DNA of 60,651 nt from Candidatus Saccharimonadales bacterium (GTDB lineage Bacteria; Patescibacteriota; Saccharimonadia; Saccharimonadales; UBA10212): assembly GCA_035480715.1 (NCBI GenBank), contig DATIHL010000011.1, positions 80,722-141,372 of the forward strand. The letters run 5' to 3'. Of this stretch, positions 1 through 60,651 are shown piece after piece; position 1 is the stretch's first letter, and every line of letters begins with the position of its first letter. The notes below the pieces were generated by a model. The model worked only from the letters and a program-made list of their open reading frames with translations. It did no database searches and was not told the origin of the DNA. The position numbers and the translations under genes were made by a program.

Positions 1-3000
1 ACTGGGAATGACAGTCAAGAATCTGGAGCGCGTTTCTTATTTTGCTAGCTATATTATCAAGAGTGTTGATAAAGAGAAGAAAGACAAGATTATAGCTGAT
101 CGCGAAGCCGAATTTACAGCTGCTGAAGCGGCCATCAAAGCCCGTTTTGAAAAAGAAGCGGATAAAGATGGTGCAAACGTTAAAGAGCTGGCGGAAGCTC
201 AGACCAAAGAACTAGAAGAGCTTGCAGCCGAAGCAGAAGAATTCCGAACACAAGTAAGTAGCTTGGAAAAACTGAATTTGATGAGTGAGACCGAGTATCG
301 CAACTTGCCGCCAGAGCTACAGGCAGCAGCAACTGTCGGTATGGGCGGTTCGGCTATTAAGGATTTGTTGGAAGAAGTGGATCTAACTAAGCTGATTAAA
401 TCGCTTAATAAAGAGGCCGAGGAGGCCAAGGGTCAACGCAAGAAAAAAATCATGAAGCGCTTGCGTTTGCTAGAGAGTATGCAGCGTGCCGGCATAAAAC
501 CAAGCAGCCTGACGGTTAGTGTGCTACCAGTTCTGCCGCCGGATCTGCGGCCAATGGTTCAATTGACAGGCGGTCGCTTTGCTACTTCGGATCTTAACGA
601 TCTGTATAGGCGCGTCATTAATCGTAATAATCGCCTTAAGAAGTTGATTGAATTGAATGCTCCAGAAGTTATTCGCCGCAACGAACAGCGCATGTTGCAA
701 GAGGCAGTCGATGCTCTGATTGATAACAATAACGCTCGCTCGGGCCGGGCCGTAGCAGCTACTGGCCAGCGCCGACGCCTAAAAAGCCTATCTGACATGC
801 TAAAAGGCAAACAAGGCCGCTTCCGCCAGAACTTGCTTGGCAAAAGGGTGGATTACTCTGGACGAAGTGTGATTGTCTCTGGACCGGAACTTAAGATGTA
901 CCAGTGCGGTCTGCCTAAAACGATGGCGCTTGAGCTATTCAAGCCGTTTGTAATCGGACGATTAATCGATCAGGAACTGGCTCACAATATCCGCAGCGCT
1001 ACCCGCATGATAGAAACCAACGAAAGTGCTGTCTGGGACGCACTAGACGAAGTAATTAAAGATAAGTATGTCCTTTTGAACCGCGCACCGAGCTTACACC
1101 GCTTGAGCATCCAAGCTTTCCAACCGGTTTTGATCGAAGGTAAAGCAATCCAGCTTCATCCACTGGTTTGTAAGGGATTTAATGCCGACTTTGATGGCGA
1201 CCAGATGGCCGTGCACTTGCCTTTGGGCGTGGAAGCTCAGGCCGAAGCCCATCAAATCATGGCTTCCAATCGTAACCTCCTAAAGCCAGCCGATGGCTCA
1301 CCTATTTTGCACGTCGAGCAGGATATTGTTCTGGGCTGCTATTACTTAACCTATCAACGACCGGGTACGGAGACCGATAAGCCTAAAACCTTCGGCAGTC
1401 TTGAAGAAACGCTCCTGGCTTTTGATGCCGGCGAGATTAAGCTTCAATCTTCTATTAGCGTGCCATTTAGGGGTGAGGTCCAAGAGACCACTCTTGGACG
1501 GCTATTGTTTAACGAAATCTTCCCCGAAGATTTTCCTTTCCAAAACGAAGCCATGACCAGTAAAAAACTCGACCGCGTGATGACGGCGACATACCAGAAG
1601 TATGGTCAGGATGAAACATCCCGTATAGCAGACGATTTGAAGGATCTCGGATTTCAATATGCCACCTTCTCGGGACTTTCAATCGGTATGGAAGACTTTC
1701 AGGATCTAAGAGAACTAAAGGGTATTGTTGATGAAGGCGAAAAAAGAGCCACTGAAATTTCCAAGCAGTATAATGCTGGCTTTATCACTGATGATGAACG
1801 CTATCGTCTGACAATTGAAACCTGGACAGACGTTGATTCGCGAGTAGAAAAGGCCTTAGCTGAACAATTTGCCACCGAAGATAATACCATGTCCATAGCG
1901 GTTGCATCTGGCGCTAGAGGAAATTTGAGTCAGATGAAGGACTCGGTAGGAATGATCGGTATTAGAGCCGATGCTACTGGTCGTGCTATGGAGCTACCGG
2001 TACGGTCAAACTATAAATATGGACTAGACCCGCTGGAATACTTTACGGCCACTCGTGGAACTCGAAAATCATTGGTAGACATTGCTCTACGTACTGCAGA
2101 CTCCGGCTATCTTACCCGGCGTTTGGTTGATGTGGCGCAGGATGTATTCACGGTCGACGTGGATGATGACGACCCAGGATTTGAGATACTCCGCTCAGAC
2201 TCAGAACTGATCAGTGTTGGATTTGGCCAGAGGTTGGAAGGCCGATATGTAGCCGAAAACATTAAAAAACATGCTAAACGGGGAGATTTGATTACGCATG
2301 AAATCGCTCGCGCTATTGGGGCAGACGAAAGCGTCACTTCCGTTAAAATTCTAAGCGCCCTGAGTTGCACTATTTCGCGAGGCGTTACCAGAAAGTCTTA
2401 TGGTGTTGATTTAGCAACTGGTGAGTTAGTAGCCAGCGATCATCCAATCGGTGTAATTGCTGCCCAAAGCATCGGCGAGCCAGGCACGCAGCTTTCTTTA
2501 GACTCCAAGCACCGAGCCGGAGCTGTTACGGCTGGTGATGACGTAACTCAGGGCCTGACCCGCGTAGAAGAGCTGCTAGAAGTTCGAACTCCTAAAGGTC
2601 AGGCTTATCTTAGCGATATCAGCGGAATAGTAAATGTCTGGGAAGAGGGCGAACAATACATTGTGCAGGTTACTGCTAAAAAGCAGAAAAAAGTAGTGCT
2701 GGAGTTGGGCGAGAGACAAGCTAAGGTAGCAGACGGTGATGAGGTGAATATTGGCGATGTAGTCGCGGCTAACGAAGATGGCTCGGAACCTCTAACTGCT
2801 CCGTTTACGGGTAAGGTCAGCGTGGATAAAGGCGCGATCACTGTTGCCCCAACCGCTAAGAGCATTATGCGCTACGAGATTCCCACCTTTAGACAACTGG
2901 TGGTAGCCGATGGCGACATGCTCGAAGCTGGTCAGCGGTTAACCAATGGATCGATTAATCTTCACGATCTGATGCGCCTACGCGGCAGAGAAGAAACACA

Positions 3001-3445
3001 GCGATATATCATGAACGAAGTCCTATACATTTTTGCCAGCCAAGGCCAAACCATTGCTGATAAACACCTTGAAGTTATTGTGCGCCAGATGTTTAGCCGA
3101 GTTCAGATAGAAGATGCTGGCGATAGTGAATTCATCACAGGGGATGTAGTAAGTAAACTGGCTGTGGATGAGGCGAACGCCAGACTGACTAAGGAAAAGA
3201 AGCGGCCAATCAAATACAACGAATTGCTTCTGGGCATTACCAAGGCTTCGCTAAGTACCGATTCCTTCCTGTCGGCTGCTTCATTCCAGGATACGACCAG
3301 AGTTCTGATTGCCGCCGCTACAAGCGGTAAGGTCGACCATCTATATGGTCTTAAAGAAAATGTCATTTTAGGACGCTTGATTCCTGTAGGCACTGGTATT
3401 GATAAGGACTTAGTTGCTGCTAAAGAGGTTGCTTCTAAGGAGTAG
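1..3445 (+). CDS. rpoC: RNA polymerase beta' subunit (5'-truncated by window edge)
   Basis: NADFDGDQM catalytic motif, [34 protein letters not shown]; reading frame is open to the window start. Confidence 0.99.
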
Positions 3446-3466
3446 AAATGATAGAATTTGTCGCTA

Positions 3467-3877
3467 ATGCCAACAGTTAATCAATTAATTCGTAAACCAC
3501 GAGCAAAGGTAAGTAAAAAGCCGGGATCACCGGCTCTTGACCGAGTGGTTAATAATTTAAAGACAGTCAGCTATGATAAGTCCTCACCCTTCAAAAGAGG
3601 CGTATGTATTCGCGTGACTACTAAGACCCCCAAGAAGCCGAACTCCGCCCTTCGCAAGGTAGCTCGCGTGCGTCTAACTAACGGGCACGAGGTGTGGGCA
3701 TACATCGGAGGCGAAGGACACAATTTGCAGGAGCACGCAGTCGTCTTAGTGCGTGGTGGGCGCGTTAAAGATCTTCCCGGTGTTCGATACCATATCGTAA
3801 GGGGTAATTTGGATCTGCAAGGGGTACAAAATCGTAAACAAGGGCGAAGTAAGTACGGTGCAAAGAAAGCCAAGTAA
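3467..3877 (+). CDS. rpsL: 30S ribosomal protein S12
   Basis: MPTVNQL start (ATG 3467); [29 protein letters not shown]. Confidence 0.99.
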
Positions 3878-3883
3878 CTGAGT

Positions 3884-4138
3884 ATGCCAAGCGAACAGTC
3901 TTCGAAATTAGAAGGTCATATTACGCCGGGTGTTCCTGTGCCAGATCTTAGCCCCGAGCAACAAATTGGACTGTCCTCGATACGGGAAATTGTAGAAAAG
4001 CGCACTCACCTTAGTCCCGACGCCCTTCTGGGATACCTAAATGTATACCATGAAAGACCCAAGTTAATTCAGCCTGGTCTGAGAGCGGCCATGCGTATTG
4101 AAAAAGACAAAAATGAAAGGGGTCATCTTGCCTCGTAA
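3884..4138 (+). CDS. Hypothetical 84-aa ORFan inserted between rpsL and rpsG
   Basis: ATG 6 nt after the rpsL stop; fills the whole gap; stop overlaps the rpsG start. Confidence 0.7.
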   Translation: MPSEQSSKLEGHITPGVPVPDLSPEQQIGLSSIREIVEKRTHLSPDALLGYLNVYHERPKLIQPGLRAAMRIEKDKNERGHLAS

Positions 4139-4607
4139 GGTTACTAAGTCTCTAGTCCGGGAAGCTGAGCCTGATCGGATTTATAACAGTCGTCAGGTTT
4201 CTAAGCTTATCAATCGTGTAATGTTGAACGGCAAAAAGCAATTGGCAGAAAAGACGGTCTACAATGCAATGCAAAAAGCAGCCGACAAGCTTAAAGTCCA
4301 AAATCCGCTCGAAATTTTTGAGCAGGCGACTAAGAACATCCAGCCGCACCTAGAAACGCGTTCTCGCCGGGTCGGCGGAGCTAACTATCAAATCCCATTC
4401 GAAGTAAGAGGTCAGCGGCAGCAGCACCTTACTACCATGTGGCTAGTAGAGGCTGCGCGTGATAAAAAAGGCATGCCAATGGAAGAGCGGCTGGCCACCG
4501 AATTAGTAGATGCCTATAACAATACCGGCTCAGCAGTTAAGAAAAAAGAAGACACGCATCGAATGGCAGAGGCTAACCGCGCTTTCGCGCACTTCGCGAG
4601 GACCTAG
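4128..4607 (+). CDS. rpsG: 30S ribosomal protein S7 (probable TTG start)
   Basis: TTG-CCT-CGT-AAG gives MPRK, preceded by AAGGGG; SRRVGGANYQIP, HRMAEANRAFAHF. Confidence 0.98.
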   Translation: MPRKVTKSLVREAEPDRIYNSRQVSKLINRVMLNGKKQLAEKTVYNAMQKAADKLKVQNPLEIFEQATKNIQPHLETRSRRVGGANYQIPFEVRGQRQQHLTTMWLVEAARDKKGMPMEERLATELVDAYNNTGSAVKKKEDTHRMAEANRAFAHFART

Positions 4608-4608
4608 T

Positions 4609-4923
4609 ATGTCGACAGGTGAATCGCCGGCGGTTGATAGGGTGCAAGTTTTCGAATCAGAAAAAGGAGCAGATTTTGATAGTCGCGACTATCGGTATGG
4701 CCAGCGTAGTGGTAAAATTAGCGCTCCTCAGTCATTAGAGAGCCGTGGTACTATCAGATATCTAGTCAAGCCCGAAGACCATGATGCATGGTTTTTAGTT
4801 GAAGTGCCAGCCGATAGCAAAGAGCCCGAAGCATTGGCTCTTCAGCAGGCCTACAGAATTAGAGCGCAGAATTATATAGACGGAGTAAGATTACCTAAAA
4901 GACCGAGGATTAATGAATGGTAG
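4609..4923 (+). CDS. Hypothetical 104-aa ORFan inserted between rpsG and fusA
   Basis: TAG-T-ATG junction after the rpsG stop (MSTGESP...); stop overlaps the fusA ATG by 7 nt. Confidence 0.7.
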
Positions 4924-7004
4924 ATAAGAAGTATAGTCTGGAGCAAATTCGGAACATCGGCATTATTGCTCATATTGACGCCGGTAAAACTACTACTACC
5001 GAAGGTATTTTGTATCGCACCGGCCTGAAACATAAGATCGGCGCTGTACATGAGGGCGAGACTACTACGGACTGGATGGCGCAGGAAAAGGAGCGCGGCA
5101 TTACTATTACTGCCGCGGCTGTAACCTCCTTTTGGAAGGACCACAAGATCAATATCATCGATACTCCGGGCCATATCGACTTTACCGTAGAAGTTGAACG
5201 CTCTTTGCGCGTGCTAGACGGCGCTGTAGTGGTATTTGACGGCAAAATGGGCGTGGAATCGCAATCAGAGACTGTTTGGCGCCAAGCAGACAAATACAAT
5301 GTGCCTCGTATCTGCTTTATAAATAAGATCAACCAGACCGGCGGCGACTTTTACAAAAGTTTGGAGAGTATCCATCACCGGCTGAATCGCCGCGCGCACC
5401 CGATCCATTTACCTATTGGCTCTGAACAATCAATAAATGGCGTCGTAGATTTGATCAACATGAAGGCCTACACATATAAAGAATTCACCGACAAGAACCT
5501 GGTCGAAGGCGAAGTCCCCGAAGATATGAAAGAAAAAGCCTTGCGCTATCGCAACCTGCTGATTGAAGCCGCTGTGGAATCGGACGATGATATTTTGGAA
5601 AAATACCTAGAAGAGGGCGAAGATAGCCTGACTGAAGACGAAATCCGATTAGCCATTCGCAAAGCCGTACTTTCCGGTCAATTTTTTGCCGTAACCGGCG
5701 GCGATGGTCGAGGCGTAATCGTCGAAAAACTGCTTGATGCAGTTAACGATTTTTTGCCCAGTCCGCTTGATAGAGGCAGCACTTGGGGCACTAATCCTAA
5801 AAATGGCGAAGAAGTTGAGCGCAAGCCCGATGCTAGCGATCCATTCGCAGCCTTGGCTTTTAAAATTTCGACGGATCCATTTGTTGGCAAACTGGCCTTC
5901 TTTAGGGTGTATTCAGGCAAGATTACTGCTGGTAGCTACATTTTGAATAGCTCGAGCGGTGAGCGTGAGCGCGTTGGCCGCATTGTGCGCTTGCACGCTG
6001 ATAAACGAGAAGACGTAGCCGAAGTAGAAGCCGGCGATATTGCGGCAATTGTCGGTCTAAAAGGTACAACAACCGGTAATACGCTCTGCGATACAAACAA
6101 CCCAATCCTGTTGGAAAGTATTACATTTCCGGAGCCGCCTGTAAGTATTGCCATAGAACCTAAAACTAAAGCTGACCAGGAAAAAATGAGCGTTGCGTTG
6201 CAGAGGCTAGCCGAAGAAGATCCCACGTTCAGGATTAAAGTCGATAACGAAACCGGGCAAACCATTATTTCTGGTATGGGTGAACTGCATCTAGAAATTA
6301 TCGTTGATAGAATGAAGCGCGAATTTGCCGTTGAAGGCAATGTTGGCCAGCCGCAAGTAGCCTATCGAGAAACTATTCGTAAAGACGGAGTCGAGGCCGA
6401 AGGTAAATATATTCGTCAAACCGGTGGCCGTGGACAGTATGGCCATTGTGTAATCCGGATTTTCCAAAATGAGGCCGGGAAAGGCTTTGAATTCATCAAT
6501 GCCATTAAAGGTGGTGCCATACCGAGTGAATTCATTCCGGCGGTCAAAGCTGGGATAGAAGAAGCATTAGCCAATGGGGTGATCGCTGGCTATCCTGTAG
6601 TTGACGTCAAGGCGGAGCTCTTTGATGGGTCTTATCACGATGTTGATTCCAGCGAGGTAGCCTTTAAGATATCTGGTTCAATGGCATTGCAGGATGCGGT
6701 CAAGAAGGCTGCGCCGGTTCTGCTGGAACCAATTATGAAGATCGTCGTTGTAACTCCTGAGGAATTTATGGGTGATGTGATAGGGGATCTTAATTCCAAA
6801 CGTGGTCGCATTGAAAGCATGGAAGACTTGCAAGCTGGTATCAAAGAAATCACGGCTTTTGTCCCACTCGGTGAGATGTTTGGCTACACCACTAATTTAC
6901 GAAGTACGACCCAGGGCCGTGCGAGTTCGTCTATGGAACTTGATCATTACGCTGACGTTCCGCCAAATGTCGCTGAAGGAATCATCGCCAAGTCAGGCAA
7001 GTAG
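4917..7004 (+). CDS. fusA: Elongation factor G
   Basis: [35 protein letters not shown]; str-operon position. Confidence 0.99.
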
Positions 7005-7100
7005 CACACCTCTATCTCTTACCATGTTTTATGGTTAGCTGGAACTAAGGTGCAGTGCTCATGCTTTAAGGTGTAAGCGGAAAGTGGTAAATTAGATTAG

Positions 7101-8633
7101 ATGGTGAGAATTGTACTAAACAGGGCTTTAGGGCAACTTATAAGAAAGCCCAAGCTAATGGTGCCCCCAACTCTAGCGTTGCGGACTGTCATATCAAAAA
7201 GCGGCAAAGGTGTGTATGCCAGCTCTGATAGATTATTCAAAGGTGCCGTTTTCGGCCGCGATTCACTAATTGTAGCTGAAGACCTCATGACTCTCCGCCC
7301 GCAGCTGGTTAAACGTATATTGTTAACTCTAGCCAGACTCCAGGGACTTAAACATAAGAGTTCGAACGAAGAAGAGCCGGGCAAAATTATTCACGAATAC
7401 CGCACAAAGATCGTCGATGATAAATTGCTGAGCGGAACACCTTTACATATTTTCGAGGACTTGAGTAAAAGATGGGGAGGCTCAGATACGACCCTAATAT
7501 ATTACGGTTCAGTTGATTCTACTCCTCAGTTTATCCGTACCTTGTGCCGATATTGCGACCTATATGGCCAAAGAATACTATGGAGCAAGATAGAGCGTAT
7601 GGATGGCCGGAGAGTTACGATGCTAGACGCTATGATCAATGCACTTGCTTGGCTAGAAGCAAAACTTGATCATTCCAAAAGTGGACTACTGGAGTACCGC
7701 GCCCATAACGATGACGGTATTAAAAACCAGGCCTGGAAAGACTCAAAAGAATTCTACGTGCATGAGAATGGCCGATTCGTTAACCACTCTAGACCAGTTG
7801 CTTCAATAGAAGTGCAAGGGCTTGCATACGACGCGTTAGTAGAGGCGGCAGAATATTTACCCGATCGTGCTGACCAACTTATAGCCAAAGCCCATAAACT
7901 TAGAGACCACACAATCGAACTGCTTTGGCAACCTGAAAAAAATTACTTTGCTCTTGGCACAGATTATGATCAGGAAGGCAGCCTTAGACTTATACAAACC
8001 ACAACTGCAAACCCGGCGTCATTACTTGATTCGGCCTTTTTTGATGATTTACCACAAGCTCAGAAAGAAAAGTACGTAACAGCTATAGTGCGCAATATCA
8101 TGGGAACAGAGTTTCTGACTGATGCTGGTATACGAAGCCGCGGACTGGGTGAAGCAAATCTGATACCTTTTTGGGATTATCACGGCAGTTATGTTAGCTG
8201 GCCTAAAGAGACATTTGATATTGCTAAAGGCCTGCGACGTCAAGGATTCCCTCAGTTAGCCAAGCAACTTGAAAACCGTCTTCTTAATGTAATCCGCAAA
8301 AGCCGCGGTTACCCCGAGTTCTTATACGTAGATCCACGAGGACGCGTTTTAGGCTCTTCTTCATCAGCTCACCGCCACACCCACGCGCTTTTGGTAAGGA
8401 GTACCAATGTGCCCGAAAGTATTCAGGCCTGGACTGTATCTGCTATCCTGGCGATATTAGCTGATCGCCGTCCAGGCATACGCTTAGGAAGAATTAAGCA
8501 AGAGCCATGGCAATCGGATATAGAGAAAGAGGTGATGATCCACATACCAAAAGTTGCAAGGTTTAAAACTTTTATTACGCTCAATGCTCGCTATCCCGAC
8601 TATCCCTATGAGTTAACAAAGGATCACTTTTAA
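7101..8633 (+). CDS. Amylo-alpha-1,6-glucosidase / glycogen-debranching-like (alpha/alpha)6 glycoside hydrolase
   Basis: FGRDSLI, EEPGKIIHEYR, YYGSVDSTP, NQAWKDS, EVQG, YHGSYVSWP, QAW motifs. Confidence 0.85.
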   Translation: MVRIVLNRALGQLIRKPKLMVPPTLALRTVISKSGKGVYASSDRLFKGAVFGRDSLIVAEDLMTLRPQLVKRILLTLARLQGLKHKSSNEEEPGKIIHEYRTKIVDDKLLSGTPLHIFEDLSKRWGGSDTTLIYYGSVDSTPQFIRTLCRYCDLYGQRILWSKIERMDGRRVTMLDAMINALAWLEAKLDHSKSGLLEYRAHNDDGIKNQAWKDSKEFYVHENGRFVNHSRPVASIEVQGLAYDALVEAAEYLPDRADQLIAKAHKLRDHTIELLWQPEKNYFALGTDYDQEGSLRLIQTTTANPASLLDSAFFDDLPQAQKEKYVTAIVRNIMGTEFLTDAGIRSRGLGEANLIPFWDYHGSYVSWPKETFDIAKGLRRQGFPQLAKQLENRLLNVIRKSRGYPEFLYVDPRGRVLGSSSSAHRHTHALLVRSTNVPESIQAWTVSAILAILADRRPGIRLGRIKQEPWQSDIEKEVMIHIPKVARFKTFITLNARYPDYPYELTKDHF

Positions 8634-8634
8634 G

Positions 8635-9834
8635 ATGCGTGTCGCTATCATCGCCGGTCCATATCTTCCGATTCCTCCACTTATGTATGGGGGGACAGAA
8701 AGAGTAATCGCCAATTTGGTAAAGGGACTTAAGGAAGCTGGTCATGAACCTGTTTTATTCGGCCCAGGTGATTCTAAGCCGGGCTGTCCGGTAATTCCGA
8801 TAGTAGACAAACACATATTCTTCCCTCGTACAGCGGCTGGATTACCGGCCTTTCAAAAAGAAATTAAAAGGATCCATAAATACACACACAAACTTCTTAA
8901 AGAAAATTTAAATGGTATCGATATTATTCATTCACACGATATTGACCTAGAGGGATTTGAGGACTTTCCCAACTTGACGACGATCCATGGTCCAATAACT
9001 TTCAAGCAACTCGAATACTACACCAAAAGAACGGGGCTCTACTTTGCTTCGATATCTAAGAATCAGCAAGAAGCCTATCCGGCGCTACAATGGGTCGGAG
9101 CAGTTTATAATGGTGATGATCCCAAGAAATTTCCAATAATAACTCGGCCAGAAAACTACGTTTGCTTTGTTAGTCGGTTTGACCGCGAAAAAAACCCTCA
9201 TCTGGCGATAGAATTAGCCATCAATTACGGAATAAAAATTAAGTTGGCTGGCAAAATTGATTTTTTGGGCGATGACTATTTTAAAACCGAAATCAAACCT
9301 TACTTTAAACATCCGCTTGTAGAATATCTGGGAGAAATCCCTCAAAAAGAAAAGATTAAATTAGTAGGTAGGGCTAAATTAAATCTCCATCCGACCGGTT
9401 TTCGGGAGCCCTTCGGCTTAACGGTGTTGGAGGCCGCTTACTGTGGAACTCCTACGATGGCTATTACGCGCGGATCAATGCCGGAGCTCATAGAAGAAGG
9501 CAGAACTGGCCTGCTGGTTGAGGATTTTGTAGAAGGCTATCATCAGATTGAAGAATGCTTCGCAATGGACCGCGAATACATCGCTAAACGAGCGCGTAAA
9601 TTATTTAACTACCAGGTTATGACTAAGCAATATCTACGTGCTTATAAAAAAATCTTACGCATCTATGAAATTCGAGAAAGAGAAGAAAGAAAAATTGAAA
9701 GAATTACAGACAAAAGTAAACGCGAACTCGAAACAATTTGGGAACGCGACGCTCAAGATAGAATTATCCCAGGCAAAAAACTGGTAGAAACTACCAAAAG
9801 ACTGACAAAACCGGTTAAATTCAGAGGAGAATAA
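8635..9834 (+). CDS. GT4 family glycosyltransferase
   Basis: PIPPLMYGGTERV N-terminus, EPFGLTVLEA motif. Confidence 0.9.
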   Translation: MRVAIIAGPYLPIPPLMYGGTERVIANLVKGLKEAGHEPVLFGPGDSKPGCPVIPIVDKHIFFPRTAAGLPAFQKEIKRIHKYTHKLLKENLNGIDIIHSHDIDLEGFEDFPNLTTIHGPITFKQLEYYTKRTGLYFASISKNQQEAYPALQWVGAVYNGDDPKKFPIITRPENYVCFVSRFDREKNPHLAIELAINYGIKIKLAGKIDFLGDDYFKTEIKPYFKHPLVEYLGEIPQKEKIKLVGRAKLNLHPTGFREPFGLTVLEAAYCGTPTMAITRGSMPELIEEGRTGLLVEDFVEGYHQIEECFAMDREYIAKRARKLFNYQVMTKQYLRAYKKILRIYEIREREERKIERITDKSKRELETIWERDAQDRIIPGKKLVETTKRLTKPVKFRGE

Positions 9835-9877
9835 TTAACACCTAAGATTGTGATGTGATAAGTTTTTACTAAAAACG

Positions 9878-9905
9878 TTGCAAAAACAATAAATAGTTCT
9901 ATAAT
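9878..9905 (+). promoter_or_regulatory. Sigma70-type promoter for the fabD-like gene
   Basis: TTGCAA(9878)-16 nt-TATAAT(9900). Confidence 0.6.
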
Positions 9906-9916
9906 ATAAATTAATT

Positions 9917-10912
9917 GTGACGGAAGTTATCCCTCGTTTTGGAGAAGATTCTCTAGCATTGATTTTTCAAGGCCAGAACGTTAATAATCCACAAATGGGT
10001 AAGCTTCTAGACAAATTTGTCGCTGCAAAAAAGGTTTACGATCTAGCGACTGAAATATTGGATTTTGATGTAAGGCGTGTCTGCTTTGGTAACCTTACAC
10101 ATCTTCAGGAAGACCCTGAATATGTTCAGCCAGCAATTGTTACTACTGAATTAGCCGAGTACCGGGCGTGGCAGGATTTTACCGATGGAGCAAAAACTGA
10201 TCTAATAACGGGGCTAAGCCTTGGAATGTACACAGCCTTAGCAGCTGCCGGATCAGCTGAGGACGCGACTGTTATAGATATAAGCTCAAAACGGGCACGT
10301 CTGGTTGCACGAAATGCAAAACGAAGACCCGGAGGTATGCTAAGTATAAAAGGCATACCACATCAAGAAGAACTCGATGATTTAATTAAAAAAACAAAAA
10401 CTGCTGTTGCGATCTGGTGGGGTGGCCACGGACTGGTTACTCTGTCCGGAACAAGACAAAGAATTAGTGAAGCGTACGGGATTGCCAGTGGATTGGAGGG
10501 TGTAACAGCGGAGATCTCCAAAGTAAAAGAGGCTGCTCACAATAGAATACAAGAGCGTATTCAAAAGCCTTTGACGGAGGTGCTCGAAAAAGCGGGCTTA
10601 CTACCGCCGGAAGTAGCGCTCCTTTCAAATGATCCGCGAAAGAATGAAACGGCATTTTTAGAAAGTGTAGAGGAGTTAATTCGACACTATTCTGATCAAA
10701 TGGTTGAGCCAGTTGATATGAACGAAGTAAATGAAGAAATCGCCTTATCCGGTATTGCAAGAGTTTTAGAGATCGGTCCTGATAGAAGTTTTGGGCTTAC
10801 AAGTCAGCTTGTTAGGAAATGTCGAGAAGAGAAAATAAGCGAAATGCGCGAGCAGATGGGCAGAGGCGCAATTAAAAGAGTTAAATTTGATTTCGATTCT
10901 CTTTCTGCCTAG
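9917..10912 (+). CDS. Divergent malonyl-CoA:ACP transacylase (FabD)-like acyltransferase
   Basis: IFQGQ...MG, QPAI, GLSLGMYTAL (catalytic Ser), GGM, AAHN (catalytic His), QMVEPV, LEIGP. Confidence 0.8.
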   Translation: MTEVIPRFGEDSLALIFQGQNVNNPQMGKLLDKFVAAKKVYDLATEILDFDVRRVCFGNLTHLQEDPEYVQPAIVTTELAEYRAWQDFTDGAKTDLITGLSLGMYTALAAAGSAEDATVIDISSKRARLVARNAKRRPGGMLSIKGIPHQEELDDLIKKTKTAVAIWWGGHGLVTLSGTRQRISEAYGIASGLEGVTAEISKVKEAAHNRIQERIQKPLTEVLEKAGLLPPEVALLSNDPRKNETAFLESVEELIRHYSDQMVEPVDMNEVNEEIALSGIARVLEIGPDRSFGLTSQLVRKCREEKISEMREQMGRGAIKRVKFDFDSLSA

Positions 10913-10921
10913 ATCTTCCTC

Positions 10922-10991
10922 TTTACAAACAGGCTAAGTTTATCTTATAATGTGGCAAGTAAAACGCATGGGGGTGTTTTGTTCCTCATGC
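10922..10991 (+). promoter_or_regulatory. tuf promoter and 5' leader hairpin
   Basis: TTTACA(10922)-18 nt-TATAAT(10946); stem GCATGGGG/CCTCATGC at 10966-10991; AGGAG SD before tuf. Confidence 0.65.
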
Positions 10992-11035
10992 TAAAAAGTA
11001 TCAATTCAATCATAAGAAGAATATAGGAGTTATAA

Positions 11036-12217
11036 ATGGCAGAATTTGACCGCAGCAAGCCACACATTAACGTAGGCACCATGGGCCACGTCGACCACGG
11101 TAAAACTACACTGACAGCCGCTATTACGCATGTATTGGCAAAGAAGTTACCGAGTGATATCAACAAACCGGTAAAATACGATGAAATTGATAAAGCGCCC
11201 GAGGAAAAAGCTCGCGGCATTACTATTGCTACATCCCATCAGGAGTACGAAAGTGAGAAGCGACACTACGCGCACGTAGATATGCCCGGACACGCCGATT
11301 ACATCAAAAACATGATTACCGGCGCTGCCCAGATTGACGGTGCTATATTAGTTGTTTCTGCTGCTGATGGCCCAATGCCACAGACTCGCGAGCACGTTCT
11401 GCTGGCCAAACAGGTTGGCGTGCCCTCCATTGTGGTGTTCCTGAATAAAATGGATATTGCCGATCCCGAACTGGTGGAACTAGTAGAAGCCGATGTGCGC
11501 GATTTGCTCAAAAAATATGAATTTGACGAGAATGCGCCGATTATCAAAGGCTCGGCTGCCAAAGCCTTGGAAGGCGATGCTGCCAACGAAGAAACTATCA
11601 TGGAGTTGGTTAAGGCTATTGACGAGCACATCCCAGAGCCTAAGCGCGATCTGGATAAGCCGTTCATGATGGCTGTCGAAGACGTGTTTTCAATCAAAGG
11701 ACGCGGCACGGTTGCTACCGGCCGTATCGAAACCGGAATTGTAAAAGTTAACGACGAGGTAGAGATCGTTGGAATTCGTCCGACTAAGAAAGTAGTCGTT
11801 ACGGGTGTTGAGATGTTCAAGAAGAACTTACAGCAAGGCCAAGCCGGTGATAATGTTGGCATTTTACTGCGCGGAATCGAGCGTGACGACATTGAACGTG
11901 GCCAAGTTTTAGCCAAGCCTGGTTCTATTACCCCTCACACCGAATTTGACTCAGAAGTCTACATCCTTACTAAAGAAGAAGGCGGTCGTCACACACCATT
12001 TTTCAAGGGTTACAAACCGCAGTTTTACTTCCGTACAACTGACGTAACTGGTGAAGTTGAGTTGCCAGCGGACAAAGAAATGGTCATGCCAGGCGACACA
12101 GTGACATTTAAGGTTAAGCTGCTCGCACCGATTGCTATGGAACAAGGTGTCCGATTCGCTATCCGCGAAGGTGGCCGAACCGTCGGCGCCGGTGTCGTGA
12201 CTAAAATCGAGAAGTAA
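11036..12217 (+). CDS. tuf: Elongation factor Tu
   Basis: [34 protein letters not shown]. Confidence 0.99.
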
Positions 12218-12218
12218 T

Positions 12219-12458
12219 ATGACTCAACTCGAGAGATCGCTACCTGAGATTCTAGAAGAAGCTGGAGTCATTTTGGATGGCGTAGAGGCGGGGCTTAAAG
12301 AAGTTAGCGAAGGTCTTGAACGGCAACGTGATGAGCTAGTAAGCCAACGCGATGAATTAGACGTAGCAATAGCAAATCTGCATGAAAGAGAGCATGTTCC
12401 ACTTCGTGGCACAGTAGAATTTTTAAGTCTTGGACGCCTCACGATCGGACAAATATAA
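12219..12458 (+). CDS. Hypothetical 79-aa acidic coiled-coil ORFan between tuf and rpsJ
   Basis: TAA-T-ATG after tuf; stop abuts the rpsJ ATG; QRDEL repeated at heptad spacing. Confidence 0.75.
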   Translation: MTQLERSLPEILEEAGVILDGVEAGLKEVSEGLERQRDELVSQRDELDVAIANLHEREHVPLRGTVEFLSLGRLTIGQI

Positions 12459-12791
12459 ATGGCCGATGCTAAAAAAGAACCAGAAGTTAAGCAACGGATT
12501 AGGATCCGTCTTAAGGCCTATGATCATAAGGTAATAGACCAGTCGGCTAAGCAGATTGTAGAGACAGCATTAAGAACTGGTGCTAATATATCTGGCCCGA
12601 TTCCGCTACCGACCAAGAAAAGTACCTTTACCGTTGTAAAAAGCCCGCACGTTTTTAAAAAAGGCCGAGAGCAATTCGAAATGCGCGTCCACAAGCGACT
12701 TATAGACATTACTGATCCAACACCTAAGACGATTGATTCACTGATGAATCTCTCGCTCCCAGCCGGCTGCGACGCCGAAATCAAGATGTAG
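12459..12791 (+). CDS. rpsJ: 30S ribosomal protein S10
   Basis: [32 protein letters not shown]. Confidence 0.99.
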
Positions 12792-12864
12792 CCTATGGCT
12801 GCAGAGGTACCACCTACTGCTCATGTAGAAGCACTATCTTCTATTATGTAATATTTACAGCAGA

Positions 12865-12894
12865 TTGACACTTATAACCAACCTATGATAATCT
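12865..12894 (+). promoter_or_regulatory. Promoter upstream of rplC
   Basis: TTGACA(12865)-18 nt-TAATCT(12889) with TG extension. Confidence 0.6.
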
Positions 12895-13022
12895 GTTATA
12901 GATACAGCAATTGGGGCTGCTTTTTGAGTTAGTTTGCAAAAAGCTCAAACCGCTCATAGTTAAAGTATCATCTCATATAGACCATATGAAATTAAACAGC
13001 ATTAGCGTAGAAGGAATCATAG

Positions 13023-13637
13023 GTGAAAGCCTTACTCACCCGAAAACTCGGTATGACCAACATCCTCGGCGACAACGGGGCTGCTATTGCTGTGACACTG
13101 CTTTCCGCTCAGCCTAATACGATTACACAGATTAAAACCGCAGAGACTGACGGCTACACCGCCGTCCAGGTTGGCTTTGAGAATAAGAAAAAAATCGGTA
13201 AGGCTCTAGCTGGTCATCTTAAGGCAGCCAAAGTAACTCCCAAGATTATCCGCGAATTTCGTATTACCAACGATGACTCCATAGAACAAAGTGTCGGCGA
13301 CCAAATTGTCGCCGATTCTTTTGAAGTTGGGGATGTTGTGCATGTAACTGGAGTTAGCAAGGGCAAAGGTTTTGCCGGCACAATCAAGAGGCACGGCTTT
13401 CACCGTGGACGCAAGACGCACGGTGGCCGCAGTTATCGACGACCCGGCTCCATCGGCTCTATGTACCCGCAGCGCATTTTCCCAGGCAAGAAAATGGCCG
13501 GACACATGGGGCACGAACAAGTTACTACCAAAAACTTGCGCATCGCCCTCGTCGATAACGAGCTGGGTGTAATCGGTATAGAAGGTGCAGTTCCAGGTCC
13601 AAAAAAGGGCCTGGTTTTGTTAAAGGGGACTAAATAA
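13023..13637 (+). CDS. rplC: 50S ribosomal protein L3
   Basis: KLGMT, DGYTAVQVG, SKGKGFAGTIKRH, PGKKMAGHMG. Confidence 0.99.
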   Translation: MKALLTRKLGMTNILGDNGAAIAVTLLSAQPNTITQIKTAETDGYTAVQVGFENKKKIGKALAGHLKAAKVTPKIIREFRITNDDSIEQSVGDQIVADSFEVGDVVHVTGVSKGKGFAGTIKRHGFHRGRKTHGGRSYRRPGSIGSMYPQRIFPGKKMAGHMGHEQVTTKNLRIALVDNELGVIGIEGAVPGPKKGLVLLKGTK

Positions 13638-14278
13638 TGGCTGTTCAAACTTATACAAAAGCTGGCGCTAAAGCCACCGCACCAGCTAAGCTCGACAAAG
13701 CCGTTTTTGGCCTGAAAGTTGATAATCACCAGCTGCTTAAGGACGCTTATCTAGCTCATCTGGCCAATGGTAGGGATAATTTTGCTAAAACCCTAAAGCG
13801 CGGTGAAGTGCGCGGTGGCGGCCAGAAGCCTTGGCGTCAAAAAGGTACAGGCAGAGCACGATTTGGCTCCAGCCGTAATCCGATATGGACGGGCGGCGGC
13901 GTAGCCTTTGGCCCGACAGGATCTGAGAATTATTCCCGCAAAATCAGCACTAAAGCTAAGCGACAAGCTTTAAAGCAAGCTTTATCTATTGCTGCAAGCG
14001 AAGAACGTGTCAAAATCATCGAAACATTCGATTGTCCCGATGGTAAAGTCAAACCAACTATTAATCTACTGAAGAAAGTTGGTGCGGAAGGGTCGGTTTT
14101 GTTGGTCGTTTCTGTTAAAGATGAGCTAGTGGAACGCTCAACTCGAAATCTGCCAGATATCAAAGCGATCCAGTCAAATTATTTAACTGTTTACGACATC
14201 CTCAACGCAGACACCGTTGTTATTAGTAAAAAGGCATTAGAATCGATCCAGCAATGGTTAGGTGGCAAGAATGAATAA
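13637..14278 (+). CDS. rplD: 50S ribosomal protein L4
   Basis: RGGGQKPWRQKGTGRARFGS. Confidence 0.99.
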   Translation: MAVQTYTKAGAKATAPAKLDKAVFGLKVDNHQLLKDAYLAHLANGRDNFAKTLKRGEVRGGGQKPWRQKGTGRARFGSSRNPIWTGGGVAFGPTGSENYSRKISTKAKRQALKQALSIAASEERVKIIETFDCPDGKVKPTINLLKKVGAEGSVLLVVSVKDELVERSTRNLPDIKAIQSNYLTVYDILNADTVVISKKALESIQQWLGGKNE

Positions 14279-14606
14279 AATCGCTCTTTTAAAGCCCCGT
14301 TTAAGCGAAAAGGCTTACGCTCTGAGCGAAGAGCGTAATACTTACGTCTTTGATGTGTCGGCCGATCTCAATCGTCATGCCGTAGCTAAAGCTGTTGCTG
14401 CTCAATATGAAGTTTCAGTAGAGTCCGTCAGAATTGCCGCCCAGCCTGGTAAAAACAAGCGGACTTACCAACGCAAAGGCAGAATTGTACATCGTGGTCA
14501 AAGTTCGCCTGTACGCAAAGCCTATGTGCGACTAAAAGAGGGCGACAAATTACCAATTTTTGCAGCAGTTGAAGAAGCTTCTAAAGCCGAAAAGGAGGCC
14601 AAATAA
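14271..14606 (+). CDS. rplW: 50S ribosomal protein L23
   Basis: PRLSEKA, YVFDV, KAYVRL; operon position. Confidence 0.97.
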   Translation: MNKIALLKPRLSEKAYALSEERNTYVFDVSADLNRHAVAKAVAAQYEVSVESVRIAAQPGKNKRTYQRKGRIVHRGQSSPVRKAYVRLKEGDKLPIFAAVEEASKAEKEAK

Positions 14607-15442
14607 TGGCCATACGCGTCCATAATCCAACGACCCCCGGTCGCAGAGGGATGACCAGCCAGGACTTTGCCGATATTACTACTAAAAAACCTCTAAAAAG
14701 CCTAATTAAGATCAGAAAAGGCGCAGTCGGGCGCAATAATGCCGGTAGAATTACTACTCGCCATCGTGGTTCTGGAGTTCGACGTTACTACCGTGACGTT
14801 AACTTCAAATTAGCTGCGAATTCCGAGGCTACTGTCGAGCAAATAGAATATGATCCAAATCGCAGCGCCCGAATCGCTCGTATTAAAGATCAAAATGGCA
14901 ATTATCATTATATTTTGGCAACTAAAGGTATGAAACCCGGTTCTAAATTGGTAGTCCAAGAAGAAGCCTCTATCGAAAACGGCAATCGCCTGCCACTCAA
15001 AAATATTCCGGCTGGTACCGTTATCCATGCAGTTGAACTTCAAGCGGGCAAAGGCGCACAGCTAGCTAGGACAGCCGGCTCGAGCGCTCAACTAGTCGCT
15101 AAAGAAGAGAATTATGCCCAGATAAGGCTGCCTAGCGGAGAAGTCCGCCTGGTAAGTGTTGAATGCATGGCTTCGGTTGGTACTGTGGGTAACGAGCAGC
15201 ACCAAAATGTGCAGATCGGTAAGGCCGGGCGCAAACGGCGTATGGGTATTCGACCAACAGTGCGCGGTGTAGTGATGGCTGCGGCCGATCACCCGCATGG
15301 CGGTGGCGACGGCGGACGCCACAGGATGGGCCGCCCCCCAACAACCCCGTGGGGCCAAAAGACATTAGGATATAAGACGCGTCGTCGAAAAGCGGGGGCT
15401 AAATTTATAGTCCGTACCCGTCATCAAGGAAAGAGGAGATAG
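14606..15442 (+). CDS. rplB: 50S ribosomal protein L2
   Basis: PTTPGRR, IEYDPNRSA, RPTVRG, DHPHGGG. Confidence 0.99.
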   Translation: MAIRVHNPTTPGRRGMTSQDFADITTKKPLKSLIKIRKGAVGRNNAGRITTRHRGSGVRRYYRDVNFKLAANSEATVEQIEYDPNRSARIARIKDQNGNYHYILATKGMKPGSKLVVQEEASIENGNRLPLKNIPAGTVIHAVELQAGKGAQLARTAGSSAQLVAKEENYAQIRLPSGEVRLVSVECMASVGTVGNEQHQNVQIGKAGRKRRMGIRPTVRGVVMAAADHPHGGGDGGRHRMGRPPTTPWGQKTLGYKTRRRKAGAKFIVRTRHQGKRR

Positions 15443-15444
15443 AT

Positions 15445-15762
15445 ATGTTTTTCAATAGATATCCACCGCAAGAACGAGGCGACGTTTTATTTTCTCCCTT
15501 TGAGAAATCCGTTTTGAAATTTACGCCTTCAGAGTTACGCAGATTAAGAATCATAGATTTTGCAACTTTTGCCGGCGACACCGTCGCTAACTCGCTTTCG
15601 TCGTATGATTATGCCCAGCTACAAGAAGTCGGGCATGGTTTGTCAGATGATTTAGGACTATCCGGTGAAGAGGCAGGTTTATTCAAAGGTAGCTTCCTCG
15701 CACTCGACAATGTCTCAGCTACTGCAGTTAATTTAGAGCAGGAGAGGCTGCCATATGAGTAG
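15445..15762 (+). CDS. Hypothetical 105-aa acidic ORFan between rplB and rpsS
   Basis: ATG 2 nt after the rplB stop with GAGGAG upstream; stop overlaps the rpsS ATG by 8 nt. Confidence 0.75.
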
Positions 15763-16051
15763 ATCACTTAAAAAAGGACCTTTTGTGGATCCAAAACTAG
15801 CCAAAAAAGTCGCGGCACTTGGTGCCGAAGATCGGACAGTAATTCGGACATGGGCCAGAGGGTCAACTATCCCCCCGGAATTTGTCGGTCGAACAATCGC
15901 CGTACATAACGGTAAAGTCCACATTCCGGTATTTGTTACCGAGAATATGGTCGGCCACAAGCTGGGTGAGTTCGCGCCGACGCGCAAATTCCGTGGACAC
16001 GGTGGTAAATTGGCTAGATCGCAAGAATCAACTGAGGGAGCAAGAGGTTAA
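15755..16051 (+). CDS. rpsS: 30S ribosomal protein S19
   Basis: [25 protein letters not shown]. Confidence 0.99.
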
Positions 16052-16053
16052 AT

Positions 16054-16437
16054 ATGGGGGCACAGGCAATTAGTAAAGGCATTCGTATGAGTCCGCGCAA
16101 AGTTAGCGTGGTCGCTGCTTTAGTGCGTGGCCGCAGCGTGTCTGACGCATTGACAATTCTTGAGCACACTCCGCGCCGATCGGCTGACCCTGTTCGAAAA
16201 GCTGTACTGAGCGCTAAGGCTAACGCCGAACACAACCATAGTTTTAAACCGGACACTCTTTATATTTCGACTATATCTGTTACGTCCGGTCCGCAATTTA
16301 AGCGCTACCGCGCGGCAGCGCGTGGCCGAGCCCTAAGATTTGCCCGGAGAACCAGCCACATTAAAGTTGTTGTTGATGGCGAGAAGCGCCAATCAAAGAA
16401 GACAGCTGCCAAGCCGGCTGAGAAGGAGAACAAATAA
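16054..16437 (+). CDS. rplV: 50S ribosomal protein L22
   Basis: RMSPRKV, SAKANAEHN, ARGRA, RTSHIKV. Confidence 0.99.
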   Translation: MGAQAISKGIRMSPRKVSVVAALVRGRSVSDALTILEHTPRRSADPVRKAVLSAKANAEHNHSFKPDTLYISTISVTSGPQFKRYRAAARGRALRFARRTSHIKVVVDGEKRQSKKTAAKPAEKENK

Positions 16438-16637
16438 TGGACCCCGAATTTTATACATATGATGAAAATGGCGATGTTATTAGAAACCCAGACTACATAA
16501 CAGAGTGGGTTTATCACCCCGATGCAATTGTTCTCGGTTCAGCTGGTGTTCTTCGCGAACTGCGAGAAGATGTTGACCGTGAGATTGAAGTAGCGTTAGG
16601 AGAAAAAGATTATACGGCGTTTCAGGGGGACCATTAA
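16437..16637 (+). CDS. Hypothetical 66-aa very acidic ORFan after rplV
   Basis: TAATG overlap with the rplV stop; AAGGAG SD upstream. Confidence 0.7.
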   Translation: MDPEFYTYDENGDVIRNPDYITEWVYHPDAIVLGSAGVLRELREDVDREIEVALGEKDYTAFQGDH

Positions 16638-16665
16638 TATGCATAATTTTAGGGAAAAGAGCAGC

Positions 16666-16737
16666 CCGACAAAATGTATTCCATTTTGCCGGCGCGATGA
16701 GGAAAACCGTAGGTTGTCCTCATACGCCCGGAGGGCG
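16666..16737. repeat. Triple-hairpin palindromic (REP-like) element within a 34-aa bridging micro-ORF (16639-16743)
   Basis: Stems 16666-16692, 16697-16723 (GTA loop) and 16725-16737 (GGA loop). Confidence 0.6.
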
Positions 16738-16742
16738 AAGTA

Positions 16743-17372
16743 ATGGGTCAAAAAGTAAATCCGATCAGCATGAGGTTGCAGGTCAATAAGGATTGGCGCA
16801 GCAAATGGTTTGCTGGTAAGAAAGACTATGCCAATTATCTAAAACAGGACTTGACCGCTCGTAGGTTAATCGATCAAAAGCTTGGTACTAGAGCTGCGAT
16901 CAACAAGGTAGATATTGAGCGCTCGCCAAATTTGGTGACCGTTACTATCCAAACTGCCAAAGCCGGCGTAGTAATCGGCCGAGGCGGCGCCGGCGCGTCT
17001 GAGCTTAAAGTCGATATAGAGAAAATTTACGGCGTACCTGTCAGAGTTAACATAGAGGAAATTAAACGTGCTGAGCTTCAGGCTAAACTGGTCGCCGAGA
17101 ATATTGCCCACCAGCTGGAGCGCCGTATAGCTTTCAGGCGAGCGGTAAAACAAGCTGCGGCGGCAGCCATGCGATCGGGCGCCAAAGGAGTGCGTATCGA
17201 AGTGGCCGGTCGTTTAGGCGGCAATGAGATGAGCCGCCGCGAAAAGGAAGTTCAAGGCAGTGTGCCTCTTCATACCTTGCGAGCTGATGTGGACTATGGC
17301 AGCGCCCGTGCGCTTTACCCTGGCGCCGGAATTATAGGCATAAAAGTCTGGATTTATAGGGGAGAAAGCTAA
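16743..17372 (+). CDS. rpsC: 30S ribosomal protein S3
   Basis: [24 protein letters not shown]. Confidence 0.99.
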
Positions 17373-17373
17373 A

Positions 17374-17790
17374 ATGTTAATGCCTAGTCGTACCAAATTC
17401 CGGAAAGTCAGAAAGGGCCGTATCCACGGTGGCGTAGCTACGTCACTAAATGAGCTGGCTTATGGAGCCTATGGCTTGGCTAGCCAGGACTCAGACCGTA
17501 TCAGCAGTCGCCAAATCGAGGCGGCCCGCCAAGCTATGACTCGTTATGTTAAACGCGGCGGCCAGATTTGGATCAGGATCTTTCCCCACACACCCGTAAC
17601 CAAGAAGCCGCAAGACGTAAAGATGGGCAGAGGTAAAGGAAATCCAGAATTTTTTGTGGCTAAAGTAAAGCCCGGCTCGATAATGTTCGAAATGGACGGT
17701 GTGTCCGAAGAGGTAGCACGTGAAGCCATGCGTCTAGCAGGCCATAAGCTGCCTGTACAAACAGCCTTTGTGGTCAAAAAGGAGCAATAA
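17374..17790 (+). CDS. rplP: 50S ribosomal protein L16
   Basis: QIEAAR, WIRIFP, MGRGKG. Confidence 0.99.
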
Positions 17791-17996
17791 TGATGAAAGT
17801 GGCTGATATTCGTAAACTGACAACCGAAGAGCTGGCTAACCAAAGTACATCTTTGCGTGAAGAAATTACCGAACTTAGACGCCGACTTTATAGCGGTGAA
17901 GTCCAAAACGTGCGCTCCTTGCGGGGTAAACGCAAAGATCTAGCACGGATGCTAACGGTTTTGGGCGAGCAACTGGCTAAGGAGGACATATCGTGA
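17790..17996 (+). CDS. rpmC: 50S ribosomal protein L29
   Basis: Operon position; RKDLARMLT. Confidence 0.95.
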   Translation: MMKVADIRKLTTEELANQSTSLREEITELRRRLYSGEVQNVRSLRGKRKDLARMLTVLGEQLAKEDIS

Positions 17997-18379
17997 GTCG
18001 TATAATTACCGGTCGAGTTTCTAGTGATAAGGCCGACAAGACCATTGTTGTGCGTGTAGAAATTCGTAAAACTCATCCGATTTACCGCAAGCAATATATG
18101 CGCGACCGCAAATTTATGGCCCACGACGAGAAGAATGAGGCTAAGGTAGGCGATCTAGTGACAATCCGCGAATCCCGACCCCTGAGCGCTAACAAAAGAT
18201 TTAGTCTAGATAAGATTCTGGAACGCGCACAGGCTGGCTTCGTAGAGACAGACACCACAGCCGACGTGCCGATTGAGGAGCTCGAGAAAAAAGAGGAGCC
18301 TAAGGTTCAACCTAAGCCTAAAGAAACAATCAAGAAGGCAGAACCTGAAGAAGAAACTGAGTCAGAGGAAAAACAATGA
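17993..18379 (+). CDS. rpsQ: 30S ribosomal protein S17 with acidic C-terminal tail
   Basis: [25 protein letters not shown]. Confidence 0.98.
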
Positions 18380-18747
18380 TACAGCAAGAGACACGGCTAG
18401 TTGCAGCCGATAATAGTGGCGCCCGCACAATTCAGTGCATACGGGTGTTAGGTGGTTCACGCCGCCGCTACGCCCGTGTTGGCGATATTATAGTGGCCAG
18501 CGTCAAAACGGCTAATCCGGCTGGTGGCGTTAAACGAAAAAGTATCGTCAGGGCTGTTATTGTCCGCACCAAAAATCCCATCAAGCGCAGCGACGGATCG
18601 TTAATAAGCTTTGATGATAATGCGGCTGTAGTTTTAGCCGAAGACGACAAAACGCCGCGCGGTACTCGCATATTTGGCCCAGTGCCCAGAGAGCTGCGCG
18701 AAAGAGGCTTTAGCCGTATCATTTCGCTGGCCCCGGAGGTTCTATAG
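18376..18747 (+). CDS. rplN: 50S ribosomal protein L14
   Basis: [27 protein letters not shown]. Confidence 0.99.
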
Positions 18748-18749
18748 TC

Positions 18750-19082
18750 ATGAGTAAAGCAGTATATAAAATTAGGCTGAAAAAAGGCGACACGGTGATG
18801 GTCCGCTCCGGCAAACATAAAGGCCACAGCGGCAAAATCCTAGATGTCCACCCAAAGCTGAATAAAGTGACCATTGAGGGGATTAATGTTGTCAAACGGC
18901 ACTTTAAGCCCACTAGGACAAATCCTCGGGGCGGTATAGTCGAGCTTACCAAGCCAATATGGGTGAGCAAGGTGGGTGTTTTGGACTCTACAGCTAAAAA
19001 ACCTTCAAAAATTACCTATAAGGCTGATAAGGCGGGCAAAAAAGTTCGCATCATGAAGTCGAGCGGGAAGGAGATCAAGTAA
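18750..19082 (+). CDS. rplX: 50S ribosomal protein L24
   Basis: KKGDTV..SGKHKG KOW motif, EGIN. Confidence 0.98.
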   Translation: MSKAVYKIRLKKGDTVMVRSGKHKGHSGKILDVHPKLNKVTIEGINVVKRHFKPTRTNPRGGIVELTKPIWVSKVGVLDSTAKKPSKITYKADKAGKKVRIMKSSGKEIK

Positions 19083-19651
19083 TGGCAACCGCTACTATCA
19101 CCATGCCTAGACTTAAAAGTCTCTACCGCGATAAATATTCTAACGAGCTGAAGGATGAGCTCAAACTTGTTAATATTAACCAAGTACCCAAACTCGAAAA
19201 AATCGTTATTAATGTTGGCCTAGGCCGTGCTAAGGACGAAAAGCGTCTTTTGGAAGTCGCCGCCAATACTCTGCGTAAAATATCCGGGCAGCAACCAATC
19301 GAAACGACCGCCAAAGGTTCCATCGCCAGCTTTAAGCTGCGCGAAGGCAGTAAAATCGGGCTGAAGGCGACGCTCAGAGGTGATAGAATGTACGAATTTG
19401 CCGATAGACTAATCAATCTTGTGCTGCCAAGATTACGCGATTTTCACGGCGTTAGTGTAAAATCATTCGACAGGCAAGGTAACTACAGCGTTGGCCTAAC
19501 CGACCAGTCGGTTTTCCCCGAATTGTCGTTCGAGGATACAGCCACGTCGCACGGCTTGCAGGTAGTATTTGTGATAAGCGGGCAGAACCCCGAGCATTCA
19601 AGAGCATTGCTCGAGAAGTTGGGACTGCCTTTCGAAAAGGAGCAAAAGTAA
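19082..19651 (+). CDS. rplE: 50S ribosomal protein L5
   Basis: [27 protein letters not shown]. Confidence 0.99.
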
Positions 19652-19920
19652 TGGCCAAAAAATCGAATTTAGCCAGAGACGCCAAGCGTCACAAGATGTA
19701 TTTGAAATACGCTGCCAAGCGGGCAGAGCTTAAAGCCGCCGGCGATCTTGAAGGACTAGCAATGCTACCGCGCAATTCAAGCCCTACCAGGCGCAAAAAC
19801 CGTGATCCAATAACTGGCAGACCCAGAGGTTATATGCGCCAATTCGGTCTTTCACGTATTACATTTAGAGAGCACGCATCCAAAGGTGAAATCCCTGGCG
19901 TGACCAAGAGTAGTTGGTAG
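19651..19920 (+). CDS. rpsN: 30S ribosomal protein S14 (89-aa, Zn-free type)
   Basis: [26 protein letters not shown]; no Cys. Confidence 0.98.
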
Positions 19921-19930
19921 AGGAAAAATT

Positions 19931-20326
19931 ATGGTATCCACCGATCCCATCAGCGACATGTTAACTCGCGTTAGAAATGCCATCCTGATCAATAAAAATC
20001 AGGTTAGTCTGCCGTACTCAAAAATTAAAGAAGATGTGGCGCAAATTCTAGTTAGTAGCGGTTTTCTAAAATCAGCTAATGTCACCGAGGAAGGCATAAA
20101 CAAAACCCTTAACATCGAAATTGCTGACGCTGATCAGCCGGCCGTTATAACTGAGATAAAACGCCTGAGCAGTCCTGGCAGGCGCGTTTATGTGCAGTCA
20201 AAGGAAATACCTAAAGTCAAACGCGGCCGCGGAATCGTGATTGTATCGACCTCGCAAGGCGTGATGGCTGGTGCAGATGCCAAGGCTAAAAAGCTCGGCG
20301 GTGAACTAATATGCGAGGTTTATTAG
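19931..20326 (+). CDS. rpsH: 30S ribosomal protein S8
   Basis: DPISDMLTRVRNA, SPGRRVY, GGELICEVY. Confidence 0.99.
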   Translation: MVSTDPISDMLTRVRNAILINKNQVSLPYSKIKEDVAQILVSSGFLKSANVTEEGINKTLNIEIADADQPAVITEIKRLSSPGRRVYVQSKEIPKVKRGRGIVIVSTSQGVMAGADAKAKKLGGELICEVY

Positions 20327-20334
20327 GAGAAGCT

Positions 20335-20877
20335 ATGAGTCGTATAGGCAAACAACCCGTCGAACTACCAAGCGGAGTTACTTTGACAGTAGAGAAAGAT
20401 GTCGTAACGGCAAATGGCCCCAAAGGTAGCCTGCAGCAATTTACCATACCTGGTATTAAAATCGAGTCTAGCGATAACAGCGTTCAAGTTACTCGCAGTA
20501 GTGATGAACCTACGCTCAGAGCTAAACACGGGCTGATGCGCTCATTGGTCCAAAACATGGTAACTGGTGTCAGCCAAGGCTTTGAGCGCAAATTGGAACT
20601 TAACGGAGTAGGCTATCGAGTTTCGGCTCAGGGACAAGACCTTAAACTTAATCTTGGCTTTTCCCACGAGGTTGTTTATAAAGTACAGCCCGGCGTTCAG
20701 GTGTCGGTCGAGCTGAACATCATAACCGTCAGCGGCAACAGCAAGCAACAAGTTGGCCAAGTAGCGGCTGAAATCAGAGCACTCAAGAAACCAGAGCCCT
20801 ATAAAGGCAAAGGCATCAAATATGTTGACGAGCAGATTATTCGCAAGAGCGGTAAGAGCGGTAAGGAAACAGCCTAA
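20335..20877 (+). CDS. rplF: 50S ribosomal protein L6
   Basis: MSRIGKQP, GVGYR, PEPYKGKGIKY. Confidence 0.99.
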   Translation: MSRIGKQPVELPSGVTLTVEKDVVTANGPKGSLQQFTIPGIKIESSDNSVQVTRSSDEPTLRAKHGLMRSLVQNMVTGVSQGFERKLELNGVGYRVSAQGQDLKLNLGFSHEVVYKVQPGVQVSVELNIITVSGNSKQQVGQVAAEIRALKKPEPYKGKGIKYVDEQIIRKSGKSGKETA

Positions 20878-21237
20878 ATGAGTAAAGACAGCCTGGCTCA
20901 CAAACAATTTAAGGAGAAGCAAAGACTGGGCCGAACACGGTCTAATATTCGCGGCAGCGCTAAACGCCCTAGACTATCTGTTCATATAAGCAACATGCAT
21001 ATCAGCGCACAGATTATTAACGACGATGAAGCTAAGACTATAGTTTACGTAACTACAGCGGGAAATCGCTCAGAGGAGAAAATGATCGATATGGCTAAAT
21101 GGGTTGGCGCTGAAATTGCCCAAAAGGCCGTAAAAGCTAAAGTCAAGCAAGTAGTTTTTGACCGCGGCGCTCGCAAATATCACGGTAGAATAAAAAGCTT
21201 GGCCGATGCAGCTCGTGCCGGCGGATTGGAGTTTTAG
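20878..21237 (+). CDS. rplR: 50S ribosomal protein L18
   Basis: RPRLSV, VFDRG, YHGR, ARAGGLEF. Confidence 0.99.
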   Translation: MSKDSLAHKQFKEKQRLGRTRSNIRGSAKRPRLSVHISNMHISAQIINDDEAKTIVYVTTAGNRSEEKMIDMAKWVGAEIAQKAVKAKVKQVVFDRGARKYHGRIKSLADAARAGGLEF

Positions 21238-21239
21238 TT

Positions 21240-21779
21240 ATGGACCGGGATAGACGACCCAGAGATAGAATGCAGCCAGAGGACAAGGCTTTTGATGAAC
21301 GCGTTATTTTCGTTAATCGTGTAGCCAGAGTAGTTAAGGGCGGAAGGCGTTTTCGCTTCCAGGCCCTAGTTGTAGTGGGAGATCATAAGGGGTCGGTTGG
21401 AATGGGCATAAGCAAAGGTGCCGATGTGACCGCAGCTATCAATAAGGCCACCGATGTCGCCAAGAAGCGGTTGATTAAGCTGACCTTATACAAGGATACA
21501 TTGACACACGAAGTAGAGGCTAAAGTCGGCGGCTCCAAAATTCTGATCTTTCCGGCTGCGCCGGGGACCGGACTGATAGCCGGCGGAGTCGTGCGTTCGA
21601 TTTTAGAGGTTGTTGGCATCGAAAATGCTTTATCTAAATCCGTTGGGTCTAGTAACCGTGTTAACGTTGCTTACGCTACTCTAGAGGCTTTGCAGAGCAT
21701 GGTTCCAGCCAACAAATGGGTAAACCCACCATCAAGTGCAAATAGATCAGCTAACAAAGCTCCAACGAAGGTCAAGTAA
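21240..21779 (+). CDS. rpsE: 30S ribosomal protein S5
   Basis: NRVARVVKGGRRFRF, PGTGLIAGG. Confidence 0.99.
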   Translation: MDRDRRPRDRMQPEDKAFDERVIFVNRVARVVKGGRRFRFQALVVVGDHKGSVGMGISKGADVTAAINKATDVAKKRLIKLTLYKDTLTHEVEAKVGGSKILIFPAAPGTGLIAGGVVRSILEVVGIENALSKSVGSSNRVNVAYATLEALQSMVPANKWVNPPSSANRSANKAPTKVK

Positions 21780-22258
21780 TGAAATATAACGAACTAATAA
21801 TTTCTAGGCAACGTACCACCAAGAGAGTTGGCCGTGGCATCAGCGCCGGACGTGGTAAAACTGCCGGGCGAGGAACTAAGGGTCAGGGATCGCGTAAGAG
21901 CGGTGGCGTTAGACCCGGTTTTGAAGGGGGGCAAATGCCGCTCTACATGCGTTTACCGCACCTTAGAGGCTTTAAGAGCCGCCGTGCATCAATTGAGGTA
22001 GTCTATACCGGTCAACTGGAAGCTATCCGCAAGTCCATTATTGATAATCAGGCGCTGTTTGAGGCTGGGCTTGTTAGTAGCCCTCATGAATCAGTCAAAT
22101 TACTGCAAAAAGGCGAGTTAAAATCTAAAAAAGATGTCAAGCTGCAGGCAGCTAGCGAATCGGCCATTGCACTACTAAAAAAAACTGGTGGCAGCTTCAC
22201 AAAAGTTGACCGCATTGCCCGGCCCTCAAAAGAGAAGACTAGCGAACCAAAAACCTAA
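21779..22258 (+). CDS. rplO: 50S ribosomal protein L15
   Basis: RVGRG, GKTAGRGTKGQ, FEGGQMPL; follows rpsE directly with no rpmD. Confidence 0.99.
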   Translation: MKYNELIISRQRTTKRVGRGISAGRGKTAGRGTKGQGSRKSGGVRPGFEGGQMPLYMRLPHLRGFKSRRASIEVVYTGQLEAIRKSIIDNQALFEAGLVSSPHESVKLLQKGELKSKKDVKLQAASESAIALLKKTGGSFTKVDRIARPSKEKTSEPKT

Positions 22259-22282
22259 TCCTGTTATACTATTTTCAAGCAG

Positions 22283-23812
22283 ATGAATTGGGGTATTATA
22301 TTAAAATCTTTGGGCCACAAAGAGATGCGTACGCGCATCTTGGCCGTGCTCGGCATGTTGCTAGTATTCCGAATACTGGCGCATATTCCCGTACCGCTTT
22401 CTGATCCACATACACTCAAACAAGTCCTACAGAATCTTTACACGCAGACTGGCGCCAATAATCTGCTGGGCTTTTTGAATGTACTATCCGGCGGCGCCTT
22501 AGCGAACTTCTCGATTATGTTGGTTGGGTTGGGGCCATACATCAACGCTTCGATTATCATGCAACTTCTGACTAAAGCTATTCCCAAGCTGGAAAATATG
22601 AACAAAGAAGGCGAGTATGGCCGCAAAAAAATCAACCAATACACCAGGATGTTGACATTTCCGCTGGCCATAGTCCAGTCCATCGGTATTATTTATCTTA
22701 TCCGTCAGGAGGCCCAAAGCCTTGGCGGCATTGGCGATATAACTGCCAATACGTCACTGGCGCAGTGGGCTTTGATGATCGCCGCGCTAACCGGCGGTTC
22801 TATGGTTCTGATGTGGCTAGGAGAGCTAATTACAGAGAGATCAATAGGTAATGGTATATCGCTTTTGATTACGGTTGGAATTGTTAGTCGTCTGCCGACC
22901 CTGATTAACGAACTGGCTAGCGGTACGACTTGGAGTTCCAGCCTAGCGGCCAACGATAAGCTGGTGCTTTTTAACCACAAATTCAGCAAGCATGGACTGT
23001 TGATCGCCGGCATAGTCGCAGCAGTTGTGGTTTTTGTTATCTGGGCGGTGGTTAAGCTGAATGAAGCTTCTAGGCGGCTGACGGTGAACTACGCTAAACG
23101 CGTTCAAGGTAACCGTACTTATGGCGGAGTTACCACAACGTTGCCGGTTAAGTTGATCACTGCTGGTGTGATCCCGATCATCTTTGCAGTGGCCTTTTTA
23201 TCCGTTCCTAACTTCGCTGGACAGCTTCTGACCCACGGTAAGGGAGTGAACGCCATAGCACATACCCATTGGGAACACATTGGTGTTTCTTTGAGCCAAC
23301 TCTTCCAAAATCCTTCAGCCGCAACCTTTGCAGCAGGTGGCTGGAAGCCTTGGATATATCCTATAACGTATTTCTCGCTAGTATTTATTTTTACCTATTT
23401 CTACACCAGCGTTACCTTCAATTCGAAAGAGATTGCCGAAAACCTGCAAAAACAAGGCGGATTCATCGCCAATATACGCTCCGGGCAGCAAACTCAGAAG
23501 TACTTAAGCAAGGTTGTGAACCGTCTGACGCTCTTTGGGGCCATCGCGCTGGGAGCTTTGGCGGTTTTACCTATCATTGGGCAGATTTATGTCAATCAAA
23601 ATATAGCAATTGGCGGTACGAGCATCTTAATTTTGGTATCGGTATCACTTGAAACGCTGCGTCAAGTAGAGTCACGGGCGCTAATGATCACTTATGACCA
23701 ATACGAGCAACCGGATTATTTCTACGAGGCACCTGGTGTAGAAGCAGCGCCATCCTGGCGAACAGCTGTTCTTTCGCGCTTAAAGCGCCCTATTTCGCGG
23801 AGAAAAAAATAA
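22283..23812 (+). CDS. secY: Preprotein translocase SecY
   Basis: PYINASII, WLGELITE, GNGISL, GVIPIIFA, GGTSILI. Confidence 0.99.
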   Translation: MNWGIILKSLGHKEMRTRILAVLGMLLVFRILAHIPVPLSDPHTLKQVLQNLYTQTGANNLLGFLNVLSGGALANFSIMLVGLGPYINASIIMQLLTKAIPKLENMNKEGEYGRKKINQYTRMLTFPLAIVQSIGIIYLIRQEAQSLGGIGDITANTSLAQWALMIAALTGGSMVLMWLGELITERSIGNGISLLITVGIVSRLPTLINELASGTTWSSSLAANDKLVLFNHKFSKHGLLIAGIVAAVVVFVIWAVVKLNEASRRLTVNYAKRVQGNRTYGGVTTTLPVKLITAGVIPIIFAVAFLSVPNFAGQLLTHGKGVNAIAHTHWEHIGVSLSQLFQNPSAATFAAGGWKPWIYPITYFSLVFIFTYFYTSVTFNSKEIAENLQKQGGFIANIRSGQQTQKYLSKVVNRLTLFGAIALGALAVLPIIGQIYVNQNIAIGGTSILILVSVSLETLRQVESRALMITYDQYEQPDYFYEAPGVEAAPSWRTAVLSRLKRPISRRKK

Positions 23813-23872
23813 CCTCTCAAAAAACACTTTACAACTCCTGTGAGATTATGGTAGTATTATCAGGTTATATTT

Positions 23873-24094
23873 ATGGCCGAAGGTAAAGAGGTTATCGAGC
23901 TAACTGGTGTTATTGTGGAAGCTCTTCCCGGAACACAATTTAGGGTCGAACTGGAAAACGGTCACATAATTATAGCTCATGTCGCCGGCCGAATGCGCAA
24001 GAACTACATTCGTCTAGTGCCAGGTGACCGCGTCAAGGTTGAATTGACACCTTACGATCTGACGAAGGGTCGGATAACCTACCGCGAAAATTAG
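23873..24094 (+). CDS. infA: Translation initiation factor IF-1
   Basis: [27 protein letters not shown]. Confidence 0.99.
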
Positions 24095-24135
24095 AGCAGA
24101 GTGTCACTAACTTAGATTATGGAGGAGTGATCCGC

Positions 24136-24252
24136 ATGAAAGTGCGTGCTAGCGTCAAGAAAATTAGTCCAGATGATAAAATAGTCCGCCGCAAGGGACG
24201 GCTATATGTTATCAACAAGCTAAAACCTAAGCATAAGCAGAGGCAAGGTTAA
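24136..24252 (+). CDS. rpmJ: 50S ribosomal protein L36 (Cys-free)
   Basis: Translated by hand: [45 protein letters not shown]. Confidence 0.97.
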
Positions 24253-24255
24253 TTT

Positions 24256-24642
24256 ATGGCCAGAATTTCAGGAGTAACCATTCCGGATAATAAGCAGGTG
24301 TTGGTGGCCCTGACTTATGTATATGGCATTGGTCCTAAATCCAGCCAGGATATTTTGACCGCAGCTTCGGTCGATCCCACGGTTCGCGTCAAAGACCTAA
24401 CGGACAGCGAGATTTCTAAAATCCAGGACGCTATTAATGCCAACTATACCGTAGAAGGCGAGATGCAGAGAATCATTACGGGCAACATCAAGCGCTTGCG
24501 AGATATCAACGCTTATCGCGGACTACGCCACGCTGCTAATTTGCCAACCAGAGGACAGCGAACCCGTACCAACGCTCGAACAAAACGAGGTAAGCGTATA
24601 ACAGTGGGCGGTACGGCCAAGAAGGCGCCAACTAAGACTTAA
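24256..24642 (+). CDS. rpsM: 30S ribosomal protein S13
   Basis: [22 protein letters not shown]. Confidence 0.99.
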
Positions 24643-24653
24643 AGGGAATAATT

Positions 24654-25115
24654 ATGGCGGAAGAGGAAGTTATAAACGATACGAATACTGAAGCTGCTCA
24701 AGAACAGCCTCAAGAAACTGCAGCTACTGAGGCCCCAAAAACGCGTAAAAAAAAGGCGCGCCGCTCAGTTCCTCATGGTCAGGTTCATGTTTTGGCTACT
24801 TTTAATAACACCATAGTTAGCATAACGGATGGTAAGGGTAATCTATTGACTACCGCCAGTGCCGGCAGCAGCGGCTTTAGAGGTTCAAAAAAAGGCACTG
24901 CATATGCTGCGCAAATGGCGGCGGAGCGAGCAATTACCAACGCCAAGCAATCATACGGTGTTAGCAAAGTCGACGTATTCGTTAAAGGCATCGGCATGGG
25001 GCGCGATGCCGCTGTCCGAACGCTAGTTAGCCAAAATGTCGACGTCGAGAGTATTAAAGACGTCACTGGAGTTCCGCATGGTGGCGTCCGTCCACGAAGG
25101 CCAAAGAGGAATTAG
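24654..25115 (+). CDS. rpsK: 30S ribosomal protein S11 with acidic N-terminal extension
   Basis: ATFNNT, GFRGSKKGTAYAAQ, DVTGVPHGG. Confidence 0.99.
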   Translation: MAEEEVINDTNTEAAQEQPQETAATEAPKTRKKKARRSVPHGQVHVLATFNNTIVSITDGKGNLLTTASAGSSGFRGSKKGTAYAAQMAAERAITNAKQSYGVSKVDVFVKGIGMGRDAAVRTLVSQNVDVESIKDVTGVPHGGVRPRRPKRN

Positions 25116-25124
25116 GAAGAAATT

Positions 25125-25742
25125 ATGGCAAGAGATTTACACCCAATCGTTAAACGTTCACGCCGAGAAGGCTATGCACTTCACCCAAAGGCCCATAAAG
25201 CTCTTGTAAAGCGTTCAACTATTCCAGGTCAGCATGGACGTAACGTTCAACGTGGCAAGGCCAGCCAATACTCCCTGCAATTGCGCGAAAAGCAAAAGGT
25301 AAAAAGGCTGTACGGCTTGCTGGAGAGACAATTTGCCAAATTAATGGAGGAAGCGTCGCGCGCTAAAGGTCAGTCTGGCGATAGGATGTTGGAGTTTTTG
25401 GAAAGACGCTTGGATAACATAATCTACCGCGCTGGATTTGCTCCGTCGCGGCGAGCTGCTCGCCAACTGGTCACTCATGGGCACTTTGCACTCAATGGCC
25501 GTCGCACAGATATTCCTTCAATCAGAGTAGTTAGTGGCAGCGCCATCTCGTTAACAGACAGCAGTAAAAGTAATGATTACTTCAAGCATTTGGATGATCT
25601 AAGTCCAGCGCCGGCAGATATTCCCCAGTGGTTAAAAGTTAATCGCAAGAAATTTGAGATCGTGGTTTCAGCAATGCCTACCAGGGAGGACGCGGAGCCG
25701 GATATTAAAGAGCAACTAATCGTCGAATACTACTCACGTTAA
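25125..25742 (+). CDS. rpsD: 30S ribosomal protein S4
   Basis: QLREKQK, LERRLDN, ARQLVTHGH, IVEYYSR. Confidence 0.99.
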   Translation: MARDLHPIVKRSRREGYALHPKAHKALVKRSTIPGQHGRNVQRGKASQYSLQLREKQKVKRLYGLLERQFAKLMEEASRAKGQSGDRMLEFLERRLDNIIYRAGFAPSRRAARQLVTHGHFALNGRRTDIPSIRVVSGSAISLTDSSKSNDYFKHLDDLSPAPADIPQWLKVNRKKFEIVVSAMPTREDAEPDIKEQLIVEYYSR

Positions 25743-25758
25743 GGAGGTGAGGAAGTAA

Positions 25759-26706
25759 ATGAGTAAAGCAATTCATACCCCAGCACTATCATCTGTTACG
25801 GATCATGACGATCGTACAGCCACATTTAGCGTAGAACCGCTTCAAAGTGGCTATGGCATGACGCTTGGTAATAGCCTAAGGCGCGTTCTACTCTCTAGTA
25901 TTTCTGGAGCAGCCATAACCGGTTTTCGTATAGAGGGCGTAAGTCACGAGTTCACAGCCATTCCGGGAATCAAGGAAGATGTAGTGGCCATTATGCTTAA
26001 TCTAAAAAGCCTGCGCTTCAAGGTCTATAGTGATGAACCGCAGACGCTGAACCTATCAAAAAAGGGCAAGGGCGTCGTAAAGGCTAAAGATCTGAAGCTG
26101 AATGCCGACGTTGAACTTGTTAATCCGGACCAGGTTATATGTACTATAGATGATCCAAAGGCCTCGTTTACCTTAGACGTTATGGTTGAGACTGGCCGAG
26201 GCTATAGGGCGCTCGACGAACAGGGAGGCGGCAAGAAGATTTCTGACATGATTATGCTCGATGCGCTGTTTACACCTGTCCTACGTGTACGCTACAAGGT
26301 TGAAAATACCCGCGTGGGACAAATTACCGACCTTGATAAGTTACTCTTAACTGTAAGTACAGATGGCTCGATATCACCCAGAGATGCTTTTGAAGAGGCA
26401 GCAGCCATTTTAGTCAGCCAGTATTCAGCCTTGGCCGGCCAAACACGCGTTGAAACCGCCGGAGCCCTTACTGATAGTGATGAAAGCGGCCAGATTGGCG
26501 ACGATTCTGAAGAACCAGCCGAGCTGATGACGTCTATCGAGGATCTGAACCTGAGCGCCCGTACAACTAATGCGTTGGTTAATAACGACATTCATACCAT
26601 AAGAGATCTTTTGTCATTGAGCGAGGCTGAACTGCGGGATCTTAAGGGATTTGGTAATAAAGCGCTAGATGAAGTTAAAGAGAAAATGGCGGAGCTAGAG
26701 CTTTAG
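25759..26706 (+). CDS. rpoA: RNA polymerase alpha subunit
   Basis: GYGMTLGNSLRRVLLSS, VENTRVGQ, alpha-CTD LSARTTNAL. Confidence 0.99.
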   Translation: MSKAIHTPALSSVTDHDDRTATFSVEPLQSGYGMTLGNSLRRVLLSSISGAAITGFRIEGVSHEFTAIPGIKEDVVAIMLNLKSLRFKVYSDEPQTLNLSKKGKGVVKAKDLKLNADVELVNPDQVICTIDDPKASFTLDVMVETGRGYRALDEQGGGKKISDMIMLDALFTPVLRVRYKVENTRVGQITDLDKLLLTVSTDGSISPRDAFEEAAAILVSQYSALAGQTRVETAGALTDSDESGQIGDDSEEPAELMTSIEDLNLSARTTNALVNNDIHTIRDLLSLSEAELRDLKGFGNKALDEVKEKMAELEL

Positions 26707-26717
26707 AGAGATAAATT

Positions 26718-27269
26718 ATGCACCGTCACGGCTACAAAGGAACTAAATTTGGCAGAGAACGCGACCAGCGCGAAGCGTTGCTAAAATCTTTGGCGGATTC
26801 GCTTATTTTATATGAGACTATCGAAACCACTCTGCCAAAGGCGAAGGCTGTGGCAACCTACACCGAGAAGCTGGTTGGCAAAGCCAAAAAAGGTAAAGAC
26901 AGCCTGCATAACCGTCGACTGGTAATTAGTGGACTGGCAAGTTTGGAAGCTGCGCATAAGCTGGTAGATGAGCTAGCCCCTAAACTAGGTGGGCGTAGTA
27001 GCGGCTATTTCCGTATTCAGCGAACTAAGCTTAGGCGAGGCGATGGCGCACAGATGGCATCAGTTAGTTTTGTAGACGAGCTGAAAACTGAGAAAAAGTC
27101 GCAAAAAGAAGTTAAGGAAGACGCCAGCGACAAAAAGAAACCTGAAGAGTCCCAAAAATCTGATACTAAACAAGAAGCGCCAGCAATTAAAGACACTTCA
27201 GCCCAAATAGCTCAACCGAAAGTACAAAATCAAGCGCCTAAACGTTCCGGAATCAGAGGAAACAGATAA
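26718..27269 (+). CDS. rplQ: 50S ribosomal protein L17 with C-terminal extension
   Basis: IETTLPKAK, GYFRI, RRGDGA. Confidence 0.98.
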   Translation: MHRHGYKGTKFGRERDQREALLKSLADSLILYETIETTLPKAKAVATYTEKLVGKAKKGKDSLHNRRLVISGLASLEAAHKLVDELAPKLGGRSSGYFRIQRTKLRRGDGAQMASVSFVDELKTEKKSQKEVKEDASDKKKPEESQKSDTKQEAPAIKDTSAQIAQPKVQNQAPKRSGIRGNR

Positions 27270-27715
27270 TGAAGACTCATAGTATTAAGTCCAAAGACAT
27301 TACCCGAAAGTGGTATGTTCTAGACGCATCTGAAGCCCCGCTAGGACGAGTTTCTACTGTTGCTGCCCGTTTACTCATCGGTAAAGGTAAACCCACAGTA
27401 ACGTCGCACATGGACGGCGGAGACTATGTAATTATCATCAACAGCAGCTCGTTAATAGCAACAGGCAATAAGGCGAGTGGCAAGGTCTACTACCGTCACA
27501 GTGGCTTCCCGGGCGGAATTACAAAAAAGACTCTGAACCAGGTAAAGACAGATAATCCCCAAAACGTTATAATCCATGCTATACGTGGCATGTTGCCAGA
27601 CAACAAGCTGCGAAAAGCCCGACTTGCCAGACTTAAAGTCTATATCGGCAGCGAACACCAACACCAGGGGCAGAATCCCGAACCAGTAGTAGTATCAAAG
27701 AAAGATAAGAATTAG
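27269..27715 (+). CDS. rplM: 50S ribosomal protein L13
   Basis: WYVLDA, LGR, YYRHSGFPGG, RGMLP. Confidence 0.99.
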   Translation: MKTHSIKSKDITRKWYVLDASEAPLGRVSTVAARLLIGKGKPTVTSHMDGGDYVIIINSSSLIATGNKASGKVYYRHSGFPGGITKKTLNQVKTDNPQNVIIHAIRGMLPDNKLRKARLARLKVYIGSEHQHQGQNPEPVVVSKKDKN

Positions 27716-27719
27716 AAAA

Positions 27720-28121
27720 ATGATAGAAAACAGTTATTTTTATGCTCTAGGTCGCCGCAAAAGCGCGACAGCCAGGGTGCGACTTACGGGCAAGAAGGGC
27801 AGCTTCATTATTAATGACAAGCCGATGAGCAACTACTTTGCGGGCAGTAAGTACCTACAACACGAGCTTCTAAAACCCTTTAATGCATTAGAATTGGATC
27901 CCGATAACTTTACTGTCAGTGTTAAGGTTAGCGGTGGTGGGCACGCCAGCCAGGTTGATGCAATCAGGTTGGGCATTTCGAAAACATTAACTCAGCTAAA
28001 TGAAGATTACAAAGGCACCCTAAAACGAGCTGAACTTTTAGGTCGCGATCCAAGAGAAAAAGAACGTAAGAAGTTTGGATTCTTAAAAGCTCGCAAGAAA
28101 CGCCAGTATACTAAGCGTTAG
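27720..28121 (+). CDS. rpsI: 30S ribosomal protein S9
   Basis: GRRKSATARV, GGG, RDPREKERKK, QYTKR. Confidence 0.99.
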   Translation: MIENSYFYALGRRKSATARVRLTGKKGSFIINDKPMSNYFAGSKYLQHELLKPFNALELDPDNFTVSVKVSGGGHASQVDAIRLGISKTLTQLNEDYKGTLKRAELLGRDPREKERKKFGFLKARKKRQYTKR

Positions 28122-28148
28122 ACCTCATTTAGTTTATAATTAGTGCAA

Positions 28149-29177
28149 ATGGCAAAAGAGGTTGTTTTAACCGGTTTGCGTTCTAATGCTGAGTTTCATA
28201 TTGGTAATTATTTGGGTGCTATCTTACCTATGGTGGAGCTTCAGAGGAAACGCGCTGGCCAATACCAGCTAAACATGTTCATTCCCGACTTACATAGCTT
28301 CACTACTCCAATCGAGCATGGCAAGCTTTACGAGCAGACGCTACAAAATCTTAAAGTCTTCGTAGCAACCGGGTTAGATATTGAGCAGCCAGATACATTT
28401 ATCTATCGCCAAAGCTATATTCCCGCCCATTCTGAACTCACCTGGATTTTGGACTGTTTTGCTTACTTTGGAGAACTTTCACGAATGGCTGAATTCAAAG
28501 AAAAAAGCGGTCGCCAGGAAAAAGTTAGCGTTGGCCTATTCAATTACCCCGCATTAATGGCTGCTGATATTTTGCTCTATGGTGCTAAATGGGTGCCTGT
28601 AGGTGAAGATCAAAGACAGCATGTCGAGTTTACTCGTGATTTGGCCATACGTCTAAATAACAAATTCGGCGACCTATTCGTTTTACCAGAAGATAACAAA
28701 AAACAAACCGAATTTGCCGGTCGAACAGAGCCTGTGCGCATCCGCAGCCTACGTAATCCAGAAAAAAAGATGAGCAAATCTGTCGACGACCCGGCTGGAA
28801 CCATTATGCTCACAGATAGGCCGGAAGACGCAGCCAGTAAAGTAATGAGTGCCGCTACTGATTCATCGGGCGTAATAAAATACGATTGGCAAAACCAACC
28901 CGGTGTAACCAACCTACTACAGATCTTAGCTCCTATTAGTAATGAACCCCAGCAAGCGGTTAATGAACAATGGGAGGGCAAAAGCAGCTACAACGAACTA
29001 AAAACGGCAGTAGCAGCTAGTGTTAAGGATTTCCTTACCGACCTTCAGTCTAAACTGGCATCAGTTGATCAGGAGAAGTTGGCTAAAAAGCTGGAAGATG
29101 ACGAAACCGCTATGACTCAAGTTGCAAATGCCACGTTGCTCAAAGTCCAAAAAGCCGTCGGGCTTCGTCCAGCCTAA
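28149..29177 (+). CDS. trpS: Tryptophan-tRNA ligase
   Basis: HIGNYLG, YPALMAADIL, VPVGEDQ, KMSKS. Confidence 0.97.
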   Translation: MAKEVVLTGLRSNAEFHIGNYLGAILPMVELQRKRAGQYQLNMFIPDLHSFTTPIEHGKLYEQTLQNLKVFVATGLDIEQPDTFIYRQSYIPAHSELTWILDCFAYFGELSRMAEFKEKSGRQEKVSVGLFNYPALMAADILLYGAKWVPVGEDQRQHVEFTRDLAIRLNNKFGDLFVLPEDNKKQTEFAGRTEPVRIRSLRNPEKKMSKSVDDPAGTIMLTDRPEDAASKVMSAATDSSGVIKYDWQNQPGVTNLLQILAPISNEPQQAVNEQWEGKSSYNELKTAVAASVKDFLTDLQSKLASVDQEKLAKKLEDDETAMTQVANATLLKVQKAVGLRPA

Positions 29178-29200
29178 TCAATTCGGGATAAAATGTAGAG

Positions 29201-30076
29201 GTGCAGGAGTTTAAAGTCAAAAAATCGGACGAGGGTGTGCGTGCCGATATATTTGTGGCCAGTAAATTTCCTGATTATGCGCGCTCAGCCTTAAAGGGTC
29301 TATTTAAACACCAGAACGTCCATATAAATGGCCAAGTGGCCAAAGCCGGCTATAAGCTTAAACAAGGCGACAGAATCACTGTTGACGCATCACTTCTTCA
29401 TGCTGAGGTAGAAGATATAGAACTGCCAATAATATATGAAGATGATGATGTGATGGTAATTGATAAGCCGGCTGGATTACTTACTCATAGCAAGGGTGCC
29501 TTAAATCTAGAACCAACAGTCGCTTCTTTTCTGAAAAAAAGACTTAATGATGAATCATTAACAGGTAACCGGGCTGGAATTATTCACCGGCTGGACCGTG
29601 CCACCAGCGGCCTTATTATCGGCGCTAAAAACTCTAAAGCGCTAGCCTATTGGCAGAAGCAATTCTCGACCAGGAAAGTTAAAAAGACATACGTTGCGAT
29701 CGTAGAAGGTGTACCCAAACCATCTGCGGCAATTATCGATGCACCTATAGCCCGAAATCCCAAAAAGCCGCAAACTTTTCATGTTAATCCATTAGGTAAG
29801 CCGGCACAAACGCAGTATCGGCTAATCCAAAGTATCAATAAAGCCGGCAAAAAGTTTTCACTCCTCGAACTCGAGCCTTTAACTGGACGCACACATCAAT
29901 TGCGCGTTCATCTAGCGTATATTGGCCATCCAATCATAGGAGACGCTGTTTATGGTCACAGCGATACGGCCATGCTATTGCACGCCCAGAAATTAGAGTT
30001 AACTTTTCCTGGCGGAGAGCTAAAGTCCTTTTCTATGCAATCGCCAAAGGTTTTTAGGGACTTTATAGAATCATGA
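29201..30076 (+). CDS. RluA/RluD-family pseudouridine synthase with S4 domain
   Basis: DKPAGL, HRLDRATSG, TGRTHQLRVH. Confidence 0.96.
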   Translation: MQEFKVKKSDEGVRADIFVASKFPDYARSALKGLFKHQNVHINGQVAKAGYKLKQGDRITVDASLLHAEVEDIELPIIYEDDDVMVIDKPAGLLTHSKGALNLEPTVASFLKKRLNDESLTGNRAGIIHRLDRATSGLIIGAKNSKALAYWQKQFSTRKVKKTYVAIVEGVPKPSAAIIDAPIARNPKKPQTFHVNPLGKPAQTQYRLIQSINKAGKKFSLLELEPLTGRTHQLRVHLAYIGHPIIGDAVYGHSDTAMLLHAQKLELTFPGGELKSFSMQSPKVFRDFIES

Positions 30077-30957
30077 GCGGTTTACTGCTTCACGATAAAA
30101 CCAAAAAACAGGCTGAGCTTTTTTTGCGCAAGCCGGCAAATTCATTATTAATTTTGGGTAGCGCCGGCAGCGGCAAGTTAAATTTAGCTATTTCACTAGC
30201 TCAAGAATTACTCAAGCTTGAAAGCACAGCCAAACTTACAAACCATCCTTATTTTTTGCATATCAAAAAGCCTGACGCCAAACAGGATATATCGATAGAC
30301 ACAATCCGTGAAGTAATCAGATTTCTACGCTTAAAAGCACTTGGCAACGGCGGTATAAGAAGAGTTGTAATAATTGAAAATGCCCAACACTTAAGCATCG
30401 AAGCTCAGAACGCTCTTTTGAAAATACTGGAAGAACCGAACGATGACACCGTATTTATACTGACAGCTCCAAATGAGCAAAGTTTATTGCCCACAATAGT
30501 TTCGCGCTGTCAGACGATCCAGGTTTATCCGATCAGTCTTGCTCAGGCTATCAACTATTATAAAGCTAAGTTTAATCAAAAGGTTATAGAATCTACCTGG
30601 CAGCTAAGCCAAGGCAATTCTGCCTTGATGGATGCGCTCTTAAATGACGACCAGAACCACCCTCTTAAGCAGGCCATAGACGAGGCAAAAAAATTTCTGA
30701 GGCAGTCTAAATATGAGCGCCTGCTATATTTAGACAAAATCAGCAAGAATAAGGAAAGCACGGCTTTATTTCTAGAGGCCCTTAATAAGGTTTTGGCTGC
30801 GCTCCACCATACTTATTTGGCCAAGAACAGACAGCAGAGCCTAGCCCAAATGCTACTGTCAGACAGGAAGCTTGTAAGACAGTCTGCAGACGCCATAGAC
30901 GGTAATGGTAACTTAAAGCTGATCTCTCTGGAGCTATTGCTCAATTTGAGGGATTAG
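30073..30957 (+). CDS. holB: DNA polymerase III delta' subunit-like
   Basis: GSAGSGK, AQNALLKILEEP, LLPTIVSRC. Confidence 0.85.
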   Translation: MSGLLLHDKTKKQAELFLRKPANSLLILGSAGSGKLNLAISLAQELLKLESTAKLTNHPYFLHIKKPDAKQDISIDTIREVIRFLRLKALGNGGIRRVVIIENAQHLSIEAQNALLKILEEPNDDTVFILTAPNEQSLLPTIVSRCQTIQVYPISLAQAINYYKAKFNQKVIESTWQLSQGNSALMDALLNDDQNHPLKQAIDEAKKFLRQSKYERLLYLDKISKNKESTALFLEALNKVLAALHHTYLAKNRQQSLAQMLLSDRKLVRQSADAIDGNGNLKLISLELLLNLRD

Positions 30958-30977
30958 TCTGATATAATTGCTCTGAA

Positions 30978-31631
30978 ATGTACGCACTTTTGCTACTGGT
31001 AATTCTCGGCTACATTGTTTACCGCCATAGCCGATACAGTGAAAACGAATTAATGCTTGTTCCGCGCCGTCTGGGTGATAGGCTAACCAAACTTTGGGAA
31101 ATTGCCCACCACGGTATGCGCGAGAATCGTTTTTTACGAGCTGAAAAGGCTCTATTGACGATCTTAAAAATCGACGAGAAAAATGCTGCAGCTTATAATC
31201 GACTCGGTATTTTGTATGCCAAACAACGGGAATATAGAGACGCAATTGATTGCTTTGAGATAGCCAGCAGTATTGAGCCCAGTGCTTCCAGCCTGCACAA
31301 TCTAGGATTAATCTATTACGAGACAGAAAATTACCAAAAAGCGGCCACCGCTTTTGAACAAGCACTTAAGCTGGAAGACGAACTAGCTGCTCGTCACATT
31401 GCCTATGCTAAGGTGCAAGAAAAACTTGGTAATGACAAGTTGATGCTTCAGGAGCTTGAAAGAGCAACTGAGCTCGAACCCAATCCAGAAACATTTAATC
31501 TTCTAGCCAGTGCCTATGAATCACGCGGTATGACCGATGAAGCTACAAAGGTTAGGCGCACAATGAGTCGTTTAACAATGCCTTCAACTCGTCCAAAACG
31601 TGTCCTTCGTCCCCGCCGGGTTGTTATTTGA
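30978..31631 (+). CDS. Membrane-anchored tetratricopeptide-repeat protein
   Basis: N-terminal hydrophobic helix; AAYNRLGILY and HNLGLIYY TPR motifs. Confidence 0.85.
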   Translation: MYALLLLVILGYIVYRHSRYSENELMLVPRRLGDRLTKLWEIAHHGMRENRFLRAEKALLTILKIDEKNAAAYNRLGILYAKQREYRDAIDCFEIASSIEPSASSLHNLGLIYYETENYQKAATAFEQALKLEDELAARHIAYAKVQEKLGNDKLMLQELERATELEPNPETFNLLASAYESRGMTDEATKVRRTMSRLTMPSTRPKRVLRPRRVVI

Positions 31632-31720
31632 CCTTTAATCTGGTGCAGAGTGGTTGCTGAAGCTAGGATGCTACTATTTAAGTGTTCTACGGCTTGTTAG
31701 TAAACTGACCCAGTTTAAAT

Positions 31721-32116
31721 CTATTTAGACTTATCCTTCATCGCCTTAAGACTTGCTTTCACGAGTTTCACAACAAGAGTCACGGGGATTTCTTTATCCG
31801 TTGGAAAGCTAACAATGGCTGTTGTTGTCGCGTAATTTGCAAGTTCCTCTTTATGATCTTGTATCACCGGAGGCCATACGTGCAGACGCACAAAGGGATT
31901 TTTATAACTAAACCATACGAACATGCCATTGTATGCGTAGTTTCCACCATAAAAATAACCCGGCATTTGAAAGTAGCTAACCGTCTCGACAGCATCGGGC
32001 GCAACTTGTCTTATTGCCATTCGGATACTTTTCAATTTATCTTGGATATCTTTAGGACACTTGGCTATATACTCATCTACGCCGCCTGGTTTAATTTCAG
32101 ATTTCTTTTTTGCCAT
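31721..32116 (-). CDS. DUF1801/YdhG-like protein
   Basis: VDEYIA...IRQVAPDAVETVSYFQMPGY...FPTDKEIP..LVVKLVK; likely start MAKKK. Confidence 0.8.
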   Translation of the reverse strand: MAKKKSEIKPGGVDEYIAKCPKDIQDKLKSIRMAIRQVAPDAVETVSYFQMPGYFYGGNYAYNGMFVWFSYKNPFVRLHVWPPVIQDHKEELANYATTTAIVSFPTDKEIPVTLVVKLVKASLKAMKDKSK

Positions 32117-32237
32117 AATATTACTCAAATATTGATTATATGATTCTAACGTACCTAATGCTCCATAAAAAACAGTTACAAAATCCATGGTGCAGGGTCA
32201 TGTACGAAGTAGGAACTCTGTGGTGGTTGAGCGCAAG

Positions 32238-32513
32238 CTACGCGGCTGAACTTTCATCGGAATAGTGCTCTTCTCTCTCTATGTTTTGCTGGTTAGCCCA
32301 CGCACCTAATTCTAGTAGTCCGCTCGCTGCTGCAAGTCCTACTGCAATTACCGTCTTTCTGGGACTGTCGACTGCTGCTTCGACGACGCCGGCCCCTGCG
32401 AGAGCCGTAACAGCTAAAACGTGCATTGAGTCTCCGGCAAAGCGACAGGCCTCAACATAGCCCGAGCCACCGTAAAGCAGGTCTAAACCTTTCCCAACAT
32501 ATCCCATATCCAA
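32238..32513 (-). CDS. Small hydrophobic hypothetical protein
   Basis: 91-aa ORF with two Ala/Gly-rich hydrophobic segments, just downstream of tRNA-Tyr. Confidence 0.5.
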   Translation of the reverse strand: MDMGYVGKGLDLLYGGSGYVEACRFAGDSMHVLAVTALAGAGVVEAAVDSPRKTVIAVGLAAASGLLELGAWANQQNIEREEHYSDESSAA

Positions 32514-32553
32514 ATTATAACAGGCATTCTAATGCTCACAGTGCTTTAGTCTG

Positions 32554-32639
32554 TGGTGCTGGGGGAGGGATTCGAACCCCCGAAGGCGAATGCCATCTGA
32601 TTTACAGTCAGACGTGTTTGACCGCTTCACTACCCCAGC
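32554..32639 (-). tRNA. tRNA-Tyr(GTA)
   Basis: Acceptor GCTGGGG/CCCCAGC, loop CTGTAAA, long variable arm, GTTCGAA, encoded CCA. Confidence 0.96.
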
Positions 32640-32653
32640 ATTAAAACTTAACT

Positions 32654-32730
32654 TGGAGCCGACGAGCGGATTCGAACCGCTGACCCGCTGTTTACAAAAC
32701 AGCCGCTCTGACCAACTGAGCTACGTCGGC
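32654..32730 (-). tRNA. tRNA-Thr(TGT)
   Basis: Acceptor GCCGACG/CGTCGGC, anticodon loop TTTGTAA, CCA end. Confidence 0.96.
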
Positions 32731-32795
32731 GACCTCTGAAAGTCTATCAAATTAACAGATAAGAATCAACGCGATATATGATATAGTGGGCTCAA

Positions 32796-33836
32796 ATGGA
32801 TGAGCAGGTAGAGAAGCTAAAAAGTTTATTAAATTCGGCTCAGAGAATTCTTATTACTTCGCATATTTCGCCAGATCCTGATGCTGTTTCGTCGATGCTC
32901 CTACTCGGTACAACTCTAAAAGAAAACTTTCCAGAAAAGGAAATATCGATGGCACTCGAGGAAGAGCCAGAAAGGCTGGAGTTCTTAGGTGGCTATCCCA
33001 AAATTGCGTTCCAGCCACTCTATAACTGTCTAGAAAATTTGCAGCCTGACTTATTGATACTAGTAGATGCTAACAATTACAAGAGGTGCTCTAGACAGCA
33101 GAGCGAAGATATCCGGACGATAATTCAATCAAAATCGATTAAAACCGCAGTTATTGATCACCACGAGCCTGACGACAAAGAGGAAACGGATATTTATATT
33201 AATCAAAAAAGTATTGCAACAGTCCAAGATATTTTTGAAGTTTGTTTTAACCACCTCGAGCTAAACAAGCCAGTTGGGTATTCAGAAACGACGATGGTGG
33301 GGCTCTACTCTGATAGCGGCGGATTTGTATATGATAATCCGCGTCATAAAGCCACATTTAAAATTGTCAACGAACTTTTAGACGCTGGAGTCAGTCTGGA
33401 AAACGTAAACCATCGTTTAAATAATTTCACAGATGATCACTTGGCTGTCCTATCAGAGCTTTTTATTAACCTCTCCCACAGCGATGACTATAATTTTACT
33501 TTTGTAAGTGATGGTTTTACTCATGAATGGGCGAAAAGCGGAAAGGATCCTAGTGCTATCCAAAGTGCGTGCGGACATTTCGTAGATCAATACTTACGCA
33601 ACATCGAAAATCGATATTGGGGTTTTGTTATTAGGCCAGACCCAATAGCTGGCCCAAAGCACTATTCTGTGTCGTTTCGCTCTACCGGTGGCAAAATGAA
33701 CGTAGCTGCAATTGCTAAAAGAGTCGGCGGCGGAGGTCACAAGCCATCAGCTGGAGCAAAATTTGAGGCTAGTGATATTGAAGACGCAATAAAAAAGGTT
33801 AAGCAGGCAATTTCTGGAGCCGTTGACGAGGATTGA
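32796..33836 (+). CDS. DHH/DHHA1 phosphoesterase (NrnA-like)
   Basis: HISPDPDA, IDHH, DSGGF, SFRS, GGGGH. Confidence 0.93.
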   Translation: MDEQVEKLKSLLNSAQRILITSHISPDPDAVSSMLLLGTTLKENFPEKEISMALEEEPERLEFLGGYPKIAFQPLYNCLENLQPDLLILVDANNYKRCSRQQSEDIRTIIQSKSIKTAVIDHHEPDDKEETDIYINQKSIATVQDIFEVCFNHLELNKPVGYSETTMVGLYSDSGGFVYDNPRHKATFKIVNELLDAGVSLENVNHRLNNFTDDHLAVLSELFINLSHSDDYNFTFVSDGFTHEWAKSGKDPSAIQSACGHFVDQYLRNIENRYWGFVIRPDPIAGPKHYSVSFRSTGGKMNVAAIAKRVGGGGHKPSAGAKFEASDIEDAIKKVKQAISGAVDED

Positions 33837-33889
33837 ACTCGTGACCCCCTCCTTACCATGGAGGTGCTCTACCACTGAGCTACAACGGC
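33815..33889 (-). tRNA. tRNA-Thr(GGT)
   Basis: Acceptor GCCGTTG/CAACGGC, anticodon loop ATGGTAA, CCA end. Confidence 0.95.
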
Positions 33890-33958
33890 ATAAACTTAAT
33901 TGTATCAAAGCGTTAGATATTGCACTCTAATCTGTTATAATACTGGCAAAGGAACATT

Positions 33959-34159
33959 ATGGCTAAGAAAAGCGACAAACGAAAGATTGTTGGATTGGTA
34001 TGCGAAGCTTGCAAGCAGCGCCACTATTACACGTCTAAAAACACTATAAATACACCTGATAAGGCTGAATTTAAAAAATATTGTCCTGTTAAGCGGGTTT
34101 ATGCAATGCAGGTTGAGACCAAGAAGAATCTTGGGCGCAATGTCGTGCCCACTCGCTAG
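33959..34159 (+). CDS. rpmG: 50S ribosomal protein L33
   Basis: LVCEAC..HYYTSKN..PDK..KKYCP; TGTTATAAT promoter upstream. Confidence 0.93.
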   Translation: MAKKSDKRKIVGLVCEACKQRHYYTSKNTINTPDKAEFKKYCPVKRVYAMQVETKKNLGRNVVPTR

Positions 34160-34208
34160 TTTGTAGGTGCGATTTATGTTATTTTTAAGGTGTTAGGTGC
34201 TTTAACGG

Positions 34209-34285
34209 AGGAGTGTAGCTCAGTTGGCTAGAGCGTCGGTCTCCAAAACCGAAGGCCGGGGGTTCAATTCCCTCCACTCCTGCCA
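34209..34285 (+). tRNA. tRNA-Trp(CCA)
   Basis: Acceptor AGGAGTG/CACTCCT, loop CTCCAAA, CCA end; canonical rpmG-trnW-secE neighbourhood. Confidence 0.96.
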
Positions 34286-34334
34286 GTGATATTTCATTTT
34301 AAGATACTCCTTCAAGGCGTTAATATTATAAGTA

Positions 34335-34994
34335 ATGAATAAAATCAGCTTAAGTAAACCGGTGCTTATATGTTTCTATGGCTACCCTGGCTCTGGTAAG
34401 AGTTATATAGCCCGTAATATGGAAGAAGTTCTACCGGCTGCCCGGGTCAGTGCCGATCGTATAAGGCACGAACTCTTTAATCAGCCGCGTTACGACGCTC
34501 AAGAGAATGCTATAGTAGCGCACTTAATGAACTATATTACCGAGGAATTTCTTCGCGCCGGGGTAAGTGTCATCTACGATACCAATGCTATGAGACTCGG
34601 ACAACGCCGCAGATTAAGGGAACTAGCCAGACATCATAAAGCCGAATATCTACTAGTTTGGCTGCAGACAGATCCGGAAAATGCCTTCATACGTACACAG
34701 AGACGCGACAGGCGCACTCAAGATGATAAATATTCTGAAGAGCAAACCAAAGCCACATTCGAGCGTCAAATGGGTGGGATGCAAAATCCCGACGGTGAAG
34801 ACTACATTGTAGTTAGCGGCAAACACTCTTTTGTTACTCAAAAAGGCGCTATTTTAAACCGATTGTATCAAATCGGTTTGGTCAGTGGGAACGTTGTGCA
34901 GAGCAATGTGACAAAACCAGGCCTAGTTAACCTTGTGCCAAATCCTCACGCCGGGCGCGTGGATTTAAACCGGCGCAATATAAATATTTACTAA
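34335..34994 (+). CDS. P-loop kinase (AAA_33 / polynucleotide kinase-like)
   Basis: GYPGSGKS, SADRIR, VIYDTN, lid R..RR. Confidence 0.85.
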   Translation: MNKISLSKPVLICFYGYPGSGKSYIARNMEEVLPAARVSADRIRHELFNQPRYDAQENAIVAHLMNYITEEFLRAGVSVIYDTNAMRLGQRRRLRELARHHKAEYLLVWLQTDPENAFIRTQRRDRRTQDDKYSEEQTKATFERQMGGMQNPDGEDYIVVSGKHSFVTQKGAILNRLYQIGLVSGNVVQSNVTKPGLVNLVPNPHAGRVDLNRRNINIY

Positions 34995-34995
34995 T

Positions 34996-35703
34996 ATGGC
35001 GCAGCGCCGGGTATCAGTACCAGAAATTGGCGAAGTGGTACTCGCTAAACGTAGAGGTAGTACCAATATGCGCCTGAGCATAAATGCGAGCGGGCAAGTT
35101 CGGGTTGGAATGCCGTATTGGACGCCCTATGAGGCGGGGCTGGTTTTTATTAAAAGCAAGAAGAGCTGGATTCAACAACAGCTTGTTACTCATGCTCCAA
35201 GCGAGCTTAGAAATGGCAGCCGGATAGGCAAAGCTCACCGATTAATTTTCTACAGGAGCAATTCAAGCAATGGTTTAGCTAATGTCCGTATTACTGCCAC
35301 GACCATAGAGATTAGAACTAGCTTGGATCCATCAGATGCGAGAGTACAGAATCGAGCACTAAAAGCTTGCGAAGAAGCCCTGAAAATGGAGGCCAAGCAG
35401 CTATTGCCTATTAGAGTTAAGGCAATTAGCTCCAAAAACCAGCTTGAATACAATGATTTAAAAATACGTAAACTGACTTCAAGATGGGGCAGCTGCTCAA
35501 CCAATAAAGTGATTAGCCTCAGCTATTTTCTAATCCAGCTTCCTTGGGAGTTGATAGACTACGTGATATTACACGAGCTAGCCCATACCAGATTTCTAAA
35601 CCATAGCCGAGATTTTTGGGAATTTATGGAACGAAACTTACCAAACGTACGAGAGCTAAGAAAGCTGATAAAGGACCATAAACCGCGCGTAGAAGTTCTC
35701 TAG
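34996..35703 (+). CDS. YgjP/DUF45 (SprT-like) zinc metallohydrolase
   Basis: SRWGSCS, DYVILHELAH, NHSRDFW. Confidence 0.9.
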   Translation: MAQRRVSVPEIGEVVLAKRRGSTNMRLSINASGQVRVGMPYWTPYEAGLVFIKSKKSWIQQQLVTHAPSELRNGSRIGKAHRLIFYRSNSSNGLANVRITATTIEIRTSLDPSDARVQNRALKACEEALKMEAKQLLPIRVKAISSKNQLEYNDLKIRKLTSRWGSCSTNKVISLSYFLIQLPWELIDYVILHELAHTRFLNHSRDFWEFMERNLPNVRELRKLIKDHKPRVEVL

Positions 35704-35719
35704 ATTCTTGGTAATGTGC

Positions 35720-35783
35720 TTGCCATATCTGTTGATGTTTGTTAAACTTGACAACAACGACCTACTCTTAAGAGTAGGTTTTA
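35720..35783 (+). promoter_or_regulatory. secE promoter and 20-bp perfect palindrome
   Basis: TTGCCA(35720)-17 nt-TAAACT(35743) with TG extension; ACCTACTCTTAAGAGTAGGT at 35760-35779. Confidence 0.6.
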
Positions 35784-35807
35784 ATATAACAAGACTCGAG
35801 AGCAGAG

Positions 35808-36215
35808 ATGGCAAATGATTCTTCTGGGCGCAGAAAGCCGCGTATAAGAAAAGCGGCTCCTACTGTACGTGAGCAGGTAGAAGCTTCTAAGCAATCGGAG
35901 AATGAACCAAAACAGCGATCAGAGGCAGCCACTGGGCTTATAAGTAAAGTTTTTTTGACCGTTGCTAAAGTCATAAAGCCGATCTTGCGCCCGCTAGCTC
36001 CAATCGGCAGATGGCTCAAGATAATCCTAAGCTGGTTATTGCCAAGGTACTTTATAAACGCTTGGCGGGAAGTGCGGCAAGTTACGTGGCCTAATAGACG
36101 GGAGACATGGCGCCTTACTGGAGCAGTCTTTGTCTTCGCGGTAGTTTTTGGCGGCTTAGTGGCTGCGGTCGATAAGGGCTTGGACGAACTATTCAAGAAA
36201 GTAATTCTTAAGTAA
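35808..36215 (+). CDS. secE: Preprotein translocase SecE
   Basis: EVRQVTWPNRRE followed by a TM helix; upstream of nusG. Confidence 0.93.
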   Translation: MANDSSGRRKPRIRKAAPTVREQVEASKQSENEPKQRSEAATGLISKVFLTVAKVIKPILRPLAPIGRWLKIILSWLLPRYFINAWREVRQVTWPNRRETWRLTGAVFVFAVVFGGLVAAVDKGLDELFKKVILK

Positions 36216-36224
36216 GGAAGCATA

Positions 36225-36767
36225 GTGGTAAAACGTTACGATTCATCTAAGCAATGGTATGCCATCCATACGTACTCAGGATACGAAGAGAAGGTGGCTG
36301 AAAGCATTCGTCAGCGGGCCGAATCGCTGGATATGGGTGACAAAATATTCCAGGTCCTAGTGCCAAAAGAGAAGATGATCGAGATCAAAAACGGCAAGCG
36401 CAAAGTGGTAGAAAAGCGAATCTTCCAGGGCTATGTATTGGTAGAGATGAAAATGAGCGAAGATGCGTGGTACATTGTGCGCAATACACCAAACGTTACA
36501 GGTTTTGTGGGTACGGGCGCAGAACCTACTCCACTTGCAGAGGACGAGATCAATAAGATCATGAAACGTATGGGCCGCGAAGAACCCAAACACAAATTTG
36601 ATTACGCAGTTGGTGAAGTGGTCAATATCGTTGACGGGCCATTTAAAGGTTTTGATGGCGCTATAAATGAAATCGATGCTCAAAAAGGCAAGCTGAAAGT
36701 GTTAGTTAATATGTTCGGTCGCGAAACTCCAGTAGAGCTTGATGGACTTCAGGTTAAGAGAGTCTAA
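36225..36767 (+). CDS. nusG: Transcription factor NusG
   Basis: WYAIHTYSGYE, GYVLVEM, DGPF, MFGRETPVEL. Confidence 0.99.
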   Translation: MVKRYDSSKQWYAIHTYSGYEEKVAESIRQRAESLDMGDKIFQVLVPKEKMIEIKNGKRKVVEKRIFQGYVLVEMKMSEDAWYIVRNTPNVTGFVGTGAEPTPLAEDEINKIMKRMGREEPKHKFDYAVGEVVNIVDGPFKGFDGAINEIDAQKGKLKVLVNMFGRETPVELDGLQVKRV

Positions 36768-36769
36768 AT

Positions 36770-37198
36770 ATGGCTAAAGAAGTTAGAGGATCGTTGAAGA
36801 TGAAAGTCCGCGGCGGCCAAGCCAGCGCCGCGCCACCTGTTGGATCAACGCTCGGCCAATACGGTGTAAATATGATGGATTTTATAAACCCATTTAATGA
36901 ACAGACCAAAGACCGCATGGGCCAGATGCTTACTGTTCACATAACTATTTACGACGATCGCACGATGGACTGGCGAGTTGTGGGAACACCTACGGACGAG
37001 TTAATTCTAGCTGCCCTTAAGGTGGATAAAGGTTCTGGTGAACCAAATAAAGAGAAGCTGGAAAAGAAATTATCAAAATCCCAGCTTAAAGAGATTGCCG
37101 AATTCAAAGCGGTTGATATGAACACAGACGATGTCGAGGCAATTATGAAAATGGTTGCAGGTACCGCCCGTAGTATGGGCGTAGAAGTAGAGGAGTAA
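36770..37198 (+). CDS. rplK: 50S ribosomal protein L11
   Basis: APPVGSTLGQ, GTARSMGV. Confidence 0.98.
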   Translation: MAKEVRGSLKMKVRGGQASAAPPVGSTLGQYGVNMMDFINPFNEQTKDRMGQMLTVHITIYDDRTMDWRVVGTPTDELILAALKVDKGSGEPNKEKLEKKLSKSQLKEIAEFKAVDMNTDDVEAIMKMVAGTARSMGVEVEE

Positions 37199-37200
37199 AT

Positions 37201-37527
37201 ATGACAACCAATGGTTTTGAAGCAGATTTAACGATTGATCCGGCACTAGATAAGGCTATGAGAGCTATAGACATTGCGCCTGGCTTGGATAAATATATTC
37301 CACCTCATCTACTACCTGGTTGTCTAGGTATATGTGCAACTAGCGGCGAGCTAACAATTGTAGAGGTTGATAGAGATGGTCGTTCAAATCTCTTGGGCAT
37401 TGTCGAAGGTGGGCCTAGAAATATGGGTCTGATGTTGGTGCATAGAGTTGGTAGAGCGCCTGATGCTGAGCCACAGTATAAGCACGATGAGACACTACCA
37501 TATGACGGTAATATCTCATTCCCTTAA
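37201..37527 (+). CDS. Hypothetical 108-aa ORFan between rplK and rplA
   Basis: ATG 2 nt after the rplK stop, with GAGGAG SD overlapping the rplK end. Confidence 0.7.
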   Translation: MTTNGFEADLTIDPALDKAMRAIDIAPGLDKYIPPHLLPGCLGICATSGELTIVEVDRDGRSNLLGIVEGGPRNMGLMLVHRVGRAPDAEPQYKHDETLPYDGNISFP

Positions 37528-37546
37528 GCGCTTAAATTAATGATAA

Positions 37547-37578
37547 TTGTGGGAGGCTAAACGCCGCTCGGACCACAA
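37547..37578 (+). promoter_or_regulatory. L1-binding autoregulatory RNA hairpin upstream of rplA
   Basis: TTGTGGGAGGCTAAACGCCGCTCGGACCACAA resembles the GUGGGAG...ACCAC L1 operator found between rplK and rplA in Firmicutes; abuts the AAGGAG SD. Confidence 0.75.
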
Positions 37579-37589
37579 AGGAGTAAATC

Positions 37590-38528
37590 ATGGCAGAAGC
37601 CAAAAAATCAGACAAAAAAGTCCAAAAAGCTGTAAAGGATGACGCTAAAGAAGAGATTGTTGAGACTGTTGAAGTTGAAGTCACCCCCGAAGATCCAAAA
37701 ACTACAGCTAAAGCTGGCAAGCGCAGTGCAAAAGCCACCCGAGAAGCTGAAGAGAAAGAAGTTAAAGAAGAGCGGAAAAAAGCTACCTCAGACAAGAAAA
37801 CCGCACCACAGAAAGCCAAAACACAGAAGAAACCACCGCGGAGTCGACTAGAACGTGCCGGCAAGAAATACCGAGAAGTGTCTAAACAAATTGAAGCCGG
37901 TAAAACTTATAATCTAGTCGAGGCTGTTGATTTGGCCACTAAAACATCCACCGCGAAGTTCGACGCCACAGTCGAGCTACATATTAACTTGGCGGTTGAT
38001 CCCAAACAAGCAGACCAAAACGTCCGCGATATTGTTGCTCTGCCGCATGGCACTGGTAAATCATCCAAAATTGCAGTGTTTGCCGAGGGTGATGATATAG
38101 ATAAGGCTAAAGTGGCCGGTGCCGACATTGTTGGCGGTGATGACTTTCTTGCAGCGTTAGATAAAGAGCAGATAGAATTTGACATCCTTATCTCGACCCC
38201 CAACCTAATGCCCCAACTCGGTAAATATGCAAAGCTACTGGGTCCTAAGGGACTCATGCCTAATCCAAAAAGCGGCACAATCACCACAGATGTAGCTAAA
38301 GCCGTCAAAGAGGCTAAGGGCGGCCGTGTTGAATTTAGAGTCGATCAAGCTGGAATCATTCATTTAGGCATTGGCAAAGCTAGCTTTGGGCCGCAAAAGT
38401 TGTTAGAAAACGCCCAAGCCGTAGTGACAAGTATTAGAGCGGCTAAGCCAGCGAGTGTTAAGGGTGTATATGTTAAATCTGCGTATGTCACCACTACCAT
38501 GGGTCCGAGCGTCAAAACGGAATTATAG
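37590..38528 (+). CDS. rplA: 50S ribosomal protein L1 with long charged N-terminal extension
   Basis: KFDATVE, LPHGTGK, LGPKGLMPNPKSGT, TTMGP. Confidence 0.99.
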   Translation: MAEAKKSDKKVQKAVKDDAKEEIVETVEVEVTPEDPKTTAKAGKRSAKATREAEEKEVKEERKKATSDKKTAPQKAKTQKKPPRSRLERAGKKYREVSKQIEAGKTYNLVEAVDLATKTSTAKFDATVELHINLAVDPKQADQNVRDIVALPHGTGKSSKIAVFAEGDDIDKAKVAGADIVGGDDFLAALDKEQIEFDILISTPNLMPQLGKYAKLLGPKGLMPNPKSGTITTDVAKAVKEAKGGRVEFRVDQAGIIHLGIGKASFGPQKLLENAQAVVTSIRAAKPASVKGVYVKSAYVTTTMGPSVKTEL

Positions 38529-38583
38529 TTTGCGACAAGTTTACAACAGCATTAGAATATTTTAAAAGGAGTCAATAGGGCAC

Positions 38584-39297
38584 ATGGGGGTTTATAGCAA
38601 CAAACAGATCCGCGAAGCCATAAAAGACGGTCATATTGTATGCACGCCTTTCAACGCCAGACATGTAGCCCATGCTAGCTTAGACGTTACACTTGGACAG
38701 TACTATTATCGGACTGAGCGCTCTAAAAATCGTCCGGTTTATAATCCCTTTGATGAGCTAGATGTCAAAAGATACTTCGGCGATAGCTTGGTAGCCGTGC
38801 CGCATAAAAAATGGTGCGATGATAACGGTGTCAAAGAACTTAATGGGGTTCCGCGCAATCATCCGGTTATTCCGGTACGTCCAGGTGAGCGAATTTTGAC
38901 ACACACCCACGAGTTTTTTGGTATTTTGCCACCCGGGGCATGCGAGATCAAGTCGCGCTCAAGCTGGGGACGTAGTGGTATAGCCGTCAGTTTTGATGCG
39001 GGCTGGGTGGATCCTGGTTATATAAATCGTCTTACGCTAGAAGTTTTTAATCTGAATAAAAGTGAAATAGTTCTATTGCCGGTTGGTGAGCGGATCGCCC
39101 AGGTCATTTTTCACCAAACTGGAGAAGTTATCGGCAATTATGGCGCCGGACGTCATGGCGGCTTTAGCGGTAAATACCAAAGCGGGACTGATTTAAAAGA
39201 TCTCATCAGAAACTGGCGACCGGAATTGATGCTGCCACGCGCTTACTTAGACAAACGCTCTTTGCCGAAGCGGATTAAAGGGCTGAAAGCCCTTTAG
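38584..39297 (+). CDS. dcd: dCTP deaminase family protein
   Basis: ASLDVTLG, SRSSWGR, VDPGY, TLE, GERIAQ. Confidence 0.88.
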   Translation: MGVYSNKQIREAIKDGHIVCTPFNARHVAHASLDVTLGQYYYRTERSKNRPVYNPFDELDVKRYFGDSLVAVPHKKWCDDNGVKELNGVPRNHPVIPVRPGERILTHTHEFFGILPPGACEIKSRSSWGRSGIAVSFDAGWVDPGYINRLTLEVFNLNKSEIVLLPVGERIAQVIFHQTGEVIGNYGAGRHGGFSGKYQSGTDLKDLIRNWRPELMLPRAYLDKRSLPKRIKGLKAL

Positions 39298-39299
39298 CT

Positions 39300-41312
39300 A
39301 TGAACTCTGGCTTATTTATCGTTTTAGAAGGCAGTGACGGATCTGGAAAAACCACGCAGTTCAAACTCTTAACGCAGAGGTTAAAGGCCGCAGGACATGA
39401 CGTGGATGTCTATGATTTTCCGCGTTACGATCAAACTTCGAGCTACTTTGTACAGCGCTACCTAAATGGAGAATACGGCCCCGCATCCGAAGTTAGCCCC
39501 TACACTGCATCCTTGTTTTACGCTCTTGACCGTTTTGAAGCCGCTCCTCAGATCAGACAGAGTCTAGCTGATGGCAGAATTGTTGTGGCTAACAGGTACG
39601 CCGGCTCAAACATGGCTCATCAAGGCTCTAAATTCACCAGCTCTGGTGAGCAACGAGGATTTTTTGTATGGGCGGATAGTTTGGAGTTTCAACTCTTGGG
39701 CATACCCAGACCGACGCTTAATTTATTCCTTCGAGTGCCGGCCGATGTTTCGCACGAGCTGATCAAAAAAAAGCAAGCTAGATCTTATACTGAAAAATCC
39801 CATGATGAACACGAAGCCGACATCGAACACTTGCGTAAATCAGTTGCTACTTACGATACGTTGTGCCAACTTTTCCCCAGAGATTTTAAGGCTGTTGAGT
39901 GCTCCGAAGATGGAGAAATTTTATCTATCACAGAGATAAATAACCGTATTTGGCAAATGTTAAAACCGCTATTACCAAAGCCGTCCCATAGTGGCCGTAC
40001 AATGGTTGTTAGCCTTGATGAGCAGCTTGTTGCCGAAACTACCATCAAGAAAGAACCTGCAGCCATTGTTGATAGCCTTGCCAGTCGCGAACTGCCGCAG
40101 CAAGTATCGATAGAGGTGGAAGACATAAGCTTATTGGCATTAAATAGCTTCCTTGGCACGTCAGGTGTGACTATTAAATACTCCGTCCACTGGCCCCAAC
40201 GCGAAGGTAAAACCAGACTGAATTACTACATACCGTCTCAGTTTTCGCCCAAACTAACCAAAGAATATAACGCTGTGATGACCGCTTTGTCTGACTTATA
40301 CAGAAACATAGAGAAAAAAATCGAAATCCAAACCAAAAAACCTGTCAACAAAACCTCTGTCGAGCAAGCTAAAGAACACTTAAAAGCTCTGATCCCAATG
40401 ACAGTACTCTGCAACGTGTCAGTATCTGGAAGCAATAAGGCAATTTCAGACTATATACACCTCGCTGCGGCCAGCGACTTGTCCGAGATACAGCAGCTAG
40501 GCCAACAACTTGCTGACGGAACTAAAAAAACTGTTAAATCAGTGAGCGACGAGTCGCTCAAACAACCAGAAGCGCTTAAAAGTATTGTTAAGCAGCTGGA
40601 TGAGGTTCGTTTATCGTCAGAATCAGTTGACTTTACCGATGTGAAACTACTGCATGTTTGGCCAAAGAACGAGCTTGATCTACTGGTTGACTGCTTATAT
40701 CCTCATAGCAGTTTGGGACGTGAGGCTATAGCCGCTGAGCTTGATAAGTGGACATATCAACAAAAGTCCGATGCCCTCAAAGCCGCCATTACACAGGATG
40801 CTAATATTATCTTAAAAAAAACTCGCTACAGCTTCGATGTTATCGATGATCGCCTAACTCTAGAAGATTTAGTTGAGCAAGTTAGACCAAGCGAACTTCA
40901 ACTTCAGCCACCCACAGCTAGATACGGCTACGAAGTCCCAGCAGAAATCGAAGAACTTGGACTCGACGATAAGTACATCGAGTGCTTTGATCTAAGCTTG
41001 CGTCTATTCAGCGACATTCAAGCTGAGGGGCATCAGCATTTGGCGGGGTACGCCACTCTAGCGGGGCACAGGCTTAGATGGCAATTTGGCACCAATGGGC
41101 TATCAATCTATAAACACTACCCAAAAACTAGCAGTAATTTCTTAAACTTAGTATTGTCATTACGGGGAAAAATTGCTGAAGTTCATCCATTGATAAGTCA
41201 ATCAGCTAAAGCAACACTAAAAAAACAAGTAGACTTACCGCAGCCAGCCATCGAGGGAAGGCAAACGGCCAAAAAAGCAGCCAAGAAACGCAGCACCAAA
41301 CGCAATAAATAG
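39300..41312 (+). CDS. tmk: Thymidylate kinase fused to a degenerate ThyX-like region
   Basis: EGSDGSGKTT, FPRY, ALDR, ANRY in the N-terminal ~225 aa; C-terminus resembles tandem ThyX without catalytic motifs. Confidence 0.8.
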   Translation: MNSGLFIVLEGSDGSGKTTQFKLLTQRLKAAGHDVDVYDFPRYDQTSSYFVQRYLNGEYGPASEVSPYTASLFYALDRFEAAPQIRQSLADGRIVVANRYAGSNMAHQGSKFTSSGEQRGFFVWADSLEFQLLGIPRPTLNLFLRVPADVSHELIKKKQARSYTEKSHDEHEADIEHLRKSVATYDTLCQLFPRDFKAVECSEDGEILSITEINNRIWQMLKPLLPKPSHSGRTMVVSLDEQLVAETTIKKEPAAIVDSLASRELPQQVSIEVEDISLLALNSFLGTSGVTIKYSVHWPQREGKTRLNYYIPSQFSPKLTKEYNAVMTALSDLYRNIEKKIEIQTKKPVNKTSVEQAKEHLKALIPMTVLCNVSVSGSNKAISDYIHLAAASDLSEIQQLGQQLADGTKKTVKSVSDESLKQPEALKSIVKQLDEVRLSSESVDFTDVKLLHVWPKNELDLLVDCLYPHSSLGREAIAAELDKWTYQQKSDALKAAITQDANIILKKTRYSFDVIDDRLTLEDLVEQVRPSELQLQPPTARYGYEVPAEIEELGLDDKYIECFDLSLRLFSDIQAEGHQHLAGYATLAGHRLRWQFGTNGLSIYKHYPKTSSNFLNLVLSLRGKIAEVHPLISQSAKATLKKQVDLPQPAIEGRQTAKKAAKKRSTKRNK

Positions 41313-41315
41313 TTG

Positions 41316-41344
41316 TTGCACCGAAGTTATTCATATGCTAGGAT
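41316..41344 (+). promoter_or_regulatory. rplJ promoter
   Basis: TTGCAC(41316)-17 nt-TAGGAT(41339) with TG extension. Confidence 0.65.
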
Positions 41345-41354
41345 ACTACTGGAC

Positions 41355-41412
41355 ACCAGAGACAGTAGCTGTCGCAAGACTTAATCCGCTGGTTAGTGGA
41401 GCTACCGAGGTA
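41355..41412 (+). ncRNA. L10 leader (L10(L12)4-binding cis-regulatory RNA)
   Basis: AGACAGTAGC...TTAA...GCTACCGAGG matches the L10-leader pattern; directly upstream of rplJ. Confidence 0.8.
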
Positions 41413-41436
41413 AAAACATCTGTTTTTGAACTTGCA

Positions 41437-41464
41437 AGTCTTTGGTTTCGCCAAAGATTTTTTT
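41437..41464 (+). terminator. Attenuator terminator of the rplJ leader
   Basis: AGTCTTTGG-TTTCG-CCAAAGATT followed by a T run, before the rplJ SD. Confidence 0.75.
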
Positions 41465-41481
41465 AAATTAAGGAGCCTCCT

Positions 41482-42015
41482 GTGGCACTAAGCCGACAAA
41501 AGAAAGAAGCAACCGTGCAAGACGTTGAACAGCTTTTAGCTGATTCTAAAATGACGGTTTTTGTGCATTACGCAGGTACGCCGGTTAAGGCTTTGCAAGA
41601 ACTACGCCTACAGGCAAGGGAAAATGGTACTCAGCTGAGAGTAGTCAAAAATCGCCTGTTCAAAAAGGCTCTAGAATCAAATTCAAGCCTCAAAAATGTC
41701 GGTACAGATAGCATCCAAGGACAACTTCTGTATGCTTTTAACCGGACAGATGAGGTTGCGCCAGCACAAAGTCTGGCCGCTTTTGCTCGAGCCAATCCTC
41801 AGATTAAATTTGTGGGAGCGATTACAGATGAGGGGCAACTTTTGAGCGCCGACGACGTAAAAGCCTTAGCTAGTTTGCCTACAAAAGACCAGCTAAGAGC
41901 ACAGCTGGTGGCAACTATTGGATCACCAGTATCTGGATTTGTTGCGGTAATGGCAGGCAATGTGCGCGGAGTGCTCAATGTATTAAATGCGCGAGTCGAT
42001 AATTTAAGTAATTAA
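41482..42015 (+). CDS. rplJ: 50S ribosomal protein L10
   Basis: VVKNRLF, LASLPT; upstream of rplL. Confidence 0.96.
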
Positions 42016-42041
42016 TTCAAGTAATAAGAAAGGACAATATA

Positions 42042-42566
42042 ATGGCCGACGAGGACAACAAGCAGGAAGATCAGGAAGCTACAGTTTCTGAAAACCAAGA
42101 GGAGGTCAAAGCCGAAGAAAAGATAGAAGCTGCCCCTGAGCCGGAAATTAAAGAAAAAAAGAAGGATAAAAAAGTCGAAACTCCAAAGGAATTTGAAAAG
42201 TTAGTGGATCAACTCGACAAATTAAGCGCCTTAGAGATAAGTAAATTCGTTAAATTCTTAGAGGAATATTGGGGTGTAAGTGCCGCTGCGCCAGCTGTAG
42301 CCGTAGCGGCACCAGCTGCTGGTGGTGACGCTGGAGCGCCCGCCGCAGAAGAGAAGAGCGAATTTGACGTTATCCTTAAAGACGCTGGTGCTCAGAAAGT
42401 AGCGGTTATCAAAGCCGTTAAAGATATCACGGGACTGGGTCTTGGTGAGGCTAAGGCATTGGTAGATGGCGCGCCTAAATCAATTAAGGAAAAGGCACCT
42501 AAAGACGAGGCTGAAGAGGCCAAGAAAACACTCGAAACTGCAGGCGCTACAGTCGAGCTCGCTTAA
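42042..42566 (+). CDS. rplL: 50S ribosomal protein L7/L12 with ~50-aa charged N-terminal extension
   Basis: GVSAAA hinge, [19 protein letters not shown]. Confidence 0.98.
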
Positions 42567-42578
42567 AAATAGCAAAAT

Positions 42579-42633
42579 TTATCCACAGCACTTAGCTTGA
42601 CACTTTGACTTAAACTGTCCGTTATGTTAGGTT
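42579..42633 (+). promoter_or_regulatory. Perfect DnaA box next to a promoter
   Basis: TTATCCACA at 42579-42587; TTGACT(42605)-17 nt-TAGGTT(42628) with TG extension. Confidence 0.55.
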
Positions 42634-42681
42634 TAGCTTAAGACTGTAGTCAAACAAAGACTAGGGGTTGGAGTACGAAAA

Positions 42682-43194
42682 ATGTCGGATATACCAGAGA
42701 AACAAATAAAAAGATTGCGGGCTTTGCTGAGCGAGGCAGAGACTAATGTGGCAGCTGCAAAAGAGCTGTTGATTAGTATTGTCGGCGAAGATGCTGAGCT
42801 AGTAGAGAAAGTCAAAGATAAGGCACTAGGCAAGGTTATCGAGGGTGTTTTCGATGGCCAAAACATGGTTGGGTCGGATGGAAAGACCTATCCAGTTCCA
42901 GCAAACTACGCCAGTAAATCTAAGCTAGTTCAGGGCGACATTCTAAAGCTCACGATTGCTGATGATGGCGCATTTTTATATAAGCAGATTGGTCCTGTGC
43001 CTAGAAAGCAAGTTGTGGGCGTCTTGCAGCAAAAAGAGGGTCACTACTTTGTCGATGTTAATGGCAAAGAATATCGAGTCCTGCTCGCCAGCGTGACCTA
43101 TTTCAAGGCCAAGCCGGGTGATCAGGTTAGCGTTAATATTCCAGAAGACGATAGCGTCAACGCCGAGTGGGCCGCCTTAGAAGCTGCTTTATAA
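42682..43194 (+). CDS. CPR-conserved hypothetical protein (coiled coil plus beta-rich domains)
   Basis: EGVFDGQNM..DGKTYPVPANYASKSKLV.GD.LKL motif, recalled from CPR genomes downstream of rplL. Confidence 0.75.
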   Translation: MSDIPEKQIKRLRALLSEAETNVAAAKELLISIVGEDAELVEKVKDKALGKVIEGVFDGQNMVGSDGKTYPVPANYASKSKLVQGDILKLTIADDGAFLYKQIGPVPRKQVVGVLQQKEGHYFVDVNGKEYRVLLASVTYFKAKPGDQVSVNIPEDDSVNAEWAALEAAL

Positions 43195-43250
43195 GAGCGA
43201 CCCCAATTTACATCTATTTAGCATTTATACATTAATATTCCACCCCAAAA

Positions 43251-43571
43251 ATGATAAAAAGAAGAAAAATAATATTAGTGGTAATAACATGTTTTGCATT
43301 TATATTGCTGCTAGGGCACTATATTCCCATATCTGAGAATCGAGTCGATAACATTGGTGTGTGTCCACTATTAGATAACTCGAGTCAAAGTGTCTGCGAG
43401 CTCCATCAAAGCTATAGAATACTTCCAGGCCAGTTAATTTCAAATTACTATTCTCGTGAGTTTGATGCTTATAAAAAAATGCGCTCGCAGACTGAGCCTC
43501 TACCACAAGACCCAAGATTTCGCACGCCCGACACACTTATTCACACGACTGCCAAGCTTTATCTTTGGTAA
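43251..43571 (+). CDS. Small secreted or membrane-anchored hypothetical protein
   Basis: Basic N-terminus followed by a hydrophobic helix; AT-rich. Confidence 0.55.
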   Translation: MIKRRKIILVVITCFAFILLLGHYIPISENRVDNIGVCPLLDNSSQSVCELHQSYRILPGQLISNYYSREFDAYKKMRSQTEPLPQDPRFRTPDTLIHTTAKLYLW

Positions 43572-43618
43572 TTTCTACAATCTAATCTCAAGGTTCTATC
43601 GACTATAATAGAAGCACT

Positions 43619-45100
43619 GTGGGACAAGCTTTATATAGAAAATATCGGCCGCGCAGCTTCTCGGAAGCTATTGGACAAGAAGCAGTTACTAAAACACTTA
43701 GTGAGGCTATTAAAACTGGTCGGATTAGTCATGCCTACCTTTTTGCCGGACCAAGGGGTGTCGGCAAAACGTCTATAGCCAGAATACTAGCCCATGAGGT
43801 AAATAAATTGCCTTATCAGCATGATAATATCCACCTGGATATAATAGAAATTGACGCTGCCAGCAATCGTCGGATTGACGAGATTCGCGATTTACGGGAA
43901 AAGGTTCACATCGCACCGACTTCTGCTAAATACAAGGTTTATATCATTGACGAAGTGCATATGTTGACCAAAGAAGCTTTCAACGCTCTTTTAAAGACGC
44001 TTGAAGAACCACCAGCCCATTGTATTTTTATTTTAGCCACCACTGAAGCGCACAAATTGCCCGAAACTATAGTTAGCCGTACTCAGAGGTTCAATTTTAA
44101 GCCGATTGGGCCACAGGCAACTCGAAAACACCTGGAAAAAATAGCTGGGTCAGAGAAGGTAGATATTGACACTAATGCTCTGGCTTTGCTGGCTGAATAT
44201 GGGGATGGGAGCCTGCGCGACATCATTGGTTTACTCGACCAACTAAGCTCTACGTCAAAGAAGATCACTGAAGAGGATGTCCGCAACTTACTTGGCATTC
44301 CACCCAAACAAGCCATAGATCAGCTCGCAGAGCATATTCTAAATGGCGAGGCTCACAAAGCCTTGCAGAACCTTGATGGCCTAAAAGAGCAGGGTATGAA
44401 TTCTGTAACTGTGGCTAAGTCCCTCGCGCAATACTTGCGCCAAAAGCTTTTAGACCAAAATCTTTCAGCCGATTGGGTCATTAAGCTATTAAAGCAGCTT
44501 GTTGAAGTTTCATCGAGTGGCCAACCCCAGGAAACTCTAGAGCTAAGCGTACTGGAAGCTGCCGCGCACAGCAGCAGGCATACGGACAAGGTAGTCAGAC
44601 TAACAGATCAGACCGATAACAGCAGAAGGGTGTCCGAACCCAAAAAAGAAACTATAAAAACCGAAAGGACTAAATCTGTTGACGTAGTTAAAGACGAAGC
44701 AATTATCAAGTCTATAGACTCTAAAACCTTTAATTTAGATTTATGGAACGATCTGCTCGAACGCGTTAGATCAGAGTTACCGTCATTATATACGGCGCTG
44801 CGACTGGCTGAGCCATCAATCGCGGAGGATAAACTAGTGTTATCATTTCCTTTCCAGCTTCACCAAAAAAAGGTCATGGAAGCCAAGCATATTAGCCTAA
44901 TCGGACGGCTCCTAGAAGATTTAGGAAACACTAAAATGCAGATTGAGTGCGTAGTCGATAGAGAACTATCTATAAAACGCAGCGGTGCTAGAGCCAGCTC
45001 AAATACCGAAAAAATAGCTAAAGATAATGCCAAAAATGATGACTCTGATCTTCAAACAATAAGCAATATCTTCGGTTCAGCAGAGGTGTTAGAATCATAA
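43619..45100 (+). CDS. dnaX: DNA polymerase III gamma/tau subunit
   Basis: ALYRKYRP, GPRGVGKTS, IDEVHML, FNALLKTLEEPP. Confidence 0.98.
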   Translation: MGQALYRKYRPRSFSEAIGQEAVTKTLSEAIKTGRISHAYLFAGPRGVGKTSIARILAHEVNKLPYQHDNIHLDIIEIDAASNRRIDEIRDLREKVHIAPTSAKYKVYIIDEVHMLTKEAFNALLKTLEEPPAHCIFILATTEAHKLPETIVSRTQRFNFKPIGPQATRKHLEKIAGSEKVDIDTNALALLAEYGDGSLRDIIGLLDQLSSTSKKITEEDVRNLLGIPPKQAIDQLAEHILNGEAHKALQNLDGLKEQGMNSVTVAKSLAQYLRQKLLDQNLSADWVIKLLKQLVEVSSSGQPQETLELSVLEAAAHSSRHTDKVVRLTDQTDNSRRVSEPKKETIKTERTKSVDVVKDEAIIKSIDSKTFNLDLWNDLLERVRSELPSLYTALRLAEPSIAEDKLVLSFPFQLHQKKVMEAKHISLIGRLLEDLGNTKMQIECVVDRELSIKRSGARASSNTEKIAKDNAKNDDSDLQTISNIFGSAEVLES

Positions 45101-45124
45101 GTACCAGACTTAGGGGGCGTTTAA

Positions 45125-46492
45125 ATGGATAAAGATAAGAGTGTACACTCTCCGCCGCAAAATCTAGATGCCGAAACGAGCTTGCTAGGCAGTCTGATTA
45201 TTGACAGCGACGGCTTTATTAAAATTGGCGATTTGATTAGGCCGGATGACTTCTTCAACCAGCAGCACGTAATTATTTTTACTGCTATGAGAACCCTGCA
45301 TGATAGGCACAGTCCAATTGATATCCTGACCTTGAGCGAGCAATTGAAAAGCTCCGGCAAGCTGGATGTCGTCGGCGGCGCCAGTTATTTGACCGAGCTC
45401 ACTAACTATGTGCCAACGGCGGCACACCTTGAGCAGTACGCCCAGATCGTGGCTGATAAAGCCATTAGACGCCGCCTAATCAGCGCTTCGGTTGATATTG
45501 CGGCCATTGGTAGGGAAGAAGATAAAACTTTATCCGAGTTAATAGAAGAGGCCGAAACTCGCCTGTTTGAAGTCAGCCAAACGCACGTCAGGCAAGACAT
45601 AACTTCGCTCGAATCCATTCTAGGTGAGAGCTTTGATAGGTTAGACGATCTCCACCGCAAAAAAGGTGGTTTAAGGGGCATACCGACCGGTCTGCGCGAC
45701 CTAGACAAGTGGATAGCTGGTTTGCAGCGTTCTGATTTAGTAGTTATTGCAGCGCGTCCTTCGATGGGCAAAACCGCCATGATGCTTAATATGTCACTCG
45801 ATATTGCGACCAAAGCCAATCAGGGCGCAGTCTTGTATTTCAGTCTGGAAATGAGCAAAGAGCAGTTAGTAGACCGTTTATTGGCCGCCGAAGCCAGCGT
45901 TGATGCCTGGAAGTTACGTACAGGCGACGGACTCACAGATGAAGACTTTGAGCGCATAAGTACAGCTATGGGCGCACTGGCTGAAGCACCAATTTTTATT
46001 GATGATACATCAGGAGTTACGGTCTCTGATTTGCGCACTAAGGCCCGCCGATTGCACCACCAGCACCCGTTGGCGGTCATTATGGTCGACTATTTGCAGT
46101 TAATGAGCGGCGGTTCGAGGTTTGCTACTACTGCTAATAGGGTCCAAGAAATTTCGGAAATTAGCCGGAACTTAAAAATATTAGCTCGGGAATTGAACGT
46201 GCCTGTAGTGGCTGCCAGTCAGCTTAGCCGTTCAGTTGAAGGACGCTCCCCTCAAATCCCGCAACTGGCAGATTTGCGCGAATCCGGCTCGATTGAGCAA
46301 GATGCCGACATAGTTATGTTCTTGTACCGTGAGGAGTGGTATAACCCGGACACCGATCGCCAGAATATTACAGACATATACATTAAAAAACACCGCAACG
46401 GTCCGACCGGAAACTTTGAGCTTTACTTTGATCGAGTAACACAGCGCTTTCGTGATTTAGACACCAAACACCAGCAACCTTTTGAAGGGTAA
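45125..46492 (+). CDS. dnaB: Replicative DNA helicase
   Basis: AARPSMGKT, FSLEMS, VDYLQLM, DLRESGSIEQDAD, KHRNGP. Confidence 0.99.
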   Translation: MDKDKSVHSPPQNLDAETSLLGSLIIDSDGFIKIGDLIRPDDFFNQQHVIIFTAMRTLHDRHSPIDILTLSEQLKSSGKLDVVGGASYLTELTNYVPTAAHLEQYAQIVADKAIRRRLISASVDIAAIGREEDKTLSELIEEAETRLFEVSQTHVRQDITSLESILGESFDRLDDLHRKKGGLRGIPTGLRDLDKWIAGLQRSDLVVIAARPSMGKTAMMLNMSLDIATKANQGAVLYFSLEMSKEQLVDRLLAAEASVDAWKLRTGDGLTDEDFERISTAMGALAEAPIFIDDTSGVTVSDLRTKARRLHHQHPLAVIMVDYLQLMSGGSRFATTANRVQEISEISRNLKILARELNVPVVAASQLSRSVEGRSPQIPQLADLRESGSIEQDADIVMFLYREEWYNPDTDRQNITDIYIKKHRNGPTGNFELYFDRVTQRFRDLDTKHQQPFEG

Positions 46493-46512
46493 GTTCTGCT
46501 ATACTTTGAATT

Positions 46513-47703
46513 ATGTTAGTGCTCTGGCGGAGAGCTTGGCCTTCGTGGGTAAAAGTCCAACCGCTCATTATTGGTGGGCTGCTGATAATATTTATTATAA
46601 CTTTCTATTTTTGGCGACTAGGTTCACTGACTGCCGGTCTTGGTCCGACAGAATACTTATCTCGACAAAATAGTAGCTCGACCAGTCATATTTTAAAGTC
46701 AGGAATCAACGCGCCGTACCACTTAGTGCAGCACTGGTTATCCGATTTAGGTCACAATAATCTGTTTTCTCTGCGGTTGGGATCAGTGGCATTTGGCCTG
46801 GTAATTCTTTTCTGTCTTTTTAACTTGCTGCGTATGTGGTTTGGTAAAACTATTGCTACCTTTGCCCTACTTATCTTCCTGAGTACACCTTGGTTGGTTT
46901 TACAAACTAGAACAGCTAGCCCGGACATTATGCTGCTGTGGCCGATAGTGCTTTTGGCATTTTTTATTATGACTCTTCGGGCGCAGCGAAGCGAGGGATT
47001 TTTTTGGATACTATTCTGTATTGTTGTTGCACTCGGGATATATACTCCGGGCATAATTTGGTTTGTAGCTACCGCTGCCATCGTGGCACGCCATACGATA
47101 CTAAACACCACCAAGCGAGTTGGCAGTTTAAATACGGTTTTAGGACTAGTGATCGGCATTTTAATATTGGAGCCGTTGTTTCAGGCAATTGCTGTTGAGC
47201 CATCGCGCGCTAAAGATCTTTTTTTAATACCAGCTCACTGGCCTCCAGCAGTTGAAGCACTAAAGTCTACAGCCTGGAGCGCACTTTCGCTTTTTTGGCG
47301 GACCAGGGCTCCTGTAGATATTAGTATCGACAGATTACCAATTCTCAATATTTTGCAAATAGCACTAGCGGTGTTTGGCGCATATGCCCTAGGATCTAAG
47401 ACGCGACGAGTTACTTATTTTTTAGTGGGCTTTTTAATATTTTCGATTCTGCTAGCTGGACTAAATCAAAATCTTCATATAATAACCTTAGGTCTGCCGG
47501 CAATGGCTGTCTTTATAGCTGCCGGACTGCGTTATATCTACGTTGAATGGCGCCGGGTGTTTCCGCTCAATCCTTTTGCCAAAGCTTTGGCTCTGGGGTT
47601 AATAGCCTTAGTAGTTGGAGCGCAGCTGTCTTTCTCGACGCGTTATACATTAGTAGCTTGGCCTCACACGGCAGCCACAAAGTCTACTTACGTGCTAAAA
47701 TAA
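46513..47703 (+). CDS. Polytopic membrane protein, GT-C (ArnT/PMT-like) glycosyltransferase candidate
   Basis: Many TM helices; NAPYH, FSLRL, SP...R pattern typical of PMT_2-like proteins. Confidence 0.6.
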   Translation: MLVLWRRAWPSWVKVQPLIIGGLLIIFIITFYFWRLGSLTAGLGPTEYLSRQNSSSTSHILKSGINAPYHLVQHWLSDLGHNNLFSLRLGSVAFGLVILFCLFNLLRMWFGKTIATFALLIFLSTPWLVLQTRTASPDIMLLWPIVLLAFFIMTLRAQRSEGFFWILFCIVVALGIYTPGIIWFVATAAIVARHTILNTTKRVGSLNTVLGLVIGILILEPLFQAIAVEPSRAKDLFLIPAHWPPAVEALKSTAWSALSLFWRTRAPVDISIDRLPILNILQIALAVFGAYALGSKTRRVTYFLVGFLIFSILLAGLNQNLHIITLGLPAMAVFIAAGLRYIYVEWRRVFPLNPFAKALALGLIALVVGAQLSFSTRYTLVAWPHTAATKSTYVLK

Positions 47704-47726
47704 CAAGCGTAAAGCGAGGTGTAAAA

Positions 47727-48020
47727 GTGAGTAAGTTTGATCAAGCGAAGCTTCTTATGAAGGCCCGAAAACTCCAAAAAGAGCTTCAAAAAGAGATAAT
47801 TACAGTCGAAACGGGTGACGGCGCTGTGCGTGTCGAGATAAGCGGCGAGCAAAAAATAAAGAAGGTTCATATCGACCCGCAGGCAGTTGACCTGGAAGAC
47901 ATCGGGCAATTGGAAGGCTGGGTTGAGGAAGCAGTAAAAGAAGCTATCAATAGAAGCCAAAAACTGGCGGCTGAAAAAATGCAGCCAATGATGGGTGCGC
48001 TGAGTAATTTAGGACTCTAG
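47727..48020 (+). CDS. ybaB: YbaB/EbfC nucleoid-associated protein
   Basis: GDGAVRVEISG, IDP; upstream of recR; GTG start with GAGGT SD. Confidence 0.93.
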   Translation: MSKFDQAKLLMKARKLQKELQKEIITVETGDGAVRVEISGEQKIKKVHIDPQAVDLEDIGQLEGWVEEAVKEAINRSQKLAAEKMQPMMGALSNLGL

Positions 48021-48027
48021 ATAGTCC

Positions 48028-48636
48028 ATGCATCCGGCTATACCAAAATCCCTTCAAGAGCTAATTGAAGCTTTTGGTAGTTTGCCTGGAGTCGGTCCGC
48101 GTACAGCCGAGCGCTATGCTTACTACCTTCTGCACAGCGATCCAGCTAAAGCCCGTTCCTTAGCCAGCGCACTCGAAAAGCTGCATACCAGCGTCAGTTA
48201 TTGCCCCGTAACATTCGCCTTAATAGAGAAGAGTCAAAAAATCAGCCCACTATACACTGATCCAAAACGCGATAAAAGACAAGTAGCGGTTGTGGCAGAT
48301 CCATTTGATGTGGTGGCTATAGAGAAAACCGGTAAGTTTATGGGTACCTACCACGTTCTAGGAGGCCTGCTTTCGCCGATTGAAGGAGTTGGCCCTGAAC
48401 AACTGCACCTTGCCCAGCTAATCAAGAGAGTAGATAAAGATAAGGTTAAAGAGCTAATCTTAGCCACCAATGCCAGCGTAGAGGGGGAAAGCACCGCTCT
48501 GCTGGTTACGCAAGAGATCGGGAAGCGCCGCGTAAAAATTACTCGATTAGCACGTGGCCTTCCAGTTGGAGTGGACTTAGAATACGCCGATCAGATCACA
48601 CTGACCCGGGCGTTGGAGGGTAGACAAGCTATTTAA
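48028..48636 (+). CDS. recR: Recombination protein RecR
   Basis: LPGVGPRTAER, YHVLGG, ELILATN..VEGE, TRLARGLPVG. Confidence 0.97.
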   Translation: MHPAIPKSLQELIEAFGSLPGVGPRTAERYAYYLLHSDPAKARSLASALEKLHTSVSYCPVTFALIEKSQKISPLYTDPKRDKRQVAVVADPFDVVAIEKTGKFMGTYHVLGGLLSPIEGVGPEQLHLAQLIKRVDKDKVKELILATNASVEGESTALLVTQEIGKRRVKITRLARGLPVGVDLEYADQITLTRALEGRQAI

Positions 48637-48674
48637 TTGATAGTTAAGCGGTGCCTTTTGCTAAACTTAAGTAG

Positions 48675-49703
48675 ATGAACAGATACCCCGAGACTGAGAA
48701 AATTCAGGAGATTATAAACTCAGCCAAAAAAATCGTAATCGTGCAGGCGGACAATCCAGATATCGACAGTCTGGCAAGCTCGCTGGCGCTCGAATCTGTA
48801 TTGGGCGATTTAGGAAAGGAAATATATCTATATTGCGGCGTTGACATACCCTCGTACCTGCACTATTTACCTGGTTGGGGGCGCGTTATCAAAGATATGC
48901 CTAAACAGTTCGATGCTTCTATCATCGTTGATACCAGTAGCGACGCGTTGCTGGAACAGCTCCAAAAGAGTGGTGCTAAAAGCTGGCTGGCGACGCGACC
49001 GACGATTGTGCTGGATCATCATTCCACCGAAGCTACGATTACTTTTGCCAGTGTAATTTGCAATCATCCGGCCGTAGCGACCGGAGAAATTGTCTATGAA
49101 CTGGCTGGACAGCTGAGTTGGCGCTTAGACACGCAAGCCAAAGATCTTATTGCAATGGCGATTTTAAGCGATAGTCTTGGCTTAATGAGTCAATCTACCA
49201 CACCTCGCTCGATTCATATTATTGCGGAGCTTGTAGAAGCCGGAGTAAACTTGCCCGAACTTGAGAGTGCACGCCGTGAGACGCTCAGACGCGAGCCAGA
49301 GCTAATTCATTATAAGGGCGAGCTACTCAAGCGGGTGGAGTTCCATAGCGATAATCGAATTGCTATGGTTAGTATCCCATGGGAGGAGATAGAACGCTAC
49401 AGTCCTTTGTATAACCCATCAATGTTAGTGATCGATGATATGCGCCTAGGTAAAGGCACAGACATAGCCATTGCTTTTAAACTCTACAGAGACGGTAAAG
49501 TTACTGCCAAAATCCGCTGTAATTACGGCTGGGGAATGGCCGATAAGTTGGCTGAGCACTTTGGCGGTGGTGGCCACCCTCTGGCCAGCGGCTTTAAGGT
49601 TACTGATGGCCGCAGCCATGAACAGGTTAAGACGGAGACAATCCAGACGGCAACTAAATTATTAAGCGAGATTGAGCAGAAAAAAGCCAATGAAACTCCA
49701 TAA
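48675..49703 (+). CDS. DHH/DHHA1 phosphoesterase (second paralog)
   Basis: NPDIDS, LDHH, GGGGHP. Confidence 0.9.
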   Translation: MNRYPETEKIQEIINSAKKIVIVQADNPDIDSLASSLALESVLGDLGKEIYLYCGVDIPSYLHYLPGWGRVIKDMPKQFDASIIVDTSSDALLEQLQKSGAKSWLATRPTIVLDHHSTEATITFASVICNHPAVATGEIVYELAGQLSWRLDTQAKDLIAMAILSDSLGLMSQSTTPRSIHIIAELVEAGVNLPELESARRETLRREPELIHYKGELLKRVEFHSDNRIAMVSIPWEEIERYSPLYNPSMLVIDDMRLGKGTDIAIAFKLYRDGKVTAKIRCNYGWGMADKLAEHFGGGGHPLASGFKVTDGRSHEQVKTETIQTATKLLSEIEQKKANETP

Positions 49704-51117
49704 CACTCTGACTCGGAAAATCGAGGAATTTAAGCCCCTTCAGGACAAAATTGTGACCCTCTATAGCTGCGGCCCCACAGTCTATGACTACATGCACATA
49801 GGCAACCTCAGAAAATTCGTATTCGATGATACTTTGCGTAGAGCCCTCGAGGCCAATGGCTACAAGACTAAACACGCTATGAATATCACTGATGTCGGTC
49901 ATTTAGTCAGTGATTCCGACGAAGGCGAAGATAAATTAGAAAAAGGCGCTAAGCGCGAAGGAAAAACCGTTTGGGACGTAGCCAAACACTATACTGACTC
50001 TTTTAAAAAGGATGTGGCAGCTCTAAATATTTTAAAACCGAACGTGTCAGGCGGCCCAGACAACTACGCTAAAGCCACGGATTTTATTCCAGAGCAGATC
50101 GAGATGATAAAAATCCTACTGGAAAAAGGATTCGCTTATGAAACTCCCAAAGCCATTTATTTTGACGTTAGTAAGCTTAAAAACTACGGGGAATTAACAG
50201 GGCAGAAGCTTTCAGATAAAGAAGTAGCGGTGCGCAGTGATGTGGTAACCGATAAGAATAAGCGCAATCCGCAAGATTTTGCCCTTTGGTTCTTTACGGT
50301 TGATAGATTCGCCCACCACGATATGCACTGGAGTAGCCCTTGGGGTGAGGGATTCCCTGGATGGCATTTAGAGTGCTCGGCTATTATCCACACCCTGTTA
50401 GGCGACCCGATTGATATTCATACCGGCGGTGTTGATAATATCGGCACTCATCACGTTAACGAAATGGCCCAGACCGAAGCCGCTTTTGGCCATAAACTCG
50501 CAAACTACTGGGTGCATTGTGAGCATTTACTAGTCAACGATCAAAAAATGAGTAAAAGTCTGGGTAATTTTTACACTTTGGTAGACGTCATAAAAAAAGA
50601 CTACGATCCGCTGGCACTCAGGTTGCTTTTTCTGCAATCGCATTACCGCAGTCAAATGAACTTTAGCTGGGAATCTCTAGATGGAGCAGCCGAGTTTCTT
50701 AAAAAACTTAGGGCTTGGGCTGATTTAAAATTCCAATCCAACTTGGGTCATAAAAAAGGTGCCGGGGATTCATACAAGGAAGCGCTAGAGCACATACAGA
50801 GCGCTGTGAATGAAGATTTAAACACCGCTCAAGCTCTAGCTATCCTTGCTGGCCAGGCAAGCTTAGCTGAACAGGAAGGCGCTAATCCCGATAAGCTACA
50901 ACCTCTCCTCGAAAGACTCGATGAGTTGTTTGGGCTAAACTTGTCGAGCAGGGACGATATAACTGATCCAGCTAAACGGATTATCGGGCAACGTGAACAG
51001 ATGCGCAGGGATAAGAATTGGTCGGAGGCTGACCGCTTGCGTGATGAACTCGCTGAGCAGGGAATAGCCGTTGAAGATACCGAACATGGCCCGGTTTGGT
51101 CAAGAACTGATGCCTAA
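49690..51117 (+). CDS. cysS: Cysteine-tRNA ligase
   Basis: YSCGPTVY, HIGN, PGWHLECS, KMSKSLGN. Confidence 0.98.
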   Translation: MKLHNTLTRKIEEFKPLQDKIVTLYSCGPTVYDYMHIGNLRKFVFDDTLRRALEANGYKTKHAMNITDVGHLVSDSDEGEDKLEKGAKREGKTVWDVAKHYTDSFKKDVAALNILKPNVSGGPDNYAKATDFIPEQIEMIKILLEKGFAYETPKAIYFDVSKLKNYGELTGQKLSDKEVAVRSDVVTDKNKRNPQDFALWFFTVDRFAHHDMHWSSPWGEGFPGWHLECSAIIHTLLGDPIDIHTGGVDNIGTHHVNEMAQTEAAFGHKLANYWVHCEHLLVNDQKMSKSLGNFYTLVDVIKKDYDPLALRLLFLQSHYRSQMNFSWESLDGAAEFLKKLRAWADLKFQSNLGHKKGAGDSYKEALEHIQSAVNEDLNTAQALAILAGQASLAEQEGANPDKLQPLLERLDELFGLNLSSRDDITDPAKRIIGQREQMRRDKNWSEADRLRDELAEQGIAVEDTEHGPVWSRTDA

Positions 51118-51118
51118 A

Positions 51119-52213
51119 CTAGTCGTCGTAAGCGGCTTCGGGATGCGGTAGCTTTCGGCGATGTTCAAAGTGGTCTTCCAGTAGGATTTTGACCGTGCTG
51201 GCTGCCGGGATAGCTATAATAGCGCCCAAGAAACCGCCAAAACCAACCCCAAGAATGGCTGCTATTAGCACCGTGAGGGGTGTCAATTCGTTAAGCCGAG
51301 ATTGAAGATAGGGCTGGAAGGTATGATTTTCGACAAAGAAGTAAATAATAAAATATATCAGCATGACTAGGGCAAGTGATCCCGAATTGAGCAGACAGAC
51401 TAAAATCACGATTGCGGCTGCAATCGGGTTGCCGAAAAGTGGAATGATACCAAAAACCGCCACTATTCCAGCCAGGGCTATGGCGTTAATCGATACATCC
51501 AGAACTTGCGAAGCTATTTCTAAAGCTACAAGGGCAAACGAAGCCGCAACGGCCGCCAATATTACCTGACCATTAACAAAAGCCGTCACGGATCTGTACA
51601 TTCTATTCGCAACCTTTTGATATCTGCCGCGCTTCTTTTCGGACAAATTTCCCCATAATAGCTCTAGCCACTGCGGACCTTCTACGAGCATCATAAATGT
51701 CAAAACTAACACGACTAGGATGGAAACTACGGCTTCTGCGATTCTTTTACCTGTATCTAAAATCGTGCTACCAAAGTTGCTGTAGTGGGAAGCAAAATCC
51801 CGTGCTCCTTGTGTCAGTTTTGTATCCAGATGATAACGATGAACAGTTCTAGCCAAACCCGTATCTTGGCTCTGGAAGCTTTGGACTATATTTGGCACGT
51901 CGTTGACGAAATCGCGTGTCTGTCTAACTAGGGGTGGAGTGATCAGCGCAAAAAAGGCTGCCAATATAACTATCGCTGTTAAATATGCCACTGCCGTGGC
52001 TCTTACGCGGCTCTTTATCTTCAGGTGTCGGCTTATCCACCCGACAGCTGGGTTTAGCGCCAAAGCCAGGAAAAAGGCCGCAAAAATCAGCGTTAGCGCA
52101 TGGGCTACGCGGCCCATAAATCGATAGGCCATGATAGCCACAAAAATCCAAATGATTACACGCACAATAGTTTTATTGGATATATTAATATTCATATTTC
52201 TGAGGGGCTGCAT
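51119..52213 (-). CDS. AI-2E family transporter
   Basis: ALALNP, GQV, IPLFG, ENH..QP, GAIIAIP; start uncertain (52213 or 52195). Confidence 0.9.
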   Translation of the reverse strand: MQPLRNMNINISNKTIVRVIIWIFVAIMAYRFMGRVAHALTLIFAAFFLALALNPAVGWISRHLKIKSRVRATAVAYLTAIVILAAFFALITPPLVRQTRDFVNDVPNIVQSFQSQDTGLARTVHRYHLDTKLTQGARDFASHYSNFGSTILDTGKRIAEAVVSILVVLVLTFMMLVEGPQWLELLWGNLSEKKRGRYQKVANRMYRSVTAFVNGQVILAAVAASFALVALEIASQVLDVSINAIALAGIVAVFGIIPLFGNPIAAAIVILVCLLNSGSLALVMLIYFIIYFFVENHTFQPYLQSRLNELTPLTVLIAAILGVGFGGFLGAIIAIPAASTVKILLEDHFEHRRKLPHPEAAYDD

Positions 52214-52217
52214 AGCG

Positions 52218-53375
52218 TCAATTATGCCTGCTTTTAGCTCTAGAGGCAATCGCGCGGCGATAAATACTTACAAGGTGAGGGCCAACTTCTGCTACATCAT
52301 ATTTTTTAACCTGATCTACCTGCCATTTATGAAGCTGGTTTGACAGTTGCTCATTAATAAGAAGTTCCTGTAGTCTTTTGGCAAATTGCTCAGAGTCGCG
52401 CTGATCGATTAACAGCTCGCTTTTTTCGGCTAGAACGGCAGAGTAACCGACGTTATTGCCAGCCAATACTACTTTTGAGCCTGCAGCCATTGCCTCTATT
52501 AGAACAATGCCGAAACTTTCGCCGTACAAGGACGGAAAACAAGCAATATCAGCACTGGCCAGTAGTGCCGGCTTGTCGCGTTCGTTAATATAGCCCAGAA
52601 ATTTAACTGAGTCAGAAAGTTTGTGTCTTTTGACAAAGCTCTCTAGCTTTGAGCGTTGCGGCCCATCGCCAGCAATCGTCAGACTAGCATCCGGCACGGA
52701 GCGTTTAAGCATAGCAAACGCCCTTAGCAGATGCATGCAGCCTTTGCGCTCTACTAATCTGCCGAGGAAAACTATTTTTTTAGAACCCTTCGTCGCACCT
52801 TCTGCTTTACCGAACTTTGAAAGATTAATGACATTTGGCTCAACAATTGAATCAATACCAAAAGATTTTTTGGCGTATGACTGAGCTGCCGTGCTGACGC
52901 TCATTTGAAGATCAAATCGTCTAAGGCTTCCTCCGTAAATGACTTTTAGAATTTTCGAACCAAAGATAGTTAGCTGGTTAGCGGGATAGACGTGGAAGGT
53001 GCCGACTACTGCAGTTTGAGGGCCAATTCGATTAATAACCCGCTGAGCCATAAAAGGCGAATACGGGACCTGGACGTGTAATACGTCAAAACGGTTATTT
53101 TTCAGGACCTGGTTAATTTTGCTCAAGCGGGGTATTAAAGACATAGAAAGCCTATTTCCGCCCCACTTAACGCTTAAATTTTTTGATAAGGAGTAGATTT
53201 TACCTCCGTCCCACTCGGGCATTTTTGTTTCACCTACCAAATAACTAACGCTATGTCCCTGTGCGCTTAGCCACGCGCCAAGAGTCTTAACATACTGGGC
53301 TACGCCATCGGAACTATCGAGCGTGTCGTCGTACAAAAACCCGATGGATAAGCCTTTTCGGTCTTTTTTCGTCAT
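52218..53375 (-). CDS. GT4 glycosyltransferase, PimA-like
   Basis: DGVAQY, GTFH, GRLVERKG, GESFGIVLIEAMA. Confidence 0.9.
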   Translation of the reverse strand: MTKKDRKGLSIGFLYDDTLDSSDGVAQYVKTLGAWLSAQGHSVSYLVGETKMPEWDGGKIYSLSKNLSVKWGGNRLSMSLIPRLSKINQVLKNNRFDVLHVQVPYSPFMAQRVINRIGPQTAVVGTFHVYPANQLTIFGSKILKVIYGGSLRRFDLQMSVSTAAQSYAKKSFGIDSIVEPNVINLSKFGKAEGATKGSKKIVFLGRLVERKGCMHLLRAFAMLKRSVPDASLTIAGDGPQRSKLESFVKRHKLSDSVKFLGYINERDKPALLASADIACFPSLYGESFGIVLIEAMAAGSKVVLAGNNVGYSAVLAEKSELLIDQRDSEQFAKRLQELLINEQLSNQLHKWQVDQVKKYDVAEVGPHLVSIYRRAIASRAKSRHN

Positions 53376-54564
53376 CTTTAACTGCCGACCTTCCTCTGCG
53401 CTCTTCTGTTAGCAGCTGTAATGCCTCTTTATAAGCTGCTTCATATTGTCCTATGATCTTCTGGTAGTTATATTTCTTGACTTCTCTTAGACCCCACGAG
53501 CGTAGCATCCCATTGATTTTATCATCAGTCATAAATATGCTTAGCCGGTCTGCAAATTCCTCAGTGGCCTTAGAGTCTACCAACCCGATTTTGCCATGAT
53601 CGGTCAAAACATTTATATAGCCGGCGTTCCTGCCGGCAATCACTGGCGCACCCATAGCCATGGCTTCAATAAGCACAATGCCGAAACTTTCGCCAAACAT
53701 CGCTGGACTGCAAAAAACATCAGCATTACCCATTAAGCGCCTTTTTTCCGCTTCGTTGACATAGCCCGTAAAATGAATATTTTTTATCCCAAGTGAATCA
53801 GCTAGCTGTTCCAGCTTGTTACGCCTTGTGCCTTCGCCGGCAATAATAAGATAGGCATTGGGCATCTTGGTCTCCAACAGTGCAAAGGCTTTGATTAGCC
53901 AATCGATGCCTTTGCGTCTATCAAGTCGACCCACAAAAACGACTGTTTTGGTGTTAGGCCCATTTAGGGGCAGTCGTTTTTTTGGTGGTTTATAAGCGTC
54001 TAGGTCAATCCCGTTAGGAATATACCTTATATTTTCGATTAGTTTCTTCTCCTTGACGTTGCCATTAGCTTTGCTAAGCAGCAGCGAAGCGGGCGCCGGC
54101 GAAACAGCCGTTAGTACGTGCATTTTTTGCCCAATGCCACGACCATAAGGCATAAAAACATTTACCCAAGATTTAGCAGCGGCGTTATCAACAAGATTAG
54201 CGTGGAATGTACCGACGTGAGCAGCCTTAGAGTGTTTCAGCATTTGCCAGGCTAAAATTGGCACCCATGGTTCGTGAAAATTTATAACATCAAATTTCTC
54301 TTTTCGGAGAATTTTGTCTATTTCTTCACGATCTGACGGCATCCCCCAGTCACCGGAAACGCCCAAACCGCCTTTAAAATCCCGCATGGCGCCAAACAAA
54401 ATATAATCTTCGGGTGCATCGCCTTTAAAACCCGAGGGGCGCTGTGTGATTACCTTGACCGAATGCCCTTTTTTAGTTAAACCATCATGCAAGTGAGTGA
54501 CCAACTGTTGCACGCCGCCAGTGCGTTCAAACATATTATAAGGACAAACAAGGGCAATTTTCAT
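53314..54564 (-). CDS. GT4 glycosyltransferase, PimA-like
   Basis: MKIALVCPY..GGVQ, HEP, GTFHA, GESFGIVLIEAMA. Confidence 0.92.
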   Translation of the reverse strand: MKIALVCPYNMFERTGGVQQLVTHLHDGLTKKGHSVKVITQRPSGFKGDAPEDYILFGAMRDFKGGLGVSGDWGMPSDREEIDKILRKEKFDVINFHEPWVPILAWQMLKHSKAAHVGTFHANLVDNAAAKSWVNVFMPYGRGIGQKMHVLTAVSPAPASLLLSKANGNVKEKKLIENIRYIPNGIDLDAYKPPKKRLPLNGPNTKTVVFVGRLDRRKGIDWLIKAFALLETKMPNAYLIIAGEGTRRNKLEQLADSLGIKNIHFTGYVNEAEKRRLMGNADVFCSPAMFGESFGIVLIEAMAMGAPVIAGRNAGYINVLTDHGKIGLVDSKATEEFADRLSIFMTDDKINGMLRSWGLREVKKYNYQKIIGQYEAAYKEALQLLTEERRGRSAVKDDEKRPKRLIHRVFVRRHAR

Positions 54565-54579
54565 CTGCTTAGTATACCG

Positions 54580-55512
54580 TTAATCCAACTCGTTGAATAT
54601 TTTTATAAATTTCTTGGGTACGAAGAAATTAGCCTCTTTGGCGGTTGCTACCACCGATGGCGCGTGTGTGGGAGTTATAATTTTGCCTAGAATAAAGTCA
54701 GAGTAAATCATCCGCATATGCTGTTCGACCCGCACGCCGTTAAAGTAGTGGTCACCGACCACCCCAGCGTGATATATGGGTAATGCAATGTGGCCAAGCG
54801 ATGGAAGGGCCAGGTTAAACATCATATTAGCGGTTGCCATATATGTTCTGGTGTCATCACCGCGCCACAATAAAACCTCCATTTCGATAGCCGATTGTAG
54901 GTCCTCGCCGATTTTATCTCTGAACTTTTGTTTAGCGTTAAACATGTGGCGATAAATATATCGGATATACACCGGCCTTAATATAAGGTGTCTAAAGAAC
55001 GCCGCTGGTAACCGATGCGAAAATAAAGCGGTGCCCGAGCGGTAAATCATTGACCGCTTTTTACTAAACTTAAAGTCATCAGTATGCGTAAAGCCGGCTA
55101 TACTCACTACCATATCTATTTTTTTAGTCAGCTCAGGATACTTCTGTAACATTCTGGTAATAATAACTACGCCTAGGCTATAGCCGGCTACAACAAACCG
55201 CTTATTGCGATAACGCAGTTTAACGAATGCTGCCAGATAGTCTGCAAAATTATCAAGAGTGGCTTTTTCGCTGATTTTGTAAAATGGGTCCATGCCGCCA
55301 AAACCAGGTAAATCAGGCACTGTAACTCCGGCATACTTGTTAAGCAGCTCGGCTACGCCAAAATAGCGCTCTAGATTTGCATGATGGCCGTAAACAAACA
55401 AAACCTCCAACCTCTTCTTCTTTGGAGGTTGCATCCGTAACATCCGTCCAGATAGCCCATTGATATATAAGGGCAGAATATAATCTGCCGGTTTTTTGGC
55501 AGTTTTTGGCAT
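54580..55512 (-). CDS. Alpha/beta hydrolase
   Basis: PDLPGFG, GYSLG nucleophile elbow, C-terminal His. Confidence 0.85.
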   Translation of the reverse strand: MPKTAKKPADYILPLYINGLSGRMLRMQPPKKKRLEVLFVYGHHANLERYFGVAELLNKYAGVTVPDLPGFGGMDPFYKISEKATLDNFADYLAAFVKLRYRNKRFVVAGYSLGVVIITRMLQKYPELTKKIDMVVSIAGFTHTDDFKFSKKRSMIYRSGTALFSHRLPAAFFRHLILRPVYIRYIYRHMFNAKQKFRDKIGEDLQSAIEMEVLLWRGDDTRTYMATANMMFNLALPSLGHIALPIYHAGVVGDHYFNGVRVEQHMRMIYSDFILGKIITPTHAPSVVATAKEANFFVPKKFIKIFNELD

Positions 55513-55602
55513 AACTAATCAAATTATACGATTTTTGCCCCTGTTTGGAAACTGCTTAACAGTAGTAATTTGACCCAAAAAAGGCTAAAATATTGCGTGT
55601 AT

Positions 55603-55677
55603 TGGGACGTGGCCAAGTGGTAAGGCACCAGGTTTTGGTCCTGGCATTCGTAGGTTCGAATCCTACCGTCCCAGCCA
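55603..55677 (+). tRNA. tRNA-Gln(TTG)
   Basis: Acceptor TGGGACG/CGTCCCA, loop TTTTGGT, GTTCGAATCC, CCA end. Confidence 0.96.
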
Positions 55678-55750
55678 TTTTCGTATATAAATTTGTGGGG
55701 TGAAGATCGAAACCCTCTTGAAGATTGACTAAGTCCACTGCCTCGGTCGA

Positions 55751-56368
55751 CTAAAATAGTATATCCTTTTCTAAAACCGTGTAGCCAAGCACTGAGTTGA
55801 TGATTCCCAGAGCGACGGGTACTTCATCGGATAACCCAGCTGGGTTACCTGTAAGATCGCTGACCACTATGACATTATAACCATGCCCATTTGCTCCGAA
55901 TGCTGTTCCTAGAACACATCTTGAAGTGAAACCACCGATGATAATAACTTTCTTAACTCCTTTTGTTTTTAGATATACATCCAGATCAGTTTGAGCGAAG
56001 GCGTCGTAATATTTTTTTATTATGACCTTTTCGTCATTGTCAGGACCCAACCCATTAAAGTCAAAATTCTTACTATTGGGGCTAGAGATTGTGGGGGTAT
56101 TATCGGCTTTCATCTTATTTCGTATATTGGGCGGAGATAGCTCAACGTCCTCAATCATTTGTGTCCAAATAACTTCCAACCCCTTTGACCTGGACAGTCT
56201 TATGAAACTATCTATTTTAGGCACTAGGTTATTAAAAGGATTAACCTTGTTATTTGGTGGTTTACCAAAGACTCGATTGTTGGTTGTATAGCTTATTTGT
56301 TTATCTATAACCAGAAGAGCCGTGTTTACGGGGCCTAAATTATCTACCACCATCGTATTCTTCAACAT
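55751..56368 (-). CDS. Isochorismatase-family cysteine hydrolase
   Basis: ALLVID, KKYYDAF, TSRCV (Asp-Lys-Cys triad). Confidence 0.88.
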   Translation of the reverse strand: MLKNTMVVDNLGPVNTALLVIDKQISYTTNNRVFGKPPNNKVNPFNNLVPKIDSFIRLSRSKGLEVIWTQMIEDVELSPPNIRNKMKADNTPTISSPNSKNFDFNGLGPDNDEKVIIKKYYDAFAQTDLDVYLKTKGVKKVIIIGGFTSRCVLGTAFGANGHGYNVIVVSDLTGNPAGLSDEVPVALGIINSVLGYTVLEKDILF

Positions 56369-57212
56369 TAATGACCTTATCAGTCATATCAGGGTAGGGA
56401 TTTGGATAGTCTGCCAGTCTAACCTTCTCGCCACTTGGGATTTTCGCTTCGCCAATCTCTACTATAATCCTCGGGTAATACGGCAAGAGATCCATATTAA
56501 CAAATAGATTATGCAAAGGCTTCCACGTCCATATTCCCTTTTGCCACTTTAGATTATTTAAATCTCGTAGCACTAGAACTAGTAAAATCAAGGCACTGGC
56601 TAGAATGGTTATGAGTATTGATTGAAACGCATCGTGGCGAGTTATGAGATAAAGATTAAATACGACAACAAAGGTCAAACTCCATACACTAATCCATTCA
56701 AATATAGATATTCTTTGAGTAGTTATTGTTTCTATCTGAACTCGGTTAGATGATGAAATATTTAAAGTTTTAATCATTGAATCGAGAACCATTTTTTGTT
56801 TATCATTTTTAACTTCGAGGTTGATTATATACTCATACAATTTATGGAAGGTGTCCCCGGAACGATCAAAATCATCAAGCCTGTAGTCAATCTGGTCGAT
56901 TAAGTATGCATCCATGAGCTTTCGTATTTTGTCTTGAATTTCATCCCCAAAGACAGAAGATAACCTATAAACAAGTAAGTTATTTGCGTTCTCGGTTTTT
57001 AAGAGTTGATTTACTCTATTGAGCCTACCGCGGCTATTTGATATAGAAAATCCGATGAATATACCAAAAATTCCTGCAGCCGCCGAACTATAAGTCGGTA
57101 AATCACCCTCGCCTGGTTTAACCAATACTAGAGTCAGAAAAGCTATCGTAAACAATACAATTATTGACGACGTGCGTGTTAAATAATCCATCATTAGCTC
57201 CAAGTCTAGCAT
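56340..57212 (-). CDS. Membrane protein, DUF4239/bestrophin-like
   Basis: Two pairs of TM helices separated by a helical soluble region; DLNN after the last TM; AT-rich. Confidence 0.55.
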   Translation of the reverse strand: MLDLELMMDYLTRTSSIIVLFTIAFLTLVLVKPGEGDLPTYSSAAAGIFGIFIGFSISNSRGRLNRVNQLLKTENANNLLVYRLSSVFGDEIQDKIRKLMDAYLIDQIDYRLDDFDRSGDTFHKLYEYIINLEVKNDKQKMVLDSMIKTLNISSSNRVQIETITTQRISIFEWISVWSLTFVVVFNLYLITRHDAFQSILITILASALILLVLVLRDLNNLKWQKGIWTWKPLHNLFVNMDLLPYYPRIIVEIGEAKIPSGEKVRLADYPNPYPDMTDKVINVEEYDGGR

Positions 57213-57300
57213 AAAAAGTATGTCCGTATAGAACACAAAGAACACGGAGATTAATTCTTACTAGACCGAGATGCCAAGTCATTTCTGATATCCTGAACAG

Positions 57301-57981
57301 GTGGGTGATAAAATAATTTTCCGGCAAATAACTTCGACCAAACCAATAGTTAAATATCTCGAGGAGACTATAAATACTCATCTAGACATGGGTCAGAAAG
57401 TCTTGTGGCTTGTGCCGGGTGGATCGAGTATAAATATCGCAACTGAAGTCAGTAAGCTTCTTTCCAGGAATCACCTAAGCAACTTGGTCGTTACTTTAAC
57501 AGATGAAAGGTATGGGCCGATTGGTCACAAAGATTCAAACTGGCTACAGTTAAAAAAGGCCGGCTTTAGTTTACCAAAAGCTAAATTGATACCTCTATTA
57601 GGCGGAGATAGTTTAGGTGCAGTAGTCCGACGTTATAACAATGTTATAACGGATGCATTGAAGACGGTGGATTATAGCCTAGGATTATTCGGCGTAGGAG
57701 GAGATGGACATATTACTGGAGTAAAACCCGGCAGTTCGGCCGTAAACTCGGAAGATTTAGCTGCCGGTTATGCGTGGGAAGATTACACTCGCATAACAAT
57801 GACGCCAAGAGCTATCAAGATGCTTGATGAAGCAGTTGTTTATATGGTGGGCGAAGAAAAGCATGAAGTTATAAAATCGCTGGGCGAGGAAAATGTTCCT
57901 ATTGAAGAACAGCCGGCCCAAATTCTTAAACAATTAAAGAAAGTAACGGTCTATAATGATTATCTAGGAGAAAATACATGA
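57301..57981 (+). CDS. pgl: 6-phosphogluconolactonase-like protein
   Basis: PGGSS, TDERY...DSN, GVGGDGH, RITMT; adjacent to gnd. Confidence 0.82.
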   Translation: MGDKIIFRQITSTKPIVKYLEETINTHLDMGQKVLWLVPGGSSINIATEVSKLLSRNHLSNLVVTLTDERYGPIGHKDSNWLQLKKAGFSLPKAKLIPLLGGDSLGAVVRRYNNVITDALKTVDYSLGLFGVGGDGHITGVKPGSSAVNSEDLAAGYAWEDYTRITMTPRAIKMLDEAVVYMVGEEKHEVIKSLGEENVPIEEQPAQILKQLKKVTVYNDYLGENT

Positions 57982-58886
57982 AGATCGCAATACATGGGCT
58001 GGGAAGAATGGGCGCGCAAATTGCCAGAAAATTAGCTGAAAACGGTCATGAAGTTATTGCACATAACCGCAGCAAGGAGCCCATTGATGAGGCTGCAAAG
58101 CATGACGCCAAGGCAGCATACGAAAAAGAAGACGTTCTAGCCGCTTTTAAAGATAGTCGCCTAGTTTTATGGCTGATGCTTCCTTCCGACATTGTTGATG
58201 CGGAACTCGAAAAATGGCTGAGGATCGCACCAAAGGCCAGCTTATTTGTCGATGGTGGTAATTCTGACTTCCGCCAGACCAAAAAAAGAGCCCAGAAAAT
58301 AGCCGAGAATGGATCGAGCCTGCTAGATATTGGGGTCAGTGGCGGTGTGTGGGGTTACAAAAATGGCTTCTCGATGATGGTTGGCGGCGATGAAGACGAT
58401 TATAAGCTTATCGAACCTGCCTTGAAGACTTTGGCGCAGCCCAGTGGCGCTTATCAATATTTTGGTCCAAGCGGAGCAGGGCACTATGTAAAAATGGTCC
58501 ATAACGCTATCGAGTACGGCATGATGGAATCACTGGCTGAGGGTTATCGCATACTCAAGGAAGGTCCATATGAAAATATTGATTTAGCGGCAGCAGGTGA
58601 AGTTTGGCAACACGGTAGCGTAGTAACTAGCTGGTTAAATGAACTAAGTAGGGATGCGTTGGCAGAAAACCCTACTCTCGAAGGTATAGACGGTGTGGTA
58701 GCAGAAAGCGGTGAAACACGATGGACGCTGGAAACAGCTAAGGAATTAGACGTCGATCTGCCGGCCATACAAACGGCTTTTGATGTCCGACTCAAAAGCC
58801 AACAAGGCCATACGAACTTTGCGACTAAACTATTGGCAGCGATGCGAAATAAATTCGGCGGCCATAGTATTAATCCCGGCGAGTAA
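57978..58886 (+). CDS. gnd: 6-phosphogluconate dehydrogenase (decarboxylating, short type)
   Basis: GLGRMG, DGGNS, VSGG, VKMVHNAIEYG, RNKFGGH. Confidence 0.96.
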   Translation: MKIAIHGLGRMGAQIARKLAENGHEVIAHNRSKEPIDEAAKHDAKAAYEKEDVLAAFKDSRLVLWLMLPSDIVDAELEKWLRIAPKASLFVDGGNSDFRQTKKRAQKIAENGSSLLDIGVSGGVWGYKNGFSMMVGGDEDDYKLIEPALKTLAQPSGAYQYFGPSGAGHYVKMVHNAIEYGMMESLAEGYRILKEGPYENIDLAAAGEVWQHGSVVTSWLNELSRDALAENPTLEGIDGVVAESGETRWTLETAKELDVDLPAIQTAFDVRLKSQQGHTNFATKLLAAMRNKFGGHSINPGE

Positions 58887-58888
58887 AT

Positions 58889-59704
58889 CTATGTACCGGC
58901 ACTAAGCTGGTAGCTTTGCGCGGTATAACCGGTTGCGGCCGCTAGGCCAAAAAATTGCTCGAGTGTTTGGCCATTTTTCTGAATCTCTACAGCTAAATCT
59001 GCGCCCACATAACGTATATGCCAGGGCTCGTATTTATAACCAGTTAAGTTTTCTTTTCCTTCCTGGTAACGGATTATAAAACCGGATTTATAGGCATTAG
59101 CCATCAGCCACTTGCCTTCGGGGGTGTTGGCAAAACATGGCTCGACTTCACATAGGCGGGTTGATGGTTCAAGATCGGCTGCGAGTCCGGTTTGGTGTTC
59201 GCTGTGGCCCGGCCGGGCGCTTTCTCTATCAGCTCCAGCCTGGCCGTTACTTTTTACTTCGCTGGCATAAATGCTGACTTGTTCAGTGTACGAACGATAT
59301 CCGCTGGCTAAACGAAAATTGATACTTTCTGTGGATGCAGTACTAAACAAACTCTCCAGGGCTCGCGCAGCCTCGTTTCGTAAGTGCATTTCCGGATCAG
59401 AAGTTTTGGTTCTAAGTGGTACATTCGGAGTCACTAGATCGGGTGGAACGTAGCCTGCAGGCAATACCCTCCCCTTATTGACGACTACCCAAATACTGTT
59501 GGGATCATTGATTGAGTATTTAGATTTATTGAATGTAGTACCAGCATCTGAATTTGAGGTTGATTTACCGCTGGTATTTTTTTGACTATTAGAATTATGG
59601 TCACTAAGCCGAAAAGCAATTACCGTCATCTCGGCTAAACCTATTAAGACCAGTGCAGCGAAAATGATTAATAGTTTTTTAGAAATCTTTGATCGTTTAA
59701 GCAT
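58889..59704 (-). CDS. M15B (VanY-like) D-Ala-D-Ala carboxypeptidase
   Basis: SGYRSY, SARPGHSEHQTGLAAD, YEPWHIRYVG; N-terminal TM anchor. Confidence 0.93.
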   Translation of the reverse strand: MLKRSKISKKLLIIFAALVLIGLAEMTVIAFRLSDHNSNSQKNTSGKSTSNSDAGTTFNKSKYSINDPNSIWVVVNKGRVLPAGYVPPDLVTPNVPLRTKTSDPEMHLRNEAARALESLFSTASTESINFRLASGYRSYTEQVSIYASEVKSNGQAGADRESARPGHSEHQTGLAADLEPSTRLCEVEPCFANTPEGKWLMANAYKSGFIIRYQEGKENLTGYKYEPWHIRYVGADLAVEIQKNGQTLEQFFGLAAATGYTAQSYQLSAGT

Positions 59705-60605
59705 TTGATGCAGCCTTTACAGTGCGTTTTTTCAGAAGTTTACGCGATTTAAGAGAGAAGAATTTCATTGCGCGCGGAACAGTCAGATAACCTATGACCG
59801 CATAAACTATGCCGCAAGTTACATCAAACACATAGTGTTCACCCTGATAGACAGTGCCTGTAAAAATCAAGATGGGGTAAACAGCCGCCAACATAGCCCA
59901 GCGGCGGCCATAAAGCTTATACACAAAAATGAACAGCAGCGTCGCCCAGGCAGCATGCAGCGACGGGATGGCAGCCACCGGATTAGGCGTTATAGCATTA
60001 TAAACAGACGGGAAGTCGTGGATACCAAGCTTGTCCCAAACATGGCTCGATATACGCTCGATCGGTTGAATGTAGTGGTTTTGTGAGGCCAGCCAGGGCG
60101 GCGCTGCTGGCACAGCCAAAAACGTCAAAAAGGCCGCAAAGGCGACTACTAAATATGTGTTCATTACGTGCCAAAACTGCTTGTCGCGCGTTTTCCAAAC
60201 AATAATACCGAGTCCCAGGGGCAGAATGAAATGCAGAAAATACGGTAAATAGAAAACAAAATCGTACCACTGCACGTGGCCATGCCATAGCCACCTCTGC
60301 AAATATACCGTCGGTAGGTTACCGAATATGGTCGAGTCAAAATGTGGTCCCGTCAGATAATCTACCCGGTTATTTAAATGATCGGCAATGCTGCGAAAAG
60401 ATTCATAGAGCAAAATCAATACCACAAAGGGGCCAAAACGTCTTAAAGCTTCCAGCGCGTCGCCAAAAATCATAAATACAAAGACTAAAAAAATGATTAG
60501 TTTATCGGGCGTCGGGAAGCTAGGATTTTTAATATATATAGCCAGCGATAAAATGGTGCCGACAACGCCAATCCATTTTGATATTGGCTGTTTAATTTTG
60601 ATCAT
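59697..60605 (-). CDS. PAP2_3 / AUR1-like membrane phosphotransferase or phosphatase
   Basis: PAAPPW, AIPSLH, EHYVFD in a polytopic membrane protein. Confidence 0.85.
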   Translation of the reverse strand: MIKIKQPISKWIGVVGTILSLAIYIKNPSFPTPDKLIIFLVFVFMIFGDALEALRRFGPFVVLILLYESFRSIADHLNNRVDYLTGPHFDSTIFGNLPTVYLQRWLWHGHVQWYDFVFYLPYFLHFILPLGLGIIVWKTRDKQFWHVMNTYLVVAFAAFLTFLAVPAAPPWLASQNHYIQPIERISSHVWDKLGIHDFPSVYNAITPNPVAAIPSLHAAWATLLFIFVYKLYGRRWAMLAAVYPILIFTGTVYQGEHYVFDVTCGIVYAVIGYLTVPRAMKFFSLKSRKLLKKRTVKAASNA

Positions 60606-60651
60606 TTGAGACTATTGTAACCCATTGGCAAGCTAGAATTTACTCAGATAT

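Follow-up and report, generated by a model that had tools for sequence, protein, structure and literature searches.

Introduction

The gene order of the str, S10, and L11 operons is a textbook case of resistance to insertion. Small dispersed repeats include the ERIC, REP, and MITE types, and Rickettsia palindromic elements become translated. Eukaryotes have dedicated r-protein chaperones (Yar1, Tsr2, Sqt1, and others) that are lineage-conserved, small or acidic, and devoted to one basic client. According to the parts of Oliveira et al. (2017; PMC5635113) drawn on here, MGE-free hotspots comprise variable genes between fixed core genes in transformable lineages, with no adjoining mobile-element genes, and new genes rarely integrate inside operons. 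The sections of Huber et al. (2023; PMC10666635) used here describe termination-reinitiation coupling where genes overlap (-4/-1) or lie only a few bases apart, and gaps of ~20 nt nearly abolish it in E. coli and Haloferax.

Here we consider a window of 60,651 nt (the whole stretch of Candidatus Saccharimonadales DNA that was analysed), in which a preliminary description had claimed that six unrecognisable, mostly acidic ORFs sit at junctions that are normally gene-to-gene, as either lineage-specific translation-associated proteins or products of an insertion process at stop codons. Comparison of the same junctions across 104 related loci reveals that these ORFs are one case of a Saccharimonadia-wide pattern, and that in this lineage the str, S10, and L11 operons house some of the genome's most variable genes. 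No published description of these inserts was found in the mostly non-subscription literature searched.

Results

Anatomy of the Inserted ORFs

All six ORFs were recovered on the sense strand at the coordinates previously assigned to them, and the start offsets (-1 to +6 nt) and 3' overlaps or abutment also held, with the 1-nt overlap belonging to a second, 34-aa ORF (Table 1). Overlaps or gaps of less than ~20 nt, as termination-reinitiation requires, characterize 6/6 of the 5' junctions and 5/6 of the 3' junctions; the stop of the rplK/rplA ORF lies 62 nt upstream of rplA. The leader that occupies this interval resembles an L1-binding site. The rpsG start, overlapped by 11 nt, was set at TTG 4128 in agreement with the MPRKVTKS start of relatives, and the rpsG/fusA ORF provides the Shine-Dalgarno (SD)-like GAGG for fusA. 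At the position downstream of rpsJ, 13/86 loci hold a coupled ORF of 56-158 aa, and the 18-aa micro-ORF found there is therefore possibly a relic.

Table 1. Features at ribosomal junctions of the window (offsets in nt relative to the upstream stop codon).
Feature	Coordinates	Strand	Net charge	pI	Remarks
84-aa ORF, rpsL/rpsG	3884..4138	+	0	6.9	starts +6 after rpsL stop; singleton
104-aa ORF, rpsG/fusA	4609..4923	+	-1	5.8	starts +1; 7-nt fusA overlap; singleton
79-aa acidic ORF, tuf/rpsJ	12219..12458	+	-9	4.5	tuf-coupled (+1); abuts rpsJ (0 nt); singleton
18-aa micro-ORF after rpsJ	12795..12851	+			starts +3; directly upstream of promoter-like site for rplC (12865-12892)
105-aa acidic protein, rplB/rpsS	15445..15762	+	-7	4.6	starts +2; 8-nt rpsS overlap; own AGGAG
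66-aa strongly acidic ORF, rplV/rpsC	16437..16637	+	-12	4.1	TAATG coupling to rplV (-1); singleton
34-aa basic frame over ~90-nt two-hairpin repeat	16639..16743 (core about 16650-16735)	+	+6		relay frame; 1-nt rpsC overlap
108-aa acidic ORF, rplK/rplA	37201..37527	+	-7	4.7	rplK-coupled (+2), rplA uncoupled; singleton
62-nt leader before rplA	37528..37589	+			retained 3' of insert; in most relatives, insert present or absent

Computed net charges and pI indicate that four of the six ORFs are clearly acidic; the earlier claim of acidity stands for these four, and the two ORFs flanking rpsG and the 34-aa frame fall outside it. No convincing promoters or terminators were found within the ORFs, where scans yielded no more than in shuffles. 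The ORFs are mutually dissimilar, as first described, and no paralogy was detected among the six or elsewhere in the source genome, apart from a 9-residue identity (E 0.059) that was taken as chance. Searches found no homologue of any ORF but that at rplB/rpsS; because five of the six are thus without a homologue, we infer constraint on these five from the class to which they belong, a point against reading the junctions as slots. A match of the rpsG/fusA ORF within a 501-aa frame (E 0.005) was rejected, since ~1.4 such matches are expected over 280 genomes. The ESM Atlas held no match at >=0.9 for 15445-15759 and no usable match for 4609-4920.

Junctions in Related Genomes

The view that these junctions are normally gene-to-gene does not extend within Saccharimonadia to rpsG/fusA (gap of at least 100 nt in 37/44) or tuf/rpsJ (68/82). 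At normally tight junctions, one coupled ORF spans 142 of the 154 inserts of 70-450 nt, compared with a chance expectation of 29.2/154 when insert interiors are shuffled. The rplB/ORF junction of the source genome equals the empty rplB/rpsS junction of a relative (L144) up to the ATG, and an SD of at least 4 nt precedes the downstream ATG in 72/101 acidic inserts. The proposed preservation of coupling is thus supported: most inserts are open from stop to start, and the insert ATG takes the position of the downstream gene's ATG in empty alleles.

The rplB/rpsS junction is filled in 30/103 loci and empty in 73/103. The junctions of the window are, in relatives, either empty or occupied by other small genes, mostly acidic ones, which suggests that they are likely exchangeable high-expression slots and not sites of new ribosome parts. 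Congeners are without the inserts, sister genomes differ in content, and the filled or empty state turns over fast among the 104 loci, so that these intervals, flanked by core genes and high in gene-content turnover, resemble hotspots as delimited by Oliveira et al. (2017). A test for raised recombination in the flanks did not demonstrate it (mean residual z of 0.58, 9/13 non-independent pairs positive, synonymous sites saturated), which weighs against the slot reading.

The 140 insert proteins form 105 clusters, and 32/40 strong similarity edges connect proteins at the same junction. Among same-junction pairs with a host distance <0.3, 0/12 were homologous; strong homologues occurred at distances of 0.33-0.65. 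Inserts of different clusters at rplB/rpsS were slightly more alike than under shuffled labels (0.31 vs 0.17, 0/200). The pipeline did recover a conserved basic L30-like gene in 8/8 distant loci. Junction preference was pronounced (25/103 at rplB/rpsS vs 0-4 at other S10/spc junctions); coupling alone does not account for a preference of this strength, an observation that counts against reading the junctions as slots.

A Class of Small Acidic Proteins

The class that includes the 66-108-aa ORFs also occurs after grpE, dnaK, and nusG. By junction, it was found at grpE/dnaK in 22/30 genomes, nusG/rplK in 12/30, and rplK/rplA in 14/29; secE/nusG was filled in 0/25. In the source genome, all nine small ORFs that are coupled, acidic, and Pfam-negative sit 3' of housekeeping genes. 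A net negative charge characterizes 109/116 members, as opposed to 6% after nucleotide shuffling, 0-8% in alternative reading frames, and 46% of 367 long genes of the source genome. GC3 is below that of local r-proteins in 106/116, and a TM-like window was present in 0/116.

The preliminary description had named decay (frameshifts or stops, with dN/dS near 1) and known families routinely found at these positions as grounds for doubt. Homologous pairs instead have pN well below pS (0.29-0.50 vs 0.64-0.95 in 15 protein-homologous pairs, chosen by a protein score of at least 70 and thereby biased toward pN<pS), and no known family was matched (0/115 class proteins in four family libraries; no Rfam match on any insert). 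PADLOC and PHROGs, two of these libraries, gave a host or phage role no direct support (0/115), which speaks against the slot reading. Ribosomal proteins are conserved in most of a lineage at high identity and are usually basic; the ORFs do not fit this description.

Protein-level constraint is evident in the rplB/rpsS family, which comprises nine sequences with a conserved motif and 43-72% identity, its synonymous sites being saturated. All five members with known context lie at rplB/rpsS, in genomes from three GTDB families; when 401 whole genomes were searched with a profile, the family turned up in 4/401 and at no other site. The window's member is confidently modelled as a helical bundle. 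Structure comparison of 15445-15762 gave a best VIA Z of 6.9 (rmsd 3.6, 88 aligned; >=8 in 0/48161), the best PDB sequence match had an E of 0.13, and metagenome and viral scans revealed no relative of the family.

A Hairpin Repeat Upstream of rpsC

The second ORF before rpsC, counted earlier among the unrecognisable ones, is a dispersed DNA repeat; for the others that term holds. The ~90-nt repeat occurs in 12 copies in the source genome, is structured (z -3.2), and, being short, multi-copy, and at unrelated sites, resembles repeats of MITE/REP type. It terminates in a GGAG hairpin and a TAATG overlap with rpsC. The 34-aa frame is a relay frame and not a protein gene, and peptides from repeat and heptamer inserts only spell out the repeat; a repeat of non-coding type presumably survived before rpsC because it is open in frame. 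The repeat pattern was absent from the viral contigs and plasmids scanned.

Insertion at stop codons, as once proposed for all the ORFs, applies only to this repeat and to the heptamer-repeat inserts of relatives, which are the only mobile sequences shown to land at stop/start junctions. The 66-108-aa ORFs have no common scar: the shared insertion signature that had been sought was not found among them, and a target-site duplication was rejected for acidic ORFs (junction duplication in 3/101 vs a null of 1.7-2.6%).

Discussion

Coupled Junctions as Proposed Exchangeable Slots

We propose, with a probability of roughly 0.55, that coupled junctions are swappable slots for small, mostly acidic accessory genes that repay the SD they displace and are likely exchanged by transformation. 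A newcomer begins at the start position of the downstream gene, as the rplB/rpsS ORF does at the ATG position of rpsS, and its end brings a replacement SD such that ribosomes likely keep relaying into the essential gene. The slot would confer the operon's expression level, and loss of coupling would act as a filter, since an insert untranslated from stop to start would starve the downstream gene. Exchange likely proceeds via natural transformation and would involve two recombination events, one in the core gene on each side of the slot. Both comEC and dprA are present in the source genome above cut-off. In the portions of PMC10633639 consulted, competence is demonstrated in other Saccharibacteria, with DNA integration through flanks down to 221 bp. 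The insert proteins may be abundant soluble accessory factors whose effect depends on mass action; the most plausible roles are those of a binder or decoy in dealings with hosts, phages, or competitors, and their acidity would keep them away from RNA and ribosomes.

The ORFs might instead be junction-specific acidic escorts or assembly factors, paired 1:1 with basic r-proteins (L2 or S19 for 15445-15762), diverging fast and often lost. The junction fidelity of the rplB/rpsS family and the weak similarity within that junction would fit such a role, as would strongly basic neighbours (net charge of L2 +34, L22 +19, S12 +24) and a long-helix-plus-three-helices pattern that two rplB/rpsS families are predicted to share. 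We nonetheless consider it unlikely. A dedicated chaperone is present wherever its client is made, whereas the family is rare and its junction mostly empty, congeners included; the same acidic class also lies behind the acidic or neutral EF-Tu, GrpE, and DnaK; and profile-profile comparison joins none of the four rplB/rpsS families. The absence from congeners, the differing content of sister genomes, and the occurrence of the class at grpE/dnaK weaken the earlier idea of lineage-specific translation-associated proteins, which may still apply to the junction-faithful rplB/rpsS family.

Equally doubtful is that the ORFs are function-free relay spacers or newborn genes, kept open to pass ribosomes and drifting to a harmless acidic composition. 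This holds for the 34-aa frame and the heptamer-repeat inserts, and it would suit the five singletons and the acidic ORFs of two relatives (L062 and L132) that read on into the repeat. However, 25-50 codons suffice for relay, as repeat inserts show, and the identity and motif of the rplB/rpsS family, with two models at pLDDT 85 and 91, argue for more than a spacer.

A broader variant, that the inserts at rplB/rpsS belong to a single four-helix superfamily, ancient and evolving extremely fast, which escorts nascent S19 or L2, with analogous client-specific acidic partners at other hot junctions as interchangeable co-translational helpers in the ribosomal and chaperone operons of Saccharimonadia, strikes us as rather improbable. 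A single superfamily for all rplB/rpsS inserts was unsupported by hmmsearch and hhalign (four families unlinked, best E 0.07). The weak cross-cluster likeness and the two four-helix models suit one ancient junction-bound superfamily as well as they suit slots.

More improbable still is a single selfish system that inserts at stop codons of highly expressed operons with the ORFs as cargo. The hairpin repeat does occur at 12 junction types, with 32/34 matches in sense and 7/32 copies duplicating a gene end (5-12% null); the source genome has a four-helix-bundle (PF05635) gene between heptamer repeats; and repeat and acidic ORF share a junction in four loci (the source genome, L062, L132, and, with a heptamer insert, L069). 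Yet acidic ORFs lack common ends, are concentrated at few junctions between which they seldom shift, whereas repeat inserts are evenly distributed, and no Y1 transposase was found in the source genome (92% complete). Lastly, an assembly or ORF-calling artefact, conceivable for a metagenome assembly of 18 contigs, is effectively refuted by contigs from four soil DNA runs of one study (X1-X4, of which X1 may be the source of the assembly) that span the five junction regions other than rplK/rplA with 0 differing letters, by a homologue that other genomes carry at the corresponding junction, and by open-frame and charge tests above chance.

Exchangeable slots would offer a route for new genes into an essential operon, by borrowing a start site and repaying with a new SD, and they point to a large reservoir of small proteins, unstudied and probably abundant, in a lineage that depends on hosts. 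Since Saccharibacteria are now transformable, relay and function are directly testable. In other Patescibacteria, most of the repeat inserts found at these junctions are not open frames, which suggests that lineages differ in their reliance on translational coupling.

Comparison With Described Systems

The slots resemble the MGE-free hotspots of Oliveira et al. (2017) in their variable gene content between fixed core genes, in the lack of mobile-element genes beside the insert, and in belonging to a naturally transformable lineage. Unlike those hotspots, they are embedded in essential operons whose genes are coupled, contain one or a few genes of 60-150 aa phased to stop and start at both ends, and select acidic proteins; their turnover was measured across genera and not within species. 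Both insert ends show the overlaps and short gaps of termination-reinitiation coupling as outlined in the sections of Huber et al. (2023) used here, but coupling usually joins subunits of one complex, whereas here unrelated, replaceable genes are threaded into the chain. Like ERIC, REP, and MITE elements, 16639-16743 is a multi-copy hairpin repeat adjoining a stop codon; unlike them, it supplies the ATG, SD, and stop that frame it at junctions, it has no Rfam match, and neither a terminal inverted repeat nor a cognate transposase could be shown for it. The four-helix-bundle cassettes of PF05635 (23S rRNA IVP) carry heptamer repeats in inverted orientation, similar to the ones in the relatives' short inserts, and likewise sit at a gene junction, although the six ORFs are neither PF05635 proteins nor carriers of such repeats. 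With Yar1, Tsr2, and Sqt1 the ORFs share small size or acidity and pairing with a basic r-protein gene, but unlike those chaperones they are absent from most relatives.

Position and coupling of the inserts

Every open reading frame (ORF) that a preliminary description had reported between neighboring translation genes of the window was found where it had been placed, and its starts, as well as its ends at the first four junctions, agree with those in the table. Acidity, which it had attributed to most of them, is clear for four of the six and not for the other two. The mean third-codon-position GC (GC3) of the six is 0.36, compared to a genome median of 0.46 and a 5th percentile of 0.37. The genome holding the window (G000) comprises 704 kb in 18 contigs, and the nearest relatives of the window's rplB are mainly labeled Saccharibacteria or Saccharimonadales. 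In four soil DNA runs of a single study, contigs cross the str and S10 inserts with 0 differing letters; run X1 is possibly the source run, and this agreement thus tests assembly, not distribution. The leader between the rplK/rplA ORF and rplA is also present in most relatives.

Coordinates of features in the window
Feature	Window position	Start relative to upstream stop (nt)	End or remark
rpsL/rpsG ORF	3884-4138	+6	11 nt into following gene
rpsG/fusA ORF	4609-4923	+1	7 nt into following gene
fusA-tuf interval	7101-10912		MGH1-like glycoside hydrolase, GT4 glycosyltransferase, FabD-like acyltransferase; first two conserved in congeners
tuf/rpsJ ORF	12219-12458	+1	0 nt into following gene
rplB/rpsS ORF	15445-15762	+2	8 nt into following gene
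rplV/rpsC ORF (66 aa)	16437-16637	-1	followed by 34-aa ORF
34-aa ORF	16639-16743		overlaps rpsC by 1 nt
rpsQ (128 aa)	17993-18379		long charged terminal extension
rplK/rplA ORF	37201-37527	+2	stops 62 nt short of rplA
rplA (312 aa)	37590-38528		long charged terminal extension
L10 leader RF00557	41338-41474		exceeds gathering score
rplL (174 aa)	42042-42566		long charged terminal extension

Tight junctions held 154 inserts of 70-450 nt, and in 142 of them a single ORF runs from upstream stop to downstream start, compared to 29.2 of 154 expected after shuffling of insert interiors. Three of the 12 unspanned inserts are two-ORF chains, and six, at rplD/rplW, are probably start mis-calls. In pairs of filled and empty junctions, the insert ATG occupies the position of the downstream gene's ATG, and the window's rplB/ORF junction matches the empty junction of the congener L144 letter for letter up to the ATG. 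Ahead of the downstream ATG, a Shine-Dalgarno sequence (SD) no shorter than 4 nt is present for 72 of 101 acidic inserts, 30 of 32 that carry the hairpin repeat, and 94 of 100 remaining short ones. The available text of PMC10666635 reports that coupling is nearly lost at gaps of ~20 nt in E. coli and Haloferax; such loss may act as a filter on inserts in these operons.

We propose, with a probability of roughly 0.55, that these junctions are expression-hitchhiking slots, in which a small gene would occupy the initiation site of the downstream gene, give back an SD within its own last codons, and occasionally be swapped through recombination in the conserved flanks.

Distribution among relatives

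Presence of inserts across relatives, a comparison that the preliminary description had proposed, varies junction by junction. The comparison covered 104 loci: 118 were fetched, 15 duplicates were removed, and the window was added. Gaps of at least 100 nt, a few of them overstated by truncated gene matches, were detected at rpsL/rpsG (12/35), rpsG/fusA (37/44), tuf/rpsJ (68/82), rplB/rpsS (30/103), and rplV/rpsC (11/101) and at neither rplN/rplX (0/91) nor rpsE/rplO (0/85). Among 30 rplK loci, G000 included, nusG/rplK was filled in 18/30, rplK/rplA in 15/29, and secE/nusG in 0/25; grpE/dnaK was filled in 28/30 (G000 included). All five slots are filled in G000, the highest count among the 33 loci with all five scored.

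In metagenome loci, rplB/rpsS was filled in 11 of 47, and in distant bacteria in 0 of 13. Between rpsE and rplO, that script retrieved a conserved basic gene, which we take to be L30, in 8/8 distant loci. A phylum-wide sample of 29 loci (one from the same order) yielded 15 inserts of at least 60 nt at these junctions; none was an acidic coupled gene, and only one, judged by eye, was spanned stop-to-start.

Other small genes occupy neighboring sites. A conserved ~90-aa hydrophobic protein lies at rpsJ/rplC in 34 relatives (e.g., L036, L045, L080) and is absent from this site in the window. Near-neutral proteins of ~82-116 aa, by eye apparently one family, recur upstream of rpsJ at tuf/rpsJ in L046, L060, L073, L088, L105, L124, and L269. 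At dnaK/dnaJ, 9/30 loci (L198-L201, L204, L207, L209, L212, L215) encode a basic peptide of ~50 aa that is conserved and has a single hydrophobic stretch.

Acidic coupled genes

The inserts fall into two kinds: acidic coupled genes and short inserts that spell repeats. The acidic class comprised 116 coupled ORFs of 45-150 aa, the basic repeat-derived ORFs of L078, L088, and L050 and one mis-called rpsD piece having been left out beforehand. Of these, 109 are net negative; the corresponding shares are 6% among shuffles, 0-8% in other frames, and 46% for 367 long genes of G000. None of the 116 has a TM-like window, and GC3 is below that of local ribosomal genes in 106. With one retained heptamer ORF omitted, 0/115 matched Pfam, PADLOC, PHROGs, or NCBIfam at E 0.001. 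The inserts do not qualify as ribosomal proteins, which would be conserved at high identity in most of the lineage and usually basic.

In G000, a coupled small acidic ORF follows 16 of 718 crudely called ORFs. Seven of the 16 are Pfam families; the other nine sit after tuf, rplB, rplV, rplK, a YebC gene, a class II tRNA synthetase, grpE, dnaK, and phosphoglucose isomerase. Under the proposed slot reading, the products would be abundant, soluble, and acidic, suited to mass-action binding, and would probably act in host, phage, or competitor interactions.

The 15445-15762 ORF belongs to a family of nine, with homologs at 72%, 43%, and lower identity. When 401 whole genomes were searched with a profile, four matched, including G000, all at rplB/rpsS and in three GTDB families; L086 holds a fifth located member. 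In fifteen protein-homologous pairs pN was 0.29-0.50 and pS 0.64-0.95 (as saturated as in the flanks), values biased toward low pN relative to pS since pairs were selected by protein score; a sixteenth pair, linked through a repeat, gave 0.25 and 0.37. AlphaFold predicts a confident model for the family (pLDDT 84.7, pTM 0.75) with helices at 18-26, 29-50, 56-69, 74-86, and 88-98, the last partly low-confidence, and four helices for a second rplB/rpsS family (pLDDT 90.6, pTM 0.79). No PDB entry stood out as a match to the family model (best Z 6.9, rmsd 3.6, 88 aligned).

Each of the other five window ORFs forms a single-member cluster with no homolog in 280 genomes, and two have no relative among 5.8 billion proteins either; the protein status of these five rests on the acidic class. 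Together, sequence and models suggest that the inserts are, at least in part, real proteins. Nine identical residues are common to the 66-aa ORF (window 16458-16484) and a 192-aa protein upstream of ftsA (G000:C15:149376-149954; tblastn E 0.059).

That inserts are instead junction-specific partners of L2 or S19 is unlikely. The strong bias toward few junctions speaks against slots and lends some weight to such partners, as do a weak excess similarity between rplB/rpsS inserts of different clusters (0.31 vs. 0.17) and the similar predicted helix patterns of the two rplB/rpsS families.

Repeat-derived inserts

Short inserts of about 75-190 nt spell repeats. DNA of the 34-aa ORF occurs in 12 copies in G000, with a folding energy of -38 kcal/mol (z -3.2) and no Rfam match. 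Search models built from some of the copies that they retrieved found 34 hairpin repeats in the fetched loci, 32 of them sense, at 12 junction types and almost all framed from ATG to stop. In run X1, summed contig depth is ~1090 at window 16650-16740 and ~25 on unique DNA, indicating that many further contigs from that soil contain the repeat. Acidic ORFs at rplV/rpsC of L062 and rplB/rpsS of L132 have the hairpin repeat as their C-terminus, and at rplX/rplE of L062 the repeat is apparently fused in frame to rplE.

Other short inserts carry AT-rich heptamer repeats like those around the PF05635 gene of G000. No Y1 transposase was found in G000. The four-helix-bundle PF05635 gene (L149; G000:C5, about 9000-9460) lies between inverted heptamer repeats and, by eye, is wedged before an infC-like gene; short repeat-only inserts of relatives look like the empty shell of this cassette. 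Repeat-derived open mini-frames occur in L084, L069, L078, L061, L062, L088, L247, and L271, in some filling as many as 12-13 of 16 tight junctions in S10/spc. Pure spacers, an alternative as unlikely as junction-specific partners, would account for the 34-aa frame but leave the conserved rplB/rpsS family unexplained.

Turnover

The 140 insert proteins form 105 clusters. Strong similarity edges join the same junction in 32 of 40 cases, and the sole cross-junction edge above z 10 is a shared repeat tail. Same-junction pairs at host distances <0.3 were homologous in 0/12, and strong homologs occurred at 0.33-0.65. Near-sister genomes are not filled alike (L128/L135, L107/L118, L133/L063). Presence at rplB/rpsS requires 20 changes for 25 carriers on 102 tips (shuffled mean 22.5), whereas presence at tuf/rpsJ does follow the tree (10 changes vs. 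17.7 shuffled).

The shared insertion signature that the preliminary description had suggested seeking was not found in acidic inserts (junction duplication in 3/101); the upstream gene end is duplicated at 7/32 hairpin-repeat copies (null 5-12%). A single selfish carrier that brought the inserts, for which there is no scar, is improbable. As for the recombination that slots would involve, comEC and dprA are present in G000, flanks of 221 bp suffice for Saccharibacteria to integrate linear DNA according to the available text of PMC10633639, and predicted transferred genes in Patescibacteria include tuf, rpsL, and other ribosomal-protein genes in that of PMC12455944. A direct comparison of the flanks for recombination gave a mean residual z of 0.58, positive in 9 of 13 non-independent pairs, at saturated synonymous sites.

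Relation to known systems

No description of such inserts was found in the literature searched. The inserts are real, lineage-wide, and apparently undescribed in print, and their mechanism is partly demonstrated here. New are the nulls for open frames and charge, the division of the rplV/rpsC insert into gene and repeat, whole-genome junction fidelity with a predicted fold for one family, the association with housekeeping genes across the genome, and the way in which other Patescibacteria differ. To judge from the available text of Oliveira et al. (PMC5635113), the filled junctions work similarly to hotspots free of mobile genetic elements; unlike those hotspots, they lie inside coupled essential operons, where that text states that new genes rarely land.
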